Shown here: positions 1 to 57,026 of the stretch, piece after piece
Numbering within the stretch: the stretch's first letter is position 1
How the letters are laid out: each line of letters begins with the position of its first letter
Origin: Thermodesulfovibrionales bacterium
Lineage (GTDB): Bacteria; Nitrospirota; Thermodesulfovibrionia; Thermodesulfovibrionales; SM23-35
Assembly: GCA_030019415.1 (NCBI GenBank)
Contig: JASEEX010000008.1
Span: forward strand, 1 to 57,026
Direction of reading: 5' to 3'
DNA: 57,026 nucleotides
Notes under the pieces: model-generated
What the model was told of the DNA's origin: nothing
Database searches by the model: none
The model's input: only the letters and a program-made list of their open reading frames with translations
Made by a program: the position numbers and the translations under genes

Positions 1-1
1 T

Positions 2-739
2 GGCTCACCAGGTGAAAGCTGGGAGACCATACAAGACACCGTAGACTTGATACACGAGATAAAACCTCTGAGCACGATCTTTTATATCCTTGATATCTTC
101 CCGGGTACGGCTCTATATGAGGATTTTAAGCGGAAGACGGGGATTGGAAACGATGTCTGGTTAAAGAGGATAGAAGACATCATGTACTTTGAATCTGATT
201 CCCGGCTGTCTAAAGATATGATCTTGGCCTTTGGACAAAAGTTCAGATCTGATTATTATCATCATCTTCCTGAGTTTGCGGATGCAGTTGAGCTAATTGA
301 TGACAAGGACCTATACGGAAGCCATGCCGATTTTCTCTCAAGACTTGCTATGACCCTCAGCCATGGGGATTATGCGTCAATTGAAGCTATACCTGAAAGA
401 AATAAAGTTGCTCAACGGCTTTACGAGAGATCCTTATCGTACCATTCAAACCAGAGGGCCTATCTGGGATTAGGAATTATCAAGCAAAAGCAGGGGGAAT
501 ACGACGAATCTATACAGATACTCTCAGAGGGAATAAGACAATTTCCTGAGAGCGAACCTTTAGCCACGTGTATGGGCATAAGCTACATGAACCTGGGCTA
601 TTATGAAGAAGCGCTGAGATACTTTCAAAAATTTTCAAATTCTCCGGACGCTCTACGGTACACTGCCGCCTGTTATCGCACAATGGGAGAATTTGAAAAA
701 GAGTCATCAACGCTTAGAAGACTGGAAAAATTATGTTGA
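2..739 (+). CDS. C-terminal part of radical SAM (likely B12-binding) protein with TPR repeats, 5'-partial
   Basis: Frame is open from base 2: GSPGESWETIQDTVDLI..LDIFPGTALY matches the G.PGE...T / PGT.L motifs at the radical SAM C-terminus, followed by TPR-like helices (AYLGLGII..GEYDESI; MGISYMNLGYYEEA). Confidence 0.7.
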   Translation, partial: GSPGESWETIQDTVDLIHEIKPLSTIFYILDIFPGTALYEDFKRKTGIGNDVWLKRIEDIMYFESDSRLSKDMILAFGQKFRSDYYHHLPEFADAVELIDDKDLYGSHADFLSRLAMTLSHGDYASIEAIPERNKVAQRLYERSLSYHSNQRAYLGLGIIKQKQGEYDESIQILSEGIRQFPESEPLATCMGISYMNLGYYEEALRYFQKFSNSPDALRYTAACYRTMGEFEKESSTLRRLEKLC

Positions 740-880
740 CCGATCTAAAAAATCCTTGAAAGAATTTATGTAAACATGTTAACATTACTACATTTAAAAA
801 CTCTCAATGTAATAAGGTAACCAGAATATTTTTGACATTCAAACCCTATCAAAAATTAAAAATGAAAGGAGGTGATTTTA

Positions 881-1282
881 GTGAAGAAGATTATAATTAT
901 TCTCTTATCTGTAATCCTTGCATTTACTGTCTCCTCAATATCTCTTGCGGTAGAGAAGGAGGAGGAATTAAAAGTGTCAGTGCCTCCTGAACTATCGAAA
1001 CTCCCGACTGCAGCGAAAGTGCAACAAATTACCGGTGAGGTCAAGGCAATCAATATTTCTGCTCAATCAATCCTGGTAACCAAGAAAATCAGGGATAAAG
1101 TAGTAGAAGCTGTTATTAAGGTTAATGACACAACAAAGATTCAAAAGGAAAAAGAACAGAAAACCTTATCCGATATAAAGGTTGGTGATAAGGTAGTTGT
1201 CAGGTATACAAAGGTTGATGGAAAGAATATAGCAAAAAATATCGCTATCCAACCAGCAAGACCACAATCTGAAAAGAAATAA
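881..1282 (+). CDS. Small exported protein, probable OB-fold (DUF5666-like)
   Basis: AAGGAGGTG RBS then GTG at 881; signal peptide KKIIIILLSVILAFTVSSISLA; G.V.AI / LSDIKVGDKVVV motifs. Confidence 0.65.
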   Translation: MKKIIIILLSVILAFTVSSISLAVEKEEELKVSVPPELSKLPTAAKVQQITGEVKAINISAQSILVTKKIRDKVVEAVIKVNDTTKIQKEKEQKTLSDIKVGDKVVVRYTKVDGKNIAKNIAIQPARPQSEKK

Positions 1283-1284
1283 AG

Positions 1285-1319
1285 ACTTCTGCAAGGGGGA
1301 AATCCCCCCTTGCAGAAGT
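1285..1319. terminator. Likely bidirectional intrinsic terminator between convergent genes
   Basis: 15-bp perfect stem ACTTCTGCAAGGGGG / CCCCCTTGCAGAAGT with a 5-nt loop. Confidence 0.7.
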
Positions 1320-1342
1320 TACCTTCCTAAGTCACCACAAAT

Positions 1343-2557
1343 TTAATGCGCTGATTCGTACTCAGGATGTTCATACAGTATGGCCATTCTGTTTACAATA
1401 AAACGATAAAAAAGAACTATTATTGTGACCACTCCAAGGGATAGTGCAACCTCGCTCCATAATGGATAGTATTTTTGTGAGGTGGGAAGATACCAGTTAT
1501 AAGCAATTATGCATACATTAAGCCGATTTAAAATAACGCCAAATGCGGTCAAAAAGCCCGTGAATCGAACAAGCTTAGCATTCCGGTTTCTTACAGCAGA
1601 TGTAAACAGGAGGGCCGGGAGGAGGACAAAACCAAGAATCTCAACTAAATACCAGTAACCATATGGAGTATTAAGATAAGCCCAATTATTATAATGAGCT
1701 ATATCAAATATTTTTAGTATGAAATAGATAAAAAGGGCAGATGCTGCAGCCATACCGAGGCCAATGGTACGACTATCATATTCAGCAGGGTCAAAGTGTT
1801 TCAGTTGTCTTCTAAAAACCCGATGGGTAATGGTACCTTCAACAATTACCATAGAAATTCCCGCAAAGACAGCCGATAAAAGGAAAAATACAGGTAGTAG
1901 CGTTGAATACCAGAGAGGATGTAGTTTAGCAGGGGCAACAAGATATAAACCACCGAGTGCAGACTGATGGCCACCAGCTATTATCACCCCGAAGATAGTT
2001 GCCCAGACAGCCATCTTGGTGAAGAATTCACGAAGTTTCCTCAGATTCAGCCATTCAAATAGGGCAGGGCTCCACTCAATAAGGCATATAATTGTATAGA
2101 GGAAGAAATGCCAGCCTATTAGAAACAGGATTGAGGTAAATCCCCATGACCCGCCTATGAGGTAAGGGACACGATAGTAACGACCAAGGTCAAACATAAG
2201 CGCATATATAGCAAATACATAACCGAGAAGGCTTGAAAGAATAGCAGGCCGGGCAAAATGATGATACTCTTTCATCCCGAAGAGATGAACTGCTGTACCG
2301 AGGGTAAGGCCAGGAGCTGCTAAGGCGATTCCGACAAGTATATCAAACCCGATCCATAATCCCCAGGGGTAGTTATCAGAAAGATTTGTCGTCGGGCCAA
2401 GTCCGAAGAGGAGTCGATAAATCATTACACCGACTCCAGCGCTCAGAAAAATCGCTGCGATTAAATTGGGAACATTGAAATTACTGATGATATAATCTCG
2501 TGGGGTCATTCCAAGAAGTATCTTTTCTCTAAACCATGTATTAGTGCTTTTCGCCAT
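1343..2557 (-). CDS. hmcC: HmcC-like NrfD/HybB-family integral membrane subunit
   Basis: TNLSDNYPWGLWIGFD, FDLGRYYR, HQSALGGL, KLHPLW NrfD/HybB motifs; follows the hmcB-like gene; start moved to MAKSTN. Confidence 0.8.
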   Translation of the reverse strand: MAKSTNTWFREKILLGMTPRDYIISNFNVPNLIAAIFLSAGVGVMIYRLLFGLGPTTNLSDNYPWGLWIGFDILVGIALAAPGLTLGTAVHLFGMKEYHHFARPAILSSLLGYVFAIYALMFDLGRYYRVPYLIGGSWGFTSILFLIGWHFFLYTIICLIEWSPALFEWLNLRKLREFFTKMAVWATIFGVIIAGGHQSALGGLYLVAPAKLHPLWYSTLLPVFFLLSAVFAGISMVIVEGTITHRVFRRQLKHFDPAEYDSRTIGLGMAAASALFIYFILKIFDIAHYNNWAYLNTPYGYWYLVEILGFVLLPALLFTSAVRNRNAKLVRFTGFLTAFGVILNRLNVCIIAYNWYLPTSQKYYPLWSEVALSLGVVTIIVLFYRFIVNRMAILYEHPEYESAH

Positions 2558-3575
2558 GGCCTTCTCCCTTCTGAACGGATGTTTCATGGCTCGCTTTTAC
2601 TTTCTTACGAGCCTTTGAGATGGCATAATAGGCCCCAAAGACAAGGGGCCAGGCACCGACTATTTCGAACATCTTTACAGCAAAGAGAAACCCTTTGCTC
2701 GTTTTCGGTATCGGTGTCTTTCCGATGTCAGTTCTGAGACCAATCTCGTCGAAAGGAACTGAAGAAAGATACAACCAGCTTGTGCCTCCTACTTCATGTT
2801 CTCCATAGACATGGTCAACATATTTGCCAGGATTGTTTCTTATCCTTTCGTGAGCCAGGTTAATGAGTTCACTCATCTTGCCAAATCTTAATGCTTCTGC
2901 TGTACAGATCTCAACACACGCAGGGACACCACCCTCTGTAATCCTGTCATAGCACATAGTACACTTGGTAACCTGAGGATTTAAAGCCTCATAATACTCA
3001 TATGCCGGAATATCAAATGGACATGCAATCATACAGTAGCGGCATCCTATACACACAGCCGGGTTATGTAGTACCGAACCTTCTGGGGTCTTCTTAAAGG
3101 AGTCAACAAAGCAGGAAGAAAGGCAACCAGGTTCCTCACAGTGCATGCACTGTTTCTTTACATATATAGGTTTTCCATCTTTTGAGCTTATATAGCGATT
3201 GACAACTGTAAATTCCCCTGCATGAGTTCTTCTTACTTTATCAAAGACAGATTTTTCCTGATGCACTGATGCCTCAAACTCTTTTATTGGCCTGTTTGGA
3301 TTTTTGTTCCATTCATTGCATGCCCATTCACATCTTCGACATCCAATACACTTGGTTGTGTCGACAAGAACTGTATAAGGCTCTTCAGGAGGAGGTACCC
3401 TGGCCTCCTTCCTTTCAACCCATATCTTCCAGTTCTTTCTATTTGCGGTATTACCGGTAGAAAAGATAGAGGGGCCACCTTTTTCATATGCATGGGCGAT
3501 GGCACTACTGCCAAGCAGGGTAGTCCCCGCAATCGTTGCAGTCCGCTTTAAGAATTCCCTTCTGCTAATACCCAT
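2541..3575 (-). CDS. hmcB: HmcB-like periplasmic 4Fe-4S protein with Tat signal and C-terminal membrane anchor
   Basis: SRREFLK Tat motif; CIGCRRCEWAC, CMHCEEPGC, CIGCRYCMIACP, KCTMC; EVGGTSWLYLS. Confidence 0.85.
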   Translation of the reverse strand: MGISRREFLKRTATIAGTTLLGSSAIAHAYEKGGPSIFSTGNTANRKNWKIWVERKEARVPPPEEPYTVLVDTTKCIGCRRCEWACNEWNKNPNRPIKEFEASVHQEKSVFDKVRRTHAGEFTVVNRYISSKDGKPIYVKKQCMHCEEPGCLSSCFVDSFKKTPEGSVLHNPAVCIGCRYCMIACPFDIPAYEYYEALNPQVTKCTMCYDRITEGGVPACVEICTAEALRFGKMSELINLAHERIRNNPGKYVDHVYGEHEVGGTSWLYLSSVPFDEIGLRTDIGKTPIPKTSKGFLFAVKMFEIVGAWPLVFGAYYAISKARKKVKASHETSVQKGEGHGEKH

Positions 3576-3590
3576 AGATTAGCCTCCGTG

Positions 3591-3728
3591 CTAATATTTG
3601 CGCTCTCCGCTTAGGATGAAATAAATTAATATAAATACAAACATCGCCAGAACGGCTACCGCATATTCATAGCCCTTAGTTGTAAAAATCTGATCAAAGA
3701 TGTGGAATTTTATCCCCAAAATCTCCAT
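3591..3728 (-). CDS. hmcD: HmcD-like 45-aa single-TM protein (missing from ORF track)
   Basis: AGGAGGA RBS; MEILGIKFHIFDQIFTTKGYEYAVAVLAMFVFILIYFILSGERKY; size, TK..Y motif and position between hmcA and hmcB fit HmcD. Confidence 0.7.
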   Translation of the reverse strand: MEILGIKFHIFDQIFTTKGYEYAVAVLAMFVFILIYFILSGERKY

Positions 3729-3746
3729 TCAAATCCTCCTTTTTGC

Positions 3747-5366
3747 TTAACCAGGTTTCGAGATGATATCTACAGGCCTGATTTCTTTTTCTTCATGACA
3801 ATCTGTACATTTCTTTGGCTTTTCGAGTTCCATCTTCTCATGGCATTGTATACACTGACGATGATAAGCAGCGAGTAACCGAGGTCTGTTCGGGTGCAGC
3901 GGGTCAAAAGTGATAGTGTGGCAATTCCTGCAAAATGGAGGGGTGTCTTTCTTGGCTTCGGCTTCGGCTCGACTCTGATGATGGCACCCATCGCAGATAG
4001 TCTGCATCTTTGCATGGAAGTACCTTCCCATTTTGCTATCATTGGATATCTTTACGAGCTTCTCGATGATTTTACGATGTGGAAACTTAGCGGGTTTGAA
4101 TTCTTTTTCCAAAATCTTTACTTCTACCTCTTTTTTGACTACTTCTGGATCAAGCCCAACAACGGAAAGCTTTGGTGGTTCGGGCAGTTCCTTTTTACCC
4201 GTATGGCAACGAACACAGGTCTCTTTCTTAGGACCTTTTGTTTGTATATCCATTATAGGAAGTAGACCGTGGCATCCAGCACAATCTTTTTCTCTCTTCT
4301 TGACCCCATGGCAACCGGCACAGCTTTTTTCAGACAGGATATCATGATAAGCACTTGCAGTATTGACCCATCTTCCGTTTTGATTCCCTATGAGATCATG
4401 GCATTCTTTGCAGGCATATAATGTTTCATGGTGACAGCCTTTGCACGTTTTAGAATATTTTTCATGGGCCTTATGATCAAGAAGAACTCCCTTCATCTTT
4501 GCATTTTCAATATCTATGAGTGGTTTTTCTAGTTGACCACTGTCAGGTCGGGGGACCTTTTCAAGTTCAGCAACGGTTTTATACTTTTCTGTGTGACATT
4601 TTGAGCAGACAATAGGACCGGCCTTTTCCTCTTTTCCCATAAAATGGAGGTGGCAGTTGAGGCATCTTGTATGAGAAACCTTCTGTACAGTAAAGCCTTT
4701 CTTGGCTGTAACCTCATTTGGGGCTGCCAGGAGGGGGCTCCTCTTTTTACCGACATCATGGCAGCTGTAGCAGGACCACTCTCTCCCTTTTTCATACACT
4801 GGTTCTTCATTGTAAACATGGTGGCAGAGGTCACAATTGTCTTTAATCTTCTTTTCCTGCAATTCCTTATCATGGGTATCATGAACTGAAAAATCAAATT
4901 CAACGACTGGATATTTAAGTTTTACTAACTCGAATTCTTTCTTATGGCAATCCCCGCATGTAACAGGACCGGTTTTTTTGTCTTCTTTATACCGCTTTTT
5001 ATGACAATCGATACATTCATCATGGTATGCCTTCATTACTGAGTCTTCGTCTTTTTTCTCAACCTTCTTCGGGAATTCAAAAAGTATGAGACCCTTTTCT
5101 TTGTCGAGAGGGTGACATGTTTCACACCCTTCTTCTTTCAAAGCCCTGGTATGTTTATCATGATCAAACACTACTTGTGGCCGTTCTAAGGGACCGAAGA
5201 TTTCAGTATGAGCTATACCAATCTTGTTCTCGGGTTTGATCTCTTTTATCGGTTTAACTTCTTTAGGGGCAACAGGGCCTTCTGTAGAATAAACGCTTCG
5301 CAAACCATTAACAATGAAGAGCAGAAGACATATACTAATTACAAAAAATAATAACTTTTTCTTCAT
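3747..5366 (-). CDS. hmcA: Sixteen-haem high-molecular-weight cytochrome c (HmcA)
   Basis: Sec signal peptide; 16 CxxCH motifs counted in 539 aa; cytochrome c3-type repeats (FDHDKH, FPHRK). Confidence 0.92.
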   Translation of the reverse strand: MKKKLLFFVISICLLLFIVNGLRSVYSTEGPVAPKEVKPIKEIKPENKIGIAHTEIFGPLERPQVVFDHDKHTRALKEEGCETCHPLDKEKGLILFEFPKKVEKKDEDSVMKAYHDECIDCHKKRYKEDKKTGPVTCGDCHKKEFELVKLKYPVVEFDFSVHDTHDKELQEKKIKDNCDLCHHVYNEEPVYEKGREWSCYSCHDVGKKRSPLLAAPNEVTAKKGFTVQKVSHTRCLNCHLHFMGKEEKAGPIVCSKCHTEKYKTVAELEKVPRPDSGQLEKPLIDIENAKMKGVLLDHKAHEKYSKTCKGCHHETLYACKECHDLIGNQNGRWVNTASAYHDILSEKSCAGCHGVKKREKDCAGCHGLLPIMDIQTKGPKKETCVRCHTGKKELPEPPKLSVVGLDPEVVKKEVEVKILEKEFKPAKFPHRKIIEKLVKISNDSKMGRYFHAKMQTICDGCHHQSRAEAEAKKDTPPFCRNCHTITFDPLHPNRPRLLAAYHRQCIQCHEKMELEKPKKCTDCHEEKEIRPVDIISKPG

Positions 5367-5387
5367 AACCCTTCCCTTCCCGATTTA

Positions 5388-6758
5388 TTATCCTACTTTG
5401 AATTCCTCAGGAATCTCCATTACCTCGACCAGTATTTCACTGAAAAACTTAGTATGCATACCAAGCTTATAATATTTAATTATATCTTCTATGCCACTAT
5501 GACAGTTATGGCACGGGGTAATCACAATATGAGCGCCCGTTTCCTTCATTTGCTCGGCCTTTACACGGTTACTTATCGCTCGCTTCTTCGCCCAAGGTGG
5601 GCCACAGTTAATCACACCGCCCCCTGCACAACAGCAAAAATTATATTCTCTATTTGGTTGCATCTCTGTAAAATCTTCGCAGATAGCATTAGTAACATAA
5701 CGGGCCATCTCACCTAAGCCCCGACCCCTTATAACATTGCAGGGATCATGTAATGTAACCGGCTCCTTGAACTTTTTCGCAATCTTAATTCTTCCTTCGC
5801 GCAGGAGCTCATAATAAAATTGGATAGCATGGATTACAGGTACAGGGGGCATCTTCAAGCCCAACCACCTATTTCCTACATCATAAATAGAACGAAAGGC
5901 ATGCCCGCACTCACCCATAACTATTTTTTTTGCTTTGAGCCTAAAGGCGGCCTCAAAATGTGCCCTTTTAACACGTCCCATGATCTCGTGGTCACCTGAA
6001 TACATAGCCATGTCGCTATTATCCCAGCCGTCAAAAGAAGGGTACGTCCAGTTAATACCTGCTACGTTCATAATAATCGCTGCCTGACCCATTAACTGGG
6101 CCTGGAATTTAGGCTCAGGACCAATAACAGAATACATAATATCAGCCCCTTCCTTATCAATAGGGATACGGGGATTTTTTATTTCTGCCCGGATCTCCTC
6201 CTCTTGCCACTGCACGGTATCAATCCAGTCATCCTGTTTGACCCACATCTGATTCATGGTTACTGCATGGCTGTGGGCCGTATCCTGGAGATATAAAGGT
6301 GTCACACCAAGGAGATGACATATACGACGCACACTCAGCAGGATGTAAGCCATATCAATACCAAAGGGACAATACATACTACATCTTTTACACAGGTTAC
6401 ACTCAGTATAGGCGATCTCTGCTGCCCTTCTTATAAACTCTGGAGTTACACGTCCTTTATTCTTTAGAATCGGCCACATAGTCTGCTTGACCTTAGCTAC
6501 AGGAGCAAAAGAAGGGTCACGGTCGTTGGATAAATAATGGTGGCAGGCTTCAGAGCACAGACCGCAATGGATACAGGTATCCACGTATGTCTTTAGACGT
6601 GCACCACCCATTGCAGCCAGAGCCTTGTTTATCACCTTCTCTATTTTTTCAGGGGTAAGCTTTTTAATACCCTCGTCTAAACCTGCATCTACTATCTTTC
6701 CCCATGCTTTTTCTGTCTTTTTCTCAGCTACTGCCATCTTTTTCTCAGCTACTGCCAT
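5388..6758 (-). CDS. tmcB: TmcB-type cytoplasmic Fe-S/CCG-domain protein (HdrD/DsrK-like)
   Basis: CIHCGLCSEACH, CNLCKRCSMYCPFG, QDTAHSHAVTMNQMWV, MGECGH, HDPC, CCCAGGG, PCHNC; resembles TmcB from recall. Confidence 0.82.
   Translation of the reverse strand: MAVAEKKMAVAEKKTEKAWGKIVDAGLDEGIKKLTPEKIEKVINKALAAMGGARLKTYVDTCIHCGLCSEACHHYLSNDRDPSFAPVAKVKQTMWPILKNKGRVTPEFIRRAAEIAYTECNLCKRCSMYCPFGIDMAYILLSVRRICHLLGVTPLYLQDTAHSHAVTMNQMWVKQDDWIDTVQWQEEEIRAEIKNPRIPIDKEGADIMYSVIGPEPKFQAQLMGQAAIIMNVAGINWTYPSFDGWDNSDMAMYSGDHEIMGRVKRAHFEAAFRLKAKKIVMGECGHAFRSIYDVGNRWLGLKMPPVPVIHAIQFYYELLREGRIKIAKKFKEPVTLHDPCNVIRGRGLGEMARYVTNAICEDFTEMQPNREYNFCCCAGGGVINCGPPWAKKRAISNRVKAEQMKETGAHIVITPCHNCHSGIEDIIKYYKLGMHTKFFSEILVEVMEIPEEFKVG
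6717..6758. repeat. Perfect 21-bp tandem duplication at the tmcB start
   Basis: CTTTTTCTCAGCTACTGCCAT x2, giving MAVAEKK-MAVAEKK. Confidence 0.95.
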
Positions 6759-6800
6759 AATAAGTCCTCCTTGAAGACTCTTTTAATTATATCTAAATAT

Positions 6801-7478
6801 CTAATAATCCCTAACATGCCTCACCATCCCGAATTCAGAACCTGTATACGCCCTTGTAAACCAGCCGAATACCATATGGATTATTCTGCTAAAGGGAATG
6901 GCTATTAGCATAGCTTCTCCAAATAAGATATGAAGGATCGTCATTGCTCTATAGGGAAGAAGTAGTTGGTGATATGCTAAGAATCCTGTAATAAAAGGTA
7001 AAAACGCTATGGTAAGTATAAGGAAATCAGAAGGATAAGTAACAAATCTCACTTCGGAAGCGATAATCCTCCTAAATAAGAAGAAAACACAACTAAAAAC
7101 GACTATGAGGGTCATAATGTCTGCTGTGCTTTCAGGGAGTGTCCACCAGCTTATCCCCCAGGACTCATACCATAAAATGTTATGTGAGAGGAGGAATATC
7201 GGTGTAAAAACCAGGCATATATGAAAAAGAAAGGTAACGATTGTAATAATAGGATGCCTTCTCCAGTTGATACTTCCAAATGGAATGATCCAGTGAAGGA
7301 TGGACCGCAGGCCATATTTTAGACTAAGATAAGGTAATAATACTTTCTCCTTTTTTGCCAGAGAAATCATGGAGTATATTCTGTAGGCACTCCCTACAAT
7401 ACATACAAAAAACGCAATCCAGACTAAAGGTCCTCTCACAAATTTATAAACTGCTTCGCTCATAAGAAATTCAAACAT
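6801..7478 (-). CDS. tmcC: TmcC-type NarI-family membrane cytochrome b
   Basis: About 5 TM helices; FVRGPLVW, LRSILHWIIPF, FLFH, LSHN, GFLAYH, LHIL, PFSRIIH. Confidence 0.8.
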   Translation of the reverse strand: MFEFLMSEAVYKFVRGPLVWIAFFVCIVGSAYRIYSMISLAKKEKVLLPYLSLKYGLRSILHWIIPFGSINWRRHPIITIVTFLFHICLVFTPIFLLSHNILWYESWGISWWTLPESTADIMTLIVVFSCVFFLFRRIIASEVRFVTYPSDFLILTIAFLPFITGFLAYHQLLLPYRAMTILHILFGEAMLIAIPFSRIIHMVFGWFTRAYTGSEFGMVRHVRDY

Positions 7479-7494
7479 TTTTTACCCCTCTTTT

Positions 7495-8796
7495 TTAAAT
7501 TTCACCTATTGGGACTACCCTCCGATAATACTTGCCGCCCTCTACACATCTTATCAGTAGTTTTTCTCCATCCGGGCTGAAAACTGGATTCCAGAGGGCT
7601 TCAAAACCCCGCCTGCCTACCCTTCCATCTATAGCAATGAAATACCTGCCATTTTTTTCAACCTTTGTTAACACTTTATCACTCCCTGGGCTGAAGATCG
7701 GATCCCATACCATGTCGAAATCCTCTGCCCACGGCGTACCATCTACAGCAATTGTGTATCTATCATTTCCAGGGATATTATGAAGGGCGGATTGCATATG
7801 AAAAGGATACTTTGATTCTTTAGCAGCAGCCGCAACTCTTTTGCTGTCTGGACTAAAAATGGGAGGTAAAACGGCATCACTGAATGACCTCGCCCATGGA
7901 GAACCATCTACGGCTATAGTCCATTTACCATATTCAGGGGCAACGATAGCGGCTATTCTTTTACCATCAGGGCTGTATTTCTGGTTCCATATTTGGATAA
8001 AGTTTCCCCATATTGGCTTTCCATTCATTGCCAGGGTCCATCCCTGAGGTGTTTTTATTGGAGCAACTACATCGTAGCTTCCAGGTTTAAAGACCGGCTC
8101 CCATACGCAACCAAAGGTTTCTTCCCAAGTCTTCCCATCCACTGCGATGGTATAATCATATAAATTTAACCTGACCTCTGCTGCCAGATGCTGGTTGTCA
8201 TGGCTGAAGGTAACACCCCATACATTTACAAAAGTTTTGTCCCACGTTACACCATCTACCGCAACCGTCCACACACCTTCCTGGAAACCAAAGATATCTC
8301 CTTCCTTGATCCTCTTTGTTGAGACAGCAGAAGCGGTCTTAGTTCCGTTAGGACTGATAATGAGATCTCGTGCTTCAACAAATCCATTCTCCCATGTTTT
8401 TCCATCCACCGAAACCCCGTAATCATCCCCCTTTTTTACATTAGCTGCTACTCTTCCATCTGGAGTAAACTGCATATTCCATATGAAATCGAATTTTTCT
8501 TCCCACATCTCGTGGTCGACAGCAACAGTCCACTCAAAGTCTCTAAATACAAGAGAAACTAATTTATTATCAGGTTTGAATTTTAGAGACCAGACTTTCT
8601 CAAATGTTTCATCCCAGACCTCTCCATTCACACAAGTAGTAAATCTTTTATCTTCTGGTTGAACTACAGCGGCTATTTTCTCACCATCATCAGAGGGGGT
8701 TAATTCACGGATGTCGATGAACTTCTTCTGCAATTCATTTAAGTCTACTAATAATTTTTCTTTTGTTTTCCAGTCCCAGTTTGCTGATTCGCTCAT
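7495..8796 (-). CDS. tmcD: TmcD-type Trp-rich beta-propeller-like protein
   Basis: Repeated W.IAVDG..W...F..VW.P.FSPDG units; WDW at the N-terminus; upstream of tmcC/B. Confidence 0.82.
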   Translation of the reverse strand: MSESANWDWKTKEKLLVDLNELQKKFIDIRELTPSDDGEKIAAVVQPEDKRFTTCVNGEVWDETFEKVWSLKFKPDNKLVSLVFRDFEWTVAVDHEMWEEKFDFIWNMQFTPDGRVAANVKKGDDYGVSVDGKTWENGFVEARDLIISPNGTKTASAVSTKRIKEGDIFGFQEGVWTVAVDGVTWDKTFVNVWGVTFSHDNQHLAAEVRLNLYDYTIAVDGKTWEETFGCVWEPVFKPGSYDVVAPIKTPQGWTLAMNGKPIWGNFIQIWNQKYSPDGKRIAAIVAPEYGKWTIAVDGSPWARSFSDAVLPPIFSPDSKRVAAAAKESKYPFHMQSALHNIPGNDRYTIAVDGTPWAEDFDMVWDPIFSPGSDKVLTKVEKNGRYFIAIDGRVGRRGFEALWNPVFSPDGEKLLIRCVEGGKYYRRVVPIGEI

Positions 8797-8844
8797 TTAA
8801 TATTTCCCTTATTTTCCTCTTAGCTGCTTGCCAAGTGTTGAACT

Positions 8845-8872
8845 ATTATAAAAATACGAGTTTAAATGTCAA
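8845..8872 (-). promoter_or_regulatory. sigma70 promoter of the tmc/hmc operon
   Basis: Minus strand TTGACA-N16-TATAAT with consensus hexamers, about 50 nt upstream of tmcD. Confidence 0.75.
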
Positions 8873-9030
8873 TAGGTAATTGATCCCTCTTTAAAGTGAA
8901 CCTGAGTCAACTTCTTCAGGGGACCCTCGTTAGCAAAATTATCACAGTCTTCTTAAAAAAGTCAACAATTTTTTATAAAAAATTCCAATTAAAATTGCAG
9001 TTATACGATCCCCTATATATAAAAAATTGA

Positions 9031-9186
9031 GAGCTGTTTCCAAATCTGCCGAAAGACTTCAATCCCCTTGATTTATATGTCATTGTGAGCACCTGAAAGG
9101 TGCGTGGCAATCCCTAATAATTTTGTCATTGCTTCGGCTTTGCCTCGCAATGACAATTTTCTATCGACAAATTTGGGTGTTTTCTC
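9031..9186. mobile_element. MITE-like element with imperfect terminal inverted repeats enclosing a REP-like palindrome
   Basis: Ends CCAAATCTGCCGAAAGA / TCTATCGACAAATTTGG; internal GTCATTGTGAG...GGCAATC and TTGCTTCGG..CTCGCAATGACA (9078-9155). Confidence 0.55.
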
Positions 9187-9203
9187 AATGCTCGAGGATA
9201 CTG

Positions 9204-9665
9204 TTATCTGTTGTTATTGTTGTTGCTCGGATTTTTTGAAATGGTCTTTTTTTGAAGGAAAATTACGCAGTCATCGCATCGGATTTTTGAGGAGTGCCTG
9301 CATATCATCTGACTCAGCTCCCAACAAGGTTTCATCCTATCCTTATAAGCAAGGCAATTGTTTTTCCTTTCTTCTGGACAGTCTGTGATCTCCCAACATG
9401 GCACATAATTAAGAAGCTTTTTAATTCCTTCGATGCTAATTTTCTTATTGTGTATTAACTCTCTTATACAAAAAAGCCATTTAATATCATTCTCGGAATA
9501 GAATCTATTCTTATTCTTACGAGATGGTTTTATTAGGCCATGTTTTTCATAAAGACGTAATGTCTGGTTTGTAGTTCCCAGTAGTTCTGAAACTACTCCT
9601 ATGGTATATAAGGGGATGTCACTTTTATTCTCGATGAATCTTCTTTTTTCTTTTTTATCTACCAT
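9204..9665 (-). CDS. MerR/HspR-family regulator with C-terminal Cys-rich (two-CW-like) domain
   Basis: YTIGVVSELLG..QTLRLYEKHGLIKPSR..NRFYS HTH; tail CWE..C..C..CWE..C..CDDC with 7 Cys. Confidence 0.85.
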   Translation of the reverse strand: MVDKKEKRRFIENKSDIPLYTIGVVSELLGTTNQTLRLYEKHGLIKPSRKNKNRFYSENDIKWLFCIRELIHNKKISIEGIKKLLNYVPCWEITDCPEERKNNCLAYKDRMKPCWELSQMICRHSSKIRCDDCVIFLQKKTISKNPSNNNNNR

Positions 9666-9741
9666 ATTTCTAAAAATTGCACCTCACGGAACTATATTAT
9701 ATAATAATTCGAATTTACAAACAAATTGATTAAGGAGTTAT

Positions 9742-9961
9742 GGAAGCATCTCTTTTTTCGTGATAAGGTTAACCATCAATCTATGAACGGCAATAAATGG
9801 CAGGATATAGTGTTTGAGCGGTTTCTTTTGCCGATCCTGAACTTGATTCAGGACCCAATGAGAATATTTATAATATAAAGAGGCAAAAGCCTCGGAGGTC
9901 GGAACGACCGAGAATGAGCGAAAATACTATATCCTGCCATAACGGAATTGGAGATGCTTCC
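9742..9961. mobile_element. 220-bp MITE, copy 1
   Basis: TIR GGAAGCATCTC/GAGATGCTTCC; 9-bp TSD AGGAGTTAT (9733-9741, 9962-9970); homologous to 51761-51977. Confidence 0.9.
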
Positions 9962-9972
9962 AGGAGTTATCT

Positions 9973-10079
9973 ATGAGTACTAAATGCGAATACAAATACA
10001 TCCCATTGTTATGGGGACAAAAGAGTTTGACAAAGGTATGATGACGTATCAGTATGGCTATGGAGAACCTATTCCGTAA
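9973..10079 (+). pseudogene. Short N-terminal remnant, possibly of an MBL-fold (AHL-lactonase-family) protein
   Basis: With one 1-nt frameshift reads MSTKCEYK(I)HPIVMGTKEFDKGMMTYQYGYGEP; RBS AGGAG lies in the MITE TSD; family call from recall only. Confidence 0.4.
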
Positions 10080-10087
10080 GCTATTTA

Positions 10088-10187
10088 CCCCGTTAGAAAG
10101 CCCCGACATTTACCTTTTTAGATAGTAAATTACGGGGGTTCATTCCTTAATTGACGGCTGGGTTAAAGCCCGCCCTTTCTAACGGGG
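10088..10187. mobile_element. 100-bp element with CCCCGTTAGAAAG/CTTTCTAACGGGG TIRs
   Basis: 4-bp TSD TTTA on both sides; its TIR supplies the current hemB stop codon. Confidence 0.85.
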
Positions 10188-11156
10188 TTTATTCAAAATC
10201 CTTGCTGCCTCTTTTGCAAAATAGGTAAGGATTAAATCAGCGCCAGCACGCTTGATTGATGTAAGTATCTCCATCATAACACGCTCTTCGTCAACCCAGC
10301 CGAGTCTCCCTGCTGCTTTCACAAGTGAGTATTCACCACTAACATTATAAGCTGCTACAGGAACATCAAAGGCATCTTTGACGTCCGAAATAACATCAAG
10401 ATATGCGAGTGCGGGTTTAACCATGATGATGTCTGCTCCCTCTTCTATGTCGAAGGCAACCTCTCTTAAAGCCTCCCTTCTGTTTGCTGGATCCATCTGG
10501 TATGAGCGCCTGTCTCCGGATTGTGGGGCTGACTCTGCTGCCTCCCTGAAAGGACCATAAAAAGCGGATGCGTATTTTGCAGCATAAGACATAATAGATA
10601 TTTCCTGGAATCCTTCTTCATCAAGGGCTAACCTGATTGCTCTGACTCTCCCATCCATCATGTCTGAGGGTGCGACCATGTCAGCACCTGCCTTTGCATG
10701 AGAAACAGCCTCTTTTGACAAAAGCTCAAGTGTCGGGTCGTTTTGAACCTCTTCATCTTTTACCACTCCGCAGTGGCCGTGGCTCGTATATTCACACATG
10801 CAGACATCCGTAATCACATATAATTCAGGAACGGCATCTTTTATAGCCTTTATTGCATCCTGGACAACCCCATGCTCACCGTATGCACTGGAGCCGATTT
10901 CGTCTTTATGTTCCGGGATCCCGAAGAGTATTACGGAGGGTATGCTGAGGGAATAAACTTCTTTGGCATTCTTGACTACCTCGTCAACAGATTCCTGAAA
11001 GCATCCAGGCATTGATGAAATCTCTTTTTTCACATCTTTGCCAAATGTAACAAAAAGAGGATATATGAAATTATCAGGGGAGACGGAGGTTTCTCTCACC
11101 ATTTTTCTGATGGTCTCGTTTTTTCTTAACCTCCTTGGCCTATGAATCGGAAACAT
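10179..11156 (-). CDS. hemB: Porphobilinogen synthase
   Basis: [20 protein letters not shown] (Zn site), [22 protein letters not shown]. Confidence 0.97.
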
Positions 11157-11367
11157 CTGATTCTGATCCTGACTTATTAAGGGTTTTTCTATAGATTTTA
11201 ATTATATCAGATCTGTGAAATATATATTACGTATTATCTCATGCCCACCATTAACTCCGTAAGTAGAGGCACAACTACATTAAATGAACTGTCATGACGA
11301 GTGAAACGAAGCAATCTGACACTGTAAAAATATTTGGGTTACAAACAACCCCCTGCGTAATCCATGT

Positions 11368-12696
11368 TTAAAGAACTGGTAGATATTTTTCTATCTCATA
11401 AGGGTGAATCCTTATCCGGTAGTCATCCCACTCCACCTTCTTGCTGGTTATAAATTGCTCAAAGATATGGTCACCCAGGGTCTCCCTCAAGAGTTCGCTA
11501 TTTTCTGCATATTCTATGGCCCTATTAAGACTTCCAGGGAGGCAGTCTATGTTATATCTCTTCTTATCCTCATCAGAAAGGTGATAAACATCCATCTCAA
11601 TGGGTTCAGGGAGTTTATAGCCTTTCTCGACACCCTTTAGCCCTGCCTGAAGCATACAGGCAAATGCAAGATAAGGATTACAGGCAGGGTCAGGTGAGCG
11701 TAGCTCTATGCGAGTTGCCTTCTCTTTGCCAGGCTTGTAAAGGGGGACCCTCACAAGGGTTGACCTGTTTCGCCTTGCCCAGCAGATATACACAGGGGCT
11801 TCATAGCCAGAGACAAGTCTCTTGTAAGAATTAACCCATTGATTTAAAACAAGGGTAATCTCTTTTATATGGGTAAGGAGACCTGCAATATATTTCTTTG
11901 CTGTGTCTGAAAGAAAATACTGATCCTTCGGATCAAAGAAGGCATTTCTGTCGTCCTCAAAAAGTGACTGGTGTGTATGCATTCCGCTTCCATTCTGTCC
12001 GAATATGGGCTTCGGCATAAATGTGGCATAGACATCGTACTGTTTAGCTATCTCCTTCACGATTACCCTGTGAGTCATGACTATATCAGCCATTATGAGG
12101 GCATCTTCATACCTTAAATCTATCTCATGCTGTGAATGGGCGACCTCATGATGGGAATACTCTACCTTTATACCCATGGATTCAAGGGCAAGAATGGTAT
12201 CCCGACGAAGGTCCTCAGCAGCATCCAAAGGATAATCAAAATAGCCACCTTCATCGAGGGTCTCTGGACACCTGTCAGATTTAAAATAGAAATATTCAAG
12301 CTCAGGGCCGAGATAAAAGGTAAACCCCTTCTTTTTAGCTTTCTCAAGATTCATCTTCAGGACATATCTTGGATCACCCTTGTAAGGAGAACCATCTGGT
12401 TCATAGATATCGCAAAACATCCTCGCAACTGCCCTTTCCTTAGGCCTCCATGGAAGTATCGCAAAGGTCGTCGGGTCTGGCCTTGCTATCATGTCACTCT
12501 CGTCAATCCTCGCAAATCCCTTTATGGATGAGCCGTCAAATCCCATACCCTCATCAAAGGCAAATTCAAGTTCTTCAATGGGAATAGCAAAACTTTTGAG
12601 CTGGCCATGAATATCAGCAAACCAGAGCCTGATAAACTTCACATCATGCTTTTTTACCAACTCCATCACATCCTTTTTGTCTTTTGGTTTATCCAT
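11368..12696 (-). CDS. glnA: Glutamine synthetase type I (alpha-like)
   Basis: FDGSSI, GPELEYF, HHEVAHSQHE, FMPKP, NGSGMH, GYEAP, NRS, RIELRSPDP. Confidence 0.96.
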   Translation of the reverse strand: MDKPKDKKDVMELVKKHDVKFIRLWFADIHGQLKSFAIPIEELEFAFDEGMGFDGSSIKGFARIDESDMIARPDPTTFAILPWRPKERAVARMFCDIYEPDGSPYKGDPRYVLKMNLEKAKKKGFTFYLGPELEYFYFKSDRCPETLDEGGYFDYPLDAAEDLRRDTILALESMGIKVEYSHHEVAHSQHEIDLRYEDALIMADIVMTHRVIVKEIAKQYDVYATFMPKPIFGQNGSGMHTHQSLFEDDRNAFFDPKDQYFLSDTAKKYIAGLLTHIKEITLVLNQWVNSYKRLVSGYEAPVYICWARRNRSTLVRVPLYKPGKEKATRIELRSPDPACNPYLAFACMLQAGLKGVEKGYKLPEPIEMDVYHLSDEDKKRYNIDCLPGSLNRAIEYAENSELLRETLGDHIFEQFITSKKVEWDDYRIRIHPYEIEKYLPVL

Positions 12697-12944
12697 TTAA
12701 TGCCCTCCTATTAAGTTCTCTATTGATTGCTGAAAGATTCAGCTTTCAACCTCAGCTTTAGCCCATTCTTTATTTTTCCAACAGGTTATATTATCTAATT
12801 ATTTAATTATAAATTCAACGATACTATTACCCTTTTGGAAAAAGGCCTTATAAAAATTTATCGCCCTGCCTGTGTACTCTTCACATATCTTTTCTGTTTC
12901 CTCTATTATGTGGTTTATTTCAGGGCTGTCTTTAAACCATTCAA

Positions 12945-13105
12945 GGAAAACAGACCCTCTTTTCATCTCCAGACTCCAGAAAATCTCCAAGGACATGCAT
13001 GGTCCGTGAGAGATTCTTCTCAATATCAAAGGAAGAGTTCAGAACCCTGCTCACCTCAAGAAGCGCTGAAAGTATACGATTTTCTCTTATGAGGGATAGG
13101 GTCAT
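12945..13105 (-). pseudogene. N-terminal GAF remnant of a NifA-like sigma54 activator
   Basis: LSALLEVSRVLNSSFDIEKNLSRTMHVLGDFLE / MKRGSVFL; frameshifted by a 7-bp duplication (CTCCAGA x2, 12967-12980), then truncated; ATG overlaps the hisH stop. Confidence 0.55.
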
Positions 13106-13731
13106 CTGAATGCCCACTCGCAAAAGTTTTTCAGAATCTTGAGGCCGGGCTTGCCGCTTTTTTCTGAATGGAACTGTGAGGCCACAAAATTCTTGCGAGC
13201 GATCACCGAGGCAAAGGCTATTCCGTATTCAGTTTTTCCCAGCACATATTCTTCCGAGGCGGGCGCTGGATAATAAGTGTGAACGAAATAGAACTCATTA
13301 TTGTCTGGAACTCCATCTATAACAGGATGTCTTTTGGTGAAAGTCACTGTATTCCACCCCATATGAGGAATCTTGAGTTTCTTCCCATCCGGTGAAAGGA
13401 GTGGATGCGGGAATCGCCTGACAGTACCTGGGATTAACCCTAGGCATTGGGTTTCGTCCTCTTCGCTTCTTTCCAGTACTATTTGAGCGCCGAGACAGAT
13501 ACCCAGAATTGGTTTACCCGTATAGAAGGCCCTTTTCAGGGCATCATCCAATCCCAATCTTTTGAGGCTGGCCATAGCTCGTCCTGCTGCTCCTACACCG
13601 GGAAAGATAATACTCTCTGCCTCCAATAGTTCCTCAGCTTTTTGGGTAATCCTGCATCTAAAGCCCAATTTTTTCACGGCTTGTTCAACACTGGTCAGGT
13701 TTCCTGCTTCATAATCGATGATGGCAATCAT
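13102..13731 (-). CDS. hisH: HisH-like class I glutamine amidotransferase
   Basis: MIAIIDYEAGNL, PGVG, GICLG (nucleophile), IPHMGWN, FYFVH, QFHSEKS (His-x-Glu kept); start reset to 13731. Confidence 0.9.
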   Translation of the reverse strand: MIAIIDYEAGNLTSVEQAVKKLGFRCRITQKAEELLEAESIIFPGVGAAGRAMASLKRLGLDDALKRAFYTGKPILGICLGAQIVLERSEEDETQCLGLIPGTVRRFPHPLLSPDGKKLKIPHMGWNTVTFTKRHPVIDGVPDNNEFYFVHTYYPAPASEEYVLGKTEYGIAFASVIARKNFVASQFHSEKSGKPGLKILKNFCEWAFR

Positions 13732-13738
13732 AGATATC

Positions 13739-14333
13739 CTACCGCTCCAGGCGGACTTTAATCCCTTTTCGATGGAGGTAGTCTTTGATCTCCCCGATAG
13801 TATAATGCCCGTAGTGAACCATGGAGGCAATGAGGGCGGCATCAGCCTCACCCTTAGTTAAAACCTGGTATATGTGCTCAGGGGTGCCTGCACCTCCAGA
13901 GGCGATGACTGGAATGTTAACGTTTCCTGAGATAAGGGCGGTCAGGGTCATTTCGTATCCATTCTGGGTACCATCGGCATCTATGGAGTTAAGACAGATT
14001 TCCCCTGCACCTAAGCTTTCTGCCTCCATGGCCCATTTTAAGGCATCTATACCTGTATAGGTTCTTCCTCCGTGGATAACAATTTCGTAGCCGGAGGGGA
14101 TATTTTCTGATTTCTCAACCTTCTTTACATCCATCCCCAAAACGATGCACTGGCTCCCGAAAGACTTAGCTCCCTCGGAAATAATCCCTGGATTCTTTAC
14201 TGCCGCCGTATTGACGCCCACCTTCTCCGCCCCGGCCAGAAGAATCCGGCGCACATCCTCTGTTGTCCTGATTCCTCCCCCTACTGAGAAGGGAATGAAA
14301 ATCTCTTTAGCCACACTGCGAACTACATCGATT
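13739..14333 (-). pseudogene. hisF: HisF-like cyclase lacking its N-terminal part
   Basis: Begins at [21 protein letters not shown]; no IIPCLD/DPV/LDI N-terminus; fused directly to LSAAWQLAL of the upstream gene. Confidence 0.8.
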
Positions 14334-14894
14334 TAAAGCAAGCTGCCACGCAGCACTCAATCCCCAGGACCTCCACCAATGACAGCTATTGTATGTCCTG
14401 ATGGTTTTTCCGTCTTTGGTGCTGGCAGGTCAATGGCAAGGCGTCCGTATTTATCAATGCTAAGAGGTTTGTCAAGCTGTCCCCTCGTGCAGCCCTGCAT
14501 GCAGAGGTTTGGACATATCTGTCCACATACCGTTGCAGGTAACGGGCTATATTGCAAAACCAGTTCCAGCGCCTCATGGAGTTTGCCCTGTCTTATAAGA
14601 GAAGCCCTTTTGTGTGAGGGTATATGTGTTGGGCATGCATACGCACATGGTGGCGCATACTTTTCATTTGCCCAGACCGGTTTATTTCGTCTATCCTTTC
14701 CTGTTGTTATATGCTGCAGCATTAAATGCACCATTGGTAACATCTCCTAAAACAGTAATTTTTGCACCACAGTTAAGCCAGCCTATGTCGTCAGAGGCAC
14801 TTCCTTTTACAATAATCTCGGTACCGAACATTCCCATGCTTCCAAGCCTCTGACCAACAGGACCCTCTACAGTTATTTTTATAGTCTCCCCCTT

Positions 14895-14909
14895 TCCGCC
14901 TGAGGCGGA
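14895..14909. repeat. 15-bp palindrome TCCGCCTGAGGCGGA
   Basis: Flanked by CCTT direct repeat; encodes SASGG inside the ORF. Confidence 0.85.
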
Positions 14910-15089
14910 CCTTGGCCAGATTCTGCCACCAATGCCATGCTGCCCATCAGCTATTATATGCAGTTCTCTTGCACCATCCCTGACCGCTTGCTGTATCTGC
15001 TCTTCAAGTATACGTGAAGGTACCCTTTTACCATTTACATTACCGTAAATGGTGACAATATCTTTTTTGTATGTCTTTTGACTGTTGAC

Positions 15090-15104
15090 TCCGCCTGAGG
15101 CGGA
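15090..15104. repeat. 15-bp palindrome TCCGCCTGAGGCGGA inside a TTGACTG heptamer array
   Basis: Flanked by TGAC direct repeat; encodes SASGG. Confidence 0.85.
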
Positions 15105-15129
15105 TGACTGTTGACTGTTGACTAATTTG

Positions 15130-15664
15130 TTAGCACGCATAACTAATCTCTAACCTCTCTGCCATTGCCTTGTCGTCTATACTCAGTCCGTCAGACATGC
15201 CAATGGGTAATTCTGTGCTCCTGCCCATTGGTGCAAATATCTTCTTTAACTCCACATTAGCAGCCTTGAAGATCTCTACCAGACGTTCAGCAACCCTATC
15301 AGAGTCAAGCCTTCTATAAAGTTTTGGGTCCTGTATAGTTATACCTCTTGGGCACTTACCTGTATTGCAGATGTTACAGCGATTATATTCGTCTCCGAAA
15401 CAATCTGCAGCCGCCTGCATTATGTATTTCCCAATAGAAACTGCTGAGCTGAACAATTCTCTGAACCTTAACAGTGGGTTCGATAGCCTTAACAGGACAT
15501 ACGGCAGTGCAACTGCCGCACCTCTTACATCTGTCGTCTCTCCAACGGATTATATATGGGAACTCCTTTAATGAGAGTTTATGATTGTAGTCTAATTTTG
15601 GGCGTAGGAGGGACTCCGTCCCTCCTACGAGACCTCCCTGAATTTTCCCTTCTATACTTATCAT
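15130..15664 (-). pseudogene. FMN glutamate-synthase subunit with most of its interior deleted
   Basis: N-terminal ferredoxin motif CKRCGSCTAVCP joined out of frame to the C-terminal CNICNTGKCPRGIT..DP segment. Confidence 0.8.
15603..15629. repeat. GTAG-type REP-like hairpin inside the ORF start
   Basis: CGTAGGAGGGA-CTCCG-TCCCTCCTACG perfect 11-bp stem. Confidence 0.7.
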
Positions 15665-15803
15665 GATATCACCCCTTTTGTTTGTATTTTCAAGGGGATT
15701 TCAAAAGGGGGAGGCTTGACGATTACCATGTCATATTTCATTGGAAATATATCCTCACATATTGCTTTTTCTCCGGTTAACCTATCTAAATTTGCTTCAA
15801 ATC

Positions 15804-15854
15804 GGCAATCGGTTACCGTATGTATATACTAAAAATTTTAAGGGCTTTTGTCAA
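15804..15854 (-). promoter_or_regulatory. sigma70 promoter plus candidate NrpR operator
   Basis: TTGACA-N17-TAGTAT (15854-15826), followed 8 nt later by GGTAACCGATTGCC (15817-15804). Confidence 0.6.
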
Positions 15855-15872
15855 ATGAGGAGTTGGGACACT

Positions 15873-16850
15873 TCACAGAAGCTCTTTAAACTTTGTGAGG
15901 TCAGAAAAACTGTAGAGGGTTGACATCGCCTTGCTCTCAGTCGGTATGCCTGCCTCTTCAAGGGCAGCGATGGGGTTAAGGCCCCCGACTATTACCATTC
16001 CTGCCCTGTCCATAGAAACAGGCATTTCAAGGAGAGGTTGGTTTGGATTGCCAAGGAGTAGAATACCTCCAATACCCTTTTCCTTCATAACAGCGCTCAA
16101 TTCTTTTGCCTTTTCAAGGCTCACAACAGGTATTTCCCTGAAACTTGCGAGGATTTTTCCATTGTGGTTTTTTACAGCACCTAAGACATCTGTCATTCTG
16201 CTCTTTATAAATATCTCAAGCGGGTCAAGGGAAGAGCCTTCATAGCTTATAAGTGCGGTGAACCTTGATGGCTCAGAGTTTTCTATCTGCAGTACACCAC
16301 CAAACTTCGATGTGACAGGCACCCCCACCTTAAGGAATATCCCGTTTATTGTCACGCTGCATACAGTGCCAAATCCTATCTGCCCCTTAGGGATGAAGAT
16401 ATCCCTAATCTTTTCACCACCTCTATGTATGACAACTTTATCAGACATGATATGCGGTGATGAAAAAACGGGCTTCATTATCCGTAGTGCTTCTTTAAGT
16501 TTTTCTTCAGGGAAATAGGAAACATTAAGAATTATGTCACCCTCTTTTTTCTCGATATCAAAATTTGTTAGATATGAGAGGGTCTCTATCTTGCTTATTA
16601 CAAAACCGACCTTTTCGGATACAAGGGCTTGGGATAGCTCTTCCCTACCTTTTTGCGTAATCATTCTACCTTCCTTCCCAAATACCTTTGTAAGACCTCT
16701 CTCATCGAGTATTCTGAGATGGTATCGAACAGTCCTTTCAGTAAGTTCTACTCCGTGGAGTTTTAACTGTCTCGATAACTCTCTTGAACCGAGTATTTTA
16801 TCTGGTTGTTTGTCAAGAATCTTTAAGATTGAAAGCATTGTCTTATTCAT
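15873..16850 (-). CDS. nrpR: NrpR nitrogen repressor (wHTH + DUF128/NRD)
   Basis: LGSRELS..L.ERTVRYHL..LDERGLT; TVCSVTINGI; ASFREIP; VGGLNP; start reset to MNKT. Confidence 0.9.
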   Translation of the reverse strand: MNKTMLSILKILDKQPDKILGSRELSRQLKLHGVELTERTVRYHLRILDERGLTKVFGKEGRMITQKGREELSQALVSEKVGFVISKIETLSYLTNFDIEKKEGDIILNVSYFPEEKLKEALRIMKPVFSSPHIMSDKVVIHRGGEKIRDIFIPKGQIGFGTVCSVTINGIFLKVGVPVTSKFGGVLQIENSEPSRFTALISYEGSSLDPLEIFIKSRMTDVLGAVKNHNGKILASFREIPVVSLEKAKELSAVMKEKGIGGILLLGNPNQPLLEMPVSMDRAGMVIVGGLNPIAALEEAGIPTESKAMSTLYSFSDLTKFKELL

Positions 16851-16851
16851 G

Positions 16852-19530
16852 TCAGGACTCCTTTTGCGGAACAATCCTCACGGCACATATCTTTGTCTCT
16901 AAAGTCTTTGCAGCCGGATCAGGAGAAGGATTAATAAGTTGGTTAATCTCCTTTTCCAAAAGATACATAGTTACTAAACCAGGTGGAGAAGCAGTCGTCA
17001 CCACTGCCTGTCCCTCTATTTCTCCCCAACGCGAAATTACTCTTACCACTTCTCCATTCTTGATCTCAAAATCAGTTGCATCTTTTGGGTTTATATATAC
17101 AAGCCTTTTTGCTCTTAAGGCCTTGAGTCCATCAACTTTCTGTGATAAAATGCCGTCTGAGTAAATATCCCTCTCTGCAATTAAGATCAGTGGGTAATCA
17201 ACATCGGGGACCTCCGCAGGGGGTCTGTATTGTAATGGTGTAAATTTGTACTTTCCATTTTGACCAGTCAAGCTTGTTTCAGCAAGATCAGACCATTTTA
17301 AACTACCTTTTCTCAGGCTGTTGTAAGAGATGTTTCTATATATAGGTGTGACTGATGCAATCTCAGACATAATATCTTCAGGGTTATTAAAATCAAATCC
17401 TCTACTGCCCATCCTCTCTGCTAAATTACAGATAATCTCCCAATCTGGCCTTGAATTGCCAATCGGCTCCATCGCTTTATTGATAATTTGAACCCGTGTC
17501 TCCGTATTTGTAAAAGTTCCATCTTTTTCGGCAAAGCTTGCTGCAGGTAAGATGACATCGGCAAATTGAGCCGTGTCATTTAAGAAGATGTCCTGAAAGA
17601 TGATGAATTCTGCCTTTTTTAATGCCTCCTTAACTTTATGTGAGCCGGCTATATTTGATACAGGATCAGAGCCCATGATATAGAAGGCTTTTATCTTTCC
17701 TTCTAAGGTATCCTGTAGTATTCCGGTGAGGGTTAGCCCGGGATTTGGGTTTAGGTCCTTTCCCCAAATGGATTTAAATCTCTTTCTCATTTCAGGTTGG
17801 TCCACTGCTTGGTACCCAGGATAAAAATCAGGTAGACAACCCATGTCGCAGACACCCTGCGAATTATTGTGGTCCATGAGTGGGTTAATACCATAGGAAG
17901 GCTTTGTAATGTTTCCTGTGAGCATAGATAAATTGATAAGTCCAAGCACATTATCTGTGCCATGAGAGTATTGAGTGAGCCCACTGGACCAGAGTATCGC
18001 TGATGGTTTATTAGTTGCAAAAATCTTCGCAGCCGAAGCAACCTTATCCCTTGAAACACCGGTAATCCTTTCTACTTTTCCAGATGGGAAATCATCTAAG
18101 GAATTTTTGAAGTCCTCAAAATTCTCACACTTTTCCTGGATAAAGGCATTATCGTGTAATTCTCCATCTAAAATTGCTTTGCACATACCCATAAAAAGGG
18201 CTAAATCTGTTCCAGGATAAGGTCTCAGCCATACTTTGGCGAAGCCACATAGGTCAATCTCTATGGGACTGACAACGATGAGTATTGCTCCATTCTCCAC
18301 TGCCTTCTTTACCCTCAACCCTATCACAGGATGGGACTGAGTGATATTTGCTCCCACAATAAGGATACTGGCGGCATTCTCAATCTCACTAATAGAGTTA
18401 GTGAGGGCATTTATTCCGTTTGTCTTAAGAAGAGCAGTAATAGAAGGAGCATCGCATAGTCGAACAGAACTATCAATGTTATTCGTGCCCATTACTACCC
18501 TGGCAAATTTTTGTGCGATATAACTCTCTTCATTAGTGCACTTAGTTGATGCGATAAGGGCAAACTCATCTCCTCGATAATTTTTAAGTTTACTCGCAAC
18601 TAAATCCAATGCTTCATCCCAGGATACTTCTCTGAAAAGTGACGGGTGACGAGTGACGAGTGACGAGTTTTTATTAGAAGATATTCTTATAAGAGGTGAG
18701 GTCAGCCTATCCTGAGAGTTAACAAAACTCAAGCCGAACCTTCCTTTAACGCACAGACGTCCACTGTTAACGGAGCTGTCAGCATCTCCTCTCACATTTA
18801 CAACAACATTGTCACGGATGCCAAGAACGATACTACAACCCACACCACAATAAGGACAGATCGTCTTGACTTCGTGCGAAGGACGGCGAAGATTTTTTGG
18901 TACCAGAGCACCAACAGGACACCTGACCACACATTCTCCACAGGACTCACATCTGGACTGGGCTATGGGCTTGTCTCCGAGCGTGGCTATTTTGGTGGAA
19001 TAACCCCTACCTGCGAAGTCAATAGCACTAACCTTCTGTATTTCCTGACATGTTCTTACACATATCCCGCATAGCACACATTTATTATGATCTCTTATGA
19101 AAAATGGATTTGAGTCATCAAGAGGCAATTCCTCTTTTGGGAATCTCAGATTCTGTTGAATCCTCTTTTTGTCTATCTTCATATAACCCATGATTCTCTG
19201 TAATTCGCACCGTCCCTTTTTAGCGCAATTTTTGCAATCCATGTGGTGATTGGCGATTATCATCTCAATAATCGGCCGCCGCACTTTATCTAATTCAGCG
19301 CTCTTTGTCTTAATGACCATCTCTTCCTTGACAGGTGTTCTGCATGAAGTGACAAGCTTACCATCATCCAGTTCAACAAGACATACACGACAGCTTCCAG
19401 CAGGCTTCAAATCAGGATGGTAGCAGAGATGGGGAATATAAATCTTGTTAGCCAATGCAGTTTCTAAAATGGTAGCACCTTTGTGAGCCATAATATCTTG
19501 ATCGTTAATTTTTATTGAAATCTTTTCCAT
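16852..19530 (-). CDS. FdhA/NuoG-like molybdopterin-family Fe-S protein with atypical active site
   Basis: [2Fe-2S] (C..GSCRVC..C), HHMDCKNC..C, two CxxCxxCxxxC, CPYCGVGC..CVKG; RLCDAPS and PLMDHNNSQG replace the FDH motifs RLCH and PLRGQNNVQG. Confidence 0.85.
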   Translation of the reverse strand: MEKISIKINDQDIMAHKGATILETALANKIYIPHLCYHPDLKPAGSCRVCLVELDDGKLVTSCRTPVKEEMVIKTKSAELDKVRRPIIEMIIANHHMDCKNCAKKGRCELQRIMGYMKIDKKRIQQNLRFPKEELPLDDSNPFFIRDHNKCVLCGICVRTCQEIQKVSAIDFAGRGYSTKIATLGDKPIAQSRCESCGECVVRCPVGALVPKNLRRPSHEVKTICPYCGVGCSIVLGIRDNVVVNVRGDADSSVNSGRLCVKGRFGLSFVNSQDRLTSPLIRISSNKNSSLVTRHPSLFREVSWDEALDLVASKLKNYRGDEFALIASTKCTNEESYIAQKFARVVMGTNNIDSSVRLCDAPSITALLKTNGINALTNSISEIENAASILIVGANITQSHPVIGLRVKKAVENGAILIVVSPIEIDLCGFAKVWLRPYPGTDLALFMGMCKAILDGELHDNAFIQEKCENFEDFKNSLDDFPSGKVERITGVSRDKVASAAKIFATNKPSAILWSSGLTQYSHGTDNVLGLINLSMLTGNITKPSYGINPLMDHNNSQGVCDMGCLPDFYPGYQAVDQPEMRKRFKSIWGKDLNPNPGLTLTGILQDTLEGKIKAFYIMGSDPVSNIAGSHKVKEALKKAEFIIFQDIFLNDTAQFADVILPAASFAEKDGTFTNTETRVQIINKAMEPIGNSRPDWEIICNLAERMGSRGFDFNNPEDIMSEIASVTPIYRNISYNSLRKGSLKWSDLAETSLTGQNGKYKFTPLQYRPPAEVPDVDYPLILIAERDIYSDGILSQKVDGLKALRAKRLVYINPKDATDFEIKNGEVVRVISRWGEIEGQAVVTTASPPGLVTMYLLEKEINQLINPSPDPAAKTLETKICAVRIVPQKES
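18639..18667. repeat. GTGACGA heptamer array (4 units) within the fdhA-like gene
   Basis: gtgacgg gtgacga gtgacga gtgacga g; encodes SSLVTRHPSL between PLIR and FREVSWDEA. Confidence 0.85.
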
Positions 19531-21164
19531 CAGTCACTCCCCTTCCGAACCCTACACACGCCGGATGGACACCTTTTTTCGTATATATGTGCTTCATACT
19601 CATCGCGAAAGTAACGCAGGGTAGTTAGCACAGGGTTAGGGGCCGTCCTGCCGAGACCACAGATGGAACTCCTCCTTATTGCCTCACCTAATTCTATGAG
19701 GAGGTCCATATCCTCAGGCCTGCCCTCGCCTTTAGTTATATCATCTAAAATCTCGAACATCTGTTTTGTTCCCAGCCTGCAAGGGACACACTGACCGCAG
19801 GACTCCCTCCGGGTAAAATCGAGAAAGTAACGTGCTACATCGACCATACAGGTATCTTCGTCCATCACTACCATACCTCCAGAACCCATTATTGAGCCAA
19901 TTTTGGTAAGAGAATCAAAATCTACAGGCGTATCTATCATATCTGCTGGTATACATCCACCAGAAGGTCCGCCTGTTTGAACAGCTTTCAGGGCTTTGCC
20001 TCCTGGTATTCCGCCTCCTATATCGTAGATGATTTTTCGAAGGTTAATCCCCATGGGAACCTCTATGAGACCGCAGTTTACAACCTTACCTGTCAATGAA
20101 AATATAGCAGTACCTTTACTTTTCTCAGTACCTTTTTGAGCAAACCACTCTGATCCATTCGATATTATTAAAGGGATATTGGCAAAGCTCTTCACATTAT
20201 TGAGAAGGGTTGGCCTGTTCCATAATCCTATCTCTGTTGTTCGAGCACGAGGCATCGGCTTAGGTCTCCCCCTCTTCCCCTCGATAGAGCGTACTAATGC
20301 AGTAGATTCACCACAAACAAAAGCACCTGCTCCCTGAAAGATCTCTATATCGAAATCAACCTCACTGCCCAAGATATGGCCACCAAGAAACCTGTTTTGC
20401 CTTGCCTGCTCAATAGCAATCTTTAGCCGCTTCACTGCTAATGGGTATTCTGCCCTCACATAGATAAGGCCGTTTCTGGCCCCTGTGGCATAACCTGCAA
20501 TTATCATCCCCTCCAAGACTGAATGGGGGTTTCCTTCCATAACAGAACGGTCCTGGAATGCTCCAGGGTCGCCTTCATCAGCATTGCATATTACATACTT
20601 TTCTTCACATGTTGTTCTGCGGCATGCCTCCCATTTGAGGCCAGTAGGAAAACCAGCGCCACCAAGACCCCTTAGCCCTGAGCCCTTAACTTCAAGGATA
20701 ATTTCTTCAGGGGTCATTTCAAGAAGGGCCTTACGAAGTGCCTGATAGCCCCCAACAGTAAGATAATCATCAATGTCTTCAGGGTCAATTTTCCCACAAT
20801 TTTTTAGGAGAATTCGTTCTTGTTTACTATAAAATGGAATATCCCGATAATGTGGTATTGGCTTGCCAGTGATAGGTTCTCGATAGAAAAGACGCTCTAA
20901 TGGCTTCCCTCCAAGTAAAATGGAATGGGCAATCTCAACGGCATCATCAGGGTTTACTTTTGTATAGAAAAAACCTTCAGGTTCTATTACAACAATAGGT
21001 TCTTGTTGGCAGAAACCTTGACAACCAGTTCGTTTAACATGGATATTTTCTGTGAGGTTCAAATTGCTTACTTCTTTTTCTAAGGAGGAAAAAACTTTTT
21101 CGGCTCCCACAGATATCCCACATGTTCCAAGGCCGACTAAAATACTCTTCTGTTCATTGGTCAT
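19530..21164 (-). CDS. NuoF/HydB-like FMN diaphorase with N-terminal thioredoxin-like Fe-S domain
   Basis: GTCG..GCQGFC; GLRGLGGAGFPTG; NADEGDPG; CGESTAL; GGPSGG; CGQCVPCR..C; no C-terminal 2x[4Fe-4S] domain. Confidence 0.9.
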   Translation of the reverse strand: MTNEQKSILVGLGTCGISVGAEKVFSSLEKEVSNLNLTENIHVKRTGCQGFCQQEPIVVIEPEGFFYTKVNPDDAVEIAHSILLGGKPLERLFYREPITGKPIPHYRDIPFYSKQERILLKNCGKIDPEDIDDYLTVGGYQALRKALLEMTPEEIILEVKGSGLRGLGGAGFPTGLKWEACRRTTCEEKYVICNADEGDPGAFQDRSVMEGNPHSVLEGMIIAGYATGARNGLIYVRAEYPLAVKRLKIAIEQARQNRFLGGHILGSEVDFDIEIFQGAGAFVCGESTALVRSIEGKRGRPKPMPRARTTEIGLWNRPTLLNNVKSFANIPLIISNGSEWFAQKGTEKSKGTAIFSLTGKVVNCGLIEVPMGINLRKIIYDIGGGIPGGKALKAVQTGGPSGGCIPADMIDTPVDFDSLTKIGSIMGSGGMVVMDEDTCMVDVARYFLDFTRRESCGQCVPCRLGTKQMFEILDDITKGEGRPEDMDLLIELGEAIRRSSICGLGRTAPNPVLTTLRYFRDEYEAHIYEKRCPSGVCRVRKGSD

Positions 21165-21627
21165 TCTTAACTCCTTCAATCACGGGAGGAAATAGCTCAT
21201 CGACTTTTTCTGAGGTCATTTCACCTACGACGTCCATATTTACCCGTATACATGGCGCAAGGGCACAACAACCAAAACAGGCAACGGTCTCGAGGGTATA
21301 CTCAAGGTCATCTGAGGTTTCCCCCTCTTTTAAGCCAATCGTTTTTTCTATCCTGTTAAGGATTTGAGGTGCACCTCGAATATGACATGCAGTTCCCCTG
21401 CATACTGCAATTCGCTTCCTCCCTAAAGGTAAAAGTCTGAACTGTGCATAGAAAGAGGCGACAGAGTAAACATGGCTTTCAGGAACACCGATAAATTTTG
21501 CAATATCTACCATTGACTTCTCTGGCAGATAACCAAGATTATCCTGCACCTCCTGAAGAATAGGTACAAGCTCGCCCCTATCACCTCGATAGGATGCTAA
21601 AATCTCTTCTAAAAGCTCCTCTTCCAT
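21154..21627 (-). CDS. NuoE/HydC-like [2Fe-2S] subunit
   Basis: VASFY, CRGTACH, CFGCCALAP. Confidence 0.92.
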   Translation of the reverse strand: MEEELLEEILASYRGDRGELVPILQEVQDNLGYLPEKSMVDIAKFIGVPESHVYSVASFYAQFRLLPLGRKRIAVCRGTACHIRGAPQILNRIEKTIGLKEGETSDDLEYTLETVACFGCCALAPCIRVNMDVVGEMTSEKVDELFPPVIEGVKNDQ

Positions 21628-21635
21628 ATCTTTAA

Positions 21636-21866
21636 CTAACGAGCCTTGGGTCTAACCCAATCTTCAGGAACCCATGGCCTCTTAGCCTCAAGATTTCTAT
21701 CAAAGCTTAAAGAAATACACACCGCACGGCAGATACCGCATCTATTGCACTTATCTGTGTCGGCATAAACGTTATTATCTCTCTCAGATATACTTATTGC
21801 CCCTGTAGGACAGCTAACCTCACAGAAAGGTGATACACAGTATTTATAGCAAATTAAATTCAGCAT
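21636..21866 (-). CDS. Small 4Fe-4S ferredoxin-like protein
   Basis: CYKYC..PFCEVSCPTGAI, CNRCGICRAVC; AAGGAGG RBS. Confidence 0.8.
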   Translation of the reverse strand: MLNLICYKYCVSPFCEVSCPTGAISISERDNNVYADTDKCNRCGICRAVCISLSFDRNLEAKRPWVPEDWVRPKAR

Positions 21867-21876
21867 CTTTACCTCC

Positions 21877-23442
21877 TTATCCTAAGATTTTTTCTACTTC
21901 TTTCATGTCTGCTTCCATTACATATGGTATGCCAGAGACATCCGCTGCTTCGCGAGTAAGGGACATCAAGTCACCTCTATCTACTAAATTAAGAACAAAT
22001 TTACGAGCCCCTGCCATGAGCTGCTTGAGCCCCACCGCGAGTCTGTCATAATAAGTATAGACACCTATTGCTGCTGGAGGTATTTTCTTAAAATCTCCCC
22101 CATATTTTTCCTTGAGCGCTGCGGCACCGGCAAAGGTGCGAAGAAGGGCATCCTCATATTCCCTGCCCTTTCCATAAGTCTCTTGTAGAAGTTTTCCCTG
22201 CGTCTTTCCTACCATGCCTGCTGTGAGGGTAGCCCGCCCCATACATACCGCTTTCACGTAAGGGGCTCCAAGTGCTATAGCCTTGAAAATCTGGTCCTCA
22301 AGGACAATACCACCAGCTATGGCGACGCTGGGGATAAATTTACCCTTTTCTTCGAGTCTTTTTAAAAATTTATAAAGGAGGCTTTCGAGATAGACCGTGG
22401 GGATTCCCCATTCATTCATCATCCGCCAGGGGCTCATACCAGTCCCTCCGCCGGCTCCATCCACAGTTAGAAGGTCTATTCTGGCCTCCGATGCAAACTT
22501 CACTGCACGGGCTAAATCTGCTGGCCTGTAAGCACCTGTTTTGAGGGTAACATACTTAGCACCTATACTCCTCAGCCTTTCCACCTCTTCTAAGAATGAT
22601 TCTTCATCTACCATTCCGAGGCGGGAATGCCTCTCAAATTCTGGTATCCCTCCAAGTTTATGTGCCTCCTGGACTACAGGATTCTCAGGGTCAGGGATAA
22701 CGATATATCCCCTTTGCTTAAGTTGTATCGCCCTTTCGAGGATTGGTAGCTTAACCTCCCCACCAATGCTCTTTGCCCCTTGTCCCCACTTTATTTCGAT
22801 ACCTTCAACCCCGAGCTTCTCTATCGCATATTCAGGGACGCCGAGACGGGTATCCTCCACATTTGCCTGAATGAGCATCGTCCCATAGCCTTCATACCAA
22901 TCCTTGTAAACCTTTACCCTTCTTTCAAGTTCAGGGGATCTCGAGATCCCTCCATTTCTAAACTCTGCATTTGGGTCCATTCCGCAAACATTCTCACCAC
23001 AGACAAGGACGGATCCACTGATAGCTATGCCAATGGCAGTACCTTCCCAGTTTACCCTCGCTATTTCAGTCGAACCGAGGGCTCCAGTGAAGAAAGGGAC
23101 TTTCATCGGAATTCTTTTTCCATCAGTCCCAATCTCTGAAGACACACTCACAGCAGGGAATGTGGCCTTGTCAGGGTCGGGCTCAATACCCATAGCCCCG
23201 ACACATGTGCCCTGAATATTGAAGTGCGAAAAATCTACTGGATAGTCCTTTTCTGACCCGGAGATAACCTTTCCAAAAGGCTGCGGGTAAATAACCTCCC
23301 TTCCCCGAAGGGCAGATCTTCCAACCTCGCAGTAACCAGGACAACCATCCACACAGTTAACGCATAACCCGGAGGTAGGCGAAGGCGCTACCCTCGTCGT
23401 TGTTACAGTTGCTGCACTTGCATTTGGCTTACTTAGACTCAT
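21877..23442 (-). CDS. Stand-alone FMN-binding glutamate synthase family protein
   Basis: IEIKWGQGAKSIGGE, LKTGAYRP, DGAGGGTG, AIAGG, LGAPYVKAVCMGR; N-terminal CVNCVDGCPGYC; no amidotransferase domain. Confidence 0.88.
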   Translation of the reverse strand: MSLSKPNASAATVTTTRVAPSPTSGLCVNCVDGCPGYCEVGRSALRGREVIYPQPFGKVISGSEKDYPVDFSHFNIQGTCVGAMGIEPDPDKATFPAVSVSSEIGTDGKRIPMKVPFFTGALGSTEIARVNWEGTAIGIAISGSVLVCGENVCGMDPNAEFRNGGISRSPELERRVKVYKDWYEGYGTMLIQANVEDTRLGVPEYAIEKLGVEGIEIKWGQGAKSIGGEVKLPILERAIQLKQRGYIVIPDPENPVVQEAHKLGGIPEFERHSRLGMVDEESFLEEVERLRSIGAKYVTLKTGAYRPADLARAVKFASEARIDLLTVDGAGGGTGMSPWRMMNEWGIPTVYLESLLYKFLKRLEEKGKFIPSVAIAGGIVLEDQIFKAIALGAPYVKAVCMGRATLTAGMVGKTQGKLLQETYGKGREYEDALLRTFAGAAALKEKYGGDFKKIPPAAIGVYTYYDRLAVGLKQLMAGARKFVLNLVDRGDLMSLTREAADVSGIPYVMEADMKEVEKILG

Positions 23443-23575
23443 CTTCTTCCTCCTTAATTAAGTTGAAAGTTAAAAGTTTAAAGTTAGGACATGTCCCCCA
23501 GACCACATTGTCACCCGCATAGAGTAAGTCTATGAGGTTGTCGAGGTCATCTATGCCAGATGATATTTGACTCAT
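23429..23575 (-). pseudogene. N-terminal remnant of a KaiC/RAD55-like-domain protein fused to heptamer repeats
   Basis: MSQISSGIDDLDNLIDLLYAGDNVVW, then repeat-derived NFKLLTFN; not in ORF track; family call from recall. Confidence 0.5.
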
Positions 23576-23579
23576 AATA

Positions 23580-23633
23580 GGTAAACGGTTACCTTTTGAC
23601 AATCATTTTAAAGATTCGCAGAATATTTTTCAA
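23580..23633 (-). promoter_or_regulatory. sigma70 promoter plus candidate NrpR operator
   Basis: TTGAAA-N17-TAAAAT (23633-23605), followed 11 nt later by GGTAACCGTTTACC (23593-23580). Confidence 0.65.
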
Positions 23634-23726
23634 GATGGTTCCTGCACTGCCTTCTTTTTTCTCGACGGTATGCAAAATGACTTTTGATGGTACTCGAAAA
23701 GAATTATTGTCCCCAGGAACTGCAAT

Positions 23727-24332
23727 TTGATAAACTTCCCCATGTTCAATAATCAAGCAGCTGAACTCACATTAGAAAAAAAATTGTACCAATTAGTTAT
23801 CAGCAGGCTTGATGGATACAATATCCATTCTCAGGCGTATAAGGAAAAGATATTTAAACTCGTAGAAAAAGGAATTGGTGGATTCGTAATCTTTGGTGGA
23901 AGAAGAAATGAGATAAAGGGTTTCATTAACAAAATCCAGTCCATCTCAGAGATTTCTTTATTCATAGCATCAGATGTTGAATGTGGCGTGGGGCAGCAGA
24001 TCAAGGATGCAACCCTATTTCCATGCCAGATGGCTATGGCAGCGGCAATCGGTAGAAATATACCCGGAGATGTCATACCCCCTGGAAATACAATAAAGGC
24101 TATAGCTCAGGAATCGACAGATATTGGAATAAATATGCCCCTCATTCCGGTCCTGGATGTTAATCAAAATCCTGATAATCCAATTATCTGCACAAGGGCC
24201 TTCTCTGACAATCCTGAGGATGTGGCGTGGTTCGGCTCAGAGTATATAAGAATATTGGAGGGATCAGGCCTTATAAGCTGTGCCAAGCACTTTCCAGGAC
24301 ATGGAGATACGGCTGCAGATTCTCATATATCC
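23727..24332 (+). pseudogene. nagZ: GH3 beta-N-acetylhexosaminidase (NagZ-like), 3'-truncated
   Basis: ASDVECG, PVLDVN.NP.NPII..RAF, KHFPGHGDT..DSH, then an abrupt switch into AmpG sequence. Confidence 0.8.
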
Positions 24333-25003
24333 TATCAACATTTTTGGGTTCCGAACCAGAGGAGAGAATAACTCCTCCTTTTAGCCTCCAGGAGGCTGTA
24401 TTAGGTCCGTTAAAGGATTATTTTTCGAGAAACGCTACCATTCCGCTGCTATTTTTAATAGTGCTCTACAAGTTAGGAGATGCCTATGCAGGTGTCTTAA
24501 CCACAGCCTTTCTTATAAAGGGCATCGGGTTTTCGGCAAGCGAGATAGGTACAATAAACAAAGGGCTTGGCCTCGTCTCCCTGATAGCAGGTGCCATGTT
24601 CGGAGGCTCCTTAATGGTACGCCTTGGCCTTTTCCGCTCTTTACTCAGCTTTGGCATATTGCAGGCATTATCCAATCTCTCATTCGTGTTTCTCACATGG
24701 ATAGGTAAGAGTTACGGGATGCTGATTTTTGCTGTTGCCTTCGAAAATCTGAGTGGTGGTATGGGCACGGCAGCCTTTATTTCACTCCTTATGGCAATGT
24801 GCAATCATCGCTACACAGCAACACAATATGCACTGTTGTCATCCCTTGCTGCCCTTGGGCGGATATTTATCGGCCCCACTTCTGGTTTTGTGGCTGAAGC
24901 ACTGGGCTGGGCCGGCTTCTTTTTCATTACAGCTCTGTCGGCTCTGCCCGGATTGTGGCTTTTGTGGTGGCTACGTCATGAGGTATCAGCTTTGGAAAAG
25001 TAG
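24328..25003 (+). pseudogene. ampG: C-terminal half of AmpG muropeptide permease
   Basis: LYKLGDA, FENLSGGMGT.AF, TATQYALLSS; N-terminal half absent. Confidence 0.8.
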
Positions 25004-25076
25004 AAGGGGTTAGTATATCTGAGAGTGGTTTGATATAATTGCGGAGGCCCTATGGACGAGATAATCAAAGAGGATC

Positions 25077-25985
25077 ATGAAAATGAAGACTATTGATATT
25101 CATACCCATGGCATAGGTGGTTATGATATAAGAACGACTGCTGAGGAGGACATTCTTAAAATAGCAGAAATACTTGGCTCCTACGGAGTCTCAGAAATCA
25201 TACTCACCGTATACTCTGCTCCCTTAAAGGTAATGATGGAAAGTATGATGGCAGTCAAAAAGGCAATGGAGAAGCAAAAAGACATTTCAAATCCCCCACC
25301 CCCCTTTTCTAAAAGGGGGCATGGGGGGATTAATCACCCATCACGAATAATCGGCGTTCATCTTGAAGGACCCTTTCTGAATCCATCAAAATGCGGTGCC
25401 CTCAATGCAATGACATTCATCGAACTAACAGAGTATAACCTCAGGGAACTCCTTGAAGGTTTTGAGGATATTGTAAAGATAATAACTATTGCACCAGAGA
25501 TAAAGGGGGCTACAGGGTTTATCAAAAAGATATCAGATAGGGGAATCATTGTCAGCATGGGTCATTCTGATGCGACCTTCTCAGAAGCAGAGGCTGGTCT
25601 TAATGCAGGGGCGAGAGGTATCACGCACATCTTCAATGCAATGCGAGGTTTTCATCACAGAGAGCCTGGAATTGCTGGTTTTGGCCTTTTAAATAAGGAC
25701 ATTTATATTGAGGTTATAGCAGACCCCTTTCATTTACACCCAAAGACACTGGAGCTGATATTCAGAACAAAGAATCCCGGAAGGATAATAATTGTTTCTG
25801 ATTCAGTAAAAGAGACACCCTCCCCCTCACTCCCTCCCTTTGCTATTACTGATACTCAAGGCAGACTTCGGGGTGGCTCGATGACAATTGTTGAATCCTC
25901 AAAGAGATTAATCCAGATGGGATTTGACAAAGTCGTTATTATGGGATGTATAACTACGAATCCCGAAAGATACCTATCAGTGTGA
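25077..25985 (+). CDS. nagA: N-acetylglucosamine-6-phosphate deacetylase (compact)
   Basis: DIHTHG, HLEGPF, GHSDA, THIFNAM, VSDS; carries a hairpin-derived insert. Confidence 0.85.
   Translation: MKMKTIDIHTHGIGGYDIRTTAEEDILKIAEILGSYGVSEIILTVYSAPLKVMMESMMAVKKAMEKQKDISNPPPPFSKRGHGGINHPSRIIGVHLEGPFLNPSKCGALNAMTFIELTEYNLRELLEGFEDIVKIITIAPEIKGATGFIKKISDRGIIVSMGHSDATFSEAEAGLNAGARGITHIFNAMRGFHHREPGIAGFGLLNKDIYIEVIADPFHLHPKTLELIFRTKNPGRIIIVSDSVKETPSPSLPPFAITDTQGRLRGGSMTIVESSKRLIQMGFDKVVIMGCITTNPERYLSV
25290..25331. repeat. C/G-rich hairpin inserted in frame in nagA
   Basis: AATCCCCC-ACC-CCCCTTTT-CT-AAAAGGGG-GCAT-GGGGGGATT; encodes NPPPPFSKRGHGGI. Confidence 0.65.
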
Positions 25986-26001
25986 ACCCGGGTTTTTAAA
26001 C

Positions 26002-26527
26002 TCACGGTGGTATCATCTTACCCAGAATCACCTCATGGGTGGCTCCTGTTGCAGAGGGAAGGTTTCCGGGCTTTAGATTCAGGGTTTGATATCCCAGGAT
26101 AGCAAAATTGATTGCCTCCTTAGACTCAGGAGGGAGTTGATCCTGCCTTTCTTCCAGACGGTGGGATATGGTATATATTCTGACCATGAGAGGCGATGGC
26201 ATCTATGTCTTCTGGTCTGAATTCCGTACCTTTAAGGAGAGTCAAAGCAGCCCTCGCAAAGACCTCTCCTAATTTAAAATTCAATCTACAAATATGCTCA
26301 ACATTGCCTTTAAATGCCATTCCTATCTCATTTCTTAAAGATCTGTTAAAAGGCAGATGAATATGGTTGATGAGCTTAATCTTTATCTTATTGGAGTTAT
26401 ATCCTTCACTTATTTTATTATTCAAACCTTCTCTTATCTCTACGAGAGCAGCATCGACGCCGTCATGGGATGTCCCTGACATGAGACCTATAATCCTTGC
26501 ATTTCTCTTTTTTGCAATCTTGAACAA
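26002..26527 (-). pseudogene. anmK: Anhydro-MurNAc kinase with large internal deletion
   Basis: GLMSGTSHDGVD..SHGQ..H..GST joined out of frame near 26134 to the C-terminal KEA..FA.L..PGNLPSATGA..VILG. Confidence 0.88.
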
Positions 26528-26528
26528 A

Positions 26529-27413
26529 TTATCCTACCCCGAGAGCCTTCCTCAAAGAACCTCCCATTTTTTCAAGGAGATCTATTGCATCCTCATAGCT
26601 TAGCTTCTTTATATACATCACTATGGCAATCTTTGCATTACCACCTGATTTTTCAAGGAATGCCTTAGCATCTTCATGACCACATCCTGTTGTATCCTGA
26701 ATTATTCTTAAGGCACGACCTTTTAACTTTTTACTTGAAGGAACAACATCTACCATGTAGCCCTTATAAACTCTACCGAGCTTTATCATGGTAGTAGTAG
26801 AGACTATATTTAAGACTATTTTAGTAGCCGTTCCTGCCTTAAGCCTGGTTGAACCTGCAATAATCTCGGGTCCTACAGAGACCCTGATTACTCCATCGGG
26901 AAAATCATATTCCTTATTGCTACATGTCAAAAGCCAGCACTTAGCACCTCTTCGTTTACCCTCTCTTAAAGCAGATATTACAAAAGGAGTACTACCACTG
27001 GCAGTTATGCCTAAGAGCATATCCTTTTCTTTTATATCCGAAACAGCCTTCCTTCCAGCGTCTTCATCATCTTCTGCGCCTTCCACTGCTGTGGTAATAG
27101 CCTTTTCTCCTCCTGCTATGATTGCCCTGATTATATTGGTGGGCAGATTAAAGGTCGGCTGCATCTCTGAGGCATCAAGCATGCCGAGTCTGCCACTTGT
27201 TCCCGCCCCAACATAAACGATGCTCCCCCCGGAGACTATAGTGTTGATTGCATCCTTTGTAGCCATGGATATGGAGTCCTTTGCATCCTTAATAGCCTTT
27301 ACAACATGCAGGTCTTCACCATTCATGATGCCTATAATCTCTTCCACGGAAAAGAGATCGATGTCTGCAAAGCGGGGGTCAATATCCTCAGTAGACATAG
27401 GATATGGTAGCAT
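26529..27413 (-). CDS. murQ: MurNAc-6-phosphate etherase
   Basis: GAGTSGRLG.LDASE..PTF, EGAEDD, GPEIIAGSTRLKAGTA.K, MVDV. Confidence 0.95.
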   Translation of the reverse strand: MLPYPMSTEDIDPRFADIDLFSVEEIIGIMNGEDLHVVKAIKDAKDSISMATKDAINTIVSGGSIVYVGAGTSGRLGMLDASEMQPTFNLPTNIIRAIIAGGEKAITTAVEGAEDDEDAGRKAVSDIKEKDMLLGITASGSTPFVISALREGKRRGAKCWLLTCSNKEYDFPDGVIRVSVGPEIIAGSTRLKAGTATKIVLNIVSTTTMIKLGRVYKGYMVDVVPSSKKLKGRALRIIQDTTGCGHEDAKAFLEKSGGNAKIAIVMYIKKLSYEDAIDLLEKMGGSLRKALGVG

Positions 27414-27530
27414 AAAGTGATTTCATAGCGAATTTTTGCAAAATGTTACAGTTTAAATCATCAAGGGTCTGGTTATTAGTCATTACATGTTTGGTTATTG
27501 GAATTCGGTCATTGGTTATTATAATAGTGT

Positions 27531-28412
27531 ATGAGAGCTCTCGAAAAATTGAGGGAAGCAACAGAATTTCTTAAAAAGTGTGATATCGAGGATGCCAGCA
27601 GAGAGGCGGAGATTATTATAACTCATTGCCTCGGAACAGATAGAGCGGCCTTTTTCAGAGATAATCCTGGAATTCGAGAAAACGAACTTGGAAAGATTGA
27701 TGAATTCCTGAATAGAAGGTCAAAAAGAGAACCTCTTCAGTATATCCTCGGATATGTAGATTTTTATGGATTGAAGATAAAGGTGGGCAAAGGAGTCCTT
27801 ATTCCGAGACCCGAGACAGAGCTGTTGGTTGAAGAAGCCATAAATATAATTTCGAATTTCGCCCTGAACTTGATTCAGGGTCGAATTTCGAATTTAAAGC
27901 TCCTTGATCTCTGCACTGGTAGTGGTTGTTTAGCCCTTGCTCTTGCCAAAGAGTTTCCCGATGCACAGGTCTATGGCACTGATACATCAGAGATTGCGAT
28001 TGGATATGCAAAGGAAAACGCAGAGTTAAACGGAATCAAGAATGTGAAATTTCTCAAAGGCTCATTATTTGAACCAGTCGAAGGGCTACTCGGCACCTTT
28101 GACCTGATAGTCTCAAACCCGCCTTATATTAAAAGGAATGATATAAAAAGTTTACAGCCAGAGGTTAAAGACTGGGAGCCTATAGAGGCGCTGGATGGAG
28201 GGGAAGACGGCCTCGATTATTGTAGGGCCATAATCCCCGAGGCAAAGAGTTATCTGAAAGAAGGAGGGTGCCTCATACTCGAACTCGGGTTCGACCAAGC
28301 AGATGCAGTAAGAAAAAATGCTCAGGATGCAAGCTTTATAAATATATCTTTAATAAAGGATTATGCAGGGATTGAGAGAATATTTGTGGCCGAATTACTA
28401 AGGAGGTCATAA
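27531..28412 (+). CDS. prmC: Release factor glutamine methyltransferase
   Basis: REPLQYI, VLIPRPETE, DLCTGSG, NPPY, ALDGG.DGL. Confidence 0.96.
   Translation: MRALEKLREATEFLKKCDIEDASREAEIIITHCLGTDRAAFFRDNPGIRENELGKIDEFLNRRSKREPLQYILGYVDFYGLKIKVGKGVLIPRPETELLVEEAINIISNFALNLIQGRISNLKLLDLCTGSGCLALALAKEFPDAQVYGTDTSEIAIGYAKENAELNGIKNVKFLKGSLFEPVEGLLGTFDLIVSNPPYIKRNDIKSLQPEVKDWEPIEALDGGEDGLDYCRAIIPEAKSYLKEGGCLILELGFDQADAVRKNAQDASFINISLIKDYAGIERIFVAELLRRS
27848..27895. repeat. AATTTCG heptamers with nested 19-bp palindrome CCCTGAACTTGATTCAGGG in prmC
   Basis: Palindrome 27862-27880 flanked by TCG; encodes ISNFALNLIQGRISNL; sibling at 9835-9853. Confidence 0.8.
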
Positions 28413-28439
28413 GTAACAACACATAACGTTGTAATTCCT

Positions 28440-28533
28440 GTCATTCCCGCTTGCCCCGTTAGAAAGCTTATTTCTAACGGGGCTTGTCGGGAATCTTTCT
28501 TTTCAGAATGATTGCGGACAAGCCGCAATGACA
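28440..28533. repeat. REP-like doublet interrupted by a 29-bp micro-element
   Basis: GTCATTCCCGCTTG[insert]TCGGGAATC..GATTGCGGACAAGCCGCAATGACA. Confidence 0.75.
28454..28482. mobile_element. 29-bp micro-element CCCCGTTAGAAA-N5-TTTCTAACGGGG
   Basis: 4-bp TSD CTTG (28450-28453, 28483-28486). Confidence 0.88.
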
Positions 28534-28587
28534 AACAAACTGTCTTACTTAGTAACTAATGTTATAGTTTATCAAGGAGAATTACTG

Positions 28588-30000
28588 ATGGGTATTTTTG
28601 AAGAAAACAGACGACTTGAAGAGCTTGACAAAAAGTGCATCTGGCATCCCTTTACCCAGATGAAGGAATGGCTTGAGGAAAAGCCAATGATCATCTCTGA
28701 GGGTAGAGATTGTTTTATAAAGGACATTTATGGCAGATGGTATCTTGATGGTGTCTCATCTCTCTGGGTAAATATCTATGGGCATAGAAAGAAGGAGATA
28801 GATGATGCAATAAAGGAACAGATTGATAGCATCGCCCATAGCACATTACTCGGACTGAGCAACGCCCCTGCAATCAAGTTAGCAGAAAAACTCGTACAGA
28901 TAGTTCAGAGGTCATTTTCACTGAAATCTGAGATCCGATCCGCCTCAGGCGGACCGAAATCCGAATTATGCAAGGTTTTCTACTCTGATGATGGCTCAAC
29001 TTCTGTAGAGGTTGCCCTCAAGATAGCATTTCAGTACTGGAAGAATAAGGGAATTGATGGAAGGAACATATTTGCCTCCCTTAACAATGCCTATCATGGC
29101 GATACAATAGGTGCTGTAAGCGTTGGCGGTATCGATATATTCCATAAGACCTTTGAGCCGCTTCTCTTTAAGACCTATAAGGCACCTTCTCCCTATTGCT
29201 ATAGATGTGAACTCGGGATGGATTATCCAGGATGTAATCTCGCATGCCTTGATAAGATGGAAGAGATATTCAAGGCCAATCCAGGCGAGATAGCTGCAAT
29301 GATTATCGAGCCTATGATACAGGCAGCAGGTGGGATGATAACCTCTCCGCCGGGATATCTTAAAGGTGTTAGGGAATTGTGTACTAAATACGGTATCCTG
29401 ATGATTGCCGATGAGGTAGCAACAGGTTTTGGACGCACGGGAAAGATGTTTGCCTGTGAACACGAGAATATTGTGCCTGACATTATGTGTTTGTCAAAGG
29501 GAATTACAGGTGGATATATGCCACTCGCTGTAACTCTTACTACAGATGAAATATTTAATGCATTTCTTGGAGAGTTTAAAGACTTAAAGACATTCTTTCA
29601 CGGTCATTCGTATACAGGGAATCCGCTCGCATGTGCTGCAGCCCTCACATGCCTCGATCTATTCGAGAAAGAGGAGGTATTGAAAAATCTTAATGGAAAG
29701 AGCAAGATCCTTGAGGCATGGCTCAAGGAGGTTTTGAATCTCAGACACGTAGGAGATGTCAGGAATATAGGACTGATGGCAGGTGTAGAATTAGTGAGAG
29801 ACAAAGAAACAAAGGAACCCTACGACTGGGCAGAGAAGATGGGATGGCGCGTTGCATATCATGCGAGAGAGAATGGAGTCTTCATCAGACCTCTCGGAAA
29901 CATCATGGTCATCATGCCGCCGTTGAGTATAAGTCCTGAAAACCTCAATCAGTTACTCAAGGTAATTAAAGACTCTATAACTGCAGTAACAGAGAGTTAG
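28588..30000 (+). CDS. bioA: DAPA aminotransferase
   Basis: WHPFTQM, SSLW, GSTSVEVALK, YHGDT, DEVATGFGRTG, SKGITGG, HGHSY; AAGGAG RBS before ATG at 28588. Confidence 0.95.
   Translation: MGIFEENRRLEELDKKCIWHPFTQMKEWLEEKPMIISEGRDCFIKDIYGRWYLDGVSSLWVNIYGHRKKEIDDAIKEQIDSIAHSTLLGLSNAPAIKLAEKLVQIVQRSFSLKSEIRSASGGPKSELCKVFYSDDGSTSVEVALKIAFQYWKNKGIDGRNIFASLNNAYHGDTIGAVSVGGIDIFHKTFEPLLFKTYKAPSPYCYRCELGMDYPGCNLACLDKMEEIFKANPGEIAAMIIEPMIQAAGGMITSPPGYLKGVRELCTKYGILMIADEVATGFGRTGKMFACEHENIVPDIMCLSKGITGGYMPLAVTLTTDEIFNAFLGEFKDLKTFFHGHSYTGNPLACAAALTCLDLFEKEEVLKNLNGKSKILEAWLKEVLNLRHVGDVRNIGLMAGVELVRDKETKEPYDWAEKMGWRVAYHARENGVFIRPLGNIMVIMPPLSISPENLNQLLKVIKDSITAVTES
28939..28953. repeat. 15-bp palindrome TCCGCCTCAGGCGGA inside AAATCCG-type heptamers in bioA
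   Basis: Flanked by CCGA direct repeat; encodes RSASGGP. Confidence 0.85.
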
Positions 30001-30057
30001 GGAACTGCAAAAGGCGCCGCCTTACTGAAAATACTGTTGTGCTATAATATTTTTGGA

Positions 30058-30144
30058 GCCGAAGTGGCGGAACTGGCAGACGCGCTAGGTTCAGGGTCTA
30101 GTGGTTGAAAGGCCGTGCGGGTTCAAATCCCGCCTTCGGCACCA
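30058..30144 (+). tRNA. tRNA-Leu (CAG)
   Basis: GCCGAAG/CTTCGGC acceptor stem, anticodon loop TT-CAG-GG, long variable arm, GGTTCAAATCC T-arm, 3' ACCA. Confidence 0.95.
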
Positions 30145-30168
30145 TCAAAATTTTCATGTGGAGGATTA

Positions 30169-30678
30169 GTGAAAAAACTCACCCATATTGATCAAAAAGG
30201 CAGGGCAAAGATGGTTGATATTAGTAAAAAGCAGTTAACCCAGAGAGAGGCTGTCGCAAGAGGGTCTGTATATATGGAACCCGAGACCCTTATACTTATA
30301 AAAGACAGAAAGGTTCCAAAAGGCGATGTATTTTCCGTTGCAAGGGTCGCTGGTGTAATGGCAGCAAAGAAGACGAGCGAGCTTATCCCCCTCTGCCACC
30401 CGTTGAATATTACCTCTGTAGATATAGACTTCAACCTCAATAGCAGAAAGAATAAGTTAGAAATAGAGGCACGTGTGAAGGTTGTTGGACAGACAGGGGT
30501 GGAGATGGAGGCACTGGCAGCAGTCTCTGCGGCTGCTTTAACTATTTATGACATGTGTAAGGCAGTGGATAAGGAGATGGTTATATCTGATATTATGCTC
30601 ATGGAGAAAAGAGGTGGCAGAAGCGGGGATTTCAAACGAAAAATTTCAAATTACAAAGTCCAAAATCCAAAATCTTAA
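30169..30678 (+). CDS. moaC: Cyclic pyranopterin monophosphate synthase
   Basis: [38 protein letters not shown]; tail [11 protein letters not shown] is heptamer-derived. Confidence 0.96.
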
Positions 30679-30779
30679 AGTTAAAGTCTTTTTCTCGTTT
30701 TACCAAATAATCCTATTAACACAGAGAAATTGAAATTTAAATGCCGGAACATTTGAACTTTGAGCTTTGAGCTTTGACA
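30641..30779. repeat. Heptamer arrays in inverted arrangement between convergent genes
   Basis: AAATTTC AAATTAC AAAGTCC AAAATCC... and ...TTTGAAC TTTGAGC TTTGAGC TTTGAC. Confidence 0.6.
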
Positions 30780-30798
30780 TTTATGTATTCCTGGAGGG

Positions 30799-31305
30799 TT
30801 ATTTATATCTTTTAACCTCAAATCTGTAAATCTCTACCTCTTCTTGAGGTAGTATACCCGCCTTCATCCTCGCTATCCTTAACTGCTCTTCGACAGTATC
30901 AACTCCCTCAAGGTCAGGCAGGAGGAGCCCTTTCCTGCTTCCACTAACAAGGATTACCCCATATTTTTTGGGGTCGAGTTCTCTGAGGTCTTTTACCTTC
31001 TGGGGAGGTGAAAGGATATCAACGGAATATTCGAGCCCTTCGAGTTCATCTTCATGGACTGGATGAAACCTGGGGTCATGCATTGCCGTGGATATAGCAT
31101 TCCTTATGGTCTCAATCGCCACACACCCATGGCAGGGCGTAAAGGTTCCTATACATCCCCTGAGTTGCCCATGTTTTTTAATACAGACAAAAACCCCTGC
31201 CCTTTCACCCATTTCAGGCGAAAGGGGTTCAGGCGGTTCAATAATTCTGCCTTCCCTGACATATACTTCTATAGCCTTCTTTGCAAGCTCAACAATGGGA
31301 TGCAC
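30799..31305 (-). CDS. AMMECR1-domain (AmmeMemoRadiSam protein A)
   Basis: GVFV, LRGCIGT, DPRF, GLLLP. Confidence 0.9.
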
Positions 31306-32277
31306 CTATTTCCCTCTAAAGAGCATATGGTCAGCCACTGCAAAAAGCGCCTCTTTTGCAGGTGAATCAGAAAAGATTGCGAGCTCTGCCTTTGCATCAG
31401 AGATGAGATGGTGCGCCTTCTTAAAAGAGAGTTCGATTACATTGTGTTTTCTGAAAAACTCCAGTATCCTCTTGAGGTCATCCTTTTTGAAACCATCTTT
31501 AATTATGCCCTTGACCTCCCCTACCTCAGTATCTGCTGCGGTCTTCAAAAGATATATGATCGGGAGTGTTATCTTACCTTCTCTCAGGTCCTTGCCGAGG
31601 CGCTTGCCGAGTTTTCCCTCATCTGCCATATAATCAAGTATATCATCTGCTATCTGAAATGCAATCCCTGTCTTCATCCCGAAACGCGAGAGGGCATTCT
31701 CCTTATCTTCAGGCAGAGAACCGAGGATTGCACCTATTCTGCAGGCAGCAGAGATTAAGGCTCCGGTCTTTGCAGAGATAATATTAAGATATTCCTCTTC
31801 TGTTATATCAGGGTCTCCTATCTTTGTAAGCTGCAGGATTTCGCCTTCCGTCATCCTTGTTGTTGCCTCAGAAAGGGCCTCCATGATCTTCTGGTTTTTC
31901 TGCATGACAGCAAACCTTAAGGCATTGGAGTAAAGAAAATCACCAACAAGTATTACAACCTGATTACCCCATATAGAATGTGCTGGTAATTTGCCCCTTC
32001 TTACCTCTGCACCATCAATAACATCGTCATGAAGCAGGGATGCATTATGTATCGATTCAATAATCCCTGCAAGGGTTAAACGTACATCTCCTTTATAACC
32101 TGCTATCTCTGCGCTCAGGATGAGTAACAGCGGTCTAAGTCTCTTACCACCACTCTCTATAAGGTGCTCCCCAACAAGAGGGATTGGAGAGACGTTACTT
32201 TTGAAAAGTTCTTTAATCCTGTCTTCTATAATCCTCAGTTCCGGCTCGTATAATCCAAGGACCTCTTGTAAATCCAT
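31306..32277 (-). CDS. Long-chain polyprenyl diphosphate synthase (IspB-like)
   Basis: GGKRLRP, LHDDVID..RRG, KT, FQIADDILD, DLREGKITLP; start reset to MDLQEV. Confidence 0.93.
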   Translation of the reverse strand: MDLQEVLGLYEPELRIIEDRIKELFKSNVSPIPLVGEHLIESGGKRLRPLLLILSAEIAGYKGDVRLTLAGIIESIHNASLLHDDVIDGAEVRRGKLPAHSIWGNQVVILVGDFLYSNALRFAVMQKNQKIMEALSEATTRMTEGEILQLTKIGDPDITEEEYLNIISAKTGALISAACRIGAILGSLPEDKENALSRFGMKTGIAFQIADDILDYMADEGKLGKRLGKDLREGKITLPIIYLLKTAADTEVGEVKGIIKDGFKKDDLKRILEFFRKHNVIELSFKKAHHLISDAKAELAIFSDSPAKEALFAVADHMLFRGK

Positions 32278-32457
32278 TTTTTGATGATAGGATAGCTCCT
32301 GTTTTAAAGTCAAGGTCATAAAGTCTTCCATTGGGGCTGAGGGACTGCGCCGAGATCGGCTATGGGAAGATTGATGCAGCGGTTGAAGAAACCTTATTTT
32401 TTGGTATATTTTATAAGAAAGACATATCTGAAATTTTAAAAATAATACGGAAATGCC

Positions 32458-33507
32458 ATGCATGAAACATTAGTAAAATACCCGGAGTCTAATCCAACCC
32501 TTGCAAAATATAATCTGTCCGAAGAAGAGATCAATGAACTCGCAGGATACCTTAGAAAATTTTTCCTTCCAGCACAAGTAGAGGAGATAGTCAGGATAGT
32601 AGAAGAGGTAATAGGGATCAGTCCAACTCTGGACTGGAAAGAGATACTTGAGACCGTGGCAAAGAAGGTTGTTGAGTTTTTACATGCAGAGGCAGCTACA
32701 ATCCGCATTTTCGATCCTGAGACAGACAGACTCGTTGCTTTCGGTTCCTACCAATATTCAGAGACTGCCAGATTGAAAGATATTCCTGTTGAGAAGTCAG
32801 CAGCAGGGAAGGTCATAAGGAGTGGTAAAAGTTACCTTGTACCAAATATCCTGTTAGAACCAGACTACCTTAATAAGGATATAGTCAAAAAGCATGGGTT
32901 TAATTCTCTTATGGCTGTGCCGATAAATATCCCGAGATTTCTTGAAAATAAACCGGATATTCAGGGCACCATTCAGATCTATTACAAAGAAATAGACAGG
33001 GAGTTTGACCCCCTCGAGGTAACAAGCGCTGAATTGATGGCCAGAAGGGTCAGTTATGTGCTAGCCAAAAAACGTATTCTGGAACTTCAAAGACTTAATC
33101 TCCAGAAAGAGAAAATTGTCGAGAAGATCTTTGTAAAACTCAGCCATCGGGAAGGAATCAAGATAAAGGATGTATTCAGGCTGATGATTCCGGAACTGGC
33201 GGATATCATACAGGTACAGAGCTGCTCGCTATTTTCTGTCTCACCAGACAGGCAGCATGTCCAGCTTGAGATGGAGTATCCTGTGGTACAGGAAAGACAT
33301 AAGATACCGCATACCTTTGCAATAAAGGATCACCCTTATTTTGATGCCTTAATCAATGGTACAGAAAAACGTGGTGATTATGAATATGAGAGAATTAATT
33401 TGTCCTATATCCTGATCAAGGACCCTTCGAACAGCCGACTATCCAGCAAAGAATTGAAAAGATTTGCATCTGAGCATAATGTTAATTCTACCCAAATCCA
33501 GCGATAA
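32458..33507 (+). CDS. Tandem-GAF signalling protein, apparently 3'-truncated by a MITE
   Basis: GAF motifs (SAAGKVIRSG, SLMAVP); second GAF ends inside the element TIR (TQIQR*). Confidence 0.65.
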   Translation: MHETLVKYPESNPTLAKYNLSEEEINELAGYLRKFFLPAQVEEIVRIVEEVIGISPTLDWKEILETVAKKVVEFLHAEAATIRIFDPETDRLVAFGSYQYSETARLKDIPVEKSAAGKVIRSGKSYLVPNILLEPDYLNKDIVKKHGFNSLMAVPINIPRFLENKPDIQGTIQIYYKEIDREFDPLEVTSAELMARRVSYVLAKKRILELQRLNLQKEKIVEKIFVKLSHREGIKIKDVFRLMIPELADIIQVQSCSLFSVSPDRQHVQLEMEYPVVQERHKIPHTFAIKDHPYFDALINGTEKRGDYEYERINLSYILIKDPSNSRLSSKELKRFASEHNVNSTQIQR

Positions 33508-33630
33508 ACGTGCAAACCATTGCTATTGTGTCACCCTGAGCGTGTCGAAGGGTGACACTGATGTCATGGTTCGACTGGCTCACCATGACATTATCGCTTC
33601 ATTACGACAAATTTATCGCTGGATTTGGGT
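33490..33630. mobile_element. 141-bp MITE with 19-bp perfect TIRs and internal REP doublet
   Basis: ACCCAAATCCAGCGATAAA / TTTATCGCTGGATTTGGGT; internal TGTCACCCTGAGCGTGTCGAAGGGTGACA and TGTCATGGTTCGACTGGCTCACCATGACA. Confidence 0.8.
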
Positions 33631-33639
33631 TTTATTTTA

Positions 33640-33900
33640 TCTCTTCACCCTCAGCAGATTCTTCTGCCCCATCTCCTGTCCCGATTTCAAGCATCTTGAT
33701 TTGAGGCAGTGATGCTCCGATAATACCCTGCATATCGCCATACCAGCCTGTTTCTTTTCTTTCCACCTTGCGGGCAAAAATAAATTGAAGATGCTAAAGT
33801 TGCTGACTCCTTTGCTCTTGATCTTGCTCCCATTTTAGTATAGATAGGCCAGGATGCAGTAATAACCAAACCAGAATTCAGTAGCGAGTTTATCAATGTC
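33640..33900 (-). pseudogene. Fragment of DUF1156-type adenine DNA methylase
   Basis: LLNSGLVITASWPI.T.M..R..A..SA.LASSI, then a frameshift. Confidence 0.55.
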
Positions 33901-33923
33901 TCGCAGCCAGAAGTTGGAAGTTT

Positions 33924-34274
33924 TCATTTTTGCATTCCCTTTAACTTTTCCAGCATTTTATTAATCAATGGCTTAATTCGAGGAATGTCTGTTTTAATGG
34001 TATTCCACACAAGGTCATACTTTACACCAAAATAAAAATGGATAAGCCTATCTCTCATCCCTGCCATATCTTTCCATGGAATCTGAGGATACATCTGTTT
34101 AATGTCTTCTGGAATATTTTTGGTTGCTTCTCCAATAATTTCAAACTTCCTTATAACCGCACTTGACCTCATATCCTCATTTTTAAAAGTTTCAAAATCC
34201 ACTCCTGTCACAAATTTTTCGATTGCTTCCATAGCCCCTAATATGTCTTTCAGGTATAGTGTGGGATTTCTCAC
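33924..34274 (-). CDS. HepT/DUF86 HEPN RNase toxin
   Basis: EIIGEA, IPW..MAGMRDRLIHFY (RX4HXY). Confidence 0.92.
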   Translation of the reverse strand: MRNPTLYLKDILGAMEAIEKFVTGVDFETFKNEDMRSSAVIRKFEIIGEATKNIPEDIKQMYPQIPWKDMAGMRDRLIHFYFGVKYDLVWNTIKTDIPRIKPLINKMLEKLKGMQK

Positions 34275-34576
34275 AGGTAGATCGCCTCTTTCAGGACATT
34301 TTCCCTGATCTCTTCCCTGATAGTATCAGCAGGAACTATATCTACTTTCAAATTGAGTTTCTCTTCAAGGAAGTTTGCAAGACCAACAAGGTCAAGAAGT
34401 GATGCACCTTCAAGGAATCTCGCAAGGATATCCACATCGCTACTTTCTTTTTGCTCTCCACGTGTATAAGAGCCGAATATTCCGATAATCTCTGCCTTAT
34501 ACTCTTTTCTTATCTGTTCTTCCAGACTTTTTAGAGTTGTTATGATCCGCTCAAGTTCCTTATTCATGCCTATCAT
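34271..34576 (-). CDS. MntA-type minimal nucleotidyltransferase antitoxin
   Basis: GIFGSYTRGEQKESSDVD (GSX10DXD); overlaps the HEPN gene by 4 nt. Confidence 0.92.
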   Translation of the reverse strand: MIGMNKELERIITTLKSLEEQIRKEYKAEIIGIFGSYTRGEQKESSDVDILARFLEGASLLDLVGLANFLEEKLNLKVDIVPADTIREEIRENVLKEAIYL

Positions 34577-34663
34577 CTCTCCTTATATTTATCTTTCAGG
34601 CATGGAAGTTCCTTTCTTAAAATCTCTATAATTCTTTCTTTCGTAATTGCTTGTTTCATGTTT

Positions 34664-35746
34664 TTAATACACTTCCCTTGCCCTTGAGCCAAATACAATA
34701 ACCTCATAAACGTTTACCCTCTGCGATACAAGGCAACTAAAAGAGGGACAAGCTCCAGATTTTTCAGCCAGGCCTCCTTTTTCCACTGCCTCAATAACGA
34801 GACCAGGCCTGGACTCCATTTTTCTCAATTTCAGGCCAATCTTTTGCCTTTCTTCCCTCTTTACTCGCTCTGTGATCCAGACAAAGTCGGCAATTTCCTT
34901 TTTCTCTATCTCGCTTCCCTTTTCCACGAGCAAAAGGGTCTTGTAAGGAAGCTTATTTCTTATATATGCCCTTTCAGGAACACCAAAGTGATAGGCAATG
35001 TGAGCATTCCCGATAAGGACAACCATCTTTTTGCTTGCCCCAGGTGAAGAAAGGTAGCGGGCAATAGTATCAGCCATCGTATCTTCCCAGGCGCATTGAG
35101 CATGGTAAAAAGAGTCGAAATCCCTGACCCAGTCCTTATGCTCATCAAAATATTTTCCAACATATCGCCTGTGTGCCTCATTAGATGTGTCCAAAAGAGG
35201 GATTAACCTTAGCTCTTCTTCGGTTAGACTTTCAATGCCCCTCTTTCCAATTTTTTGTACGATCTCTGACGGTGCATTTAAGGCGATAAGCTTTAAACTG
35301 TATCCCCTGGCAAAGTTGAATATGGGTTTATATAGATGATAGTCATATCCCCAGCACTTAGCCCATTGACTCTCCTTGAAGAAATCTTCTTCCTTTAACT
35401 GGCCTTTTGTCCAGCGGTCTAAAACCTCTTGATTCGTTCGCTCTAACATTTCAAGTCCAATGGAAATATTACTCTCTTTCTCATAAAGAGCTTTGATTAC
35501 CCTTAATTGAATTGCGTGGTGATCGGGGTTGTCATGGGTCTCTCCAACATAGATTACCCTGGCTGAATTTAAATGCTGAACTAATTCCGGGAAGGAAAGG
35601 CGTTTTCCGGTCTTTGTCTCAATGATCTGGCCTGGTTCAATTTTATAGGGAATGTCCGGGACCTTCATTCCACAACTATAACCAAAAATTACAGAGACCA
35701 TGAACACAGAAAATAAAGGTATGTGTTTTACTTTTCGCCACTTCAT
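34664..35746 (-). CDS. ChaN-family lipoprotein; C-terminal PDZ cut short and joined to a nucleotidyltransferase fragment
   Basis: Lipobox GYSC; YVGETHD..HH..Q, GLEM, ALN, WEDTMA, GNAH; PDZ start IGL..V..V..GGLAEKSG, then VIVFGSRAR. Confidence 0.7.
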   Translation of the reverse strand: MKWRKVKHIPLFSVFMVSVIFGYSCGMKVPDIPYKIEPGQIIETKTGKRLSFPELVQHLNSARVIYVGETHDNPDHHAIQLRVIKALYEKESNISIGLEMLERTNQEVLDRWTKGQLKEEDFFKESQWAKCWGYDYHLYKPIFNFARGYSLKLIALNAPSEIVQKIGKRGIESLTEEELRLIPLLDTSNEAHRRYVGKYFDEHKDWVRDFDSFYHAQCAWEDTMADTIARYLSSPGASKKMVVLIGNAHIAYHFGVPERAYIRNKLPYKTLLLVEKGSEIEKKEIADFVWITERVKREERQKIGLKLRKMESRPGLVIEAVEKGGLAEKSGACPSFSCLVSQRVNVYEVIVFGSRAREVY

Positions 35747-35762
35747 GCTAAAGAAGCTTAAT

Positions 35763-36974
35763 TCACTTTGAATTTACCCTTAAAAACCTCCTCTTCCCTA
35801 CTTTAAATAGATAACTTCCCTTTTCAAGTTTCCCATCAGGGTCGGTATATTTCTTGTCATCAATGAGAACCCCTCCCTGTTTGATGAGCCTTACCGCCTC
35901 GCTTGTGCTCGTTGTTAAACCCGAGAGCTTCATGACCTTCGGTACCCACATCTCATCTTCTTCCCATCGAAGTTCAACTGACGGGATTTCATCAGGGAGG
36001 CCCTTTTCTCTGAAGATGCGCTCAAACTCTTTCTTTGCTTTAAGGGACTCATTTTTACTCCAGTATCTTTCAACAATCTCCAGGGCAAGATCTTCCTTTG
36101 CCTTCTTTGGATGAATCTTGCCTTTTTCTATCTCTTCTTTCAGTAAATTAAGCTCCTCTGTAGATATGCGGCTAAGCAATTCATAGTATCTGAGCATGAG
36201 TTCATCACTTATGGACATAATCTTTCCGAAGATCTCCTTCGGTGGTTCTGCTATGCCTATATAGTTCCCAAGGCTCTTACTCATCTTCTTTACACCATCA
36301 AGACCTTCAAGAAGAGGCATGATAACGAGAGATTGCGGTTCCTGTCCGTATTCCCTCTGGAGTTCTCTACCCACAATGAGATTGAACTTCTGGTCTGTTC
36401 CACCGAGTTCCACATCAGCCTTAAGTACAACAGAGTCATAACCTTGTATTAAAGGGTACAGAAACTCATGAATGCTGATGGGATTCTGGTTGACCCACCT
36501 CTCCCTGAAATCATCCCTTTCGAGCATCCTCGCAACTGTATATCTGCTCGCAAGGCGTATCATATCCCCTGCTGTCATATCTGACATCCACTCTGAATTA
36601 AAGACAATCCTGGTCCTTTCAGGGGCGAGGATTTTAAATATCTGTTCTTTGTAGGTCTCTGCATTTTCGAGGACTTCTTCTTTTGTAAGGGGTTTTCTTG
36701 TCTCACTTATGCCACTGGGGTCACCTATCATACCTGTGAAATCTCCGATAAGAAAAGTAACCTCATGTCCGAGTTCCTGAAACTGTCTCATCTTCTCAAG
36801 CAGAACCGTATGGCCAAGGTGGATGTCAGGGGCAGTGGGGTCAAAACCTGCCTTAATTTTGAGGGGCTCTTTTTCCTTAAATGATTTCTTAAGCTTTCTG
36901 AGGAGCTCATCCTCGATGATTATCTCAACAGCCCCCCTCTTTATAATCTCAAGCTGTTCTTCATGTTGTAGCAT
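35763..36974 (-). CDS. tyrS: Tyrosine-tRNA ligase
   Basis: [27 protein letters not shown]4-like tail VGKRRF. Confidence 0.97.
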
Positions 36975-37033
36975 GGTGATTATAATGATAAAACGTAAGG
37001 GCGATTACCGTCAATGCAGTGGAGTTCAGTTAC

Positions 37034-38146
37034 TTATAATCCTTTTTCATAGATCCTGTATTTTTTATACAATCTTGCTCCTATCATCTCGACAAGTCTC
37101 TGGACAGGTATGTTATCCTCGAGTATCCATGAGAATTCCACACGTTTGAATCTTTTATATTTCTCTTTAATGCCCATGAAGCCTTCCCTGAAAAGGAGGG
37201 CATCAACTCCCTTATTCCTGTATTCTGCCTTTATCCCGAGGAGAAGAAGCCTCAGGTCTCTTATCTTCTTTGAATAATAAATCGCCTTTACAATTGTTAT
37301 AGGATTGAGTTTACCTCTCATCTTTTTAAGGACAAAGTTAAAATCCGGTAATATTCCCATGAAACCTACGACCCCTCCATCTTTCTCTGCGATTAGAGTA
37401 AGCTCTGGCAACACTATCGATTTCAGCTTTTTTGCCATATAGTTGGCCTCTTCTTCTGTGATGGGTATGAATCCCCAGTTCTTTTCCCATGCTGAATTAT
37501 ATACATCCCTGAATATCCTCATATCGGAATCAAATTTTTTCTTGTTTATAGGCCGAACTCTAATCCCTCTTTTTTCGGCTATCTCTGCTACCCTGAATAT
37601 CTTTTCAGGTAATTCCTCCGGGACATCACATATATATGCGTAGAGGTCTTTTGCCTTTTCCATCCCATACCTCTCCATTAAATCATCATAGTATGGAGGA
37701 TTGTATGGCGTCATTAATAAAGGGGGCTCGTTAAACCCTTCTAACAGGAAGCCACATTCCTCATTGGTAGAGAAGTTCATAGGCCCGCGTATTCTATCCA
37801 TACCTTCTTTTCTGAGGATCTCCGAAACCTTATCAAGGAGGGCTGATACAACGTCATAGTCATTCGTAGATTCGAAGAAACCGAAGAAACCGACCCTATC
37901 TTTATGAAACTCATTATGCCTATGGTTAATGATAGCAGCTATCCTGCCAGAAAGCTTCGTTTCCTTCTCTGCGAGAAAGTATTTCGCCCTTGCGTGGAGG
38001 AAGAAAGGGTTTTTATAAGAGAATCTCTCCCGCATTTCCTTAATCAGGGGCGGAACAAAAAGAGAGTTTTTTGAATATAGGGTGAAAGGTAATTTTATGA
38101 AGTCATCGAGGTCTCGAGGGGTTTTAACCTCGATGATTTCTGTCAT
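37034..38146 (-). CDS. GNAT-fold protein, probable bacterial ceramide synthase
   Basis: F+.[55 protein letters not shown]; coupled to the spt-like gene. Confidence 0.72.
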
Positions 38147-39342
38147 TTTATAAGACCCATTGTCTTTCCAACTTTCTCAAAGGCCCTGAGTACTCTGTCA
38201 AGCTGTTCATCCGTGTGAGTTGCCATGTAGCTCGTCCTTATAAGGGCCCTTCCATTAGGCACCGCAGGGCTTACAGCTACATTTGCGAATACACCCTCTT
38301 CCTGAAGCATCATCGCCGTGGTAAAGGCATTCTGATTTTCACCAACTACAATTGATATAATGGGCGTCTGGGTGGGCCCTACCTCGAAACCGAGCCCCTT
38401 GAAGCCATCGAACATCTTTCTCGTATTCTTCCATAGAAGTTCTCTCCTCTCAGGTTCTTCCTCTATAATGTCCAGGGCAGCACTAACAGAGGCAACGGAT
38501 GCGGGCGGCGGACTTGCACTGAAGATTAATGACCTTGCAAAGTGCTTTATGTAATGGATTACATCTGCTGACCCTGCAATAAAACCACCAATGGATGCGA
38601 GGGATTTACTATAAGTGCCCATTATGAGGTCAACCTCATCTTCGAGTCCGAAGTGCTCTGCTGTGCCACGGCCTGTTTTTCCGAGTACGCCTATACTGTG
38701 TGCATCATCAACCATTACCCTTGCACCATATTTTTTTGCAAGGGAAACAATCTCGGGCAGCTTTGCTATATCTCCCTCCATACTGAATACACCGTCAATA
38801 ACTATCAGCTTATCCTTGGATTCATATTCCTTGAGTATTCTTTCGAGATCAGCCATATCATTGTGCCTGAACTTCTTTATCTCACCGAAGGAAAGCCTGC
38901 ATCCGTCTATGATGCTTGCGTGATCCATCTTGTCGATTATTACAACGTCATCTTTGCCCACGAGGGCTGAGATAACACCAAGGTTTACCTGGAAGCCTGT
39001 CGAGAAGATAAGGGCAGCCTCTTTCCTTATGAAACGGGCAAGTTTTTCCTCAAGTTCGACATGGATGTCGAGGGTACCATTCAGGAACCTCGACCCAGCG
39101 CAGCCTGCACCATATTTTTTTATGGCCTCTATTGCAGCCTTTTTAACCTTAGGGTGGTTTGTGAGACCGAGATAGTTGTTAGAACCTATCATAATCATTC
39201 TCCGGCCATTCATAATAATCTCAGGTTCCTGGGCACTTTCGATAACTCTGAAATAAGGATATAGGCCCTGGGACATAAGTGCTTTAGCCTTATCAAATCT
39301 GAAACACTTATCAAATATGTCTGCTGATCTTTTTACAGCCAT
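38143..39342 (-). CDS. spt: Alpha-oxoamine synthase, probable serine palmitoyltransferase
   Basis: [46 protein letters not shown] (PLP Lys), IFSAS; operon context. Confidence 0.72.
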
Positions 39343-40295
39343 CTGTGAATTCTGTACCAATCTGCTGTCCATTTTATCCCTTCCTTTATTCCCACCCTTG
39401 GTATAAAACCAAGTTCTTCTCTTGCCTTTTTTGTATCACATATCCAGTGAGAATGACTCAGCTCGTTCATCTTATCCCTGTTGATTATTCCATGTCTATC
39501 TATTCTTTCCCCTATATATGCAAAAAAGGGCATAATAAATCTCGGCACCCTAAGGCGTATTACCTTCGCATCAAGTGCAGAGGATATCTCTGTAGCTATC
39601 TCCTCGTTTGTGTAAAACTTACTATCTGATAAGAAATATATCTCACCCTCTGCCCTTCTATTCTCTGCGGCTAATACTACACCCTGAATAAGGTCATCAA
39701 CATAGAGTAATGAATAATAACATTTTCCCCAATGGGGAAAGATGCCCTTTTTAAGCATCTTAAAGAATATAAATAGATCTCTGTCCCTCGGCCCATATAC
39801 AGCGGAGGCCCTGAGTATGGTTACAGGTATTGAGCCTTTATATCTCAAGACTGCCTTCTCACCCTCAAGCTTACTTCTGCCATAGCTTGAGACAGGCCGA
39901 GGCTCTGAATCTTCCCTCAAAGGAGACCCGTTCATACTCGGACCTGCTGCCGCAAGGCTGCTCAGATATACAAACCTTTTAAGTTTCGGATTCTTTTTAG
40001 CTACGGCCTTTATCAGGTTTTCTGTACCTTTTGCATTAACGCAGAAGAAATCATCCTCTGAACAGGCCTTCGTTAGTCCCGCAAGATGGAAAACATGGTC
40101 AAAACCAACAACTGCATCGAGAAGGGATTCTACACTCTCGCAATCGCCAGTAATGAATTTGAGAGCGATATCCTCGACCCATTTGAGGTTAGATGTCTCT
40201 CTTACGAGACAGGTAACTTCATAACCCCGTCTGACGAGTTCCTCACATAGGTGGCTTCCTATAAAGCCTGTAGCTCCTGTTACCAAGGCCTTCAT
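39333..40295 (-). CDS. NAD-dependent epimerase/SDR, probable ceramide reductase
   Basis: GATGFIG, HLAG.TKA, SSLAA, YGRSK, VYGP.D; overlaps the spt-like gene. Confidence 0.65.
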
Positions 40296-40366
40296 AAGTT
40301 AGAAATATTTTGAGCGATGGAGATGCTGAGAGTCAAGCCAAAACTTGTGCTGAACTTGTTTCAGCA

Positions 40367-40828
40367 TCAAAGGCTCATCGACTCAAGCCTCGCTATTCTC
40401 TCCTCTATAGGTGGATGTGTACTGAAGAGTTTCAGTATCCCACCACCTGATAATGGGTTGACTATAAACATATGGGATGTTGCGGGGTTGGCGTCCATTG
40501 GGATCTTCTGAGATGCCCAGTGTAGTTTTCTGAGTGCCCCTGAAAGGTATCTCGGGTTTCCGGCAAGCCTCGCACCACCTGCATCTGCAGCATATTCCCT
40601 TGACCTTGAAATAGCCACCTGCACTATCAGCGCAGCAATCGGCCCTACAATCATCATAATGAGGGCAGCTATGGGGTTACCTCCCTCTTCATCGTCTTCC
40701 CTGTGACCAAATATCATTGCCCACCGTGCCATCATTGCAAGGTAGCTGATAGCACCTGCGAGTGTTGCAGCAATGGTGCTGATGAGGATATCTCTGTGTT
40801 TAATATGTGCAAGCTCATGGCCTATTAC
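40367..40828 (-). pseudogene. htpX: HtpX Zn protease, N-terminal half missing
   Basis: Homology starts at VIGHELAH; [16 protein letters not shown]; no upstream half before the ccsA stop. Confidence 0.85.
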
Positions 40829-40871
40829 AAAATGATAGCCTAAAAATCAGATTCTTTTCAAGACAGTCGCC

Positions 40872-41957
40872 TTATTCAATTCCCCCATATGCGTGGAGCC
40901 CTGAGAGTAATAAGTTTACGCCAAGGTAGGTAAATATTACTGTTAAGAAACCTATTACGGCAACGATTGCTACCCTTTTTCCTCTCCATCCTCTTATCAT
41001 GCGACTATGAAGATAGAAGGCGTAGACAAACCATGTTATTAAAGACCATGTCTCTTTCGGGTCCCAGCTCCAGTATGACCCCCACGCCTGATCAGCCCAG
41101 ATAGCGCCGAAGATGAGACCTCCTAATGTAAATACAGGGAACCCGACGGCAATACTCTTATAGGTGATCTCATCCAGAGTTTCAGCAGAGATGTTGAATT
41201 TCTCTATGACTGTTTTAAGAACAGATCCAAATCTCCAGGTAATAAATATAATGACTATCATTGATATCCAGCTGAGGACCTTAACCGCCGTTGACGAATT
41301 GAGAAACGAGGCCTTGAGCATATAGTTTTTTATAAATTCTTCAGGTCTAACAGCAACCTTGAATGTAAGGAAATCAATGCCCATTATAAGCAGTAAGGTT
41401 ACGAAGATTCCGAGTGTAAATGTCCAGAATATATATGCAGCCTGATTTCTCTTCTCGGTCTTCAAGATAAGGTACATGAGTCCTGTGCTAAAGGAAAGGG
41501 CAAATGCGGCGTAAGCTATAAAACTCATCGTCACATGGGCAAGCAGCCAGTTACTTTGAAGTGCTGGTATGAGGGGGTGTATCTCCTTTGACATACCTGA
41601 TATATCTATAAATGCCAATGCTAAACCTGCGACAGGTGTAACAAATGCTCCGAAAGAGCGGTTTTTATATCTGAACTCTAATATAAGATACCCTAATATA
41701 AGACACCATACAAAAAATACCATGGATTCATAAAGGTTTGTTAGAGGTGCTGACCTTATAATGCCCATTTCACTAACGTCATAGAATTCCTTCCACCTCA
41801 TTAAGATTGCCATTGTCTGGGAGACGAAACCTATAACTGTCACTGTTGTAGCTGCTATCCCGATCTGTGTTTTTCTGAAGGCGAGATAGGTTATATAGAT
41901 TATCATGGCAAGGATGTAGGACATGGTTGATATCCCGAATAAAAAGGAACTGTCCAT
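40872..41957 (-). CDS. ccsA: System II cytochrome c synthase CcsA/ResC
   Basis: PLTNLYES, LIPALQSNWL.AH, WA..AWGSYWSWDPKETW (WWD), GLHAY. Confidence 0.93.
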   Translation of the reverse strand: MDSSFLFGISTMSYILAMIIYITYLAFRKTQIGIAATTVTVIGFVSQTMAILMRWKEFYDVSEMGIIRSAPLTNLYESMVFFVWCLILGYLILEFRYKNRSFGAFVTPVAGLALAFIDISGMSKEIHPLIPALQSNWLLAHVTMSFIAYAAFALSFSTGLMYLILKTEKRNQAAYIFWTFTLGIFVTLLLIMGIDFLTFKVAVRPEEFIKNYMLKASFLNSSTAVKVLSWISMIVIIFITWRFGSVLKTVIEKFNISAETLDEITYKSIAVGFPVFTLGGLIFGAIWADQAWGSYWSWDPKETWSLITWFVYAFYLHSRMIRGWRGKRVAIVAVIGFLTVIFTYLGVNLLLSGLHAYGGIE

Positions 41958-43520
41958 CTAATCTCCTCCCTCCCGTCTCTTTCTGATAAGGAAAATCAAC
42001 TTGTCTATCTTCCTCTCAAAGGCAGACCTGTTCTTATTCGATGTCGCCCCCATATATACTCTTGTACTGTCCTTCTCTTCGACGATCCTTACCCATAACT
42101 TTTTATGGCTCATAAAGAAGGCCATGTAGAGTCCTATGGCAATTGTAATACAACCAAGATACACAATCCATACGCCGGGGTCTTTTCTGACCTGAAGGCC
42201 AGTATATTGAGTCCCCCATAGATCTATGAATTCCACAACATGGCTTTCTGGAAGCTTCCCTGTTATCGGATATCTCTTGAGTATCCAGCCAGAGTATTTC
42301 TTTTTTCCTCCCTCATTAAAATCTATAAAAACAGCAGGATTGTTCATCATGTTTGTGAACGTGAAAGGCCTTCCCTGATGATCAAAGGAAAGGGCAGGGC
42401 TGAAATCCTTTATAGTTCCTTCTAAATCTGTACCATGGATGGTGAATCTATCACCGAGATTTAATCTTTTAATTTCTGATACCCCGGAGTGAGAAGTTAT
42501 CCTTAGAATAAACCAGCCATGGGCATGAGACATCATGCCATAACTGGATTGATAGAAGGTGATGCCTTTATATTTAAGTGGGTCATTGACCTCTATGGCC
42601 TTTTTCAAAACCTCTTTTCCGTCCTCTATAACAGTTAGCCAGCTTCTATATTTCTTAGGCATGTCAGACCCTTCATAAAATTCAACATCAAAATCATCGC
42701 ATCTTATGCTGAACCCGAGTGGCTGTATGCCATATACGCGCAGCTTCTCTTTAAGAGACTTCTCTTTTATACCCAGTATCTCAGATGCCTTCGAGGTATT
42801 ACCCCAGGATGCCTCGAGGACATTTACTATCCTGTCTCTTTCTTGCTCCTCCGACTGGGTCAAAGGGGCTGAATGCAAAAAGGCTATAGAATAGCTCCTG
42901 CCTTCGGGAAGATTGAGGAATCCCTTAAAGCCGAAAGAAATCCCTACAAGGGCTCCTATCAGTATAAATATTATGCTTGTATGAGTTATGTAAACACCAA
43001 GCCTTGTATAATTGCCCTTCTGGGAATAAAACTGATAACCTTTATCTTCTTTAGACTCCACATAACTAAACCCTATGCCATTTATAGCCCCCGCAACACT
43101 GTCCTTTACTCTGTCAGGCTTTCCCCTTAATAAAAGTTCCCTTTTTATCACAGCCATTTCAAAACGCTCAGTGGCAAGCGGCCGAATCGGCTCCCTGACC
43201 ATCTTCCATATCCTTGGCAGCCTGTCGAGGGAACAGATGATAATATTGGCCGAAAGCAGAATCAGGAGGGTAATGAACCACCATGAATGGTACATATCCA
43301 TGAAACCGAGTTTTTCAAATACCCTGTAGATAATTGGTGCAAGGGATTCCCCAAAGAGTCTGCTTAATATCTGGATATTCCTGGCGGGTTCTGCACGTTG
43401 TTCCAGAACCGTTCCTATGATTGCAGTAAGGGATATTAAAGCAAAAATAACAATCGCAAACTTTATAGAAGCTAATAAACCCCGGATTTTATCAATTAAT
43501 GTCATTCTTTCTTCTGACAA
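41958..43520 (-). CDS. resB: System II cytochrome c biogenesis protein ResB/CcsB with embedded Fis-like HTH
   Basis: IGTVLEQ, MYHSWWF, CS..R, THTSI, VNDPL.Y.G..FYQSSY, TGLQVRKDPG. Confidence 0.9.
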   Translation of the reverse strand: MSEERMTLIDKIRGLLASIKFAIVIFALISLTAIIGTVLEQRAEPARNIQILSRLFGESLAPIIYRVFEKLGFMDMYHSWWFITLLILLSANIIICSLDRLPRIWKMVREPIRPLATERFEMAVIKRELLLRGKPDRVKDSVAGAINGIGFSYVESKEDKGYQFYSQKGNYTRLGVYITHTSIIFILIGALVGISFGFKGFLNLPEGRSYSIAFLHSAPLTQSEEQERDRIVNVLEASWGNTSKASEILGIKEKSLKEKLRVYGIQPLGFSIRCDDFDVEFYEGSDMPKKYRSWLTVIEDGKEVLKKAIEVNDPLKYKGITFYQSSYGMMSHAHGWFILRITSHSGVSEIKRLNLGDRFTIHGTDLEGTIKDFSPALSFDHQGRPFTFTNMMNNPAVFIDFNEGGKKKYSGWILKRYPITGKLPESHVVEFIDLWGTQYTGLQVRKDPGVWIVYLGCITIAIGLYMAFFMSHKKLWVRIVEEKDSTRVYMGATSNKNRSAFERKIDKLIFLIRKRREGGD

Positions 43521-43709
43521 TTTTAAGACCCCTTTAAGAATGAATTTAGTATCATAATATTTTCAAAAGAGGCAATACAAGAACCCTTACCTTTTAACAT
43601 CCAAAATCTGCTTGATTATTTTCACATGGAAAATTTCCACCCTTCTTGTCGAAGTCCCCGAAGGGGGCGAATACTTTACAACACCCTGATATGGTGATTA
43701 TAATTAATA

Positions 43710-45179
43710 ATGAGAAAGAAGATACTCATTGGTATAGCGATTCTACTGTCAGGTTTTCTTTTAGGAGGACTCGCATTCTACGTCCTCAGTAAGACTACCG
43801 GACAACAGGGGTATTTGCCATACACTGTTACGCCTAATGTACCCCGACAGATAATGGAGACGAGCAGGGCTTTCTCTGAAATTGTCAGTACTGTTTCACC
43901 CGCCGTTGTAAACATTTCAACAACAAAGGTTTTCAAAAGAGATACAGAACCCTTTTTTGAGGATCCCTTTTTTGATTTCTTCAGGCCTTTCCATGATTTC
44001 AGAATGCCAAAAAAATGGAAGGAACAGAGCCTCGGCTCTGGCGTAGTTGTTTCACCAGATGGATACATAATTACGAATAACCATGTAGTTGAAAAGTCTG
44101 ATGAGATAAGGGTAACCCTTTTTGATAAAAGGACCTTCAGAGGCAGGATAGTAGGTGCTGACCCAAAAACAGACGTCGCTATAGTAAGGATAGATGCTAC
44201 GAACCTCCTGACAATTCCCTGGGGCGATTCTGAAAAGCTTCAGGTTGGTGAATTTGTCCTCGCTATAGGTAACCCTTACGGTCTCAGCCATACGGTCACA
44301 ATGGGTATAATAAGTGCTGTTGGAAGGGCCAATGTCGGAATTGTAGACTACGAGGACTTTATTCAGACAGATGCTGCTATAAATCCGGGGAATTCGGGTG
44401 GGCCCCTTGTAAACATCAAAGGAGAACTCATAGGTGTAAATACAGCAATATTCTCAAAAACAGGGGGATATCAGGGTATAGGTTTTGCGGTGCCCAGCAA
44501 CATGGCACGCCTTGTCATGAACCAGCTCATTCAAAAAGGGAAGGTTATGAGGGGTTGGCTCGGTGTTACCATACAGGAACTCACCCCTGAGCTTTCTCAG
44601 AAATTTGGCCTCGAAAAATCTAAAGGTGTCCTTATCAGTGATGTTGCAAAAGGTAGCCCGGCTGAGAAGGCCGGTATTATGAGGGGCGATATAATTCTTG
44701 AGTTTAACGGTAAGGAAGTAAAGGATGTAAGTAGCCTGCGAAATATGGTTGCCCAGAGTAAGGCTGGTGCTGAGGTATCAATGAAGATACTCCGGTCAGG
44801 GAAGGAACATACAGTCAGATTGGTTATTGTTGAGTTGCCGAGAGAAGTCGCAGAGGTTGTGCCAAACCAGATACCTGATGATTCAGAAGTAGGAGCACTT
44901 ACAGGCCTAACAGTTATTGATCTAACAAAAGAAATAGCAAGGCAGCTCGGGTTTACTAAAGACGAGAAAGGGGTTGTTGTTGTAAGAGTTGAACCTGCAA
45001 GTCCAGCAGATGAAGCCGGGATAAAAAAAGGCGATATCATAAATGAGGTAGATAGAAAACGGGTGGACAACCTGGAAGATTTTAACAGGATTGCCTCGAA
45101 TATAAAAAAGAATGAGACTGTCCTTCTTTTTATCACCAGGGGTAACAAAAAGTTTTATGTTACCCTCAAGGCATCTTAA
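43710..45179 (+). CDS. DegP/HtrA (Do) serine protease with two PDZ domains
   Basis: GSG, TNNHVV, DVA, IQTDAAINPGNSGG, two PDZ domains. Confidence 0.95.
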   Translation: MRKKILIGIAILLSGFLLGGLAFYVLSKTTGQQGYLPYTVTPNVPRQIMETSRAFSEIVSTVSPAVVNISTTKVFKRDTEPFFEDPFFDFFRPFHDFRMPKKWKEQSLGSGVVVSPDGYIITNNHVVEKSDEIRVTLFDKRTFRGRIVGADPKTDVAIVRIDATNLLTIPWGDSEKLQVGEFVLAIGNPYGLSHTVTMGIISAVGRANVGIVDYEDFIQTDAAINPGNSGGPLVNIKGELIGVNTAIFSKTGGYQGIGFAVPSNMARLVMNQLIQKGKVMRGWLGVTIQELTPELSQKFGLEKSKGVLISDVAKGSPAEKAGIMRGDIILEFNGKEVKDVSSLRNMVAQSKAGAEVSMKILRSGKEHTVRLVIVELPREVAEVVPNQIPDDSEVGALTGLTVIDLTKEIARQLGFTKDEKGVVVVRVEPASPADEAGIKKGDIINEVDRKRVDNLEDFNRIASNIKKNETVLLFITRGNKKFYVTLKAS

Positions 45180-45234
45180 AAGACAGTGAGCAGTAATAAG
45201 TGACGAGTGACAAACCCGGGGGAGGTGATAAGGA

Positions 45235-46242
45235 ATGTTTATTATTTTAAGGCTTGCAATCTTTTTACTCTTTGCATCTTCAGGTTACATCTTAGGTACA
45301 AAGTATAATTACGGTGCTTATGGTGTCCTGTTAGGGGGATTTTTAGGTCTTATCGCTATAGCTGCGGAGTTATTATTTAAGAAGGTCGAAATCGGAGCAA
45401 TTATCGGAGGGATATTAGGGATTTCTTGCGGGCTTTTGTTTGCCCACCTCCTTATGCTACCTTTAAAGCAAATCCTCGGTGAGGATATGACAACGGTATC
45501 TTTTGGACTGATGGCAGTATTTGGCTATGGAGGGCTTCTCCTTGGCCTGAGCAAGGGTAAGGGGATTTCGATTGCCGATGTCTTCAGGCTCTTCAGAGGG
45601 CAGGGTCCTGAAGAGAACCTCAAAGTCCTCGATACGAGTGTAATAATAGACGGACGCATTGCGGATGTATGCGACTCAGGATTCCTCGAGGGTGTTTTCA
45701 TACTCCCACAGTTTATTCTCCAGGAACTACAGCATATAGCAGATTCGGCTGACCCTGTGAAGAGGGCAAGGGGAAGACGCGGACTCGATATCCTGCACAA
45801 GATCCAGAAGATGTCCCATATAACAGTAAGAATAGTTGATGAGGATTTTCCAAAGATTAAAGAGGTTGATGCAAAGCTTGTTGCCTTAGCAAGGCTCTTA
45901 AACGCAAAAGTGATAACGAACGATTTTAACCTTAATAGGGTTGCAGAACTCCAGGGGGTAGCCGTCCTTAATATAAATGAACTTGCTAACTCCTTGAGAC
46001 CCGTTGTGCTTCCAGGTGAGACAATGAAAGTTTTTATACTAAAAGAGGGAAAGGAATACAATCAAGGAGTTGCATACCTTGATGATGGAACCATGGTAGT
46101 TATAGAAAATGGGAGAAGACTTACAGGAAAAAACGCAGATGTAACAGTTACGAGCGTGCTACAGACGACAGCAGGTAGGATGATATTCTCGAAGCTCAAG
46201 AAGGAAGAGTACGAGAGAGAGGAGTACAGGGCTGCTAAATAA
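45235..46242 (+). CDS. Membrane PIN/TRAM protein (YacL-like)
   Basis: DTSVIIDGRI, RGRRGLD, TNDFNL, YLDDGTMVV, QT.AGRMIF; upstream of ispD. Confidence 0.92.
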   Translation: MFIILRLAIFLLFASSGYILGTKYNYGAYGVLLGGFLGLIAIAAELLFKKVEIGAIIGGILGISCGLLFAHLLMLPLKQILGEDMTTVSFGLMAVFGYGGLLLGLSKGKGISIADVFRLFRGQGPEENLKVLDTSVIIDGRIADVCDSGFLEGVFILPQFILQELQHIADSADPVKRARGRRGLDILHKIQKMSHITVRIVDEDFPKIKEVDAKLVALARLLNAKVITNDFNLNRVAELQGVAVLNINELANSLRPVVLPGETMKVFILKEGKEYNQGVAYLDDGTMVVIENGRRLTGKNADVTVTSVLQTTAGRMIFSKLKKEEYEREEYRAAK

Positions 46243-46262
46243 TAGCCACCACCTTTGGTTAA

Positions 46263-46961
46263 ATGAACTACAAAGTTATAGCAATAGTGCCCTCGGCCGG
46301 GCGTGGCAAAAGGTTCGGTCCAAATATTAATAAGCCTTTTCAAGACCTCGGGGGTAAACCCCTTGTTGTCTGGTCAATCGAGACACTGGAGTCTGTTGAT
46401 GAAATAGCAGAGATAATACCTGTGCTCAGGAAAGAGGACATGGAGAGAGGGGTGGAGGTTTTTGAAAGGTACAAACTTTCAAAGATAAAGAGGATAGCAC
46501 CAGGCGGGAAAGAGCGACAGGATTCTGTATATAATGGCCTCAAGCTTGTAGAAGACAAAAATTGTATTGTCCTTATACATGATGGGGTTAGACCCCTCAT
46601 TGAGAAACCCCTAATACAAGAGGTAATAAAAGAATTAAAGGGTTTTGACGGGGTTGTCCTTGGGGTCCCTATCAAGGATACGATTAAAGAGGCAAAGGGA
46701 GGAATCATAAAGAAGACCCTGAGGAGGGATTCAATCTGGGCTATTCAGACTCCACAGGTTTTCCCTTACATTAATATTTTAACAGCATATGAGAGAGCGA
46801 TGAAGGAAGGCTTTTACTTAACAGATGATGCAGCCCTTGTTGAAGGATATGGAGGAAAGATAAAGGTTATAATGGGGTCATACAGGAATATTAAAATCAC
46901 CACTCCTGAAGACCTGAATATGGCGGAATTTTTTCTTAGCAGTAAAAGAAATAACCAATAA
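46263..46961 (+). CDS. ispD: MEP cytidylyltransferase
   Basis: AG.G.R, GG.ERQDSV, HDGVRP, QTPQ, TDD, KITTPED. Confidence 0.96.
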   Translation: MNYKVIAIVPSAGRGKRFGPNINKPFQDLGGKPLVVWSIETLESVDEIAEIIPVLRKEDMERGVEVFERYKLSKIKRIAPGGKERQDSVYNGLKLVEDKNCIVLIHDGVRPLIEKPLIQEVIKELKGFDGVVLGVPIKDTIKEAKGGIIKKTLRRDSIWAIQTPQVFPYINILTAYERAMKEGFYLTDDAALVEGYGGKIKVIMGSYRNIKITTPEDLNMAEFFLSSKRNNQ

Positions 46962-47104
46962 CCAAATCACAATAACCAAATAATAACCAATTACCAAACC
47001 TGTCCTGACGACAGGTGAGGATTCCAATAACCAGACATTTATTTGGTTATTGATTATTGGTTATTGGAGCTTATTTGGATTTTGGTTATTGGTGCTTGGT
47101 TATT
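46950..47104. repeat. AATAACC / GGTTATT array forming a long imperfect hairpin
   Basis: Left arm AATAACCAA units, right arm TTGGTTATT units; nested CCTGTC-CTGAC-GACAGG (46999-47015); same family at 54666-54772 and 27470-27520. Confidence 0.8.
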
Positions 47105-47154
47105 TTTATTTAGAAACTGGAGACGAAGAGTATTTGATTTGACAAAAATTAACC

Positions 47155-47643
47155 ATGGAGAATATAAACGACATAAGAACCGGTTTCGGTTACGACTCTC
47201 ACAGGCTTGTTGAGGGCAGAAGACTTATACTCGGCGGTGTAGATATCCCCTTTGAAAAGGGCCTCCTCGGCCACTCCGATGGAGATGTTTTATGCCACGC
47301 GATAATCGACTCCGTTATCGGTGCCATCGGCCTTGGCGATATAGGGAGACATTTCCCTGATACTGACCCGGAATGGGAAGACGCCTTTAGCATCGAGTTA
47401 CTTAAAAGCGTTATTGAGCTTGTAAGGCTGAGGGGTTTTGAATTCTTATGGTTAGATACCACCATCGTTGCAGAAGAACCCAAGCTCTCTCCTTACATCG
47501 AATCCATGAAAGAGGCAATATCAAAATCTGGAATCCCTTCAGGGTTAATCAATATTAAGGCCAAAACGAATGAAGGCATGGGATTCATCGGCCGTGGTGA
47601 GGGCATCGCAGCCTGTGCGGTTTGTCTGTTAAAAAAGGTTTAA
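47155..47643 (+). CDS. ispF: MECDP synthase
   Basis: GYDSH, GHSDGDV..HA, GDIG.HFP, KAKT.E. Confidence 0.96.
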   Translation: MENINDIRTGFGYDSHRLVEGRRLILGGVDIPFEKGLLGHSDGDVLCHAIIDSVIGAIGLGDIGRHFPDTDPEWEDAFSIELLKSVIELVRLRGFEFLWLDTTIVAEEPKLSPYIESMKEAISKSGIPSGLINIKAKTNEGMGFIGRGEGIAACAVCLLKKV

Positions 47644-48410
47644 TACCCCTTTAATAATATATTTGAAAGCCTTGCGAACTCTTCAATGCTTAAAGTCTCT
47701 GGCCTCCTATTTGAATCTATCCCTGCCTCGGCCAGCCTCTCTTTAATATCCTCCCTTAAACTTTTAAGAGAGTTGGAAAGCATTTTCCTCCTCTGGGAAA
47801 AGGCTGTCTTTACGACCCTGAAGAAAAATTCTTCATCCTTCACAAAGGCAGAGGGCCTCTCAAGGACCTTAATATGCACAACAGCAGAGTCAACCCTCGG
47901 CACTGGTCTGAATGCACCTTTAGGTATTATGAATTTAAGCCTCGGTTCTGTACAATACTGAACCATTATCGAAAGCAGACCATAATCCTTTCCTCCGGGA
48001 GCTGCTACTATCCTTTCCGCAACCTCTTTCTGGAGAGTCAGCGTTACGGAAATAAGATTTTTTTTCGCCCCAAGAAGCCTGAAGATAATAGGGGTTGTAA
48101 TATAGTAAGGTATATTTGCAACAACCTTAAATTCTGGAAGATTCTCATAAGAATATTTGAGGGCATCTCCATGTATTAATTCCACATTTTTATATTCAGC
48201 AAGTCCAGCTTTTAATTCCTCGAATAACTTATCATCAAGTTCGATGGCGATAACCTTTTTTACCTTTTCTGCAAGCATTCTCGTCAACCTGCCCGGGCCC
48301 GGGCCTATCTCGACAACGAGGTCTTCTCTGGAAAGCTGTGCTACCTGAACAATCCTTCTGAGGATTGATGGGTCATAAAGAAAATTCTGTCCTAAATATC
48401 TCTTTGCCAT
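47640..48410 (-). CDS. rsmA: 16S rRNA dimethyltransferase
   Basis: LGQNFL, EIGPGPG, NIPYYI, QKEVA.R, F.P.P.VDS; start reset to MAKRY. Confidence 0.96.
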   Translation of the reverse strand: MAKRYLGQNFLYDPSILRRIVQVAQLSREDLVVEIGPGPGRLTRMLAEKVKKVIAIELDDKLFEELKAGLAEYKNVELIHGDALKYSYENLPEFKVVANIPYYITTPIIFRLLGAKKNLISVTLTLQKEVAERIVAAPGGKDYGLLSIMVQYCTEPRLKFIIPKGAFRPVPRVDSAVVHIKVLERPSAFVKDEEFFFRVVKTAFSQRRKMLSNSLKSLREDIKERLAEAGIDSNRRPETLSIEEFARLSNILLKGY

Positions 48411-49638
48411 TTTTAATGTTTGGTCCACCTCCTTTAACAGCTTTAAGAATGACCATGCCAATAAGGAAGAAGATAGCCACAGAAAGGATTGCAGGCCTCT
48501 GACTTCCTAAGGAGGAAGATATCAGGCCAAAGATGAGGGGGCCGAGGATAGCAGATGACTTTCCCACTAAAGAATACACACCAAAATATTCTGCTTCTTT
48601 CCCTTCAGGGATAAATTGGGTATACAATGCCCTCGTAGCTGCCCGAACAGTGCCAAGTCCGAGCCCGGCTAAAGAGGCCAGCACCCAGAACTGTGCCTTA
48701 GTCTGAACAAAGAAGGCAATAGTTGCAACAGATGTCCACATGAGAAGTGAAATCATGACAACCTTTTTAGGGCCCCTTAAATCAATAGGTTTTGCCATTA
48801 AAAAGGACCCGAGAAGGGCTGTTACCTGAACGATTATGTAAAGAGCAATCAGTTCCTGTGGTTCAAAGCCGAGGGTAGTGGCAGCAAAAATGCTCGAGAA
48901 TACTATCACCGTATTCAAACCATCTTCGTATATAAGATATGAAATCAAGAACTTCTTCAACTCCTTTTTTCCCCATATTTCCTTTAGGGTCCCTATGGTG
49001 AATCTAAGACCTCTGATTCCTGCACCGACTACTGAGAATTCACCCTTTGTATCCCCGGGTAGAAAAAGAAAGGCAGGTATAGAAAAGAGGCCAAAAAAGG
49101 TGGCAACCATAAGCCATGTTACCTCGAACTGACCGGCTCTTACTAATGGAATGGCAAATAGGAGCGAGATTATAGAGCCGGCATAACCAACCCCGAATCC
49201 CCACGCCGAGACCCTGCCCTGATATTCCTGAGGGGCTACCCTTGGGAGGAAGGAGTTGTAAAAGACAAGCCCTCCCTCCATGCCGATATTCGCAATGGTT
49301 GCAAGGGCGAATCCTTCAAGGATCATTCCTTTATCGAGGATAGAAAGGCCTGCAATGGCAGCTACACTTAAGGCGGTGTAAAGAAAGAGAAACCTCTTTC
49401 TGATACCACCGTAATCCGCTATACCTCCGAGAAAGGGGGAACTTAAGGCTACAGATGCCATGCTGACTGATATTACCCTTCCCCACCATAGATCCCCAAG
49501 CCCTGTTTCATTTCCAACAATGGTATTTGCATAATAAACAGGGAAAACAACTGAGGCTATTACAGCAGAGTAACTGGAGTTTGCAAAGTCAAAAAAGGTC
49601 CAGCTTATAATATGTTTTTTATTCAGGTTCATTACCAA
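48373..49638 (-). CDS. MFS transporter (UMF1/Atg22-like)
   Basis: W..FDFANS, FYNSFLP, SAWGFGVGYAG, EYFG.Y; about 12 TM helices. Confidence 0.85.
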   Translation of the reverse strand: MVMNLNKKHIISWTFFDFANSSYSAVIASVVFPVYYANTIVGNETGLGDLWWGRVISVSMASVALSSPFLGGIADYGGIRKRFLFLYTALSVAAIAGLSILDKGMILEGFALATIANIGMEGGLVFYNSFLPRVAPQEYQGRVSAWGFGVGYAGSIISLLFAIPLVRAGQFEVTWLMVATFFGLFSIPAFLFLPGDTKGEFSVVGAGIRGLRFTIGTLKEIWGKKELKKFLISYLIYEDGLNTVIVFSSIFAATTLGFEPQELIALYIIVQVTALLGSFLMAKPIDLRGPKKVVMISLLMWTSVATIAFFVQTKAQFWVLASLAGLGLGTVRAATRALYTQFIPEGKEAEYFGVYSLVGKSSAILGPLIFGLISSSLGSQRPAILSVAIFFLIGMVILKAVKGGGPNIKNGKEIFRTEFSL

Positions 49639-49645
49639 TGGCTTT

Positions 49646-49745
49646 GGCAGGACATAGCATTTTCGCTCATTCTCGGTCGTATCGACCTCCGAGGTGAATT
49701 CTGTCTTCGACAGAATTCAAAACCGCTCAAATGCTATGTCCTGCC
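49646..49745. mobile_element. Inverted core copy of the 220-bp MITE family
   Basis: 17-bp IR GGCAGGACATAGCATTT / AAATGCTATGTCCTGCC; internal sequence matches 9799-9938 in reverse. Confidence 0.8.
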
Positions 49746-49767
49746 TTTCCTTATCTGATCTGCTAAA

Positions 49768-50742
49768 TCATATCCTTAAAATCGCTGCCATTTTTATCGC
49801 CTCAATCATGCTTGATGGACTGGCAATACCTTTCCACGCAATATCGTATGCTGTGCCGTGGTCAGGAGAAGTTCGGATAATAGGCAGTCCTACTGTCAAA
49901 TTTACCCCTTCATCAAAGGCAATCATTTTTAAGGGAATCAACCCCTGGTCATGATACATGCAGACAATAATATCAATCTCACCTCTGTATGCCTTATGGA
50001 AAACAGTATCTGAAGGATATGGACCTGAAACAGGAACCCCTTCTCTTAACGCCTCTTTAACAGCGGGGATTATTTCTTTAATTTCTTCATCACCGAATAG
50101 CCCTGTTTCTCCTGCGTGAGGATTAAGTCCGGCAACAGCTATTCTCGGGGCCTTAATTCCGAGCATGTCGCATGCCTTCTTTGCGAGACGAAGGGTCTTT
50201 AATATCCTATCCTTTGTAATTAAAGCAGGGACGCTCTTCAATGGCGTATGGATTGTAGCAAGAATAATCCTCAATGGCCCACCAGTAAGCATCATTACAT
50301 AGTCTTTTGTATCAGTTAAATCAGCGAGCATCTCTGTATGGCCAGGCCATTCAAAACCAGCCATCTTCAATGCCTTTTTTGAAATTGGAGCTGTGACAAT
50401 TCCATCAACCTGCCTGTTCAATGCAAGCTCAACGGCCCTTTTTATGTAGCTCACACATGCCCTACCACCCTCTGCAGTCGGTTCACCTTTCTTATATTTT
50501 TCGATTATTCCCATATCAATAAGCCCAATTGTCCCAACAGATGGCTCAGATTCTTCAGGTGATTTGATTATCCCCAATTTTATTGGGAGATTAAGAAGTC
50601 TTAATGCCTCTTCCATAACAACCCTGTCACCTATAACCAAAGGAGTGCAGTAATCCTTTACCTCAGCACAGTAAAAAGCTTTTACAATTATTTCAGGCCC
50701 GACCCCCCCAGGGTCTCCCATTGTGATAGCGAGTTTCTTCAT
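49768..50742 (-). CDS. pdxA: 4-hydroxythreonine-4-phosphate dehydrogenase
   Basis: TMGDP.GVGPE, TAPISK, GHTE, LNPHAGE, MYHDQGL, RTSPDHGTA; start reset to MKKLAI. Confidence 0.93.
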   Translation of the reverse strand: MKKLAITMGDPGGVGPEIIVKAFYCAEVKDYCTPLVIGDRVVMEEALRLLNLPIKLGIIKSPEESEPSVGTIGLIDMGIIEKYKKGEPTAEGGRACVSYIKRAVELALNRQVDGIVTAPISKKALKMAGFEWPGHTEMLADLTDTKDYVMMLTGGPLRIILATIHTPLKSVPALITKDRILKTLRLAKKACDMLGIKAPRIAVAGLNPHAGETGLFGDEEIKEIIPAVKEALREGVPVSGPYPSDTVFHKAYRGEIDIIVCMYHDQGLIPLKMIAFDEGVNLTVGLPIIRTSPDHGTAYDIAWKGIASPSSMIEAIKMAAILRI

Positions 50743-50924
50743 AATTCCAAAATTTGAATCTTCTCCCGACCTACAGCGGTTTTCTTTATCAGTAGCCAGA
50801 CAGTTATAGTTTACCCTATTGTTGCAATAATACATATACGCAAAACTCTACGCTCACCCGTTAGAAAGGAAGCCCATCTTGTTACGAGAGCTGAGGAAAA
50901 AGTTAAATAAAGGAAGGCATACCT

Positions 50925-51707
50925 CTAAGGATTTGTATTGCCACGATACTCTTCGATGCCAGTCAAAGATTTAAGCCTCCTGTAGATAATATGTGCCATG
51001 CTGAAGAGATTTACGGTATCTTCTTTATTGTAAAGCACGAGTAAATCGAGGGCCCTGCTATTTCCCCTTTTTACCTCCTGCCATAGCAGGACCGCATCGT
51101 AACCGTCCATCTCTCTTACCTCATCCTGCCTCTGTATCCCAAAATATTGCTCAAGTCTTTTGAGACCACTCTTCAGAGCGAGTCTCCTCGCACCAAAACA
51201 GAGGTCGAAGTGCGGAATATTGAATCTGAGTCTGCGGAAGCAACTTCTTAGAAAGGGTATGTCAAATACAGAACCATAGAAGGTGATAAGATATTTATAT
51301 TTAGAGATCTCTTCATTCAGAGAATCCGCTGTTAGATTTTCTCCCCTCACAAAACACTTATAGTCTTTACCGTCGTATATTCCAACAAGGGTCACATATC
51401 CACCTCTGCCAAGGGGAAAACCATTCGTCTCTATATCGATGCAGACAGTATCATCTTTAAAGACCTCGAAGAGCCTCCAGTGTTCGCTCCTTTTCAGGGT
51501 TGTTGCGAAATACTCTGCATTGCCCTCATTTAGCTCTGTATATGCGGAAAATAGTGCCTCATCAAAGAGCCTTTTTTTCTGCGGATTTATGAACGAAAGG
51601 TTATTTGAATCAAGAAAATGAGTCCATGTAAGAATGCCTTCTCTCCAGAGCCTCCTTTCAAGCCTCTGGCCTATTCCATTAAGTATGGTAAATGTGCTCC
51701 TTATCAT
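50925..51707 (-). CDS. YprB-like RNase H-fold exonuclease
   Basis: DIETNG, TFYG..FD.PF, H.DL, GLK.LE, YNKED. Confidence 0.85.
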   Translation of the reverse strand: MIRSTFTILNGIGQRLERRLWREGILTWTHFLDSNNLSFINPQKKRLFDEALFSAYTELNEGNAEYFATTLKRSEHWRLFEVFKDDTVCIDIETNGFPLGRGGYVTLVGIYDGKDYKCFVRGENLTADSLNEEISKYKYLITFYGSVFDIPFLRSCFRRLRFNIPHFDLCFGARRLALKSGLKRLEQYFGIQRQDEVREMDGYDAVLLWQEVKRGNSRALDLLVLYNKEDTVNLFSMAHIIYRRLKSLTGIEEYRGNTNP

Positions 51708-51760
51708 GGCTCATATTATACCTTATTCAGTACCTTTAAACTTAGTAATCTTTTCCTCTC

Positions 51761-51977
51761 GTAAGCATCACCTTTTCCGTGATAAGTTAACCACGAATCT
51801 ATAAAAGGCAATAAATGGCAGGATATAGTATTTGAGCGGTTTCGTTTGCCGATAGTCCAACGAGAATATTTATAATATAAGGAGGCAAAAGCCTCGGAGT
51901 CCCGCACCATAACATGGTGCGGGACGAGAATGAGCGAGAATACTATATCCTGTCATCACGGAATTGGAGATGCTTCC
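51761..51977. mobile_element. 217-bp MITE, copy 2
   Basis: TIR GTAAGCATCAC/GAGATGCTTCC; 9-bp TSD TTTCCTCTC (51752-51760, 51978-51986). Confidence 0.9.
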
Positions 51978-52028
51978 TTTCCTCTCTTGACCTTTTGTCT
52001 ATGTCCCTCGGAAGGAATCGGGATAGAA

Positions 52029-52253
52029 TTAAAGGGAAAATGGAATTTTCAGTCTCCTTCTCTTGTATCCAATGAGTATAAAGTCATCTTTTTCCTTCTC
52101 CTTTATCTTTTTGATCGCCAGGTCCATGAGAATCTCCTTTTCCTCAGCATTTCTTTCGACCTGCTTCCTGTATCTTTTAAATCCTAACTCTTCTCTCAGA
52201 AGAAGAAAATCAATTGGAGATGCATCCTCATATTTTTTTATTCTTACCTTCAT
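52029..52253 (-). CDS. Small basic hypothetical protein coupled to the upstream nucleotidyltransferase
   Basis: ATGA overlap with the 52250-52816 ORF; 74 aa. Confidence 0.5.
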   Translation of the reverse strand: MKVRIKKYEDASPIDFLLLREELGFKRYRKQVERNAEEKEILMDLAIKKIKEKEKDDFILIGYKRRRLKIPFSL

Positions 52254-52816
52254 TTCTCAACTTTTCTCTTTAATTCCAAAAGCTCTGATACTGTATTATT
52301 TTCAGGTCTTGTTGCCTTCCTTTCCAGATAAAGCCAGTCTAATTCTTTTGTATACCTTCTAACAAGAAGCTCTGCCATCTCGCAGTCTATCTCTGATTTC
52401 CAGTATTTGCACGCGTTCAGGCGGTCTATTATCAAGTCTTCTATTCCGATAATCCTGCATTGAAGGCCCTCGCCAAATTCAACGATTTCGATGGGCGCCT
52501 CTTCATCTGCCAAAACAGATGCTGGTGCCTCTACTGCTATCTTCAGGTCCTCATTAATCCAGTATCTGCCTCTCTTATTAAATCCTATGCTTTTTAAGAC
52601 ATCGTCAAGGGCCTCTCTATCTGCATAAGCCAGATCTATATCTGCCGTAAAATAAACCTCCCTTGAGTAATAGGATAAAGCACACCCCCCTATAATTATG
52701 GGGCCATCTTTACCCTTTTCATTAAGCAGATTGGTAATCAATGCAACCATAAGAAGTTGCCTCTTTAAAGGAGATTCTGTATGTCTTATTTTCTCGACTA
52801 TTTCATTTGCATCCAT
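52250..52816 (-). CDS. Pol-beta-type nucleotidyltransferase (DUF6036/AbiEii-like)
   Basis: IIGGCA..Y....YFTADID, EDLIIDRL. Confidence 0.7.
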   Translation of the reverse strand: MDANEIVEKIRHTESPLKRQLLMVALITNLLNEKGKDGPIIIGGCALSYYSREVYFTADIDLAYADREALDDVLKSIGFNKRGRYWINEDLKIAVEAPASVLADEEAPIEIVEFGEGLQCRIIGIEDLIIDRLNACKYWKSEIDCEMAELLVRRYTKELDWLYLERKATRPENNTVSELLELKRKVEK

Positions 52817-52940
52817 GAACTAAATAATAACAACTTCTCATCCCTACTACAAGTGAGTTCCTTGTCTTGGAATTAGAGAAAATCCCGCATCATTAAAAAT
52901 TTACAACCTTTGTGTCACTTTTGAGTTAAAATATAATTCT

Positions 52941-54665
52941 ATGAATTCCATATTCAACGAGCTTCTCGAGCTTACAAAAGAACCCAAGATAGCCTACTTC
53001 TCTATGGAGATAGGCATTCAGAATGACATCCCCACATACAGCGGTGGCCTCGGTGTGCTCGCAGGGGATACTATCAGGTCGGGGGCTGACCTTAAACTTC
53101 CGATGGTTGCTGTAACCCTTATTAGCAAAAAGGGATATTTCAGACAGGAGCTGGACGAGAGAGGAAGACAGACGGAGCACCCTGTCTCCTGGGATCCCTC
53201 TCAATATATGACACTCCTTCCCACCAGGATCTCTGTACAGATTGAAGGGAGGGATGTTGCGGTTCAGGCATGGCTACATAAAGTAAGAAGTCTGACAGGC
53301 GGGAGTGTACCAGTCTTCTTCCTTGATACAGATGTACAAGGGAATATGTTAGAGGACAGGGAGATTACCTCTTATCTCTATGGTGGTGACCAGACATACA
53401 GGCTGAAGCAGGAGATAGTCCTCGGGATTGGTGGGGTAAGGATGCTCCATGAGCTCGGCTTTGAGATAAAGAAATATCACATGAATGAGGGGCATTCAAG
53501 TCTGCTCACTGTTGAACTTCTTAATATGTATAAACGTCCAATAGAAGATGTCTGGGATGAAAGGCTGGTATGGGATGTAGATAGAGTAAAAGACCTCTGT
53601 GTATTCACAACTCATACACCTGTTGAGGCAGGGCATGATAAATTCCCTTACGAGCTAGTTAAAAGGATTGTGGGAGAACTGATACCTTTCTATGTCTTAA
53701 AGGAACTCGGTGGCCGTGATTACCTCAATATGACTCTTCTCGGACTGAATCTGAGCGAGTATATCAATGGGGTTGCAAAAAAACACATGGAGATTTCCCG
53801 AAATATGTTCCCTGGATATGAGATCAGTGCTATCACAAATGGTGTTCATTCATACACATGGACGTGTGATAGTTTTAAGAGGCTTTACGATAAATATCTC
53901 CCCGCATGGGCTAATGAACCAGAATTATTTGTGAGGGTTGGCCGGATACCCGATGAAGAGATCTGGAATGCCCATATGGAAGCGAAAAAAAATCTCTTCG
54001 ATTATATCAAGGCAGAAATAGGAATAGAGTTCGATCTCGAGACCTTTACCATAGGGTTTGCAAGGAGGGCGACAGCATATAAAAGGCCCGACCTCCTATT
54101 CAGCAATATTGAAAGGCTCGAGAGGATAGGGGCAGGGAAACTCCAGATTGTCTATGCTGGGAAGGCACATCCACAAGATGAGACAGGCAAAAGGCTGATA
54201 GAGAAGATATTCTCTTTCAAAGAAAGGCTAAAGGATAAGATTAAAATGGTTTATCTAAAAAATTATGACATGGAAATTGCCCTCAGGCTCATCTCCGGCG
54301 TTGATATCTGGCTTAATACCCCCTTGAGGCCGAGAGAGGCCTCTGGCACGAGTGGTATGAAGGCAGCACACAATGGTGTATTGAATTTCAGCGTCCTCGA
54401 CGGGTGGTGGATAGAAGGCTATATTGAGGGATTTACGGGTTGGTCTATTGGCCCGCCCCCTACTGAGACAGGACTTGTCGAAAACATGGATACAAGGGAT
54501 GCCGATGACCTCTACAATAAACTCGAATATATCATTATCCCCCTTTTTTACAATGACAGACATACATGGATAAGGATGATGCAGAACGCTATAGGTAAAA
54601 ACGCCTATTACTTCAATAGCCACAGGATGATGCGAAGGTACGTCCCAGAGGCATATATACGATAA
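52941..54665 (+). CDS. glgP: Alpha-glucan phosphorylase (short form)
   Basis: AYFSME, YSGGLG.LAGD, HMNEGH, FTTHTP, ITNGVH, FARR..YKR, EASGTSGMK. Confidence 0.95.
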   Translation: MNSIFNELLELTKEPKIAYFSMEIGIQNDIPTYSGGLGVLAGDTIRSGADLKLPMVAVTLISKKGYFRQELDERGRQTEHPVSWDPSQYMTLLPTRISVQIEGRDVAVQAWLHKVRSLTGGSVPVFFLDTDVQGNMLEDREITSYLYGGDQTYRLKQEIVLGIGGVRMLHELGFEIKKYHMNEGHSSLLTVELLNMYKRPIEDVWDERLVWDVDRVKDLCVFTTHTPVEAGHDKFPYELVKRIVGELIPFYVLKELGGRDYLNMTLLGLNLSEYINGVAKKHMEISRNMFPGYEISAITNGVHSYTWTCDSFKRLYDKYLPAWANEPELFVRVGRIPDEEIWNAHMEAKKNLFDYIKAEIGIEFDLETFTIGFARRATAYKRPDLLFSNIERLERIGAGKLQIVYAGKAHPQDETGKRLIEKIFSFKERLKDKIKMVYLKNYDMEIALRLISGVDIWLNTPLRPREASGTSGMKAAHNGVLNFSVLDGWWIEGYIEGFTGWSIGPPPTETGLVENMDTRDADDLYNKLEYIIIPLFYNDRHTWIRMMQNAIGKNAYYFNSHRMMRRYVPEAYIR

Positions 54666-54772
54666 ATAACCAATTACCAAATTACAATAACCAAAAAACA
54701 CTTGAGTTTTGCGATTGGTAATTGGTTATTGGAACTTATTTGATGTTTGGTTATTGATTATTGGTGATTTGG
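54666..54772. repeat. AATAACC / GGTTATT array hairpin
   Basis: Same architecture as 46950-47104. Confidence 0.8.
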
Positions 54773-54798
54773 TCAGGTAAAAATATTCTACTTTTGAA

Positions 54799-55695
54799 AT
54801 GAATAATATAAAGGAGATAGAGACAAATCTCGAGGTAACAGTGCGCTTTCTATCAGAAGAAATAGGGTCAAGGAGTTATAAGGATTTAGAGGAACTTGAG
54901 AGGTCCGCTGATTACATAGAAGAAAAAATGGTTTCCTCCGGGTGTGATGTAAAGAGACAGTCTTTCACATATATGGGAAACACCTATCACAATATCATTG
55001 GAGAAGTAAGCCCCGTTAGAAAAGATATTTCTAACGGGGTAAGAGGTGATAAGGAATCGGAAACCCTTATCATAGGCGCTCACTATGACACGGTCCCGGG
55101 CACACCAGGTGCTGATGATAATGCAAGCGGAATTGCAGGCTTGCTTGAACTCGCAAGGCTTGCTGCCCTGAAACCATCCCCAAGGACTGTTCGGTTTGTT
55201 GCCTTTACCCTCGAAGAGCCACCCTTATTCAAAACAAGACATATGGGTAGCTATATGTATGCAAAAAGCCTTAAGAAAGAGAAGGTAAAGGTTGAGGGTA
55301 TGATATCCCTCGAGATGATTGGCTATTTCTGTGAGAGAAAGGGATGCCAGTACTATCCCTTTCCTTTCTTCAAATTGTTTTATCCAGAAAAAGGTGACTT
55401 CATTGCCTTTGTAGGGAATATATCCTCGAGGGCATTCACAAAAAGGGTAAAAAATGCCTTTCAGAAAGCATCAACCTTGCCCGTAGAGTCCCTCAACACC
55501 GTATCCATTGTTCCTGGAGTTGACTTTTCTGATCACTCATCATTCTGGAGCTTTGGCTATCCGGCATTCATGATAACAGACACTGCATTCTATAGAAATC
55601 CTAATTATCATACTGCAGGGGATAGGGCTCATACACTCGATTATAAAACGATGGCACTACTAATCTATGGACTTAAATCCGCTCTTATTCCCTGA
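54799..55695 (+). CDS. M28 family Zn peptidase with an 11-aa element-derived insert
   Basis: [20 protein letters not shown]. Confidence 0.9.
55011..55039. mobile_element. 29-bp micro-element inserted in frame
   Basis: CCCCGTTAGAAA-AGATA-TTTCTAACGGGG; TSD TAAG (55007-55010, 55040-55043); +33 bp encodes [11 protein letters not shown]. Confidence 0.9.
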
Positions 55696-56938
55696 CCCTC
55701 CTGACATCTGCGCCGAGCCCTGGGAGCTTCTCTTCCATCTTTTCATATCCCCTTTCGAGGTGGTAAATCCTGTGTATAGTCGTCTCTCCCTCTGCTGCGA
55801 GTGCCGCTACAATGAGAGATGCGCTCGCCCTTAAATCAGTCGCCATGAGAGGCGCACACCTTAGCCTTCTAATTCCTTTCACCGTAGCAGTACAGCCCTC
55901 TACCGTAATATCAGCTCCCATCCTCCTCAGTTCTGCAACATGCATAAATCTGTTCTCAAAGATCGTTTCTTTGATTATGCTTGTACCCTCAGCGATGCTC
56001 ATAAGGGCCATAAACTGTGCCTGCATGTCTGTTGGAAAACCAGGATAGGGCATTGTCTTTACATCAGCAGCCTTTGGTCTGGGGGGCCCGATTACCCGCA
56101 TCCCCTCTGATACATTCTCGAAAACAAGGCCAGCCTCTATAAGCTTTATTATTGGAGCATCGAGATGTTCCAGCCTGCAGCCTTTAATAATGATATCACC
56201 GGCAGTAATACCTGCGATCGTCATGAAGGTCCCTGCCTCGATCCTGTCAGGGATTATGGAGTAGTTCAGGGGCCTCAATTCATCCACTCCCTCTATCTCT
56301 ATTACGCTCTCTCCAGCGCCTTTTATTTTTGCTCCCATTGAGATGAGGGCATTTGCAAGATCTACTACCTCCGGCTCCTTTGCAGCATTCTCCAGCAAGG
56401 TTCTGCCCTTTGCTAAAGAAGCAGCCATCATGAGGTTTTCGGTACCTGTAACAGTTGGTATATCAAGATAGATTAACGCACCTTTAAGTCTTTTTGCCTT
56501 TGCAATGACATAACCTGATTCGAGTTCTATTTTTGCACCCATCTTTTCGAGGCCCATCAGGTGAAGGTTTATGGGCCTTGCACCGATAGCACATCCTCCC
56601 GGAAGGGAAACCTTTGCCTTTCCGAATCTCGCAAGCAATGGCCCGATTACAAGGACGGATGCACGCATTGTCCTCACAAGCTCATAGGGTGCCTCGAATA
56701 TACCAATCCTCTCTGTATTTATGACAGCTTTTTTATCTTCATAATGAAATTCTGCGCCGAGATATTCAAGAAGCTGACCAATAGTAAGGATGTCTCTCAG
56801 ATCAGGAACCCTGCTTACAGTGCCGAATCCGGATGAAAGGAGGGATGCTAAGATTATGGGAAGGGCTGCATTCTTTGCACCACTTATCTCGACATCGCCC
56901 TTAAGTCTTCTGCCACCGCGAATTATGAGTTTATCCAA
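55685..56938 (-). CDS. murA: UDP-GlcNAc enolpyruvyl transferase
   Basis: [43 protein letters not shown]. Confidence 0.97.
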
Positions 56939-57026
56939 AGTTACACCCTTTAGTATCTATAAGATCGGCCTTTCAGTGTCACGTCCCAGGTAACCGATAC
57001 CACTTCATTCCCAGGTAACGGAGACC

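Follow-up and report, generated by a model that had tools for sequence, protein, structure and literature searches.

Among described systems, the REP, SDR and RPE elements come closest to the repeat considered here. Rickettsia palindromic elements (RPEs), which Ogata et al. reportedly found in frame within ORFs in 2000, are about 100-150 bp long and reside in an intracellular alphaproteobacterium, and the small dispersed repeats SDR4-6 of Nostocaceae, said to have been described by Elhai et al. in 2008 (Genome Res 18:1484), belong to a class 21-27 nt in length whose hosts have many heptamer tandem repeats in their genomes. SDRs form hairpins, bear hallmarks of mobility, and insert precisely into other short palindromes, SDR5 for example between nucleotides 3 and 4 of HIP1, according to passages of two papers (PMC4390886, PMC5861425), the second of which gives the SDR1-8 families as restricted to Nostocaceae. 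The in-frame residence of RPEs within ORFs that still encode functional proteins is mentioned in a passage of PMC3733652, as is the presence of some REPs inside genes, notably those for UvrABCD, RecBCD and DNA polymerase I. The association of REPs with RAYT is likewise described in part of PMC3116915. Literature searches for repeats of this kind in Nitrospirota found none.

The host is a groundwater-type bacterium represented by a Thermodesulfovibrionales MAG. The window (the whole stretch of DNA analyzed, 57,026 nt) contains three copies of the palindrome TCCGCC-N3-GGCGGA, relative to none in all 100 dinucleotide-preserving shuffles, with TCCGCCTGAGGCGGA present at the first two positions and TCCGCCTCAGGCGGA at the third. 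The features discussed below are as follows.

14691..15140, minus strand: ORF containing palindrome copies 1 and 2
14892..14912, minus strand: copy 1 with its flanking 3-nt duplication, on the coding strand AGG / palindrome / AAG, AGG / AGG originally
14895..14909, no strand assigned: palindrome copy 1, TCCGCC-TGA-GGCGGA on the plus strand, read S-A-S-G-G on the minus strand; net +18 relative to the same-genus genome G001
15063..15068, minus strand: A-run (T-run on the plus strand), 1 base shorter than that of G001, which by alignment restores the frame after the +19 of copy 2
15078..15124, minus strand: heptamer array around copy 2, TGACTGT on the plus and GTCAACA on the minus strand, covering ORF codons 7-20
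15090..15104, no strand assigned: palindrome copy 2, placed after the fourth base of a GTCAnnn heptamer (minus-strand reading)
27848..27895, plus strand: a sister phenomenon, the 17-nt hairpin CCTGAA-N5-TTCAGG (27863-27879) in an AATTTCG heptamer array
28528..30000, plus strand: intact bioA, adenosylmethionine-8-amino-7-oxononanoate aminotransferase, 490 aa (Aminotran_3, E 6.9e-103; 3dod, E 3.9e-157)
28906..28956, plus strand: BioA loop insert of about 16-17 residues, made of degenerate heptamers (gaaatct gagatcc ga ... ccgaaat ccgaatt) and the palindrome
28939..28953, no strand assigned: palindrome copy 3, TCCGCC-TCA-GGCGGA, read S-A-S-G-G in BioA

The preliminary description of this DNA had placed the three palindromes exactly, and the 4-nt direct flanks that it reported (CCTT, TGAC and CCGA), the SASGG reading of all three copies in the 14691..15140 and BioA ORFs, and the residence of two copies in heptamer arrays were all borne out; the copy at 14895 is the one outside an array. 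The G-run that it placed beside the third copy is absent, and the compensating 1-nt change is found instead in the A/T run near the second. The ORF that holds copies 1 and 2 is homologous to the middle part of an open frame of about 800 aa in relatives (bearing a GQHGIGGRIW motif) and appears to be truncated in this genome.

The palindrome is by no means confined to the window. The 1.94-Mb genome (G000) carries 50 perfect copies and a further 11 with one stem mismatch, making this the commonest perfect hairpin with a 6-bp stem in G000, and the reversed pattern occurs nowhere. A shorter, 12-nt unit was considered and rejected, as the complete 15-nt palindrome is present at 28 of the 32 places where the 12-mer occurs. 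Copy numbers in relatives range from 0 to 71 and are patchy: six genomes have 50, 21, 12, 18, 58 and 71, and each of the other 25 has 0-6. A search of 2.9 million viral contigs returned 66 exact matches, mostly in GC-rich DNA (mean 58%) and with a few contigs holding 2-4 copies; by a rough estimate, this number is near the chance level.

Many copies reside in frame in the loops and linkers of core genes, where they most often encode the flexible peptide S-A-x-G-G. Specifically, 37 of the 50 lie within stop-to-stop frames of at least 140 aa and 23 within Pfam-confirmed genes, including those for DnaG, DnaN, PolA, UvrA and BioA; among these 23, the S-A-x-G-G reading is seen in 15, and 8 fall in DnaG, DnaN, PolA, UvrA or RuvB. 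BioA, DnaG, DnaN, PolA and others stay open, with full Pfam architecture, despite their copies. Copies are also 23- to 41-fold enriched beside heptamer arrays in a lag-7 test with 16-nt flanks (25-nt flanks, which recovered 3 of 50 copies, proved too strict), and in G000, G001, G013 and G018 some are centered in other palindromic repeats of the gtcattcc..ggaatgac and gtcattgcgag..cgaagcaatc types. When the 50 copies are oriented, the base at -1 is A in 26, position -2 favors C or A, and the flanks share no conserved tetranucleotide.

The GC-rich 6-bp stems are conserved and the 3-nt loops variable (mostly TCA/TGA or TTA/TAA), and the predicted hairpin is stable at -8.9 kcal/mol as RNA and -5.9 as DNA. 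These properties, together with the observation that, among the six sites at which G000 and G001 both hold a full palindrome, four have no stem mismatch in either genome and one of these four differs between them in the loop alone, could be expected of a selected functional motif, such as a site bound by a dimeric protein, a hairpin that acts as a signal in RNA or DNA, an uptake sequence, or an inverted pair of GGCGGA-kind sites such as type IIS enzymes recognize. Nevertheless, this explanation is quite improbable: the copies stand at unrelated positions of many genes, in three reading frames and irregularly with respect to gene ends, related genomes have none, relatives carry unrelated hairpins or nothing at the same sites, and old copies decay, as judged from orthologues with two mismatches in G007 and one in G013.

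The junctions of the element were read from a comparison of G000 with G001, which covered about 1.53 of the 1.7 Mb of the latter; since this is a single genome pair, at about 85-92% protein identity, junctions may have changed since insertion. Both 18-nt flanks were recognizable in G001 for 26 of the 50 G000 sites. At six of the 26, the full palindrome occurs in G001 too, in two cases with one stem mismatch. One site has a 12-nt variant, ten have 3 nt where the palindrome stands, and two show a 3-nt overlap, i.e., a duplication; the remainder comprise three sites with 6 nt, one each with 4 nt and 7 nt, one with a different palindrome, and one array artefact. In the reverse direction, 9 of 20 G001 sites were resolvable, of which four are shared, two have 3 nt, one has a 3-nt duplication (its flanks 100% identical), one lies in a heptamer array and shows a 4-nt overlap, and one has another hairpin. 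By these alignments, copies have evidently been gained, lost, or replaced at single loci on the time scale of species divergence. Several sites carry a different palindrome in G001, an observation that could point to turnover of hairpins by repair or gene conversion and not by transposition.

At 12 of the 21 resolvable sites found in one genome only, the palindrome replaces exactly 3 nt, a net gain of 12 nt that turns one codon into five, and at 3 of the 21 it is accompanied by a 3-nt duplication (+18); a plain insertion of 15 nt was seen at none. The whole-genome gap spectrum likewise peaks at 12 nt, with 29 gaps relative to 8 of 11 nt and 10 of 13 nt. In our reading of the printed flanks and alignments, the replaced triplet begins with A in 11 of 15 +12 events. 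The duplicated triplet at +18 sites is A(A/G)G. Microhomology was rejected as an explanation, the replaced triplets matching TCC/GGA at two of three positions in about 4 of 15 events, about as expected by chance. At both sites in DnaG, aligning relatives carry S-D and S-K where G000 reads S-SASGG, indicating that the palindrome is the derived state and that one codon was lost; the possibility that the empty allele is a footprint left behind by excision was rejected for these two sites because the outgroups have a codon that is missing from G000.

The preliminary description had instead proposed a 15-bp mobile unit that makes a 4-bp target duplication (+19), with the reading frame regained when heptamers are added or lost or when 1 nt changes close by. 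Identical 4-nt flanks do surround all three copies in the window, and flanking repeats of at least 4 nt are enriched genome-wide, accompanying 12 of the 50 copies as against 0.8% of random positions; in our reading of the printed flanks, however, 11 of those 12 copies lie in heptamer arrays. At three of the four array sites that could be compared with G001 (C33:16042, C80:17164 and G001 L023:19547), the empty allele retains the complete heptamer, so that the net gain is 12 nt and the apparent duplication is due to array periodicity. The exception is 15090, where G001 has four heptamers and no palindrome and where the +19 of G000 is offset by the A-run, shorter by 1 nt, 25 nt away. Outside arrays, none of the resolvable one-sided events between the two genomes has a 4-nt overlap. 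The same method detects real duplications, since all six simple events of a co-resident hairpin family, CCCCGTTAGA...TCTAACGGGG, show a 4-nt overlap in this genome pair. The comparison thus shows that 4-nt duplication is confined to heptamer arrays and stems from their periodicity, 15090 excepted, and the proposed 4-bp duplication and 19-bp unit, contradicted at non-array sites, must be regarded as highly improbable.

The flanks of the one window copy outside an array trace to a 3-nt duplication as well. The 14895 site is filled in G000, in G013 (one mismatch) and in G007 (two mismatches) and empty in 20 of 23 relatives with a readable locus, G001 having CCA AGG GGC GAG. AGG stands on both sides of the palindrome in G013 and G007, and AGG and AAG in G000. 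On this evidence from orthologous loci, the copy is an old +18 insertion that two other genera also carry, with an original duplication of 3 nt (AGG). That it is filled in three genera and empty in the sister species needs either a precise loss or recurrent insertion at one site.

In BioA, alignment with the solved structure 3dod leaves a 16-residue gap exactly at the loop insert (query residues 127-142). Orthologues do contain empty sites; the BioA loop is short in order-level relatives and occupied by other hairpins or arrays in members of the family. The sister hairpin and its array lie within a prmC-like methyltransferase gene, where G001 has 2 nt in place of the hairpin, a net difference of +15. 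Among public sequencing runs, only one contains part of the stretch (share 0.19), in the form of contigs from a relative with a likeness of about 95%. Contigs of high depth in this run end where palindromes and arrays lie, the BioA loop can be aligned only with several small indels, and the run yielded no population-level empty or filled alleles.

Taken as a whole, these observations are best explained if, as seems likely, the 15-nt palindrome is a non-autonomous, proliferating micro-repeat. It is one of a number of small hairpin families that this family of Thermodesulfovibrionales carries. To this extent, the preliminary suggestion of a very small repeat that inserts itself and lengthens proteins which stay intact, BioA included, has held up; its 4-bp duplication and its +19 unit have not. 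No co-distributed transposase was found: counts of Y1_Tnp (PF01797) over 31 genomes are out of step with those of the palindrome (22 Y1 hits in G002, for example, where the palindrome is absent), the contigs of the nine PF01797 genes of G000 carry no palindrome within about 5 kb of these genes, the palindrome was found at none of 40 Y1 loci in nine relatives, and best-hit identities among 44 homologous ORFs (39 from those 40 loci and 5 from G001) disclosed no paralogue restricted to palindrome-rich genomes.

A dedicated mobile element may not be needed at all if host replication and repair make and exchange palindromes at permissive sites, possibly by switching templates or correcting quasi-palindromes, by capturing hairpin fragments at breaks, or by short-patch gene conversion among hairpins and heptamer arrays, with existing copies acting as templates that keep the sequence constant. 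Consistent with such an origin, G000 and G001 have different GC-rich palindromes at the same site (C55:19835, C100:58010, C79:5193 and the BioA loop), the palindrome often substitutes the center of another palindromic repeat (C81:9956, C88:13786, C111:7218, and copies in G018 and G013), a nested longer version exists (L184), junctions lose 2-7 nt as in break repair, association with a transposase was not found, and the heptamer arrays beside which copies are enriched are prone to slippage. We nonetheless consider this account rather doubtful, given that the inserted sequence is so constant (50 copies are perfect and 11 have one mismatch), that most targets lack homology to the element, that the regularity with which 3 nt are lost or duplicated at the weak target A|ANN|G has the look of an enzymatic process, and that copy numbers differ sharply between related genera.

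If the palindrome is indeed a proliferating micro-repeat, integration might proceed through a break with a 3-nt stagger at the weak target A|ANN|G, leaving overhangs that would then be filled in, giving a duplication, or trimmed, giving a loss. The activity would be provided in trans, with host repair or one of the numerous Y1/HUH transposase paralogues as a possible source, and selection would retain only insertions that preserve the frame and are structurally harmless. It is tempting to extend this to a bolder proposal, speculative and in our estimation unlikely, whereby the palindrome, and probably the sister CCTGAA hairpin as well, is moved by cut-and-replace integration on such a 3-nt staggered break, converting one codon into five or duplicating one codon. 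The abundant GTCAnnn-type heptamer arrays, with four constant and three variable bases, could arise as by-products of this machinery or offer it preferred landing sites. We know of no characterized transposition chemistry that gives a 3-nt replacement.

A real element of this kind would lower to 15 nt the size at which DNA repeats are known to proliferate, and would show how selfish hairpins can supply core enzymes with short linkers and leave them unbroken, in the poorly studied Nitrospirota (class Thermodesulfovibrionia). Were cut-and-replace integration true, the palindrome would be the smallest known mobile DNA, seated inside dnaG, dnaN, polA and uvrA, and its insertion would be frame-neutral by construction, making residence in essential genes possible. 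In any case, the regular 3-nt replacement or duplication is a concrete and testable junction signature. The palindromes and their associated heptamer arrays also fragment assemblies and render marker-gene loops hypervariable, and they could act as fine-scale strain markers. Finally, the enrichment of the palindrome in genes for replication and repair recalls an earlier, unexplained observation on REPs that appears in a passage of PMC3733652.

Set against known systems, the palindrome shares with REPs and REPINs a short GC-rich stem-loop present in many dispersed copies whose number varies among related strains. REPs, however, are imperfect palindromes of about 20-40 nt, whereas this element is a perfect palindrome of 15 nt; their conserved GTAG/CGTC end tag is absent from the 50 oriented copies; they are mainly extragenic and downstream of ORFs, whereas 37 of the 50 copies here lie in long frames; and no Y1/RAYT gene flanked by the palindrome was seen among the 9 in G000 and the 40 loci in relatives. 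Like MITEs and the CCCCGTTAGA family that resides in the same genomes, the palindrome is non-autonomous and present or absent between congeners. Members of that family, in contrast, are 29-33 nt long with a 4-nt overlap in all six events, as opposed to the 3-nt replacement at 12 of 21 sites; nor does the palindrome show the fixed-length duplication at every copy that marks DDE-type MITEs, having 3 nt duplicated at 3 of 21 sites and 3 nt lost at 12. Single-strand transposition of the IS200/IS605 type, with its fixed 5' tetra- or pentanucleotide and neither duplication nor loss of the target, differs as well, since the 50 copies have no fixed flank and target nucleotides are lost or duplicated.

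With SDRs, the palindrome has in common a very short hairpin found in unrelated contexts and, as seen here too, nested in other short repeats and palindromes. It differs in sequence, in its 15-nt length and in its residence in Nitrospirota, and the in-frame placement in core genes and the 3-nt replacement are documented for this element. With RPEs, it shares in-frame insertion into ORFs that stay intact, as in BioA, DnaG, DnaN and PolA, but it is only 15 nt long and adds only 4-6 residues. In sum, the palindrome resembles REP, SDR and RPE elements and is smaller than these.

Three copies of the 15-nt palindrome TCCGCC-N3-GGCGGA are found in the window, all of them within open reading frames:

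14895-14909: palindrome copy 1, TCCGCCTGAGGCGGA, flanks CCTT
15090-15104: palindrome copy 2, TCCGCCTGAGGCGGA, flanks TGAC
28939-28953: palindrome copy 3, TCCGCCTCAGGCGGA, flank CCGA
14691..15140, minus strand: host ORF of copies 1 and 2, reading ...PRSASGGKG... and ...QSSASGGVN...
28528..30000: host ORF of copy 3, BioA (490 aa), reading ...IRSASGGPK...

The positions, the 4-nt repeats beside each copy and the SASGG reading given in the preliminary description are all confirmed, and the occurrence of the palindrome is real and far above chance, its degenerate pattern matching three times here versus not once in 100 dinucleotide-preserving shuffles. Copies 1 and 2 lie in a glutamate-synthase-like locus (14357-15664, minus strand) that has the appearance of a gene remnant. 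Relatives carry an open frame of ~800 aa, and the window's genome is left with four short ORFs; ~620 nt are missing after 14712, as is most of the coding sequence of the FMN domain upstream. This may reflect a pseudogene or a fault in the metagenomic assembly.

The genome-wide count that had been proposed was run on the window's own assembly (G000; 1.94 Mb, 166 contigs, 42% GC) and gave 50 perfect copies, with TCA/TGA (28), TTA/TAA (11), TCT/AGA (6), TTT (4) and GAA (1) loops, plus 11 additional copies with one stem mismatch. The palindrome is the top-ranking perfect 6-bp-stem hairpin in this genome, followed by TCCTGC-N4 (25 copies) and CCTGAA-N5 (23), and it is predicted to be stable (-8.9 kcal/mol as RNA, -5.9 as DNA). 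When the scan was extended to 30 relatives, a same-genus genome (G001) was found to contain 21 copies, four other genera of the family 12, 18, 58 and 71, and the other 25 genomes 0-6 each; the reversed control pattern occurred 0-1 times per genome across all 31. Viral contigs yielded 66 exact matches, mainly in GC-rich DNA and at about chance level by a rough estimate. A few viral contigs of moderate GC (L345, L372 and L373, which are one 16-kb contig, and L342 and L343) carry 2-3 copies each, adjoining hairpins that resemble those of G001, GTAGGGGCGTAT...ATACGCCCCTAC; these contigs may represent phages or proviruses with related hosts.

Filled and empty alleles were compared between G000 and about 1.53 of the 1.7 Mb of G001, with every site aligned and with both 18-nt flanks required at no more than 4 mismatches. 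In this manner, 26 of the 50 G000 sites were resolvable (of the others, 15 showed flank divergence and 9 could not be mapped), as were 9 of 20 sites in the reciprocal direction.

Alleles at resolvable palindrome sites in the two genomes
G000 to G001, full palindrome in both genomes: 6 sites (2 with one stem mismatch in G001)
G000 to G001, common to both as a 12-nt variant: 1 site
G000 to G001, 3 nt in G001 at the palindrome position: 10 sites
G000 to G001, flanks overlapping by 3 nt in G001 (duplication): 2 sites
G000 to G001, 6 nt in G001 instead: 3 sites
G000 to G001, 4 nt in G001 instead: 1 site
G000 to G001, 7 nt in G001 instead: 1 site
G000 to G001, different palindrome in G001: 1 site
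G000 to G001, array artefact: 1 site
G001 to G000, palindrome common to both: 4 sites
G001 to G000, 3 nt in G000 instead: 2 sites
G001 to G000, 3-nt duplication with flanks 100% identical: 1 site (L027:4333)
G001 to G000, 4-nt overlap within a heptamer array: 1 site
G001 to G000, another hairpin in G000: 1 site

Among the 21 pooled events seen in one genome only, 15 nt stand in place of 3 nt in 12 (net +12) and 15 nt are accompanied by a 3-nt duplication in 3 (net +18); a plain +15 was found in none. The usual event is therefore the exchange of one codon for five, the rarer one a 3-nt duplication, and the 4-bp target duplication initially proposed as the signature is not borne out. Independently of the site test, the whole-genome gap spectrum peaks at 12 nt (29 gaps, versus 8 at 11 nt and 10 at 13 nt), and the palindrome accounts for many of these 12-nt gaps. 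As a control on the method, the CCCCGTTAGA...TCTAACGGGG family (29-33 nt) shows a 4-nt overlap in 6/6 simple events in the same genome pair.

Most of the 4-nt repeats have their source in tandem arrays of heptamers, as the preliminary description itself had allowed they might. G000 contains 130 perfect period-7 runs, versus at most 8 for each other period from 3 to 12, and 13 of the 50 palindromes adjoin such arrays versus 1.1% of random positions (9/50 versus 0.44% at a stricter threshold). Flanking repeats of at least 4 nt accompany 12 of the 50 copies, and, as read by eye from the printed flanks, just one of these lies outside arrays. At array sites open to comparison, TGACTCT in G001 corresponds to TGAC plus palindrome at C33:16042 of G000, GTCAATA to GTCA plus palindrome at C80:17164, and, in the opposite direction, CACGATT in G000 to CACG plus palindrome at L023:19547 of G001. 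Since the empty alleles keep the whole heptamer, the palindrome stands in for the three variable bases that end a 4+3 heptamer, and the apparent 4-nt duplication is the array's own period. The copy at 15090, the sole +19 array case in the window, is a +12 event plus one extra heptamer, its frame restored by an A-run (15063-15068) that is one base shorter than in G001. Some of the 130 arrays, which are of many unit types, are intragenic, occurring in genes such as PurL, TrpE, CarA, LpxK and BioA.

A different case is seen at 14895, where the palindrome is filled in three genomes, as AGG-TCCGCCTCAGGCGGA-AAG in G000, AGG-TCCGCCTCAGGTGGA-AGG in G013 and AGG-TCTGACTCAGGCGGA-AGG in G007, and is empty (…CCA AGG GGC GAG…) in G001 and 19 other relatives; at one further locus no match was obtained. 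With AGG on both sides in G013 and G007, the CCTT flanks trace back to a duplication of 3 nt, not 4 bp, followed by one later substitution and next to a base that matches by coincidence. The copy is an old +18 insertion that later decayed in two genera, and the empty G001 allele reflects either precise loss or a site struck more than once. The direction of change is also evident in DnaG, for which only correctly aligned loci were considered and wrong-frame rows (about half of the loci) were ignored: relatives read S-D-(E/A/G/S)-R and S-K-G-D versus S-SASGG-E-K and S-SASGG-G-D in G000, so the palindrome alleles are the derived ones and have lost one ancestral codon (D, K). The DnaG of another relative, G004 (C120:3500-3800, L295), carries near its Toprim domain a ~20-residue insert (SSHSEQKHQLSTDSHLQRLNKQH...) that has no obvious hairpin and no counterpart in G000.

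When each copy is turned to give a TCA, TTA or TCT loop, A precedes the element in 26/50, and position -2 is occupied by C or A in 35/50. As read by eye, the replaced triplet begins with A in 11 of 15 +12 events and the duplicated triplets are AGG, AGG, AGG and AAG, so both outcome classes fit one weak target, A/ANN/G (slashes marking the triplet). A 3-nt staggered break at this target could give rise to both, as filling in of the overhangs would produce the duplication (+18) and trimming would produce the loss (+12). To our knowledge, no transposition chemistry yields such a pair of 3-nt loss and 3-nt duplication.

A co-distributed transposase was sought in the Y1 family (PF01797), which includes the RAYTs. 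G000 has 9 matches (eight of its Y1 paralogues are non-IS200), and Y1 counts do not track palindrome counts among the relatives (22 matches and 0 palindromes in G002, 17 and 71 in G018). No palindrome lies within about 5 kb on the same contig of any of the 9 G000 genes, nor in any of 40 fetched Y1 loci of nine relatives, and no Y1 paralogue was found to be confined to palindrome-rich genomes. Counts, neighbourhoods and paralogue distribution being all negative, the palindrome does not show the hallmarks of a REP/RAYT system. One 219-aa Y1-transposase ORF of G000 (C132:120-779) has the hairpin ttACACCTccgAGGTGTaa on both sides, a putative RAYT-like arrangement involving a repeat other than the palindrome.

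Open frames of at least 140 aa contain 37 of the 50 G000 copies. Twenty such frames from other contigs and three window frames were submitted to Pfam, and family matches were obtained for 19 contig frames, BioA and a prmC-like gene; the 19 and BioA together hold 23 copies. The hosts include DnaG (2 copies), DnaN, PolA (3, all between the 5'-3' and 3'-5' exonuclease domains), UvrA and RuvB, as well as two Mur ligases, LeuRS, AspRS, PurL, LpxK, TrpE, CarA, CdhD, Gmk, two molybdopterin oxidoreductases, a Methyltransf_28 protein, a PMT_2/PAP2 protein and BioA. The 23 copies are read as S-A-x-G-G (15), P-P-x-A (4) or R-L/Q-R-R (4), and the excess of the Ser/Ala/Gly frame is consistent with selection for a flexible linker that does no harm. 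The core of the preliminary description, a very small insertion-type repeat that adds peptides to intact proteins, stands, with +12 and less often +18 in place of its 4-bp signature.

Aligned to a solved BioA structure (3dod; E 3.9e-157), the protein has a single gap of 16 residues, at query positions 127-142. Order-level relatives have a short loop there (e.g., SSFIPSSLAK). Members of the family have other inserts, including CCCCC...GGGGG hairpins read as PPxxxKGG, heptamer or octamer arrays and much longer composites (G013 and G017), and in G001 the loop holds a GC-rich palindrome that is about as long but unrelated. The loop is thus a site that tolerates insertions and in which hairpins turn over rapidly.

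In G000, G001, G013 and G018, many copies lie centrally in other palindromic repeats (gtcattccc...gggaatcc, gtcattgcgag...cgaagcaatc and gtcattct...agaatgac), replacing 3-7 central nucleotides, and a longer nested form, TCCGCCCGCC-TGA-GGCGGGCGGA, takes the place of the plain copy at one site. The 17-nt CCTGAA-N5-TTCAGG hairpin replaces 2 nt in 3/3 events (net +15). In the window, a hairpin, CCTGAACTTGATTCAGG, sits within an AATTTCG heptamer array (27848-27895) of the prmC-like methyltransferase gene, where G001 has 2 nt instead (net +15). The top repeat words of G000, ACCCCGTTAGAA (84 occurrences), belong to the CCCCGTTAGA...TCTAACGGGG family (e.g., C80:22960, C111:45196 and C78:85549), which often has TTTA/TAAA-like flanks and many net insertions of 33 nt. 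Other 15-mers occurring 21-39 times, such as CAAATCCAGCGATAA, and a block of >30 nt starting TTGCCTCATCAAAAATCTATA, probably represent either CRISPR repeats or a further family of repeats. Contigs of a ~95%-alike relative from one public run break at repeat regions and yield no allele information.

Several hairpin families are active in the bacterial family to which G000 belongs. The palindrome is one of them and is best regarded as a new and exceptionally small form of palindromic micro-repeat, of the REP/SDR/RPE type. Short tandem heptamer repeats occur in heterocystous cyanobacteria, and the arrays of this member of the Nitrospirota resemble them. The nesting of the palindrome in other repeats likewise resembles the position of cyanobacterial SDR5 within HIP1, as described in passages of PMC4390886 and PMC5861425. 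Finally, replication and repair genes hold 8 of the 23 copies and make up 5 of the 20 host genes, an unexplained bias that a passage of PMC3733652 also notes for intragenic REPs.

Follow-up and report, generated by a model that had tools for sequence, protein, structure and literature searches.

The window (the whole stretch of 57,026 nucleotides analysed here) hosts six co-directional open reading frames on the minus strand, which from the ORF list and their translations encode an FMN protein, a ferredoxin, NuoE, NuoF, an FdhA-like protein and NrpR. The first is a GltB-like FMN TIM-barrel protein of 521 aa (21877..23442), recognised by PF01645 and its motifs. After a gap of 10 nt comes a ferredoxin of 76 aa with 8 Cys (21636..21866; Fer4 families) and, 8 nt further on, a 157-aa NuoE/HoxE/BfuC-type [2Fe-2S] thioredoxin-like subunit (21154..21627), which scores 160.4 bits on PF01257 and 147.1 bits on the NCBIfam model NF005722 (cut-off 141). 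Its gene overlaps by 26 nt, or 11 nt counted from the next ATG, with that of a 549-aa NuoF/BfuB-type subunit that binds NAD(P)H and FMN (19530..21179; PF01512, PF10589), and this in turn overlaps by 1 nt with the gene of an 892-aa FdhA-like subunit (16852..19530; Pfam and TIGR01591). The last operon gene, overlapping its neighbour by 23 nt, encodes a 333-aa NrpR-type nitrogen repressor (15873..16874; PF01995, HTH_12), which has the HTH and NRD1/2 domains that characterise NrpR (PF01995, 298.1 bits; PF08461, 62.9 bits). An earlier note on this DNA had described a tight operon with gaps of about 10 bp or less, or overlaps, and this is the arrangement that we find.

Upstream of the FMN gene, a sigma-70-like promoter match (TTGTCA-17-TATTAT; 23574..23602, minus strand) contains a perfect palindrome, GGTAAACGGTTACC (23580-23593), as a candidate operator; both are consensus matches only. 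The palindrome differs from the methanogen-type NrpR operator, GGAA-N6-TTCC, which was not found in the operon promoter. In the window as a whole this pattern has 3 matches versus 1.71 expected, one of them inside the FMN gene at 23108. Downstream of the operon lie an eroded archaeal-type GOGAT operon consisting of gene fragments (14366..15798, minus strand) and, in the same nitrogen island, an intact glutamine synthetase gene, glnA (11368..12696, minus strand; 442 aa), whose Pfam assignment was made via a homologous query from locus L046.

The FMN protein and its ferredoxin

The FMN protein matches PF01645 (Glu_synthase) with 57.9 bits (cut-off 20.4), but only over residues 277-397, which span profile positions 185-302 of 369, about one third of the GltB model. 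Pfam found neither GATase_2 nor GXGXG in it, and NCBIfam gave no match. It carries EIKWGQGAK at residues 216-224 and DGAGGGTGMSP at residues 328-338. When compared with the GltB FMN domains of relatives by hhalign (probability 95.7%, E 8.8e-9, 250 columns), both motifs, as EIKxxQGAK and GGTGxSP, align with GltB, where they are present in 9 sequences from relatives. In GltB these motifs lie in the active-site region, where the Gln and Lys have known roles. Searched by sequence against the PDB, the FMN protein matched only a designed TIM barrel (E 0.0025). In structure comparison it comes closest to the solved FMN alpha-hydroxy-acid oxidases, to IDI-2 and to IMPDH (Z 18-19), with GltB at Z 14.0.

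The [3Fe-4S] Cys motif of GltB, with its known spacing, was not found in the FMN protein, which has a single Cys (C400) past the last barrel strand. Its N-terminus bears C27-x2-C30-x3-C34-x3-C38, invariant in 39/39 aligned family members. The earlier note had reported no amidotransferase domain, no canonical GltB [3Fe-4S] motif and an N-terminal CxxCxxxCxxxC, and on each of these points our results agree with it. Judged by its sequence, the protein is related to the GltB synthase domain by true, if remote, homology. Having no glutaminase, GXGXG or 3Fe-4S part, it does not belong to the glutamate synthases in the strict sense.

The FMN family is very large, with at least 8000 candidates at E 1e-20 in a 90%-identity database, and extremely conserved (65-87% identity between phyla); its members bear generic names only. 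Relatives have up to three tandem paralogues, with approximately 83%, 63% and 54% identity to the query. One protein, P0242, is a fusion of an FrhB-like F420 module with a 35%-identical homologue of the FMN protein that keeps the motifs. A database search at E 1e-30 found no fused forms of 913-2605 aa, which is weak evidence.

The eight Cys of the ferredoxin are C6, C10, C15 and C19, and C40, C43, C46 and C50; all except C15 are invariant in 30/30 sequences. It is a member of a specific family of 68-78 aa whose genes directly follow the FMN gene, also at FMN genes that have no NuoEF beside them. The profile of this family scores 17-35 bits on the tails of long NuoFs and 13-24 bits on archaeal GltB N-termini, the two candidate sources of the ferredoxin.

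Recurrence of the gene arrangement

The six-gene order is found again in related Nitrospirota. FMN-Fd-NuoE-NuoF is present in 8/8 type-A loci of relatives, and the FdhA-like gene comes next in 4/4 of those with a contig that reaches far enough; some of these loci share a genome, and the relatives are not independent samples. A neighbourhood survey covered the best 80 of 591 relatives' loci, with the testable loci as denominators. Here the ferredoxin gene lies directly after the FMN gene in 29/73, NuoE and NuoF come directly next in 9/61 (52 have no NuoEF alongside), an FdhA-like or 225-aa HoxU-like gene is next in 7/39, and NrpR is nearby in 9/31. A short form, FMN-Fd-NuoE-NuoF-c15, is seen in loci titled Chloroflexota and Thermoproteota, and in one titled Actinomycetota the order is FMN-NuoE-NuoF-c15, without an Fd gene of its own. 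In the short form from these other phyla, a 225-aa HoxU-like Fe-S protein with no pterin domain takes the place of FdhA.

The six-gene arrangement is more than chance, as it is seen again in relatives and across phyla. The conserved linkage for which the earlier note had proposed a synteny survey is borne out to this extent, but NuoEF accompanies one subclade of the FMN family only.

The NuoE, NuoF and FdhA-like subunits

Schut et al. (2022, PMC9304861) define the Bfu family by a BfuC subunit of the NuoE-type 2Fe-2S kind and a BfuB subunit in which FMN-binding, SLBB and NADH 4Fe-4S domains are joined by a ferredoxin-type 2x[4Fe-4S] domain (IPR017896; clusters B3/B4). According to the same source, H525/C531/C536, ligands of the B2 [2Fe-2S] cluster near the C-terminus, occur in almost every bifurcating BfuB and are missing from homologues that do not bifurcate. 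The core domains are found in the operon NuoF, which has a weak PF10531 match (21.5 bits) besides PF01512 and PF10589, and in NuoE with PF01257. NuoF has a motif with the spacing of the B2 ligands, H-x5-C-x4-C being the one pattern checked, yet it ends 7 residues past this motif, and the C-terminal 2x[4Fe-4S] domain is missing. Its paralogues extend 60-134 residues further and have Cys motifs there.

From sequence and tree together we regard NuoF as a bifurcating-type (Bfu) protein after loss of its C-terminal ferredoxin domain. The operon resembles the Bfu family (PMC9304861) in its BfuC-, BfuB- and BfuA-like subunits, its B2 ligand signature and its N-terminal 2Fe-2S domain, and in the modular ‘third reaction’ principle also seen in Nfn-Bfu/Stn with its GltD-like module. 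It differs in lacking the required BfuB ferredoxin-type domain. The word ‘glutamate’ was not found in the main text of Schut et al. 2022, and the truncated Bfu nature of NuoF is a point that the earlier note had not seen.

One alternative is an electron-bifurcating glutamate synthase (‘Glt-Bfu’), whose NuoEF core would split the electrons of NADH between 2-iminoglutarate, a high-potential acceptor, and, at low potential, either the operon's own 8-Cys ferredoxin or another ferredoxin of the cell. Reduced ferredoxin would in that case be a product of nitrogen assimilation, and by our own estimate the potentials of the couples make such a reaction feasible. The retained H-x5-C-x4-C motif, which the 14 short and the 9 long NuoFs all share and a complex-I-like copy on contig C85 lacks, argues for this reading, as do the N-terminal 2Fe-2S-like domain, the full Bfu-type paralogues on contigs C78, C100, C104 and C120 and the dedicated ferredoxin gene. 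In the tree, all 14 short NuoFs, each adjoining FMN-Fd, form one clade (support 100/99) nested among the long Bfu-type NuoFs, which is also in its favour. We nevertheless hold it to be rather unlikely, with the domain of clusters B3/B4, which belongs both to the family definition and to the proposed ferredoxin route, lost from NuoF, and with the same ferredoxin lying beside FMN genes without NuoEF, where a plain electron donor fits better. The NuoF of the Actinomycetota-titled locus falls in another clade, so the FMN/NuoEF association arose at least twice.

The FdhA-like subunit begins with a NuoG/HoxU-like Fe-S domain of about 215 residues, followed by a molybdopterin-type domain; its Pfam matches are Fer2_4, NADH-G_4Fe-4S_3, Fer4, Molybdopterin and Molydop_binding. 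It scores 683.2 on TIGR01591 (formate dehydrogenase alpha), above the cut-off of 666.25, its best solved relatives in the PDB are FdsA-type formate dehydrogenases (E 6.6e-174; 9wxb_B, 6tg9_A), and two similar NuoE-NuoF-FdhA clusters exist elsewhere in the genome, on C78 and C100. Such matches would suit the mere co-transcription of two unrelated enzymes, with NuoE-NuoF-FdhA functioning as an NAD-dependent formate dehydrogenase and the FMN protein as a separate, ferredoxin-dependent enzyme. At the positions that we take to be the Mo/W ligand and catalytic residues of formate dehydrogenase, however, the subunit has C-D where FdsA has C-H, and M where FdsA has Arg. Among 10 FMN-linked FdhA-like sequences the Arg occurs in 0/10, the ligand position varies between C, S, T and Y, and the His position is not conserved. 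Both C-H and R are retained in the C100 paralogue. The replacement by a Fe-S protein with no pterin domain in other phyla, and a short NuoF clade that occurs only beside FMN-Fd, also speak against two unrelated enzymes, a reading that we consider very improbable.

The dN/dS of the FdhA-like gene (0.13-0.19) indicates purifying selection. We read the subunit, from these residues, as an electron-wire scaffold and not as a formate dehydrogenase. The earlier note had counted it in the electron-input module, a view that has to be changed for a subunit that is catalytically degenerate and swapped for a 225-aa protein elsewhere; the constant module is therefore NuoE/NuoF plus a NuoG/HoxU-like Fe-S domain. 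FdsABG and the Fdh-type Bfu enzymes share with the operon NuoE-like, NuoF-like and fused NuoG-FdhA subunits in the same order. Unlike these, the operon has an FdhA-like subunit with unconserved catalytic Cys-His and Arg and a NuoF with a B2-type motif and no C-terminal ferredoxin domain, and it adds an FMN enzyme, a further ferredoxin and a nitrogen regulator.

Nitrogen assimilation and proposed function

Across phyla the FMN family keeps the genomic company of nitrogen regulation and assimilation. In the best 80 of 591 loci the neighbour clusters of FMN genes include NrpR (18), GAF-ANTAR (15), sigma-54 response regulators (14), HisF (13), GS (9), NadE (8) and GDH (6), each cluster being named after one Pfam-scanned representative.

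Other routes to glutamate were not found in this genome, a draft of 166 contigs. A PF00310 glutaminase domain had no match in the whole assembly, and no GDH scored over cut-off in it. The best PF01645 match in the genome is the FMN protein itself (47.3 bits), while 29/30 relatives have matches of at least 198 bits; a weak match on C76 was rejected as a hidden GOGAT, as it is GuaB adjoining GuaA. In the eroded GOGAT operon, the Ntn-amidotransferase-like gene is left as a 45-residue remnant (a divergent Ntn-like subunit is seen in the same-genus locus L107), the Fer4-FMN subunit keeps residues ~11-62 and 450-557 of 557, and the 473-aa GXGXG/GltD-like subunit keeps residues 2-147 and 325-443. Contigs of related strains part from the window at 14332, 14712 and 15755. 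GXGXG occurs in the genome as a remnant at 14739-14900 and as one copy on C91, with none in the operon. The earlier note's statement that no GltD is present is right for the operon; a GltD-like Fer4_20 fragment does lie just downstream (14357-14743), and the genome has one intact GltD-like gene, on C78. The organism could also take up amino acids.

The missing PF00310 and GDH matches, the eroded GOGAT and the nitrogen company make a glutamate role that bypasses GltD, and perhaps glutamine, a reasonable one. In 19 related genomes the FMN gene and a classical GOGAT occur together, and as most relatives keep the latter, the FMN system is an extra and not a general replacement. The archaeal-type split GOGAT, in which amidotransferase, Fer4-FMN and GXGXG are separate subunits, resembles it in having a stand-alone FMN subunit of ~520-560 aa and 2x[4Fe-4S] ferredoxin modules; the archaeal-type operon also adjoins nrpR in relatives, directly after it in L107. 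It differs in that its FMN subunit scores 198-247 bits on PF01645, against 47-58 bits for the operon protein; here the ferredoxin is a separate gene, with no conserved amidotransferase or GXGXG partner alongside.

The FMN protein of the same complex could instead reduce or oxidise a different nitrogen-related compound, such as some other 2-oxo acid, an imine or, as in N-methylglutamate synthase, an N-alkyl glutamate, or it could run as a glutamate-oxidising enzyme. The distance of the GltB homology, the silence of NCBIfam and the hydroxy-acid oxidases among the top structural neighbours would be in keeping with this, and the tandem paralogues of relatives suggest a diversified specificity. The name of PF01645 presumably also covers N-methylglutamate synthase. 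We hold this alternative to be doubtful, because GltB has the QGAK-region and FMN-phosphate motifs at aligned positions, the genes nearby (glnA, gdh and general nitrogen regulators) are not those of a special catabolic pathway, and no other glutamate-forming enzyme was found in this assembly.

Our best reading is a nitrogen-regulated, multi-subunit, NAD(P)H-fed complex that forms glutamate, and we give it an even chance. NAD(P)H would be oxidised at the FMN of NuoF, with NuoE as its partner, and the electrons would pass to the Fe-S clusters of the NuoG/HoxU-like region at the N-terminus of the FdhA-like subunit, whose molybdopterin domain would serve as a non-catalytic scaffold. The 8-Cys ferredoxin would relay them from there to the 4-Cys cluster at the N-terminus of the GltB-like protein, whose FMN would reduce 2-iminoglutarate (from 2-oxoglutarate and ammonia) to glutamate. 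The operon-encoded NrpR may couple expression to nitrogen status via 2-oxoglutarate. That the proteins join in a single complex is an inference, as are the sequence of steps along the electron path, the substrate and the source of nitrogen (free ammonia or a separate glutaminase); nothing favours NADPH over NADH as the predicted donor. The earlier proposal that NuoEF and the FdhA-like protein replace GltD in glutamate formation is supported in part: it gains from the GltB homology, the nitrogen context and the eroded GOGAT, but has to be changed as to the FdhA-like subunit, which is catalytically degenerate.

In GltB/GltD, electrons reach FMN via Fe-S clusters (PMC8097209, section 6.1). A similar Fe-S route is proposed for the operon, which shares with NADPH-dependent GltB/GltD and ferredoxin-glutamate synthase the homologous FMN TIM-barrel domain, its aligned motifs and the nitrogen-assimilation context. 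In contrast to GltB/GltD, the operon protein has an N-terminal 4-Cys motif in place of the PurF-type glutaminase, GXGXG and 3Fe-4S parts, and the proposed donor, instead of GltD, is NuoE/NuoF together with the small ferredoxin and an Fe-S subunit resembling NuoG. FGltS, the putative F420H2-dependent glutamate synthases of methanogens, were predicted in PMC3448663, are referred to in PMC3087415 and 10.1101/2021.09.25.461819, and are themselves unproven. As described there, they follow the same idea of a glutamate-synthase-type FMN subunit with a swapped-in electron-input module, and P0242 joins just such an FrhB-like module to a homologue of the operon protein. The operon input is of the NuoEF/Bfu type rather than FrhB, a comparison of input modules and not of catalytic sequences.

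A literature search found no paper on the FMN family with NuoEF or NrpR, though the cluster might be among the 18 uncharacterised clades in the supplementary tables of the Bfu paper. Mentions of ‘glutamate synthase’ in the GapMind preprint concern N-succinylglutamate synthase, and a M. maripaludis fitness preprint is about three-gene archaeal GOGAT. The Geobacter ‘GOGAT’ operon GSU1235-1239, which includes a pyridine-nucleotide-disulphide oxidoreductase and an Fe-S protein, appears from its gene names to be arranged differently.

The operon probably gives anaerobic bacteria a previously undescribed route to glutamate. A bolder and, in our estimate, unlikely reading is a new glutamate-forming class in anaerobes, both bacterial and archaeal: a GltB-like FMN/[4Fe-4S] protein with no glutaminase would aminate 2-oxoglutarate, reductively and from free ammonia, its NuoEF subclade would run on a truncated Bfu core, and the molybdopterin domain would be pure scaffold, as in NuoG of complex I. 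Ammonia could then be assimilated without ATP, pulled by low-potential electrons or co-producing reduced ferredoxin.

If the system does form glutamate, many anaerobes, including Nitrospirota, Dehalococcoidia, Desulfobacterota and methanogens, would have a second, overlooked nitrogen entry point into which ferredoxin, NuoEF or FrhB-like modules feed electrons interchangeably. It would also offer a natural case of a formate-dehydrogenase subunit that has given up catalysis to serve as an electron wire, add a new branch to the Bfu family and define a first bacterial NrpR regulon. Metabolic models and nitrogen-limitation studies of the anaerobes that carry it would need to be changed.

The operon and its FMN protein

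Six ORFs, all in one direction, occupy the minus strand from 23442 to 15873. They encode an FMN protein (521 aa), a ferredoxin (76 aa), NuoE (157 aa), NuoF (549 aa), an FdhA-like protein (892 aa) and the nitrogen regulator NrpR (333 aa), and all six assignments were upheld by Pfam and NCBIfam profile scans. Gaps of 10 and 8 nt separate some of the ORFs and the others overlap by 1-26 nt. The earlier note had described six tightly packed genes and an FMN protein without an amidotransferase domain but with four N-terminal cysteines; that account is correct. The genome measures 1.94 Mb in 166 contigs, with a marker-gene completeness of 100%, and the nearest loci come from records titled Nitrospirota or Thermodesulfovibrionales MAGs.

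Gene by gene, dS between 15876-23442 and a same-genus locus (L107) comes to 0.069 (FMN gene), 0.33 (ferredoxin), 0.50 (nrpR) and 0.86-1.18 (NuoE, NuoF and the FdhA-like gene), a mosaic that points to recent recombination or replacement within the operon. Several ORFs at 23727-27413 align with their Pfam models over a portion of the length (Glyco_hydro_3 1-186/316, MFS_1 171-345/347, AnmK 2-104/367), which suggests more widespread gene decay or frameshifts here.

The sole Pfam match of the FMN protein is PF01645 (57.9 bits, residues 277-397), and these scans found no NCBIfam match, no glutaminase domain and no GXGXG domain. The motif C27-x2-C30-x3-C34-x3-C38 stands unchanged in 39/39 aligned homologues. 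When a single genome was scanned for each species, 591 relatives came up, the best 80 of which are 65-87% identical and lie on loci whose titles name Nitrospirota, Chloroflexota, Desulfobacterota, Bacillota, Actinomycetota and other groups. In a 90%-identity protein database all 8000 of the 8000 scored candidates pass E 1e-20, i.e. at least 8000, and every one of the top 120 is 520-522 aa long and carries only a generic name. In a language-model atlas the protein falls with clusters whose automatic names read ferredoxin-dependent or FMN-binding glutamate synthase; some of these clusters are commonest in methanogens. Judged by sequence, the family is thus very large, and its conservation is very high. 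When L001, L004, L011 and L015 are compared with the window, the FMN protein shows 80-87% identity across records titled Chloroflexota, Thermoproteota, Bacillota and Nitrospirota, which could reflect inter-phylum operon transfer or mis-binned contigs.

The AlphaFold model (mean pLDDT 71.5) has a confident core and a poor stretch at residues 1-93, and the predicted fold is a TIM barrel of FMN type. In Foldseek and VIA-align comparisons alpha-hydroxy-acid oxidases, IDI-2 and IMPDH rank at the top (Z 18-19); Azospirillum GltB follows behind them with Z 14.0, yet gives the longest alignment (297 residues). Because those other enzymes score above it, structure alone does not single out GltB. Sequence, unlike structure, does single it out. 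Nine FMN subunits, bona fide GltB or of archaeal type, were drawn from related genomes for comparison: EIK[IMY][AG]QGAKPG.GG is present in 9/9, and the window protein reads EIKWGQGAKSIGGE. A profile-profile alignment with this set gave a probability of 95.7% and E 8.8e-9 over 250 columns, with the QGAK and DG..GGTG.SP motifs in register. In GltS structures the Gln and Lys of QGAK contact 2-oxoglutarate. The predicted complex might act on a different substrate, a reading compatible with the fold ranking and at odds with the shared QGAK motif; we think it unlikely. The general mechanism of GltS is treated in passages of PMC8097209.

An 800-aa 'Rosetta-stone' protein, P0242, joins a Fer4 dicluster and an FrhB/FdhB-type F420 module with an FMN-protein homologue that is 35% identical over residues 25-393 and keeps the N-terminal Cys motif, QGAK, ERHS, KTGAY and GGTGMSP. 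This fusion resembles the F420-dependent glutamate synthases predicted for methanogens (PMC3448663, PMC3087415).

Electron-input subunits

The FdhA-like subunit scores just over the cut-off of TIGR01591; the solved structures most similar to it are FdsA formate dehydrogenases. In an alignment to FdsA its Cys-His pair has become Cys-Asp and its Arg has become Met. In the window protein and nine FMN-linked orthologues the ligand position holds C (4), S (2), T (1) or Y (2), followed by D, H, Q or Y, and the place of the Arg is taken by M, F, W, L, A or S, with R in none. The pterin-domain Fe-S motif is kept, and a paralogue on contig C100 of the same genome retains both C-H and R. The protein is maintained, since dN/dS is 0.13-0.19 against two relatives, and other phyla have in its place only a 225-aa N-terminal equivalent. 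Given lost catalytic residues, a maintained gene and this shorter equivalent elsewhere, we read the pterin domain as probably retired and structural, in a state comparable to that of the C-terminal part of complex I NuoG. Two unrelated enzymes side by side, with NuoE-NuoF-FdhA as a working formate dehydrogenase, would fit the FdsA kinship and sit badly with the lost residues, and we consider this very improbable.

Elsewhere in the genome, contig C78 (~54200-61700) carries a second cluster: NuoE, a long NuoF of Bfu type and an FdhA-like protein that has C-H and, where the Arg would be, Gly. Directly behind them lies an intact GltD-like gene (PF14691, 150.9 bits). This cluster may encode an Nfn/Stn-like or NADPH-linked enzyme.

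The operon NuoF begins with a 2Fe-2S-like segment and ends 7 residues past H-x5-C-x4-C. In passages of Schut et al. 2022 (PMC9304861) this spacing marks the B2-cluster ligands, a hallmark of bifurcating BfuB, the NuoF counterpart in the Bfu family. Paralogues on C78, C100, C104 and C120 extend into a 2x[4Fe-4S] domain; the complex-I-like NuoF on C85 has neither that domain nor H-x5-C-x4-C. Short NuoFs, 14 in all, occur on loci titled Nitrospirota, Chloroflexota, Bacillota and Thermoproteota, all 14/14 adjoin FMN-ferredoxin, and they form a single clade (support 100/99) nested among long Bfu-type sequences. The long NuoFs beside the FMN gene in two further loci (L042 and L032) fall outside this clade, and therefore the FMN-NuoF association arose more than once. 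A bifurcating version of the glutamate-forming complex would draw on the B2 spacing and the Bfu ancestry, and the truncated C-terminus speaks against it; we judge it decidedly unlikely. The 8-Cys ferredoxin may take the place of the lost NuoF domain; it is also found with FMN genes that have no NuoEF.

Gene linkage and nitrogen regulation

In same-family genomes, ferredoxin-NuoE-NuoF lies directly behind the closest ('type A') FMN gene in 8/8 loci; the FdhA-like gene comes next in the 4 whose contigs are long enough, and NrpR lies beside the cluster. Across phyla, among the best 80 of 591 loci and limited to those with enough flank, the small ferredoxin follows the FMN gene in 29/73, NuoE and NuoF follow directly in 9/61, the FdhA-like gene follows in 4/39 (7/39 if the 225-aa Fer2_4, HoxU/NuoG-N-terminal-like gene is counted as well), and NrpR is near in 9/31. 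NuoEF linkage is found mainly where identity to the query FMN protein is 80% or more (9/11 testable loci); L042, titled Actinomycetota and 67% identical, reads FMN-NuoE-NuoF-c15, c15 being a 225-aa HoxU-like protein. The two sets share some genomes, and relatives are non-independent samples. Five loci (L097, L098, L099, L103 and L104) carry two further FMN paralogues (~63% and ~54% identity), in tandem or adjoining nrpR, without NuoEF directly beside them.

When the neighbours at 80 loci were clustered, each cluster being named from one Pfam-scanned representative, they included NrpR (18 loci), GAF-ANTAR (15), sigma-54 response regulators (14), HisF (13), glutamine synthetase (9), NAD synthase (8), glutamate dehydrogenase (6), CarA and CarB (5 each), a GAF histidine kinase (5) and PurF (4). 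What recurs around the FMN gene is nitrogen metabolism. FMN-ferredoxin is also carried by L023, a locus titled Desulfacinum infernum DSM 9756. At 13 loci with record titles of Deltaproteobacteria/Desulfobacterota type (L019-L051 and L065) FMN-ferredoxin is followed by an aldehyde:ferredoxin oxidoreductase (AOR), a 124-aa Fe-S protein and a 947-aa HdrA-like Fe-S flavoprotein, with NuoE and a long NuoF further on, a layout that resembles a Wor-Bfu-type cluster. NrpR lies after the FdhA-like gene, before HisF-FMN, directly upstream or divergent, depending on the phylum, and this variation argues for a regulatory tie rather than inherited synteny. In Dehalococcoidia, HisF-like genes sit between nrpR and the FMN gene. 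At 13102-14314 of the window a HisH-like class-I amidotransferase ORF adjoins a HisF-like ORF without its first ~62 residues; a full-length HisF is on C66.

The methanogen operator GGAA-N6-TTCC is absent from the operon promoter. At 140-150 nt upstream of the FMN gene, within a sigma-70-like promoter match, lies a perfect palindrome, GGTAAACGGTTACC (23580-23593), which differs from that operator; a copy with one mismatch follows nrpR at 15804-15817, ahead of an eroded GOGAT operon. GG.AA-N4-TT.CC-like sites precede FMN genes in 14/106 regions examined, several being duplicates of the same genomes, and some NrpR-linked relatives have GGTAACCGTTTGCC or GGCAA-N4-TTGCC there. The palindrome is a candidate bacterial NrpR operator, as a lead only.

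Glutamate supply

The same-genus genome (L107) has an intact three-gene archaeal-type GOGAT operon directly after nrpR. In the window this operon survives at 14366-15798 as fragments with what appear to be large internal deletions, 68-90% identical to intact orthologues. PF01645 reaches at least 198 bits in 29/30 related genomes; here the operon FMN protein itself scores highest. Profile searches of the draft assembly found no PF00310 domain and no GDH over cut-off, and glnA is intact.

As far as the literature was searched, the system is undescribed; the main text of the Bfu paper (PMC9304861) does not contain 'glutamate', its supplements lying outside the search. The earlier note had proposed an NrpR-linked, NADPH-fed glutamate-forming complex in which NuoEF and the FdhA-like protein replace GltD. 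The best reading, which we hold about as likely as not, is that the operon encodes a nitrogen-regulated, NAD(P)H-fed complex of this kind, some 2200 residues in all, in which a Bfu-derived NuoEF/NuoG-like wire and the small ferredoxin would take the place of GltD as electron input and ammonia would probably be used directly as nitrogen donor. The genome is a draft and amino-acid uptake is possible; if glutamate is synthesised by the organism itself, no candidate for that role other than this operon was found.

Follow-up and report, generated by a model that had tools for sequence, protein, structure and literature searches.

The window, i.e., the whole stretch of 57,026 nucleotides analysed here, carries on its minus strand a tight unit of six full-length genes in the order GltB-like protein, 76-aa ferredoxin, NuoE, NuoF, FdhA-like protein, and NrpR, with successive gaps of about 10 nt, 8 nt, an overlap, −1, and about 1 nt. 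The first gene (21877..23442, −) encodes P0275, a GltB-like FMN/Fe-S protein of 521 aa and the presumed catalytic partner, recognised from the Pfam profile Glu_synthase and a structural model. The second encodes P0274 (21636..21866, −), a small ferredoxin of 76 aa with eight Cys arranged as CxxxCxxxxCxxxCP and CxxCxxCxxxC, every one of which is invariant in 8 orthologues. Then come P0003 (21154..21627, −), a NuoE-like thioredoxin-type [2Fe-2S] subunit of 157 aa (PF01257, 160.4 bits; NF005722 NuoE, 147.1 bits for a cut-off of 141), and P0002 (19530..21179, −), a NuoF-like NADH/FMN/[4Fe-4S] subunit of 549 aa (PF01512, PF10589; orthologues of 538–560 aa) with an N-terminal thioredoxin-like extension. 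Both paralogous NuoFs of the genome have a C-terminal 2x[4Fe-4S] domain, which is missing from P0002; the latter is 55% identical to one of them (C100) and ends where the Fer4 domain of that protein starts. The fifth gene is the ORF 16852..19530 (−), whose translation is the 892-aa FdsA-type protein P0001, and the sixth encodes the NrpR-type regulator P0004 (15873..16874, −; PF01995, 298.1 bits; PF08461). As NrpR homologues align from residue 9 of P0004, translation likely starts at the ATG near 16850, which immediately follows the stop codon of the FdhA-like gene.

A GlnA gene lies 3 kb downstream in the window, and no membrane nuo genes adjoin the FdhA-like gene, the neighbours of which are the five other members of the unit. 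Scanning the window for GGAAN6TTCC, the NrpR operator of methanogens, gave 3 matches for 1.71 expected (at least 3 in 27 of 100 shuffles), none of them upstream of the operon. Promoter-like sites (20 for 17.2 expected) were not above chance, terminator-like sites (14 for 7.9 expected) were called not above chance, and neither kind was found in the gaps between the six genes.

The assignment of P0001 as an FdhA/FdsA-like subunit comes from Pfam (Fer2_4, NADH-G_4Fe-4S_3, Molybdop_Fe4S4, Molybdopterin, and Molydop_binding), from alignment to solved structures and from its TIGR01591 score. Its best PDB matches are FdsA chains, with 9wxb, 6tg9, and 7vw6 aligning at E 6.6e-174 to 4e-164. The protein reaches 683.2 bits against TIGR01591, the Fdh-alpha equivalog, for a cut-off of 666.25, which makes automatic annotation as a formate dehydrogenase, as foreseen in a previous sequence-only reading, plausible; indeed, its relatives are named “formate dehydrogenase alpha subunit” or “molybdopterin-dependent oxidoreductase” in their sources. 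As members of the clade described below score above this curated cut-off and often bear the name formate dehydrogenase, formate use or CO2 reduction may be attributed in error to Nitrospirota and similar MAGs when their metabolism is reconstructed.

Aligned to solved FdsA, the motif RLCDAPS (residues 357–363, ~nt 18462–18442) reads “vrlCDaps” where FdsA has “arvCHspt”: the Cys ligand is retained (Cys359) and His is replaced by Asp360, the two codons at 18451..18456 (−) standing in place of the Cys/Sec-His pair of formate dehydrogenases. Likewise, PLMDHNNSQG (residues 550–559, ~nt 17883–17854) reads “npLMDHNNSQG” against “npLRGQNNVQG”, Met552 (17875..17877, −) replacing the formate-site Arg. 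The His after the ligand is found in 63/63 canonical sequences, and the Arg of PLRGQNNVQG in 63/63 canonical sequences vs 0/105 members of the clade to which the window protein belongs. The loss of both residues, proposed in the sequence-only reading, is therefore borne out by the alignment. According to an excerpt of PMC8808070, these His and Arg are strictly conserved across described formate dehydrogenases and needed for activity. That P0001 is still a formate dehydrogenase, as its TIGR01591 score, its best PDB matches, and its Cys ligand would have it, is very unlikely from its sequence: the required His and Arg are replaced by Asp and Met, a fully canonical formate dehydrogenase is encoded elsewhere in the genome, and the gene context is nitrogen assimilation, not C1 metabolism.

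The claim that the C-terminal LxTGR..H cofactor motif is degraded to LIAERDIYSDG (residues 783–793, ~nt 17184–17152) stood only in part. The HxHT stretch is indeed absent from the whole Arg-less clade, with a two-residue deletion, whereas the Arg of the motif (R787) is retained, canonical close relatives carry LTTER or LTTDR..HFHT and not LxTGR, and the R. capsulatus enzyme also lacks the His; the argument from this motif is, thus, weak.

The N-terminal Fe-S region (residues 1–275; 18706..19530, −), delineated by its conserved ligands and Lys262, contains a [2Fe-2S] site (Cys36/47/50/63), a His-ligated [4Fe-4S] site (His96/Cys99/102/108), two ferredoxin-type [4Fe-4S] sites (Cys151/154/157/161 and Cys194/197/200/204), and FS0 (Cys225/228/232/260) with Lys262 beside it. 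All five Fe-S motifs are present as announced, with 20/20 ligand positions found; each of the 20 ligands is retained in 102–105 of the 105 clade members, those of FS0 in 105/105, and Lys262 in 92% of the clade. Residues 1–215 are the best-conserved part of the protein.

The substitutions are neither recent nor local. Among 119 close homologues, 104 have no Arg, 14 are canonical, and 1 has the Arg with Ser-Asp; the Arg is also absent from each of the 10 syntenic copies. A tree of 133 tips places the window protein and these 10 copies inside one 58-tip clade (support 0.988) nested among Cys-His-Arg formate dehydrogenases, with Trp (40), Ser (6), Leu (5), Ala (3), Met (2), or Phe (2), and never Arg, at the Arg site; the full Cys-His-Arg triad is found in 51 of the 150 nearest 50%-identity cluster representatives. 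From these sequences, P0001 is a member of an old and widespread branch devoid of the formate-acting residues. Decay of the gene in this genome, or an assembly artefact private to it, could be invoked as several neighbouring genes of the window are visibly truncated, and is hardly credible: the 892-aa ORF is uninterrupted and none of its Fe-S ligands is missing, the other operon genes are also complete, the loss of the Arg is common to most homologues and to every syntenic orthologue, and 7 other loci show the same order of genes.

The Mo/W-bisPGD-type domains (residues 276–892; 16855..18705, −) were compared with formate dehydrogenases at positions invariant in the latter. Of 72 such positions, 8 are changed in P0001, all in the Mo-domain region, where 53/61 are retained (clade median 51) vs 8/61 in the genome's own NuoG. 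The pocket is remodelled, with Ser355, Cys359, Asp360, Tyr521, Met552, Asp553, His554, Ser557, and Thr678. Among the 105 members of the Arg-less clade, the ligand position is occupied by Cys (72), Ser (19), Tyr (7), or Gly (3) and the next one by His (39), Tyr (26), Asp (23), or Gln (15), a variability suggesting a clade without a fixed catalytic site. Other pocket positions have acquired new shared residues, namely W552 (66/105), A557 (79/105), L558 (79/105), Y521 (74/105), and S355 (78/105), from which the window's subclade departs again with Met552, Ser557, and Gln558. Scaffold positions are retained at a median of 45/49 in members without the Cys vs 47/49 in those with it; scaffold conservation is, thus, not tied to metal ligation. 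The rates differ as well: dividing Mo-domain by N-terminal divergence gives 0.86 (91 pairs) and 0.83 (1390 pairs) for canonical formate dehydrogenases and, in reverse, 1.35 (5460 pairs) for the Arg-less clade. Identity of P0001 to its syntenic copies is 71–95% in the Fe-S region (the same for residues 1–215) and 41–71% over residues 276–892 (Mo domains 49–71%, cap domain 41–70%).

These data bear on whether P0001 is a NuoG-like wire, as the sequence-only reading had suggested. The likeness finds no support if a decayed cofactor site is meant, given the retained invariants; the wire itself is favoured by the intact and best-conserved Fe-S region, the faster Mo domain, and the drifting Cys/His pair. 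One has to keep in mind that the Mo domain is far from decayed, a pattern that also fits a retained cofactor with a new activity. P0001 could be a neo-functionalised molybdo- or tungsto-enzyme with bis-PGD bound, NuoEF linking it to NAD(H), and a pocket offering Trp/Met, Ala/Ser, Leu/Gln, and Tyr instead of Arg/His to a non-formate substrate, which the NrpR context suggests might be a nitrogen compound. We consider this possible, if unlikely. The scaffold, Lys262, the FS0 Cys, Cys359 here and a Cys in most of the clade, pocket changes that in several cases go toward new shared residues rather than at random, and the MoeA and MoaC genes found in the genome all agree with it (MoeA_N, found in 9/10 other genomes bearing the FdhA-like gene, the exception, G157, being of unknown completeness, is not discriminating). 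Against it, the presumed metal ligand and its neighbour vary within the clade, members without the Cys keep a scaffold nearly as complete, divergence is faster in the Mo domain than in the Fe-S region, opposite to canonical formate dehydrogenases, and the window's subclade is different yet again at the pocket.

In the presumed partner, P0275, an FMN TIM barrel comes after an N-terminal CxxCxxxCxxxC motif. The protein matches the Pfam profile Glu_synthase at 57.9 bits (cut-off 20.4) over profile positions 185–302 of 369 only, as do, for the profile itself, 22/22 members of its family; its relatives are named “FMN-binding glutamate synthase family protein”, and the nearest named Atlas cluster is a “putative ferredoxin-dependent glutamate synthase”. 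The structural model (mean pLDDT 65.6; residues 1–96 below 50) has the FMN TIM barrel as its core, and fold searches ranked alpha-hydroxy-acid oxidases and IMPDH (Z 18–19) above glutamate synthase (Z 15.6, 286 aligned residues). The predicted fold shows a generic FMN TIM barrel and does not single out glutamate synthase. A single-sequence search of solved structures gave no match, and a profile search of the same yielded nothing beyond brief alignments to designed TIM barrels and some other weak hits. No fused form of the GltB-like protein was found at E <= 1e-20 among proteins of 913–2605 aa, which is weak evidence. The identity of P0275 as a glutamate synthase is, on the whole, uncertain.

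Besides the window, 7 loci have the complete order GltB-like, ferredoxin, NuoE, NuoF, FdhA-like, and another (L011) has part of it; with the window included, the FdhA-like gene is followed by NrpR in 8 loci. We also surveyed a 151-genome sample of the phylum, in which NuoE, NuoF, and FdhA-like genes adjoin the GltB-like gene in 0/28 other GltB-like-positive genomes, and NrpR directly follows the GltB-like gene in 20 of these 28 module-less loci. The GltB-like gene is constant across all three architectures. No ferredoxin comparable to P0274 was found beside it in the 28 module-less loci, P0274 occurring only alongside the NuoEF/FdhA-like module. Given these loci, where the GltB-like gene stands without the module, with NrpR mostly coming right after it, gene order suggests that the four redox genes are a cassette for electron input that was inserted there. 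Module-linked GltB-like proteins form an exclusive and tightly conserved clade (8/8 tips, support 1.0) on a long stem, which suggests adaptation to the module. Against syntenic copies, the FdhA-like protein is the least conserved member (52–70% identity, compared with 81–98% for the GltB-like protein, 75–88% for NuoE, 72–78% for NuoF, and 68–88% for the ferredoxin).

The same loci lend themselves to another view, in which ferredoxin, NuoE, NuoF, and the FdhA-like protein form a free-standing NADH:ferredoxin oxidoreductase, linked to the GltB-like enzyme in function and not physically; it might be electron-bifurcating, should the small ferredoxin stand in for the absent C-terminal domain of HydB type. 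The reduced ferredoxin would serve a ferredoxin-dependent GltB-like enzyme and perhaps other acceptors. The module is dispensable, as the GltB-like gene does without it in all 28 other sampled genomes, where the enzyme presumably works; adjacency could reflect co-regulation only. The module also has its own ferredoxin, which resembles the C-terminal Fer4 domain of the paralogous NuoFs, just before which the window NuoF stops, and the name of the nearest Atlas cluster goes in the same direction. We nevertheless hold this view as doubtful: the ferredoxin similarity is short and generic (36–39% over 36 aa, E 4e-5 to 7e-6), and the module-adjoining GltB-like proteins form a clade of their own, as described above.

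A further link to nitrogen is that P-II and GlnA genes lie beside the GltB-like–NrpR pair in several loci. In this genome, rated 100% complete, we found no match to GATase_2 (the glutamine amidotransferase/glutaminase domain) and no ELFV dehydrogenase (glutamate dehydrogenase) above cut-off; in the window, the GXGXG beta-helix domain is represented only by a truncated piece of 149 aa at 14691–15140 (21 bits for a cut-off of 32.5). Across GltB-like-positive genomes of the same order (n = 18), GATase_2 is found in 0/18 and an ELFV match in 3/18. For bacteria that have neither canonical GOGAT nor GDH, the six-gene unit offers a candidate for the missing step of glutamate formation. The phyletic argument leaks: with the thresholds applied, all three queries are without a match in two genomes of one genus (G053 and G062, genus g6) and in the three genomes of family f7. 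More boldly, and in our opinion improbably, the whole unit would be an undescribed glutamate-forming enzyme made of a glutaminase-less GltB-like FMN/Fe-S catalytic subunit, a NuoEF NADH input, and the retired formate dehydrogenase, which may hold a pterin as a non-catalytic redox or structural centre; such a complex might even bifurcate, strongly exergonic reductive amination driving ferredoxin reduction with NADH, with the split-off ferredoxin acting as the HydB-type domain.

The explanation we favour, at a probability of roughly 0.55, is that P0001 is a retired formate dehydrogenase, acting as a scaffold and as a wire through whose Fe-S clusters electrons from NADH reach the GltB-like enzyme. 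Its ancestor would be the alpha subunit of an NAD-type formate dehydrogenase, which lost formate turnover and was kept in a NuoE-NuoF-type NADH dehydrogenase module; the ferredoxin-NuoE-NuoF-FdhA-like block would then have been inserted between the GltB-like gene and the nitrogen regulator gene nrpR. Electrons would enter from NADH at the FMN of NuoF and pass through the Fe-S clusters of NuoF and NuoE, the five clusters of the N-terminal region of P0001, and the 76-aa ferredoxin, bound or diffusible, to the GltB-like protein, at its N-terminal Fe-S cluster and its FMN; this protein would carry out a reduction in nitrogen assimilation, most plausibly that of 2-oxoglutarate to glutamate. What is inferred here is physical association of the proteins, the way the electrons run, what the GltB-like enzyme acts on, and whether the pterin is still bound.

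Among the closest known systems, FdsABG (R. capsulatus 6tg9; also 9wxb and 7vw6) is an NAD+-dependent formate dehydrogenase of the same subunit plan, with NuoE-like, NuoF-like, and alpha subunits. P0001, which aligns over its full length at E 2.6e-169 to 6.6e-174, shares with FdsA the five Fe-S sites and the Mo-bisPGD domains, and the Arg-less clade is nested inside the FdsA family; it differs by the His-to-Asp and Arg-to-Met changes and the missing HxHT stretch, and its gene sits with those for a GltB-like protein, a small ferredoxin, and NrpR instead of C1-metabolism genes. NuoG/Nqo3 of complex I is also related to formate dehydrogenases, has NuoE/NuoF partners, and is kept for its N-terminal Fe-S chain without catalysis in the Mo-type domain; P0001 has the same N-terminal [2Fe-2S] and [4Fe-4S] chain, but, unlike NuoG, it retains most invariants of the Mo domain and is encoded outside any nuo operon with membrane subunits. 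A catalytic molybdoenzyme subunit re-used as an electron wire would be seen here at an intermediate stage, the pocket remodelled and the scaffold intact, of which NuoG is only the end point. As described in the abstract of PMC5736913, the Dehalococcoides FDH-like CISM protein DET0187 has no formate dehydrogenase activity and is thought to couple redox partners; that description pairs it with an FdnI-type formate dehydrogenase, and the partners it names are a hydrogenase and a reductive dehalogenase instead of NuoEF.

In NfnABC/Stn, transhydrogenases of the Bfu type, according to portions of PMC12018979 and PMC7483475, NuoE, NuoF, and a NuoG/Fdh-like domain wire electrons to a GltD-derived flavoenzyme, and chains of this type (9bov_A, 8oh5_C) are among the PDB matches of P0001. 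Three NuoE-NuoF-FdsA trios are encoded in the genome: that of the window, the canonical one beside formate-THF ligase, and a third one (C78) with an Arg-to-Gly change, in which the FdsA-like gene is followed by PyrK-like and GltD-like genes and which amounts to an unfused version of NfnABC/Stn. In NfnABC/Stn themselves, the GltD-like FAD domain is fused to a shortened Fdh-like domain, whereas the window has a separate GltB-like FMN protein and a full-length Mo-type domain. The window NuoF also has no C-terminal 2x[4Fe-4S] domain, a feature of electron-bifurcating NuoEF modules of the Bfu/HydABC type, and a separate 76-aa ferredoxin aligns weakly to that domain. Neither “glutamate” nor “GltB” occurs in the text of the Bfu survey PMC9304861. 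Our literature search retrieved no paper describing the six-gene operon, and no description of a NuoEF/FdhA-like input module for glutamate synthase was found in the literature searched. P0275 is unlike known glutamate synthases in that it matches Glu_synthase partly and has no glutaminase and no intact GXGXG domain. The GltB-type FMN/Fe-S core, as outlined in PMC3087415, takes interchangeable electron-input modules, namely GltD/NADPH, ferredoxin, and a proposed archaeal F420-dependent FrhB-like protein; in our loci too, the GltB-like core has different redox neighbours in different lineages.

The FdhA-like protein P0001 (16852-19530, minus strand, 892 aa) has the Pfam architecture of the alpha subunit of NAD-type formate dehydrogenases (FDHs): Fer2_4, NADH-G_4Fe-4S_3, a ferredoxin-like dicluster domain, Molybdop_Fe4S4, Molybdopterin, and Molydop_binding. 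Among solved structures, it matches FdsA chains best (9wxb, E 6.6e-174; 6tg9, 2.6e-169; 7vw6, 4e-164), with which “vrlCDaps” of P0001 aligns to “arvCHspt” and “npLMDHNNSQG” to “npLRGQNNVQG”. On these alignments, the loss of the active-site His and Arg claimed in a sequence-only reading is real (His to Asp, Arg to Met), with the Cys kept; P0001 is devoid of two residues held essential for FDH activity (PMC8808070). The same reading was right about the five Fe-S motifs, since each of the five clusters has its full set of ligands (20 positions in all), and its expectation of an automatic FDH annotation is plausible, P0001 scoring 683.2 bits on TIGR01591 for a cut-off of 666.25. Its third claim, a degraded C-terminal cofactor motif, is weak: Arg787 is kept, the motif reads LTTER/LTTDR..HFHT and not LxTGR in close canonical relatives, and the Rhodobacter enzyme lacks a His at this point; what stands is that the HxHT stretch is missing, with a two-residue deletion, across the clade of FdsA-type proteins devoid of the formate-site Arg (hereafter, the Arg-less clade).

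These substitutions are not decay unique to one genome, as the Arg is also absent from 104 of the 119 closest homologues listed (53-87% identity), Trp being the commonest replacement. Fourteen of these 119, each about 53-57% identical to P0001, are fully canonical, and the last one has the Arg with Ser-Asp at the Cys-His pair. We also compared eleven related loci labelled Nitrospirota, Thermodesulfovibrionia/-ales, or Nitrospira, ten of them with a readable FdhA-like copy: the Arg is missing from all ten syntenic copies (W or L instead), the Cys is followed by H, Q, Y, S, or D, and the Cys itself is replaced by Ser in one copy (L009). A midpoint-rooted FastTree phylogeny (LG+gamma, 133 sequences) was built from P0001, its two paralogues from the same genome, the ten locus copies, and every second entry of the two homologue lists with at least 650 aligned residues; the alternate entries and shorter sequences were left out. 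P0001 and the ten locus copies fall in one clade of 58 tips (support 0.988), none of which has the Arg (W40, S6, L5, A3, M2, F2), nested among Cys-His-Arg FDHs. The Arg-less clade is, thus, old and monophyletic, with a drifting ligand pair, and the tree indicates a single old loss of the Arg, with later drift at the Cys/His pair. Further away, the full Cys-His-Arg triad is found in only 51 of the best 150 50%-cluster representatives; the Arg is absent from 73, kept with a changed Cys or His in 22, and falls in a gap in 4.

The main rival explanation is that P0001 has retained its cofactor and would act on a new substrate. We defined 72 invariant columns, with conservation of 92% or more among 63-64 canonical sequences; 61 of these columns lie in the Mo-type domains. 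P0001 keeps 53 of these 61, compared with 61 for the canonical paralogue on contig C100, 58 for the paralogue on contig C78, and 8 for the genome's own NuoG (contig C104); the Mo domain of P0001 is, therefore, no NuoG-like ruin, and the “NuoG-like” label of the sequence-only reading is not supported in the sense of a decayed cofactor site. This conservation, together with Lys262 and new pocket residues shared within the clade, would suit a new substrate; however, the metal ligand is not conserved. Across the Arg-less clade (n = 105), 54 of the 72 columns are kept at 80% or more and ten are lost (<50%; positions 229, 355, 360, 372, 375, 521, 552, 557, 558, and 678), and Cys359 is conserved at 69%. 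Scaffold conservation is not tied to metal ligation, since the 33 members without the Cys keep a median of 45/49 scaffold positions versus 47/49 for the 72 members with it. The Fe-S ligands are intact, and the domain rates are reversed: the Mo domain diverges less than the N-terminal Fe-S region in canonical FDHs (ratios of 0.86 in 91 pairs and 0.83 in 1390 pairs) and more in the Arg-less clade (1.35 over 5460 pairs).

The FdhA-like gene is the fifth of six closely packed genes on the minus strand, after a GltB-like FMN/Fe-S protein (P0275, 521 aa), a ferredoxin with eight Cys (P0274, 76 aa), NuoE, and NuoF, and before an NrpR-type regulator. The order of the first five is complete in seven other loci and partial in L011; nrpR follows the FdhA-like gene in eight loci, window included, and glycosyltransferase genes take its place in L008. 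Across the syntenic loci, identity to the window copy is 81-98% for the GltB-like protein, 78-91% for NrpR, 75-88% for NuoE, 72-78% for NuoF, 68-88% for the ferredoxin, and 52-70% for the FdhA-like protein, in which the N-terminal Fe-S region is best conserved (71-95%), followed by the Mo domains (49-71%) and the cap domain (41-70%). No NrpR operator was found upstream of the operon in the window, nor any account of the six-gene operon in the literature searched.

Of 151 sampled genomes from the phylum, 29 have the GltB-like gene, and we inspected the 28 loci besides that of the window: none has NuoE, NuoF, or FdhA-like genes beside it. In 20 of them, nrpR comes directly after the GltB-like gene(s) (after glnA in L029), often with P-II and/or glnA nearby. 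In seven of the eight loci of one genus (g6), genes for a [NiFe] hydrogenase of four subunits, two of them AsrA-like and PyrK-like, come after the GltB-like gene and may be a separate operon; L028 has neither nrpR nor hydrogenase. Module-linked GltB-like proteins form an exclusive clade (8/8 tips, support 1.0, long stem) in a tree that left out the partial L011 copy. The NuoEF/FdhA-like/ferredoxin cassette appears to have been inserted block-wise next to a nitrogen-linked GltB-like gene, and the simplest reading is that it entered between this gene and nrpR, the GltB-like enzyme being the constant catalytic element.

The g6 hydrogenase genes (L020-L025 and L027; an AsrA-like Fer4_22 protein, a PyrK-like FAD/NAD protein, and the small and large hydrogenase subunits, all on the same strand) represent another soluble redox module at the position of the cassette elsewhere. 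Family f17 (L033-L040, L042, L047) has two tandem GltB-like paralogues before nrpR, about 52-54% and 61-62% identical to P0275; in L036 and the single-copy L046, the two loci annotated, the downstream genes include MvhD-like, MTHFR-like, and additional strong Glu_synthase ones. The best 120 matches to P0275 all share 82-92% identity with it and measure 520-522 aa, yet they bear source names from Nitrospirota, Dehalococcoidia/Chloroflexi, and Actinomycetota MAGs, and several lie on contigs equal in length to those of FdhA-like matches. This pattern suggests that the cassette as a whole has spread laterally, or that there are errors in binning.

P0275 matches Pfam Glu_synthase with 57.9 bits over profile positions 185-302 of 369 only, as do 22/22 of its relatives with that profile; relatives are named “FMN-binding glutamate synthase family protein” in their sources, and the nearest named Atlas clusters “putative ferredoxin-dependent glutamate synthase”. 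A sequence search of solved structures returned no related structure. The predicted model is an FMN TIM barrel (mean pLDDT 65.6, residues 1-96 unreliable), closest in a fold search to alpha-hydroxy-acid oxidases and IMPDH (Z 18-19), then to Azospirillum glutamate synthase (Z 15.6, 286 aligned residues), so that the predicted fold alone does not name a substrate. In the window's genome, GATase_2 has no match and ELFV dehydrogenase none above the cut-off, and the only other Glu_synthase-like matches are a nearby 54-residue remnant and IMP dehydrogenase. A search among proteins of 913-2605 aa returned no fused form of the GltB-like protein (E <= 1e-20), a negative that counts as weak evidence. 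GATase_2 occurs in 2/29 GltB-like-positive genomes versus 78/122 others and, within the window's order, in 0/18 positive genomes, with an ELFV match in 3/18 (frames of 367-379 aa). This phyletic pattern is suggestive only, since kin are not independent and G053, G062, and three genomes of family f7 match none of the three queries.

Taken together, NADH electrons would enter through the cassette and run along the Fe-S chain of the FdhA-like protein, and the small ferredoxin would then pass them to the GltB-like enzyme, which probably forms glutamate. An FDH-like part serving as a wire has precedents in NfnABC/Stn (PMC12018979 and PMC7483475), in NuoG, and in a Dehalococcoides FDH-like protein (PMC5736913). 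For a GOGAT core with exchangeable electron-input subunits, the precedent is a proposed F420-dependent archaeal enzyme (PMC3087415).

The window's genome (1.94 Mb, 166 contigs, rated 100% complete) has three NuoE-NuoF-FdsA trios and one NuoG, and encodes a canonical FDH at another site: the C100 FdsA (CH, PLRGQNNVQG, TGR..YHTG) adjoins formate-THF ligase. Both paralogous NuoFs (601 and 626 aa) carry a C-terminal 2x[4Fe-4S] domain, just before which the window's NuoF (549 aa) ends; P0274 resembles this domain (36-39% over 36 residues, E 4e-5 to 7e-6), which fits a ferredoxin split off NuoF, although the matching stretch is short and such motifs are generic among ferredoxins. The third trio, on C78 (54319-63200, L049), includes a second Arg-less paralogue of 922 aa, with Cys-His kept and Arg replaced by Gly, in the order PntA-PntB-NuoE-NuoF(626 aa)-FdsA-like-PyrK-like-GltD-like; this gene set looks like an unfused Nfn/Stn-like assembly.

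Directly after nrpR, the window has a row of truncated minus-strand genes (13739-15700): the Fer4 N-terminus of an archaeal-type GltB core (15383-15700), the 54-residue Glu_synthase C-terminal match (15130-15549), a GXGXG piece (14691-15149), a GltD N-terminus ending at its own GxGxxG (14357-14746), and hisF, of which the first ~67 residues are missing (13739-14332). Together they resemble the remains of a conventional split GOGAT and GltD. More truncated genes flank the six-gene unit (23727-26527 and 40367-40735): the N-terminal part only of Glyco_hydro_3, the C-terminal half of an MFS transporter, a Peptidase_M48 piece, and the first ~104 of 367 positions of AnmK. Also absent here is the KaiC-HTH-cupin regulator that most other loci have ahead of the GltB-like gene. 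Decay of genes or a fault in the assembly could explain this; all six genes of the operon are full-length. The window also holds an NrfD/Fer4_11/multihaem cytochrome c/CCG-domain cluster typical of anaerobic respiratory complexes (1343-6758) and a MoaC gene for molybdenum-cofactor synthesis (30115-30678).

Follow-up and report, generated by a model that had tools for sequence, protein, structure and literature searches.

A probable family of miniature palindromic DNA transposons with a 29-bp minimal form in a Thermodesulfovibrionales genome and in genomes labelled as many other phyla

Rickettsia palindromic elements (RPEs) are palindromic repeats that lie in frame in unrelated metabolic and housekeeping genes (PMC10969869, citing Ogata 2000), and according to the account given in the same review the protein fold is believed to accommodate the peptide segments they add. 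Prokaryotic MITEs are assigned there to type II when their similarity to any IS is restricted to the terminal repeats, and they are described with terminal inverted repeats (TIRs), a target duplication, no coding capacity, many copies, nesting and a presumed mobilisation in trans, at a size of 50–500 bp (PMC10969869). REP and REPIN sequences have been described as short high-copy hairpin repeats and as miniature non-autonomous mobile DNA (PMC3116915).

Here we describe a family of elements found in a 57,026-nt stretch of a Thermodesulfovibrionales genome (contig JASEEX010000008.1, called the window in the following), which is closest to RPEs in behaviour and to type II MITEs in anatomy. Like RPEs it inserts in frame into unrelated protein genes, and like MITEs it combines TIRs, target duplication and many, partly nested, non-coding copies with a presumed mobilisation in trans. 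From both it differs in its minimal size, in its spread across labelled phyla, which is unusual for MITEs, and in its insertion in one orientation. RPEs, compared here by description, have about 150 bp and are reported in Rickettsia, whereas the present elements have 12-bp arms, duplicate 4 bp of target and go down to a minimal unit of 29 bp, and the forms of 27–33 bp lie below the range that the review gives for MITEs. REPs are extragenic, lie beside a RAYT gene and have no duplication, in contrast to the present copies, which occur in genes, have duplicated targets and show no Y1 adjacency. Judged from these descriptions REPINs are more distant than RPEs and MITEs, and the same applies to the Coxiella QMITEs as described (PMC5896051).

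IS200/IS605-type (HUH) elements insert in a polar manner beside a tetranucleotide and without a duplication; of the present elements all 41 informative copies are inserted in a polar manner, and 115 copies have exact duplications. Transposons of the piggyBac/IS1380 family duplicate a T/A-rich tetranucleotide of 4 bp and have ends beginning with CCC. The present elements are similar in their duplication (4–5 bp in that comparison) and in ends that start with CC; the target of the piggyBac type is palindromic, whereas the present target is asymmetric and its insertion polar, and a co-occurring cognate transposase with matching ends was not found, as the ends differ and the IS occurs in one of five carriers. 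The small dispersed repeats of cyanobacteria reported by Elhai and co-workers in 2008 are said to be hairpins of 21–27 nt, proposed to be mobile and often nested; they have other hosts, and the likeness is one of description. Searches of the literature with the arm sequence, with MITE plus phylum names and with wording for a smallest transposon found no description of the present element in print, with ISfinder, Repbase and supplements being outside their scope. We regard the elements as probably a non-autonomous, MITE-like DNA transposon family, the minimal member of which consists of two 12-bp inverted arms and a loop of about 5 nt.

The copy in the peptidase gene and its surroundings

From 55007 to 55043 the window reads TAAG CCCCGTTAGAAA AGATA TTTCTAACGGGG TAAG (Table 1). 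Without the duplications this copy is a palindromic 29-mer (55011–55039) with perfectly complementary arms and thus with TIRs. The initial annotation had described it as two 12-bp TIRs around a variable 5-nt loop, AGATA here and GCTTA in a second copy, with different 4-bp target duplications (TAAG, CTTG and, for a 100-bp form, TTTA), and we could read both copies and all three duplications in the window. The arm pair with five free central bases has two matches in the window (28454 and 55011) compared to 0.00 expected from 100 shuffles, and the arm 12-mer with at most one mismatch has seven compared to 0.24 expected. As single-stranded DNA the 29-mer is calculated to fold into a 12-bp stem with one extra G-T pair (−13.5 kcal/mol, z −7.9). 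One of its reading frames carries TAG and TAA while the other two are open on both strands, giving the peptides PVR[KN]..SNG[VA] or PLE..FLTG, and the insertion lengthens a gene by 29 + 4 = 33 bp.

The host ORF belongs to Peptidase_M28 (PF04389, E 1.6e-28) and from residue 85 on it is related to aminopeptidases of solved structure (2ek8, 6hc6 and 1amp). In an alignment of 12 sequences (A1) the 11 inserted residues are present only in the source genome (G000; 1.94 Mb, 42% G+C, 166 contigs) and in a genome of the same genus (G001), and they are absent from 10 of the 11 aligned orthologues, all 10 from other genera. Pfam and this alignment confirm that exactly 11 residues have been added to an M28 peptidase in an open frame, as initially proposed. 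The G001 gene has both arms and the same TAAG duplication, with one substitution in the loop. Invariant in the alignment are H95, D97, D106/D107, E139/E140, E172, H246 and H271, motif residues of M28 peptidases that we take to include the metal ligands. The AlphaFold2 model (mean pLDDT 85.6, pTM 0.89) has the insert between strands 61–70 and 89–95 with pLDDT below 50 at residues 75–85, and it suggests a floppy surface loop that is predicted to be disordered. In a public groundwater run (X1) one contig of 3731 bp crosses the insert without a gap and with 36 differences in 803 bases, and no contig of the public runs carries an empty peptidase allele. We infer that this copy is older than the split of the two congeneric genomes, and it would be a tolerated selfish passenger rather than an adaptation.

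Other repeats are found in the same window. Between a phosphorylase-like gene and the peptidase lies a third multi-copy repeat (54662–54797; AATAACCAATTACCAAAT and an inverted partner) with 49 BLAST hit rows in G000; its 136 bases are skipped by the contig of a close relative, and the depth there is several-fold higher. The second 29-mer sits in the CTTG loop of another repeat, the uninserted paralogues of which read GTCATTCCCGCTTGTCGGGAAT and are located at C74:16627, C122:68701 and C144:16365. This second repeat family (28440–28532) consists of paired hairpins (GTCATTCC-G-CTTG-C-GGAAT ... GGA-CAAG-CC-AATGAC) and occurs at about 30 places in G000, with its CTTG loop being a recurrent target of the 29-mer. 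Composites of repeat and nested 29-mer were found at four places in G000 and at two more in G001, and because the latter two are absent from G000 the composite itself appears to be mobile. The 100-bp form folds at −27 kcal/mol (z −6.1). The minus-strand ORF at the 3' end of which it lies now ends with a TAG inside the right arm (10176–10187), and from a reading of the flanks the insertion seems to have swapped out the original stop codon at a gain of two residues. A partnerless arm-like 12-mer at 50856 may be a remnant or a chance match.

Table 1: Positions of the element copies, their parts and the host gene in the window.
Feature	Position	Strand	Evidence or remark
Left copy of the target duplication, TAAG, 4 bp	55007..55010	.	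Single copy in orthologues, e.g. L006 and L007, which read uninterrupted GTAAAAGG
Left arm CCCCGTTAGAAA, 12 bp	55011..55022	.	77 exact 12-mer copies in G000
Loop AGATA, 5 nt	55023..55027	.	AAATA in the same-genus copy, one substitution, D to N
Right arm TTTCTAACGGGG, 12 bp	55028..55039	.	Read from sequence
Right copy of the target duplication, TAAG	55040..55043	.	Read from sequence
Host gene, M28 peptidase	54799..55695	+	Pfam, alignment A1, AlphaFold2; insert at residues 71–81
Second 29-bp copy, loop GCTTA, CTTG/CTTG duplication	28450..28486	.	Intergenic; nested in repeat 28440–28532
100-bp form, TTTA/TTTA duplication	10084..10191 (element 10088–10187)	.	3' end of minus-strand ORF 10179–11156
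Solitary arm-like 12-mer ACCCGTTAGAAA, one mismatch, partnerless	50856..50867	+	Sequence match

Distribution, target sites and host genes of the family

The 77 exact arm 12-mers of G000 form 62 nearest-partner pairs of 27–154 bp, and an alternative count that includes outer and nested combinations results in 69 candidate pairs; the family has roughly 60–70 copies of 27–154 bp in this genome. The long forms possess two GC-rich inner hairpins. Both arms are consensus in 27 of 72 pairs, and in 8 of 72 the same non-consensus base is found on both arms. From 40 relatives five contain the arm 12-mer in abundance (G001 50, G013 54, G021 41, G003 22 and G004 22) and in the others it is rare or was not found, with a reversed-pattern control giving 0–5 matches per genome.

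Using one genome per species and the exact arm pair with a gap of 3–33 bases as query, we found the pair in at least 118 public genome stretches, and it is present in genomes labelled as at least nine phyla. Metagenome-assembled genomes are the source of all data, and the phylum labels were assigned by the depositors, so that individual labels may be wrong. The 118 stretches among the matches listed are labelled as Omnitrophota (32), Patescibacteria groups (26), Planctomycetota (21), Thermodesulfobacteriota or delta-proteobacteria (15), Nitrospirota (13) and others (11, with one Aenigmatarchaeota, two Clostridia, Elusimicrobia and Cloacimonadota among them), and five carrier genomes have 24 to 150 arm hits each. 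The listed stretches contain 123 copies with a sharp length peak at 29 bp (31 copies compared to 4 each at 28 and 30 bp), followed by 53 bp (18), 40 bp (11), 33 bp (10) and 32 bp (9). The exact arm pair is also present in three viral-classed contigs of a viral contig collection (L204–L206; copies of 29, 38 and 29 bp), which are possible vehicles for a spread between lineages. In G043, a genome labelled as Omnitrophota, a larger MITE with arms CCCCGAACCACGG and TAAA flanks contains a 30-bp copy nested at TTTA, the loop of which is fixed (L169–L179), and there may accordingly be a wider group of elements that share CCCCG ends and this target.

An exact 4-bp direct flank was found for 38 of the 69 candidate pairs in G000, none being longer than 4 bp and 31 of the 38 being TTTA/TAAA, and for 77 of the 123 copies in the listed stretches outside G000; 31 of 69 and 46 of 123, respectively, have no exact duplication. 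The target duplication therefore has a fixed length of 4 bp, as in MITEs. All 115 exact duplications (77 + 38) fit 5'-YNNR-3', and the oriented target logo shows T/C (98/17), T (108), T (91) and A/G (90/25), followed by C or T at 106 of the 115 sites.

Clean empty sites exist at three levels, namely paralogous repeats, genomes of other genera and a genome of the same genus. For the 101-bp copy in MqnA, G001 has a single TTTA and its protein is without the 35 residues; for the 29-mer in Ppx/GppA the peptide NPVRKSFSNGV is present only in G000 among six aligned sequences; and for the 29-mer in FtsQ the G001 flanks overlap by TTTG at 97% DNA identity. In the reverse direction three G001 copies (L213, L219 and L221) are empty in G000. 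Altogether 20 copies of G001 were examined, from which 7 are common to G000, 3 are cleanly empty there, 2 have the whole composite repeat missing in G000 and 8 are ambiguous; L215 was left out of the shared-site set as its immediate flanks do not align. At one shared insertion (C122:56367–56418 and L220) the duplication is TAAA/TAAA in G000 and TAGA/TAGA in the congener, both copies being changed alike, and such a matching change might also be due to chance.

In three families with recognisable interiors all 41 informative copies are oriented in agreement with the T-rich target strand (8/8 for the ~100-bp form, 8/8 for the 33-mers and 25/25 for the 95/123/40-bp form). Four more copies with ambiguous flanks were set aside in this count, and a nested 33-mer at C22:31996, which was skipped by the scan, looks opposite by eye. 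TTTA/TAAA accounts for 9 of 33 duplications in forms of up to 32 bp and for 63 of 82 in forms of at least 33 bp (p 1.3e-6), with only 33 of 73 minimal copies having an exact duplication. This distinct target spectrum and the same-genus empty sites of two 29-mers other than the peptidase copy are the reason why the minimal forms appear to insert as such, and why we take the 29-mer itself to be mobile.

Some short forms do arise in place by deletion: the 40-mer is the 95-mer without the stretch between two 13-bp direct repeats, and shared sites have different lengths in G000 and G001 (33 and 31, 43 and 52, 101 and 92, 121 and 30 bp). At C85:13587 a 29-mer may have been nested at TAGA before a deletion took place between direct arm copies. 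At C89:71771 the loop is inverted, and G001 has a compensated change on both arms. A test for arm conservation (3/192 compared to 6.3% in the flanks, P 0.0016) was rejected, as the G001 copies had been picked by exact arm match.

In G000 nine in-frame host genes with Pfam domains were identified, encoding Peptidase_C26, FtsQ, BcrAD/CoA-activase, MlaC, MqnA (with its domain split in two), a PAP2/PMT_2 protein, Ppx-GppA and a B12 radical-SAM protein in addition to the M28 peptidase. Pfam domains were also identified in 21 of the 23 host frames that were tested among the matches listed from other genomes, including UvrA, SMC, PNPase, ArsA, two UvrD helicases, IF-2, ComEC, PheT, DNA polymerase III delta', Asd, MurB and ETF. 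If a copy is counted as lying in a gene when the open frame has at least 150 residues with at least 30 on each side of it, this applies to 32 of the 123 listed copies, 30 of which add a multiple of three; by manual count their peptides are PVR..SNG in 23 cases, PLE..LTG in 8 and mixed in 1. Sites were also restored by removing the element and one copy of the duplication, whereupon a long frame was regained at 34 sites. At 29 of these the frame is also open with the element, all 29 being in frame, and the other five genic sites look disrupted. In-frame lengths are found for 72 of the 123 listed copies overall (p 1.3e-8) and for 40 of the 86 that look intergenic (p 0.012). That almost every intragenic copy that has survived is in frame would be the expected outcome of purifying selection, and another cause has to be assumed for the excess of in-frame lengths and the 29-bp peak in the intergenic copies. 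The initial annotation had expected duplications at other copies, a bias of intragenic copies to multiples of three and the existence of empty sites, all of which we found, and its picture of a minimal non-autonomous element that persists in genes and adds peptide loops agrees with the Pfam hosts in G000 and in the listed stretches.

In three loci with Planctomycetota and Nitrospiraceae labels (L030, L043 and L110) the element is inserted at TTTAC in the codons of a prepilin-type G-F-T, resulting in GFT-PLE...FLTG-FT with an intact G-F-T motif recreated past the insert. From the sequence it looks like the element lands here in a leader peptide that is apparently cleaved.

Mobilising enzyme and competing explanations

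MITEs have related autonomous IS with the same ends, whereas arm pairs 0.3–6 kb apart that enclose a transposase were found neither in G000 nor in the 118 listed loci nor in the near-complete 5.2-Mb genome G046, among the 85 arm hits of which no autonomous element was present. The same is true for the about 100 of 150 arm hits listed for G044, a 6.5-Mb genome with long contigs, and a general search of G000 for inverted repeats of the CCC type at a spacing of 0.6–3.5 kb gave nothing convincing. The initial annotation had suggested mobilisation by an enzyme encoded outside the window. The two best-looking long arm pairs in the 118 listed loci have ordinary genes between them, and the same is true in G046 for an EF-Tu gene with a copy on either side, which is an ordinary gene between two insertions.

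Candidate transposase families were examined and rejected as well. For the IS1380 family (NF033539) the ends differ, both in the G000 fragments and in the copies of relatives: the copies of this lineage have TTAA flanks and the end CCCGAATTACGAAAGG, to which the arms align only with two gaps. One of five carrier genomes tested has IS1380, with other ends, and it is missing from the other four, which are incomplete genomes. G000 contains at least three kinds of IS1380-family elements (C107:7803–9298 and the contig ends of C75, C29, C85 and C97), mostly broken at contig ends and with A/T-rich flanks such as TTAA; the assembly was probably fragmented by these repeats. All five genomes tested have DDE_Tnp_1 (PF01609), with loci that are free of arms, and the ends are also different in two IS elements that G044 has in high copy number.

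The duplication, as the product of a staggered cut, favours a DDE-type enzyme, and strict polarity at an asymmetric target favours an asymmetric or strand-recognising complex, a combination that we cannot reconcile with any named family. In the mechanism we propose for a mobile MITE-like family, an enzyme supplied in trans would make a 4-bp staggered cut, the duplication pointing to a transposase of the DDE type and the polarity to an asymmetric complex. The 29-mer would move as a unit of its own, possibly after extrusion of a hairpin or cruciform in which its two ends come together. What the data show is that insertion duplicates a YNNR target, which is mostly TTTA for the larger forms and a broader set for the minimal ones, and that copies persist in frame in real genes as short extra loops, because 33 bp are added and two frames are free of stops on either strand. 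Several points count against this explanation, among them the missing partner element, the candidate enzymes that do not fit, the many copies without a clean duplication and the short forms that arise in place. Moreover, from what is established for transposases a straight duplex of 29 bp should be too short for both of its ends to enter a single classical synaptic complex, and with identical arms and a symmetric dimer one would not expect strict polarity.

The most serious alternative is that the 29-mers are immobile, each being the collapsed remnant of a longer MITE that lost its interior at the site. The 40-bp form with its deletion between 13-bp direct repeats, the shared sites of unequal length in the two congeners and the polarity of the long form kept by 33-mers and 40-mers would all be explained in this way. 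The 29-mers of FtsQ and Ppx, however, are missing in the congener at 97% DNA identity of the flanks and 91% protein identity, which leaves little time for a stepwise shrinkage that preserves the frame, and remnants would inherit TTTA, whereas the forms of up to 32 bp use other targets. As the sharp peak at 29 bp and nested 29-mers with exact duplications of their own also speak against a general collapse, we consider it unlikely.

Slightly less likely still is a REP/REPIN-like hairpin that is moved as single-stranded DNA by a Y1 HUH transposase of the IS200/RAYT type and inserted beside TTTA. Hairpins in the size range of REPs, the polar insertion at an asymmetric tetranucleotide and the pyrimidine that follows it would be in agreement with such a transfer, and Y1_Tnp (PF01797) has nine matches in G000 and is present in five of five other carrier genomes. 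It is also present in 34 of 41 relatives, many of them without the element, and was therefore rejected as uninformative; no arms are located within 1.5 kb of the nine Y1 genes of G000, and in the other carriers only 3 of 12 Y1 genes have arm pairs in their 2–3-kb loci. HUH elements make no target duplication, whereas 43 of the 115 exact duplications are tetramers other than TTTA that match on both sides, and the present copies lie inside genes while REPs are extragenic. That the hairpin or its peptide is a module selected by the host, for instance as a terminator, as a useful loop or for the binding of a protein, is very improbable, even if the arms are the same under the different phylum labels of the depositors and co-vary in 8 of 72 pairs and in one shared copy with compensated arms, and even if the peptidase copy is kept in two species, as the hosts are unrelated genes and intergenic sites, presence and absence vary between congeners, the loops of the 29-mers are not conserved, the insert is predicted to be disordered and the apparent conservation of the arms was biased by the choice of copies.

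Implications of a minimal mobile element

A more far-reaching version of the mobile MITE-like family can be offered tentatively, as a possibility we would not expect to hold in full. The 29-bp hairpin might be a complete transposition substrate and thus among the smallest DNA transposons proposed, moving in the form of an extruded hairpin or cruciform by means of an asymmetric enzyme complex that has so far no link to any IS family. It might have spread between lineages of many labelled phyla that live together in groundwater and sediment, with the small-genome Patescibacteria and Omnitrophota among them, and might act there as a natural loop-insertion mutagen of essential proteins.

For the analysis of metagenome-derived genomes such hairpins matter as they can mislead alignment, annotation and assembly. 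A real duplication, strict polarity and no partner IS together fit no textbook family and make the element a puzzle. For short lineage-specific insertions in conserved proteins of poorly known phyla, such as UvrA, IF-2, PheT, PNPase and DNA polymerase III delta', the family provides a concrete source, and the element could mark recent gene flow between carrier lineages. If our explanation is true, this would be a unit shaped to survive in genes, with its 33 bp, two stop-free frames and a Pro...Asn-Gly peptide, and it would represent a limit case in which a transposable unit reduced to two 12-bp arms still spreads.
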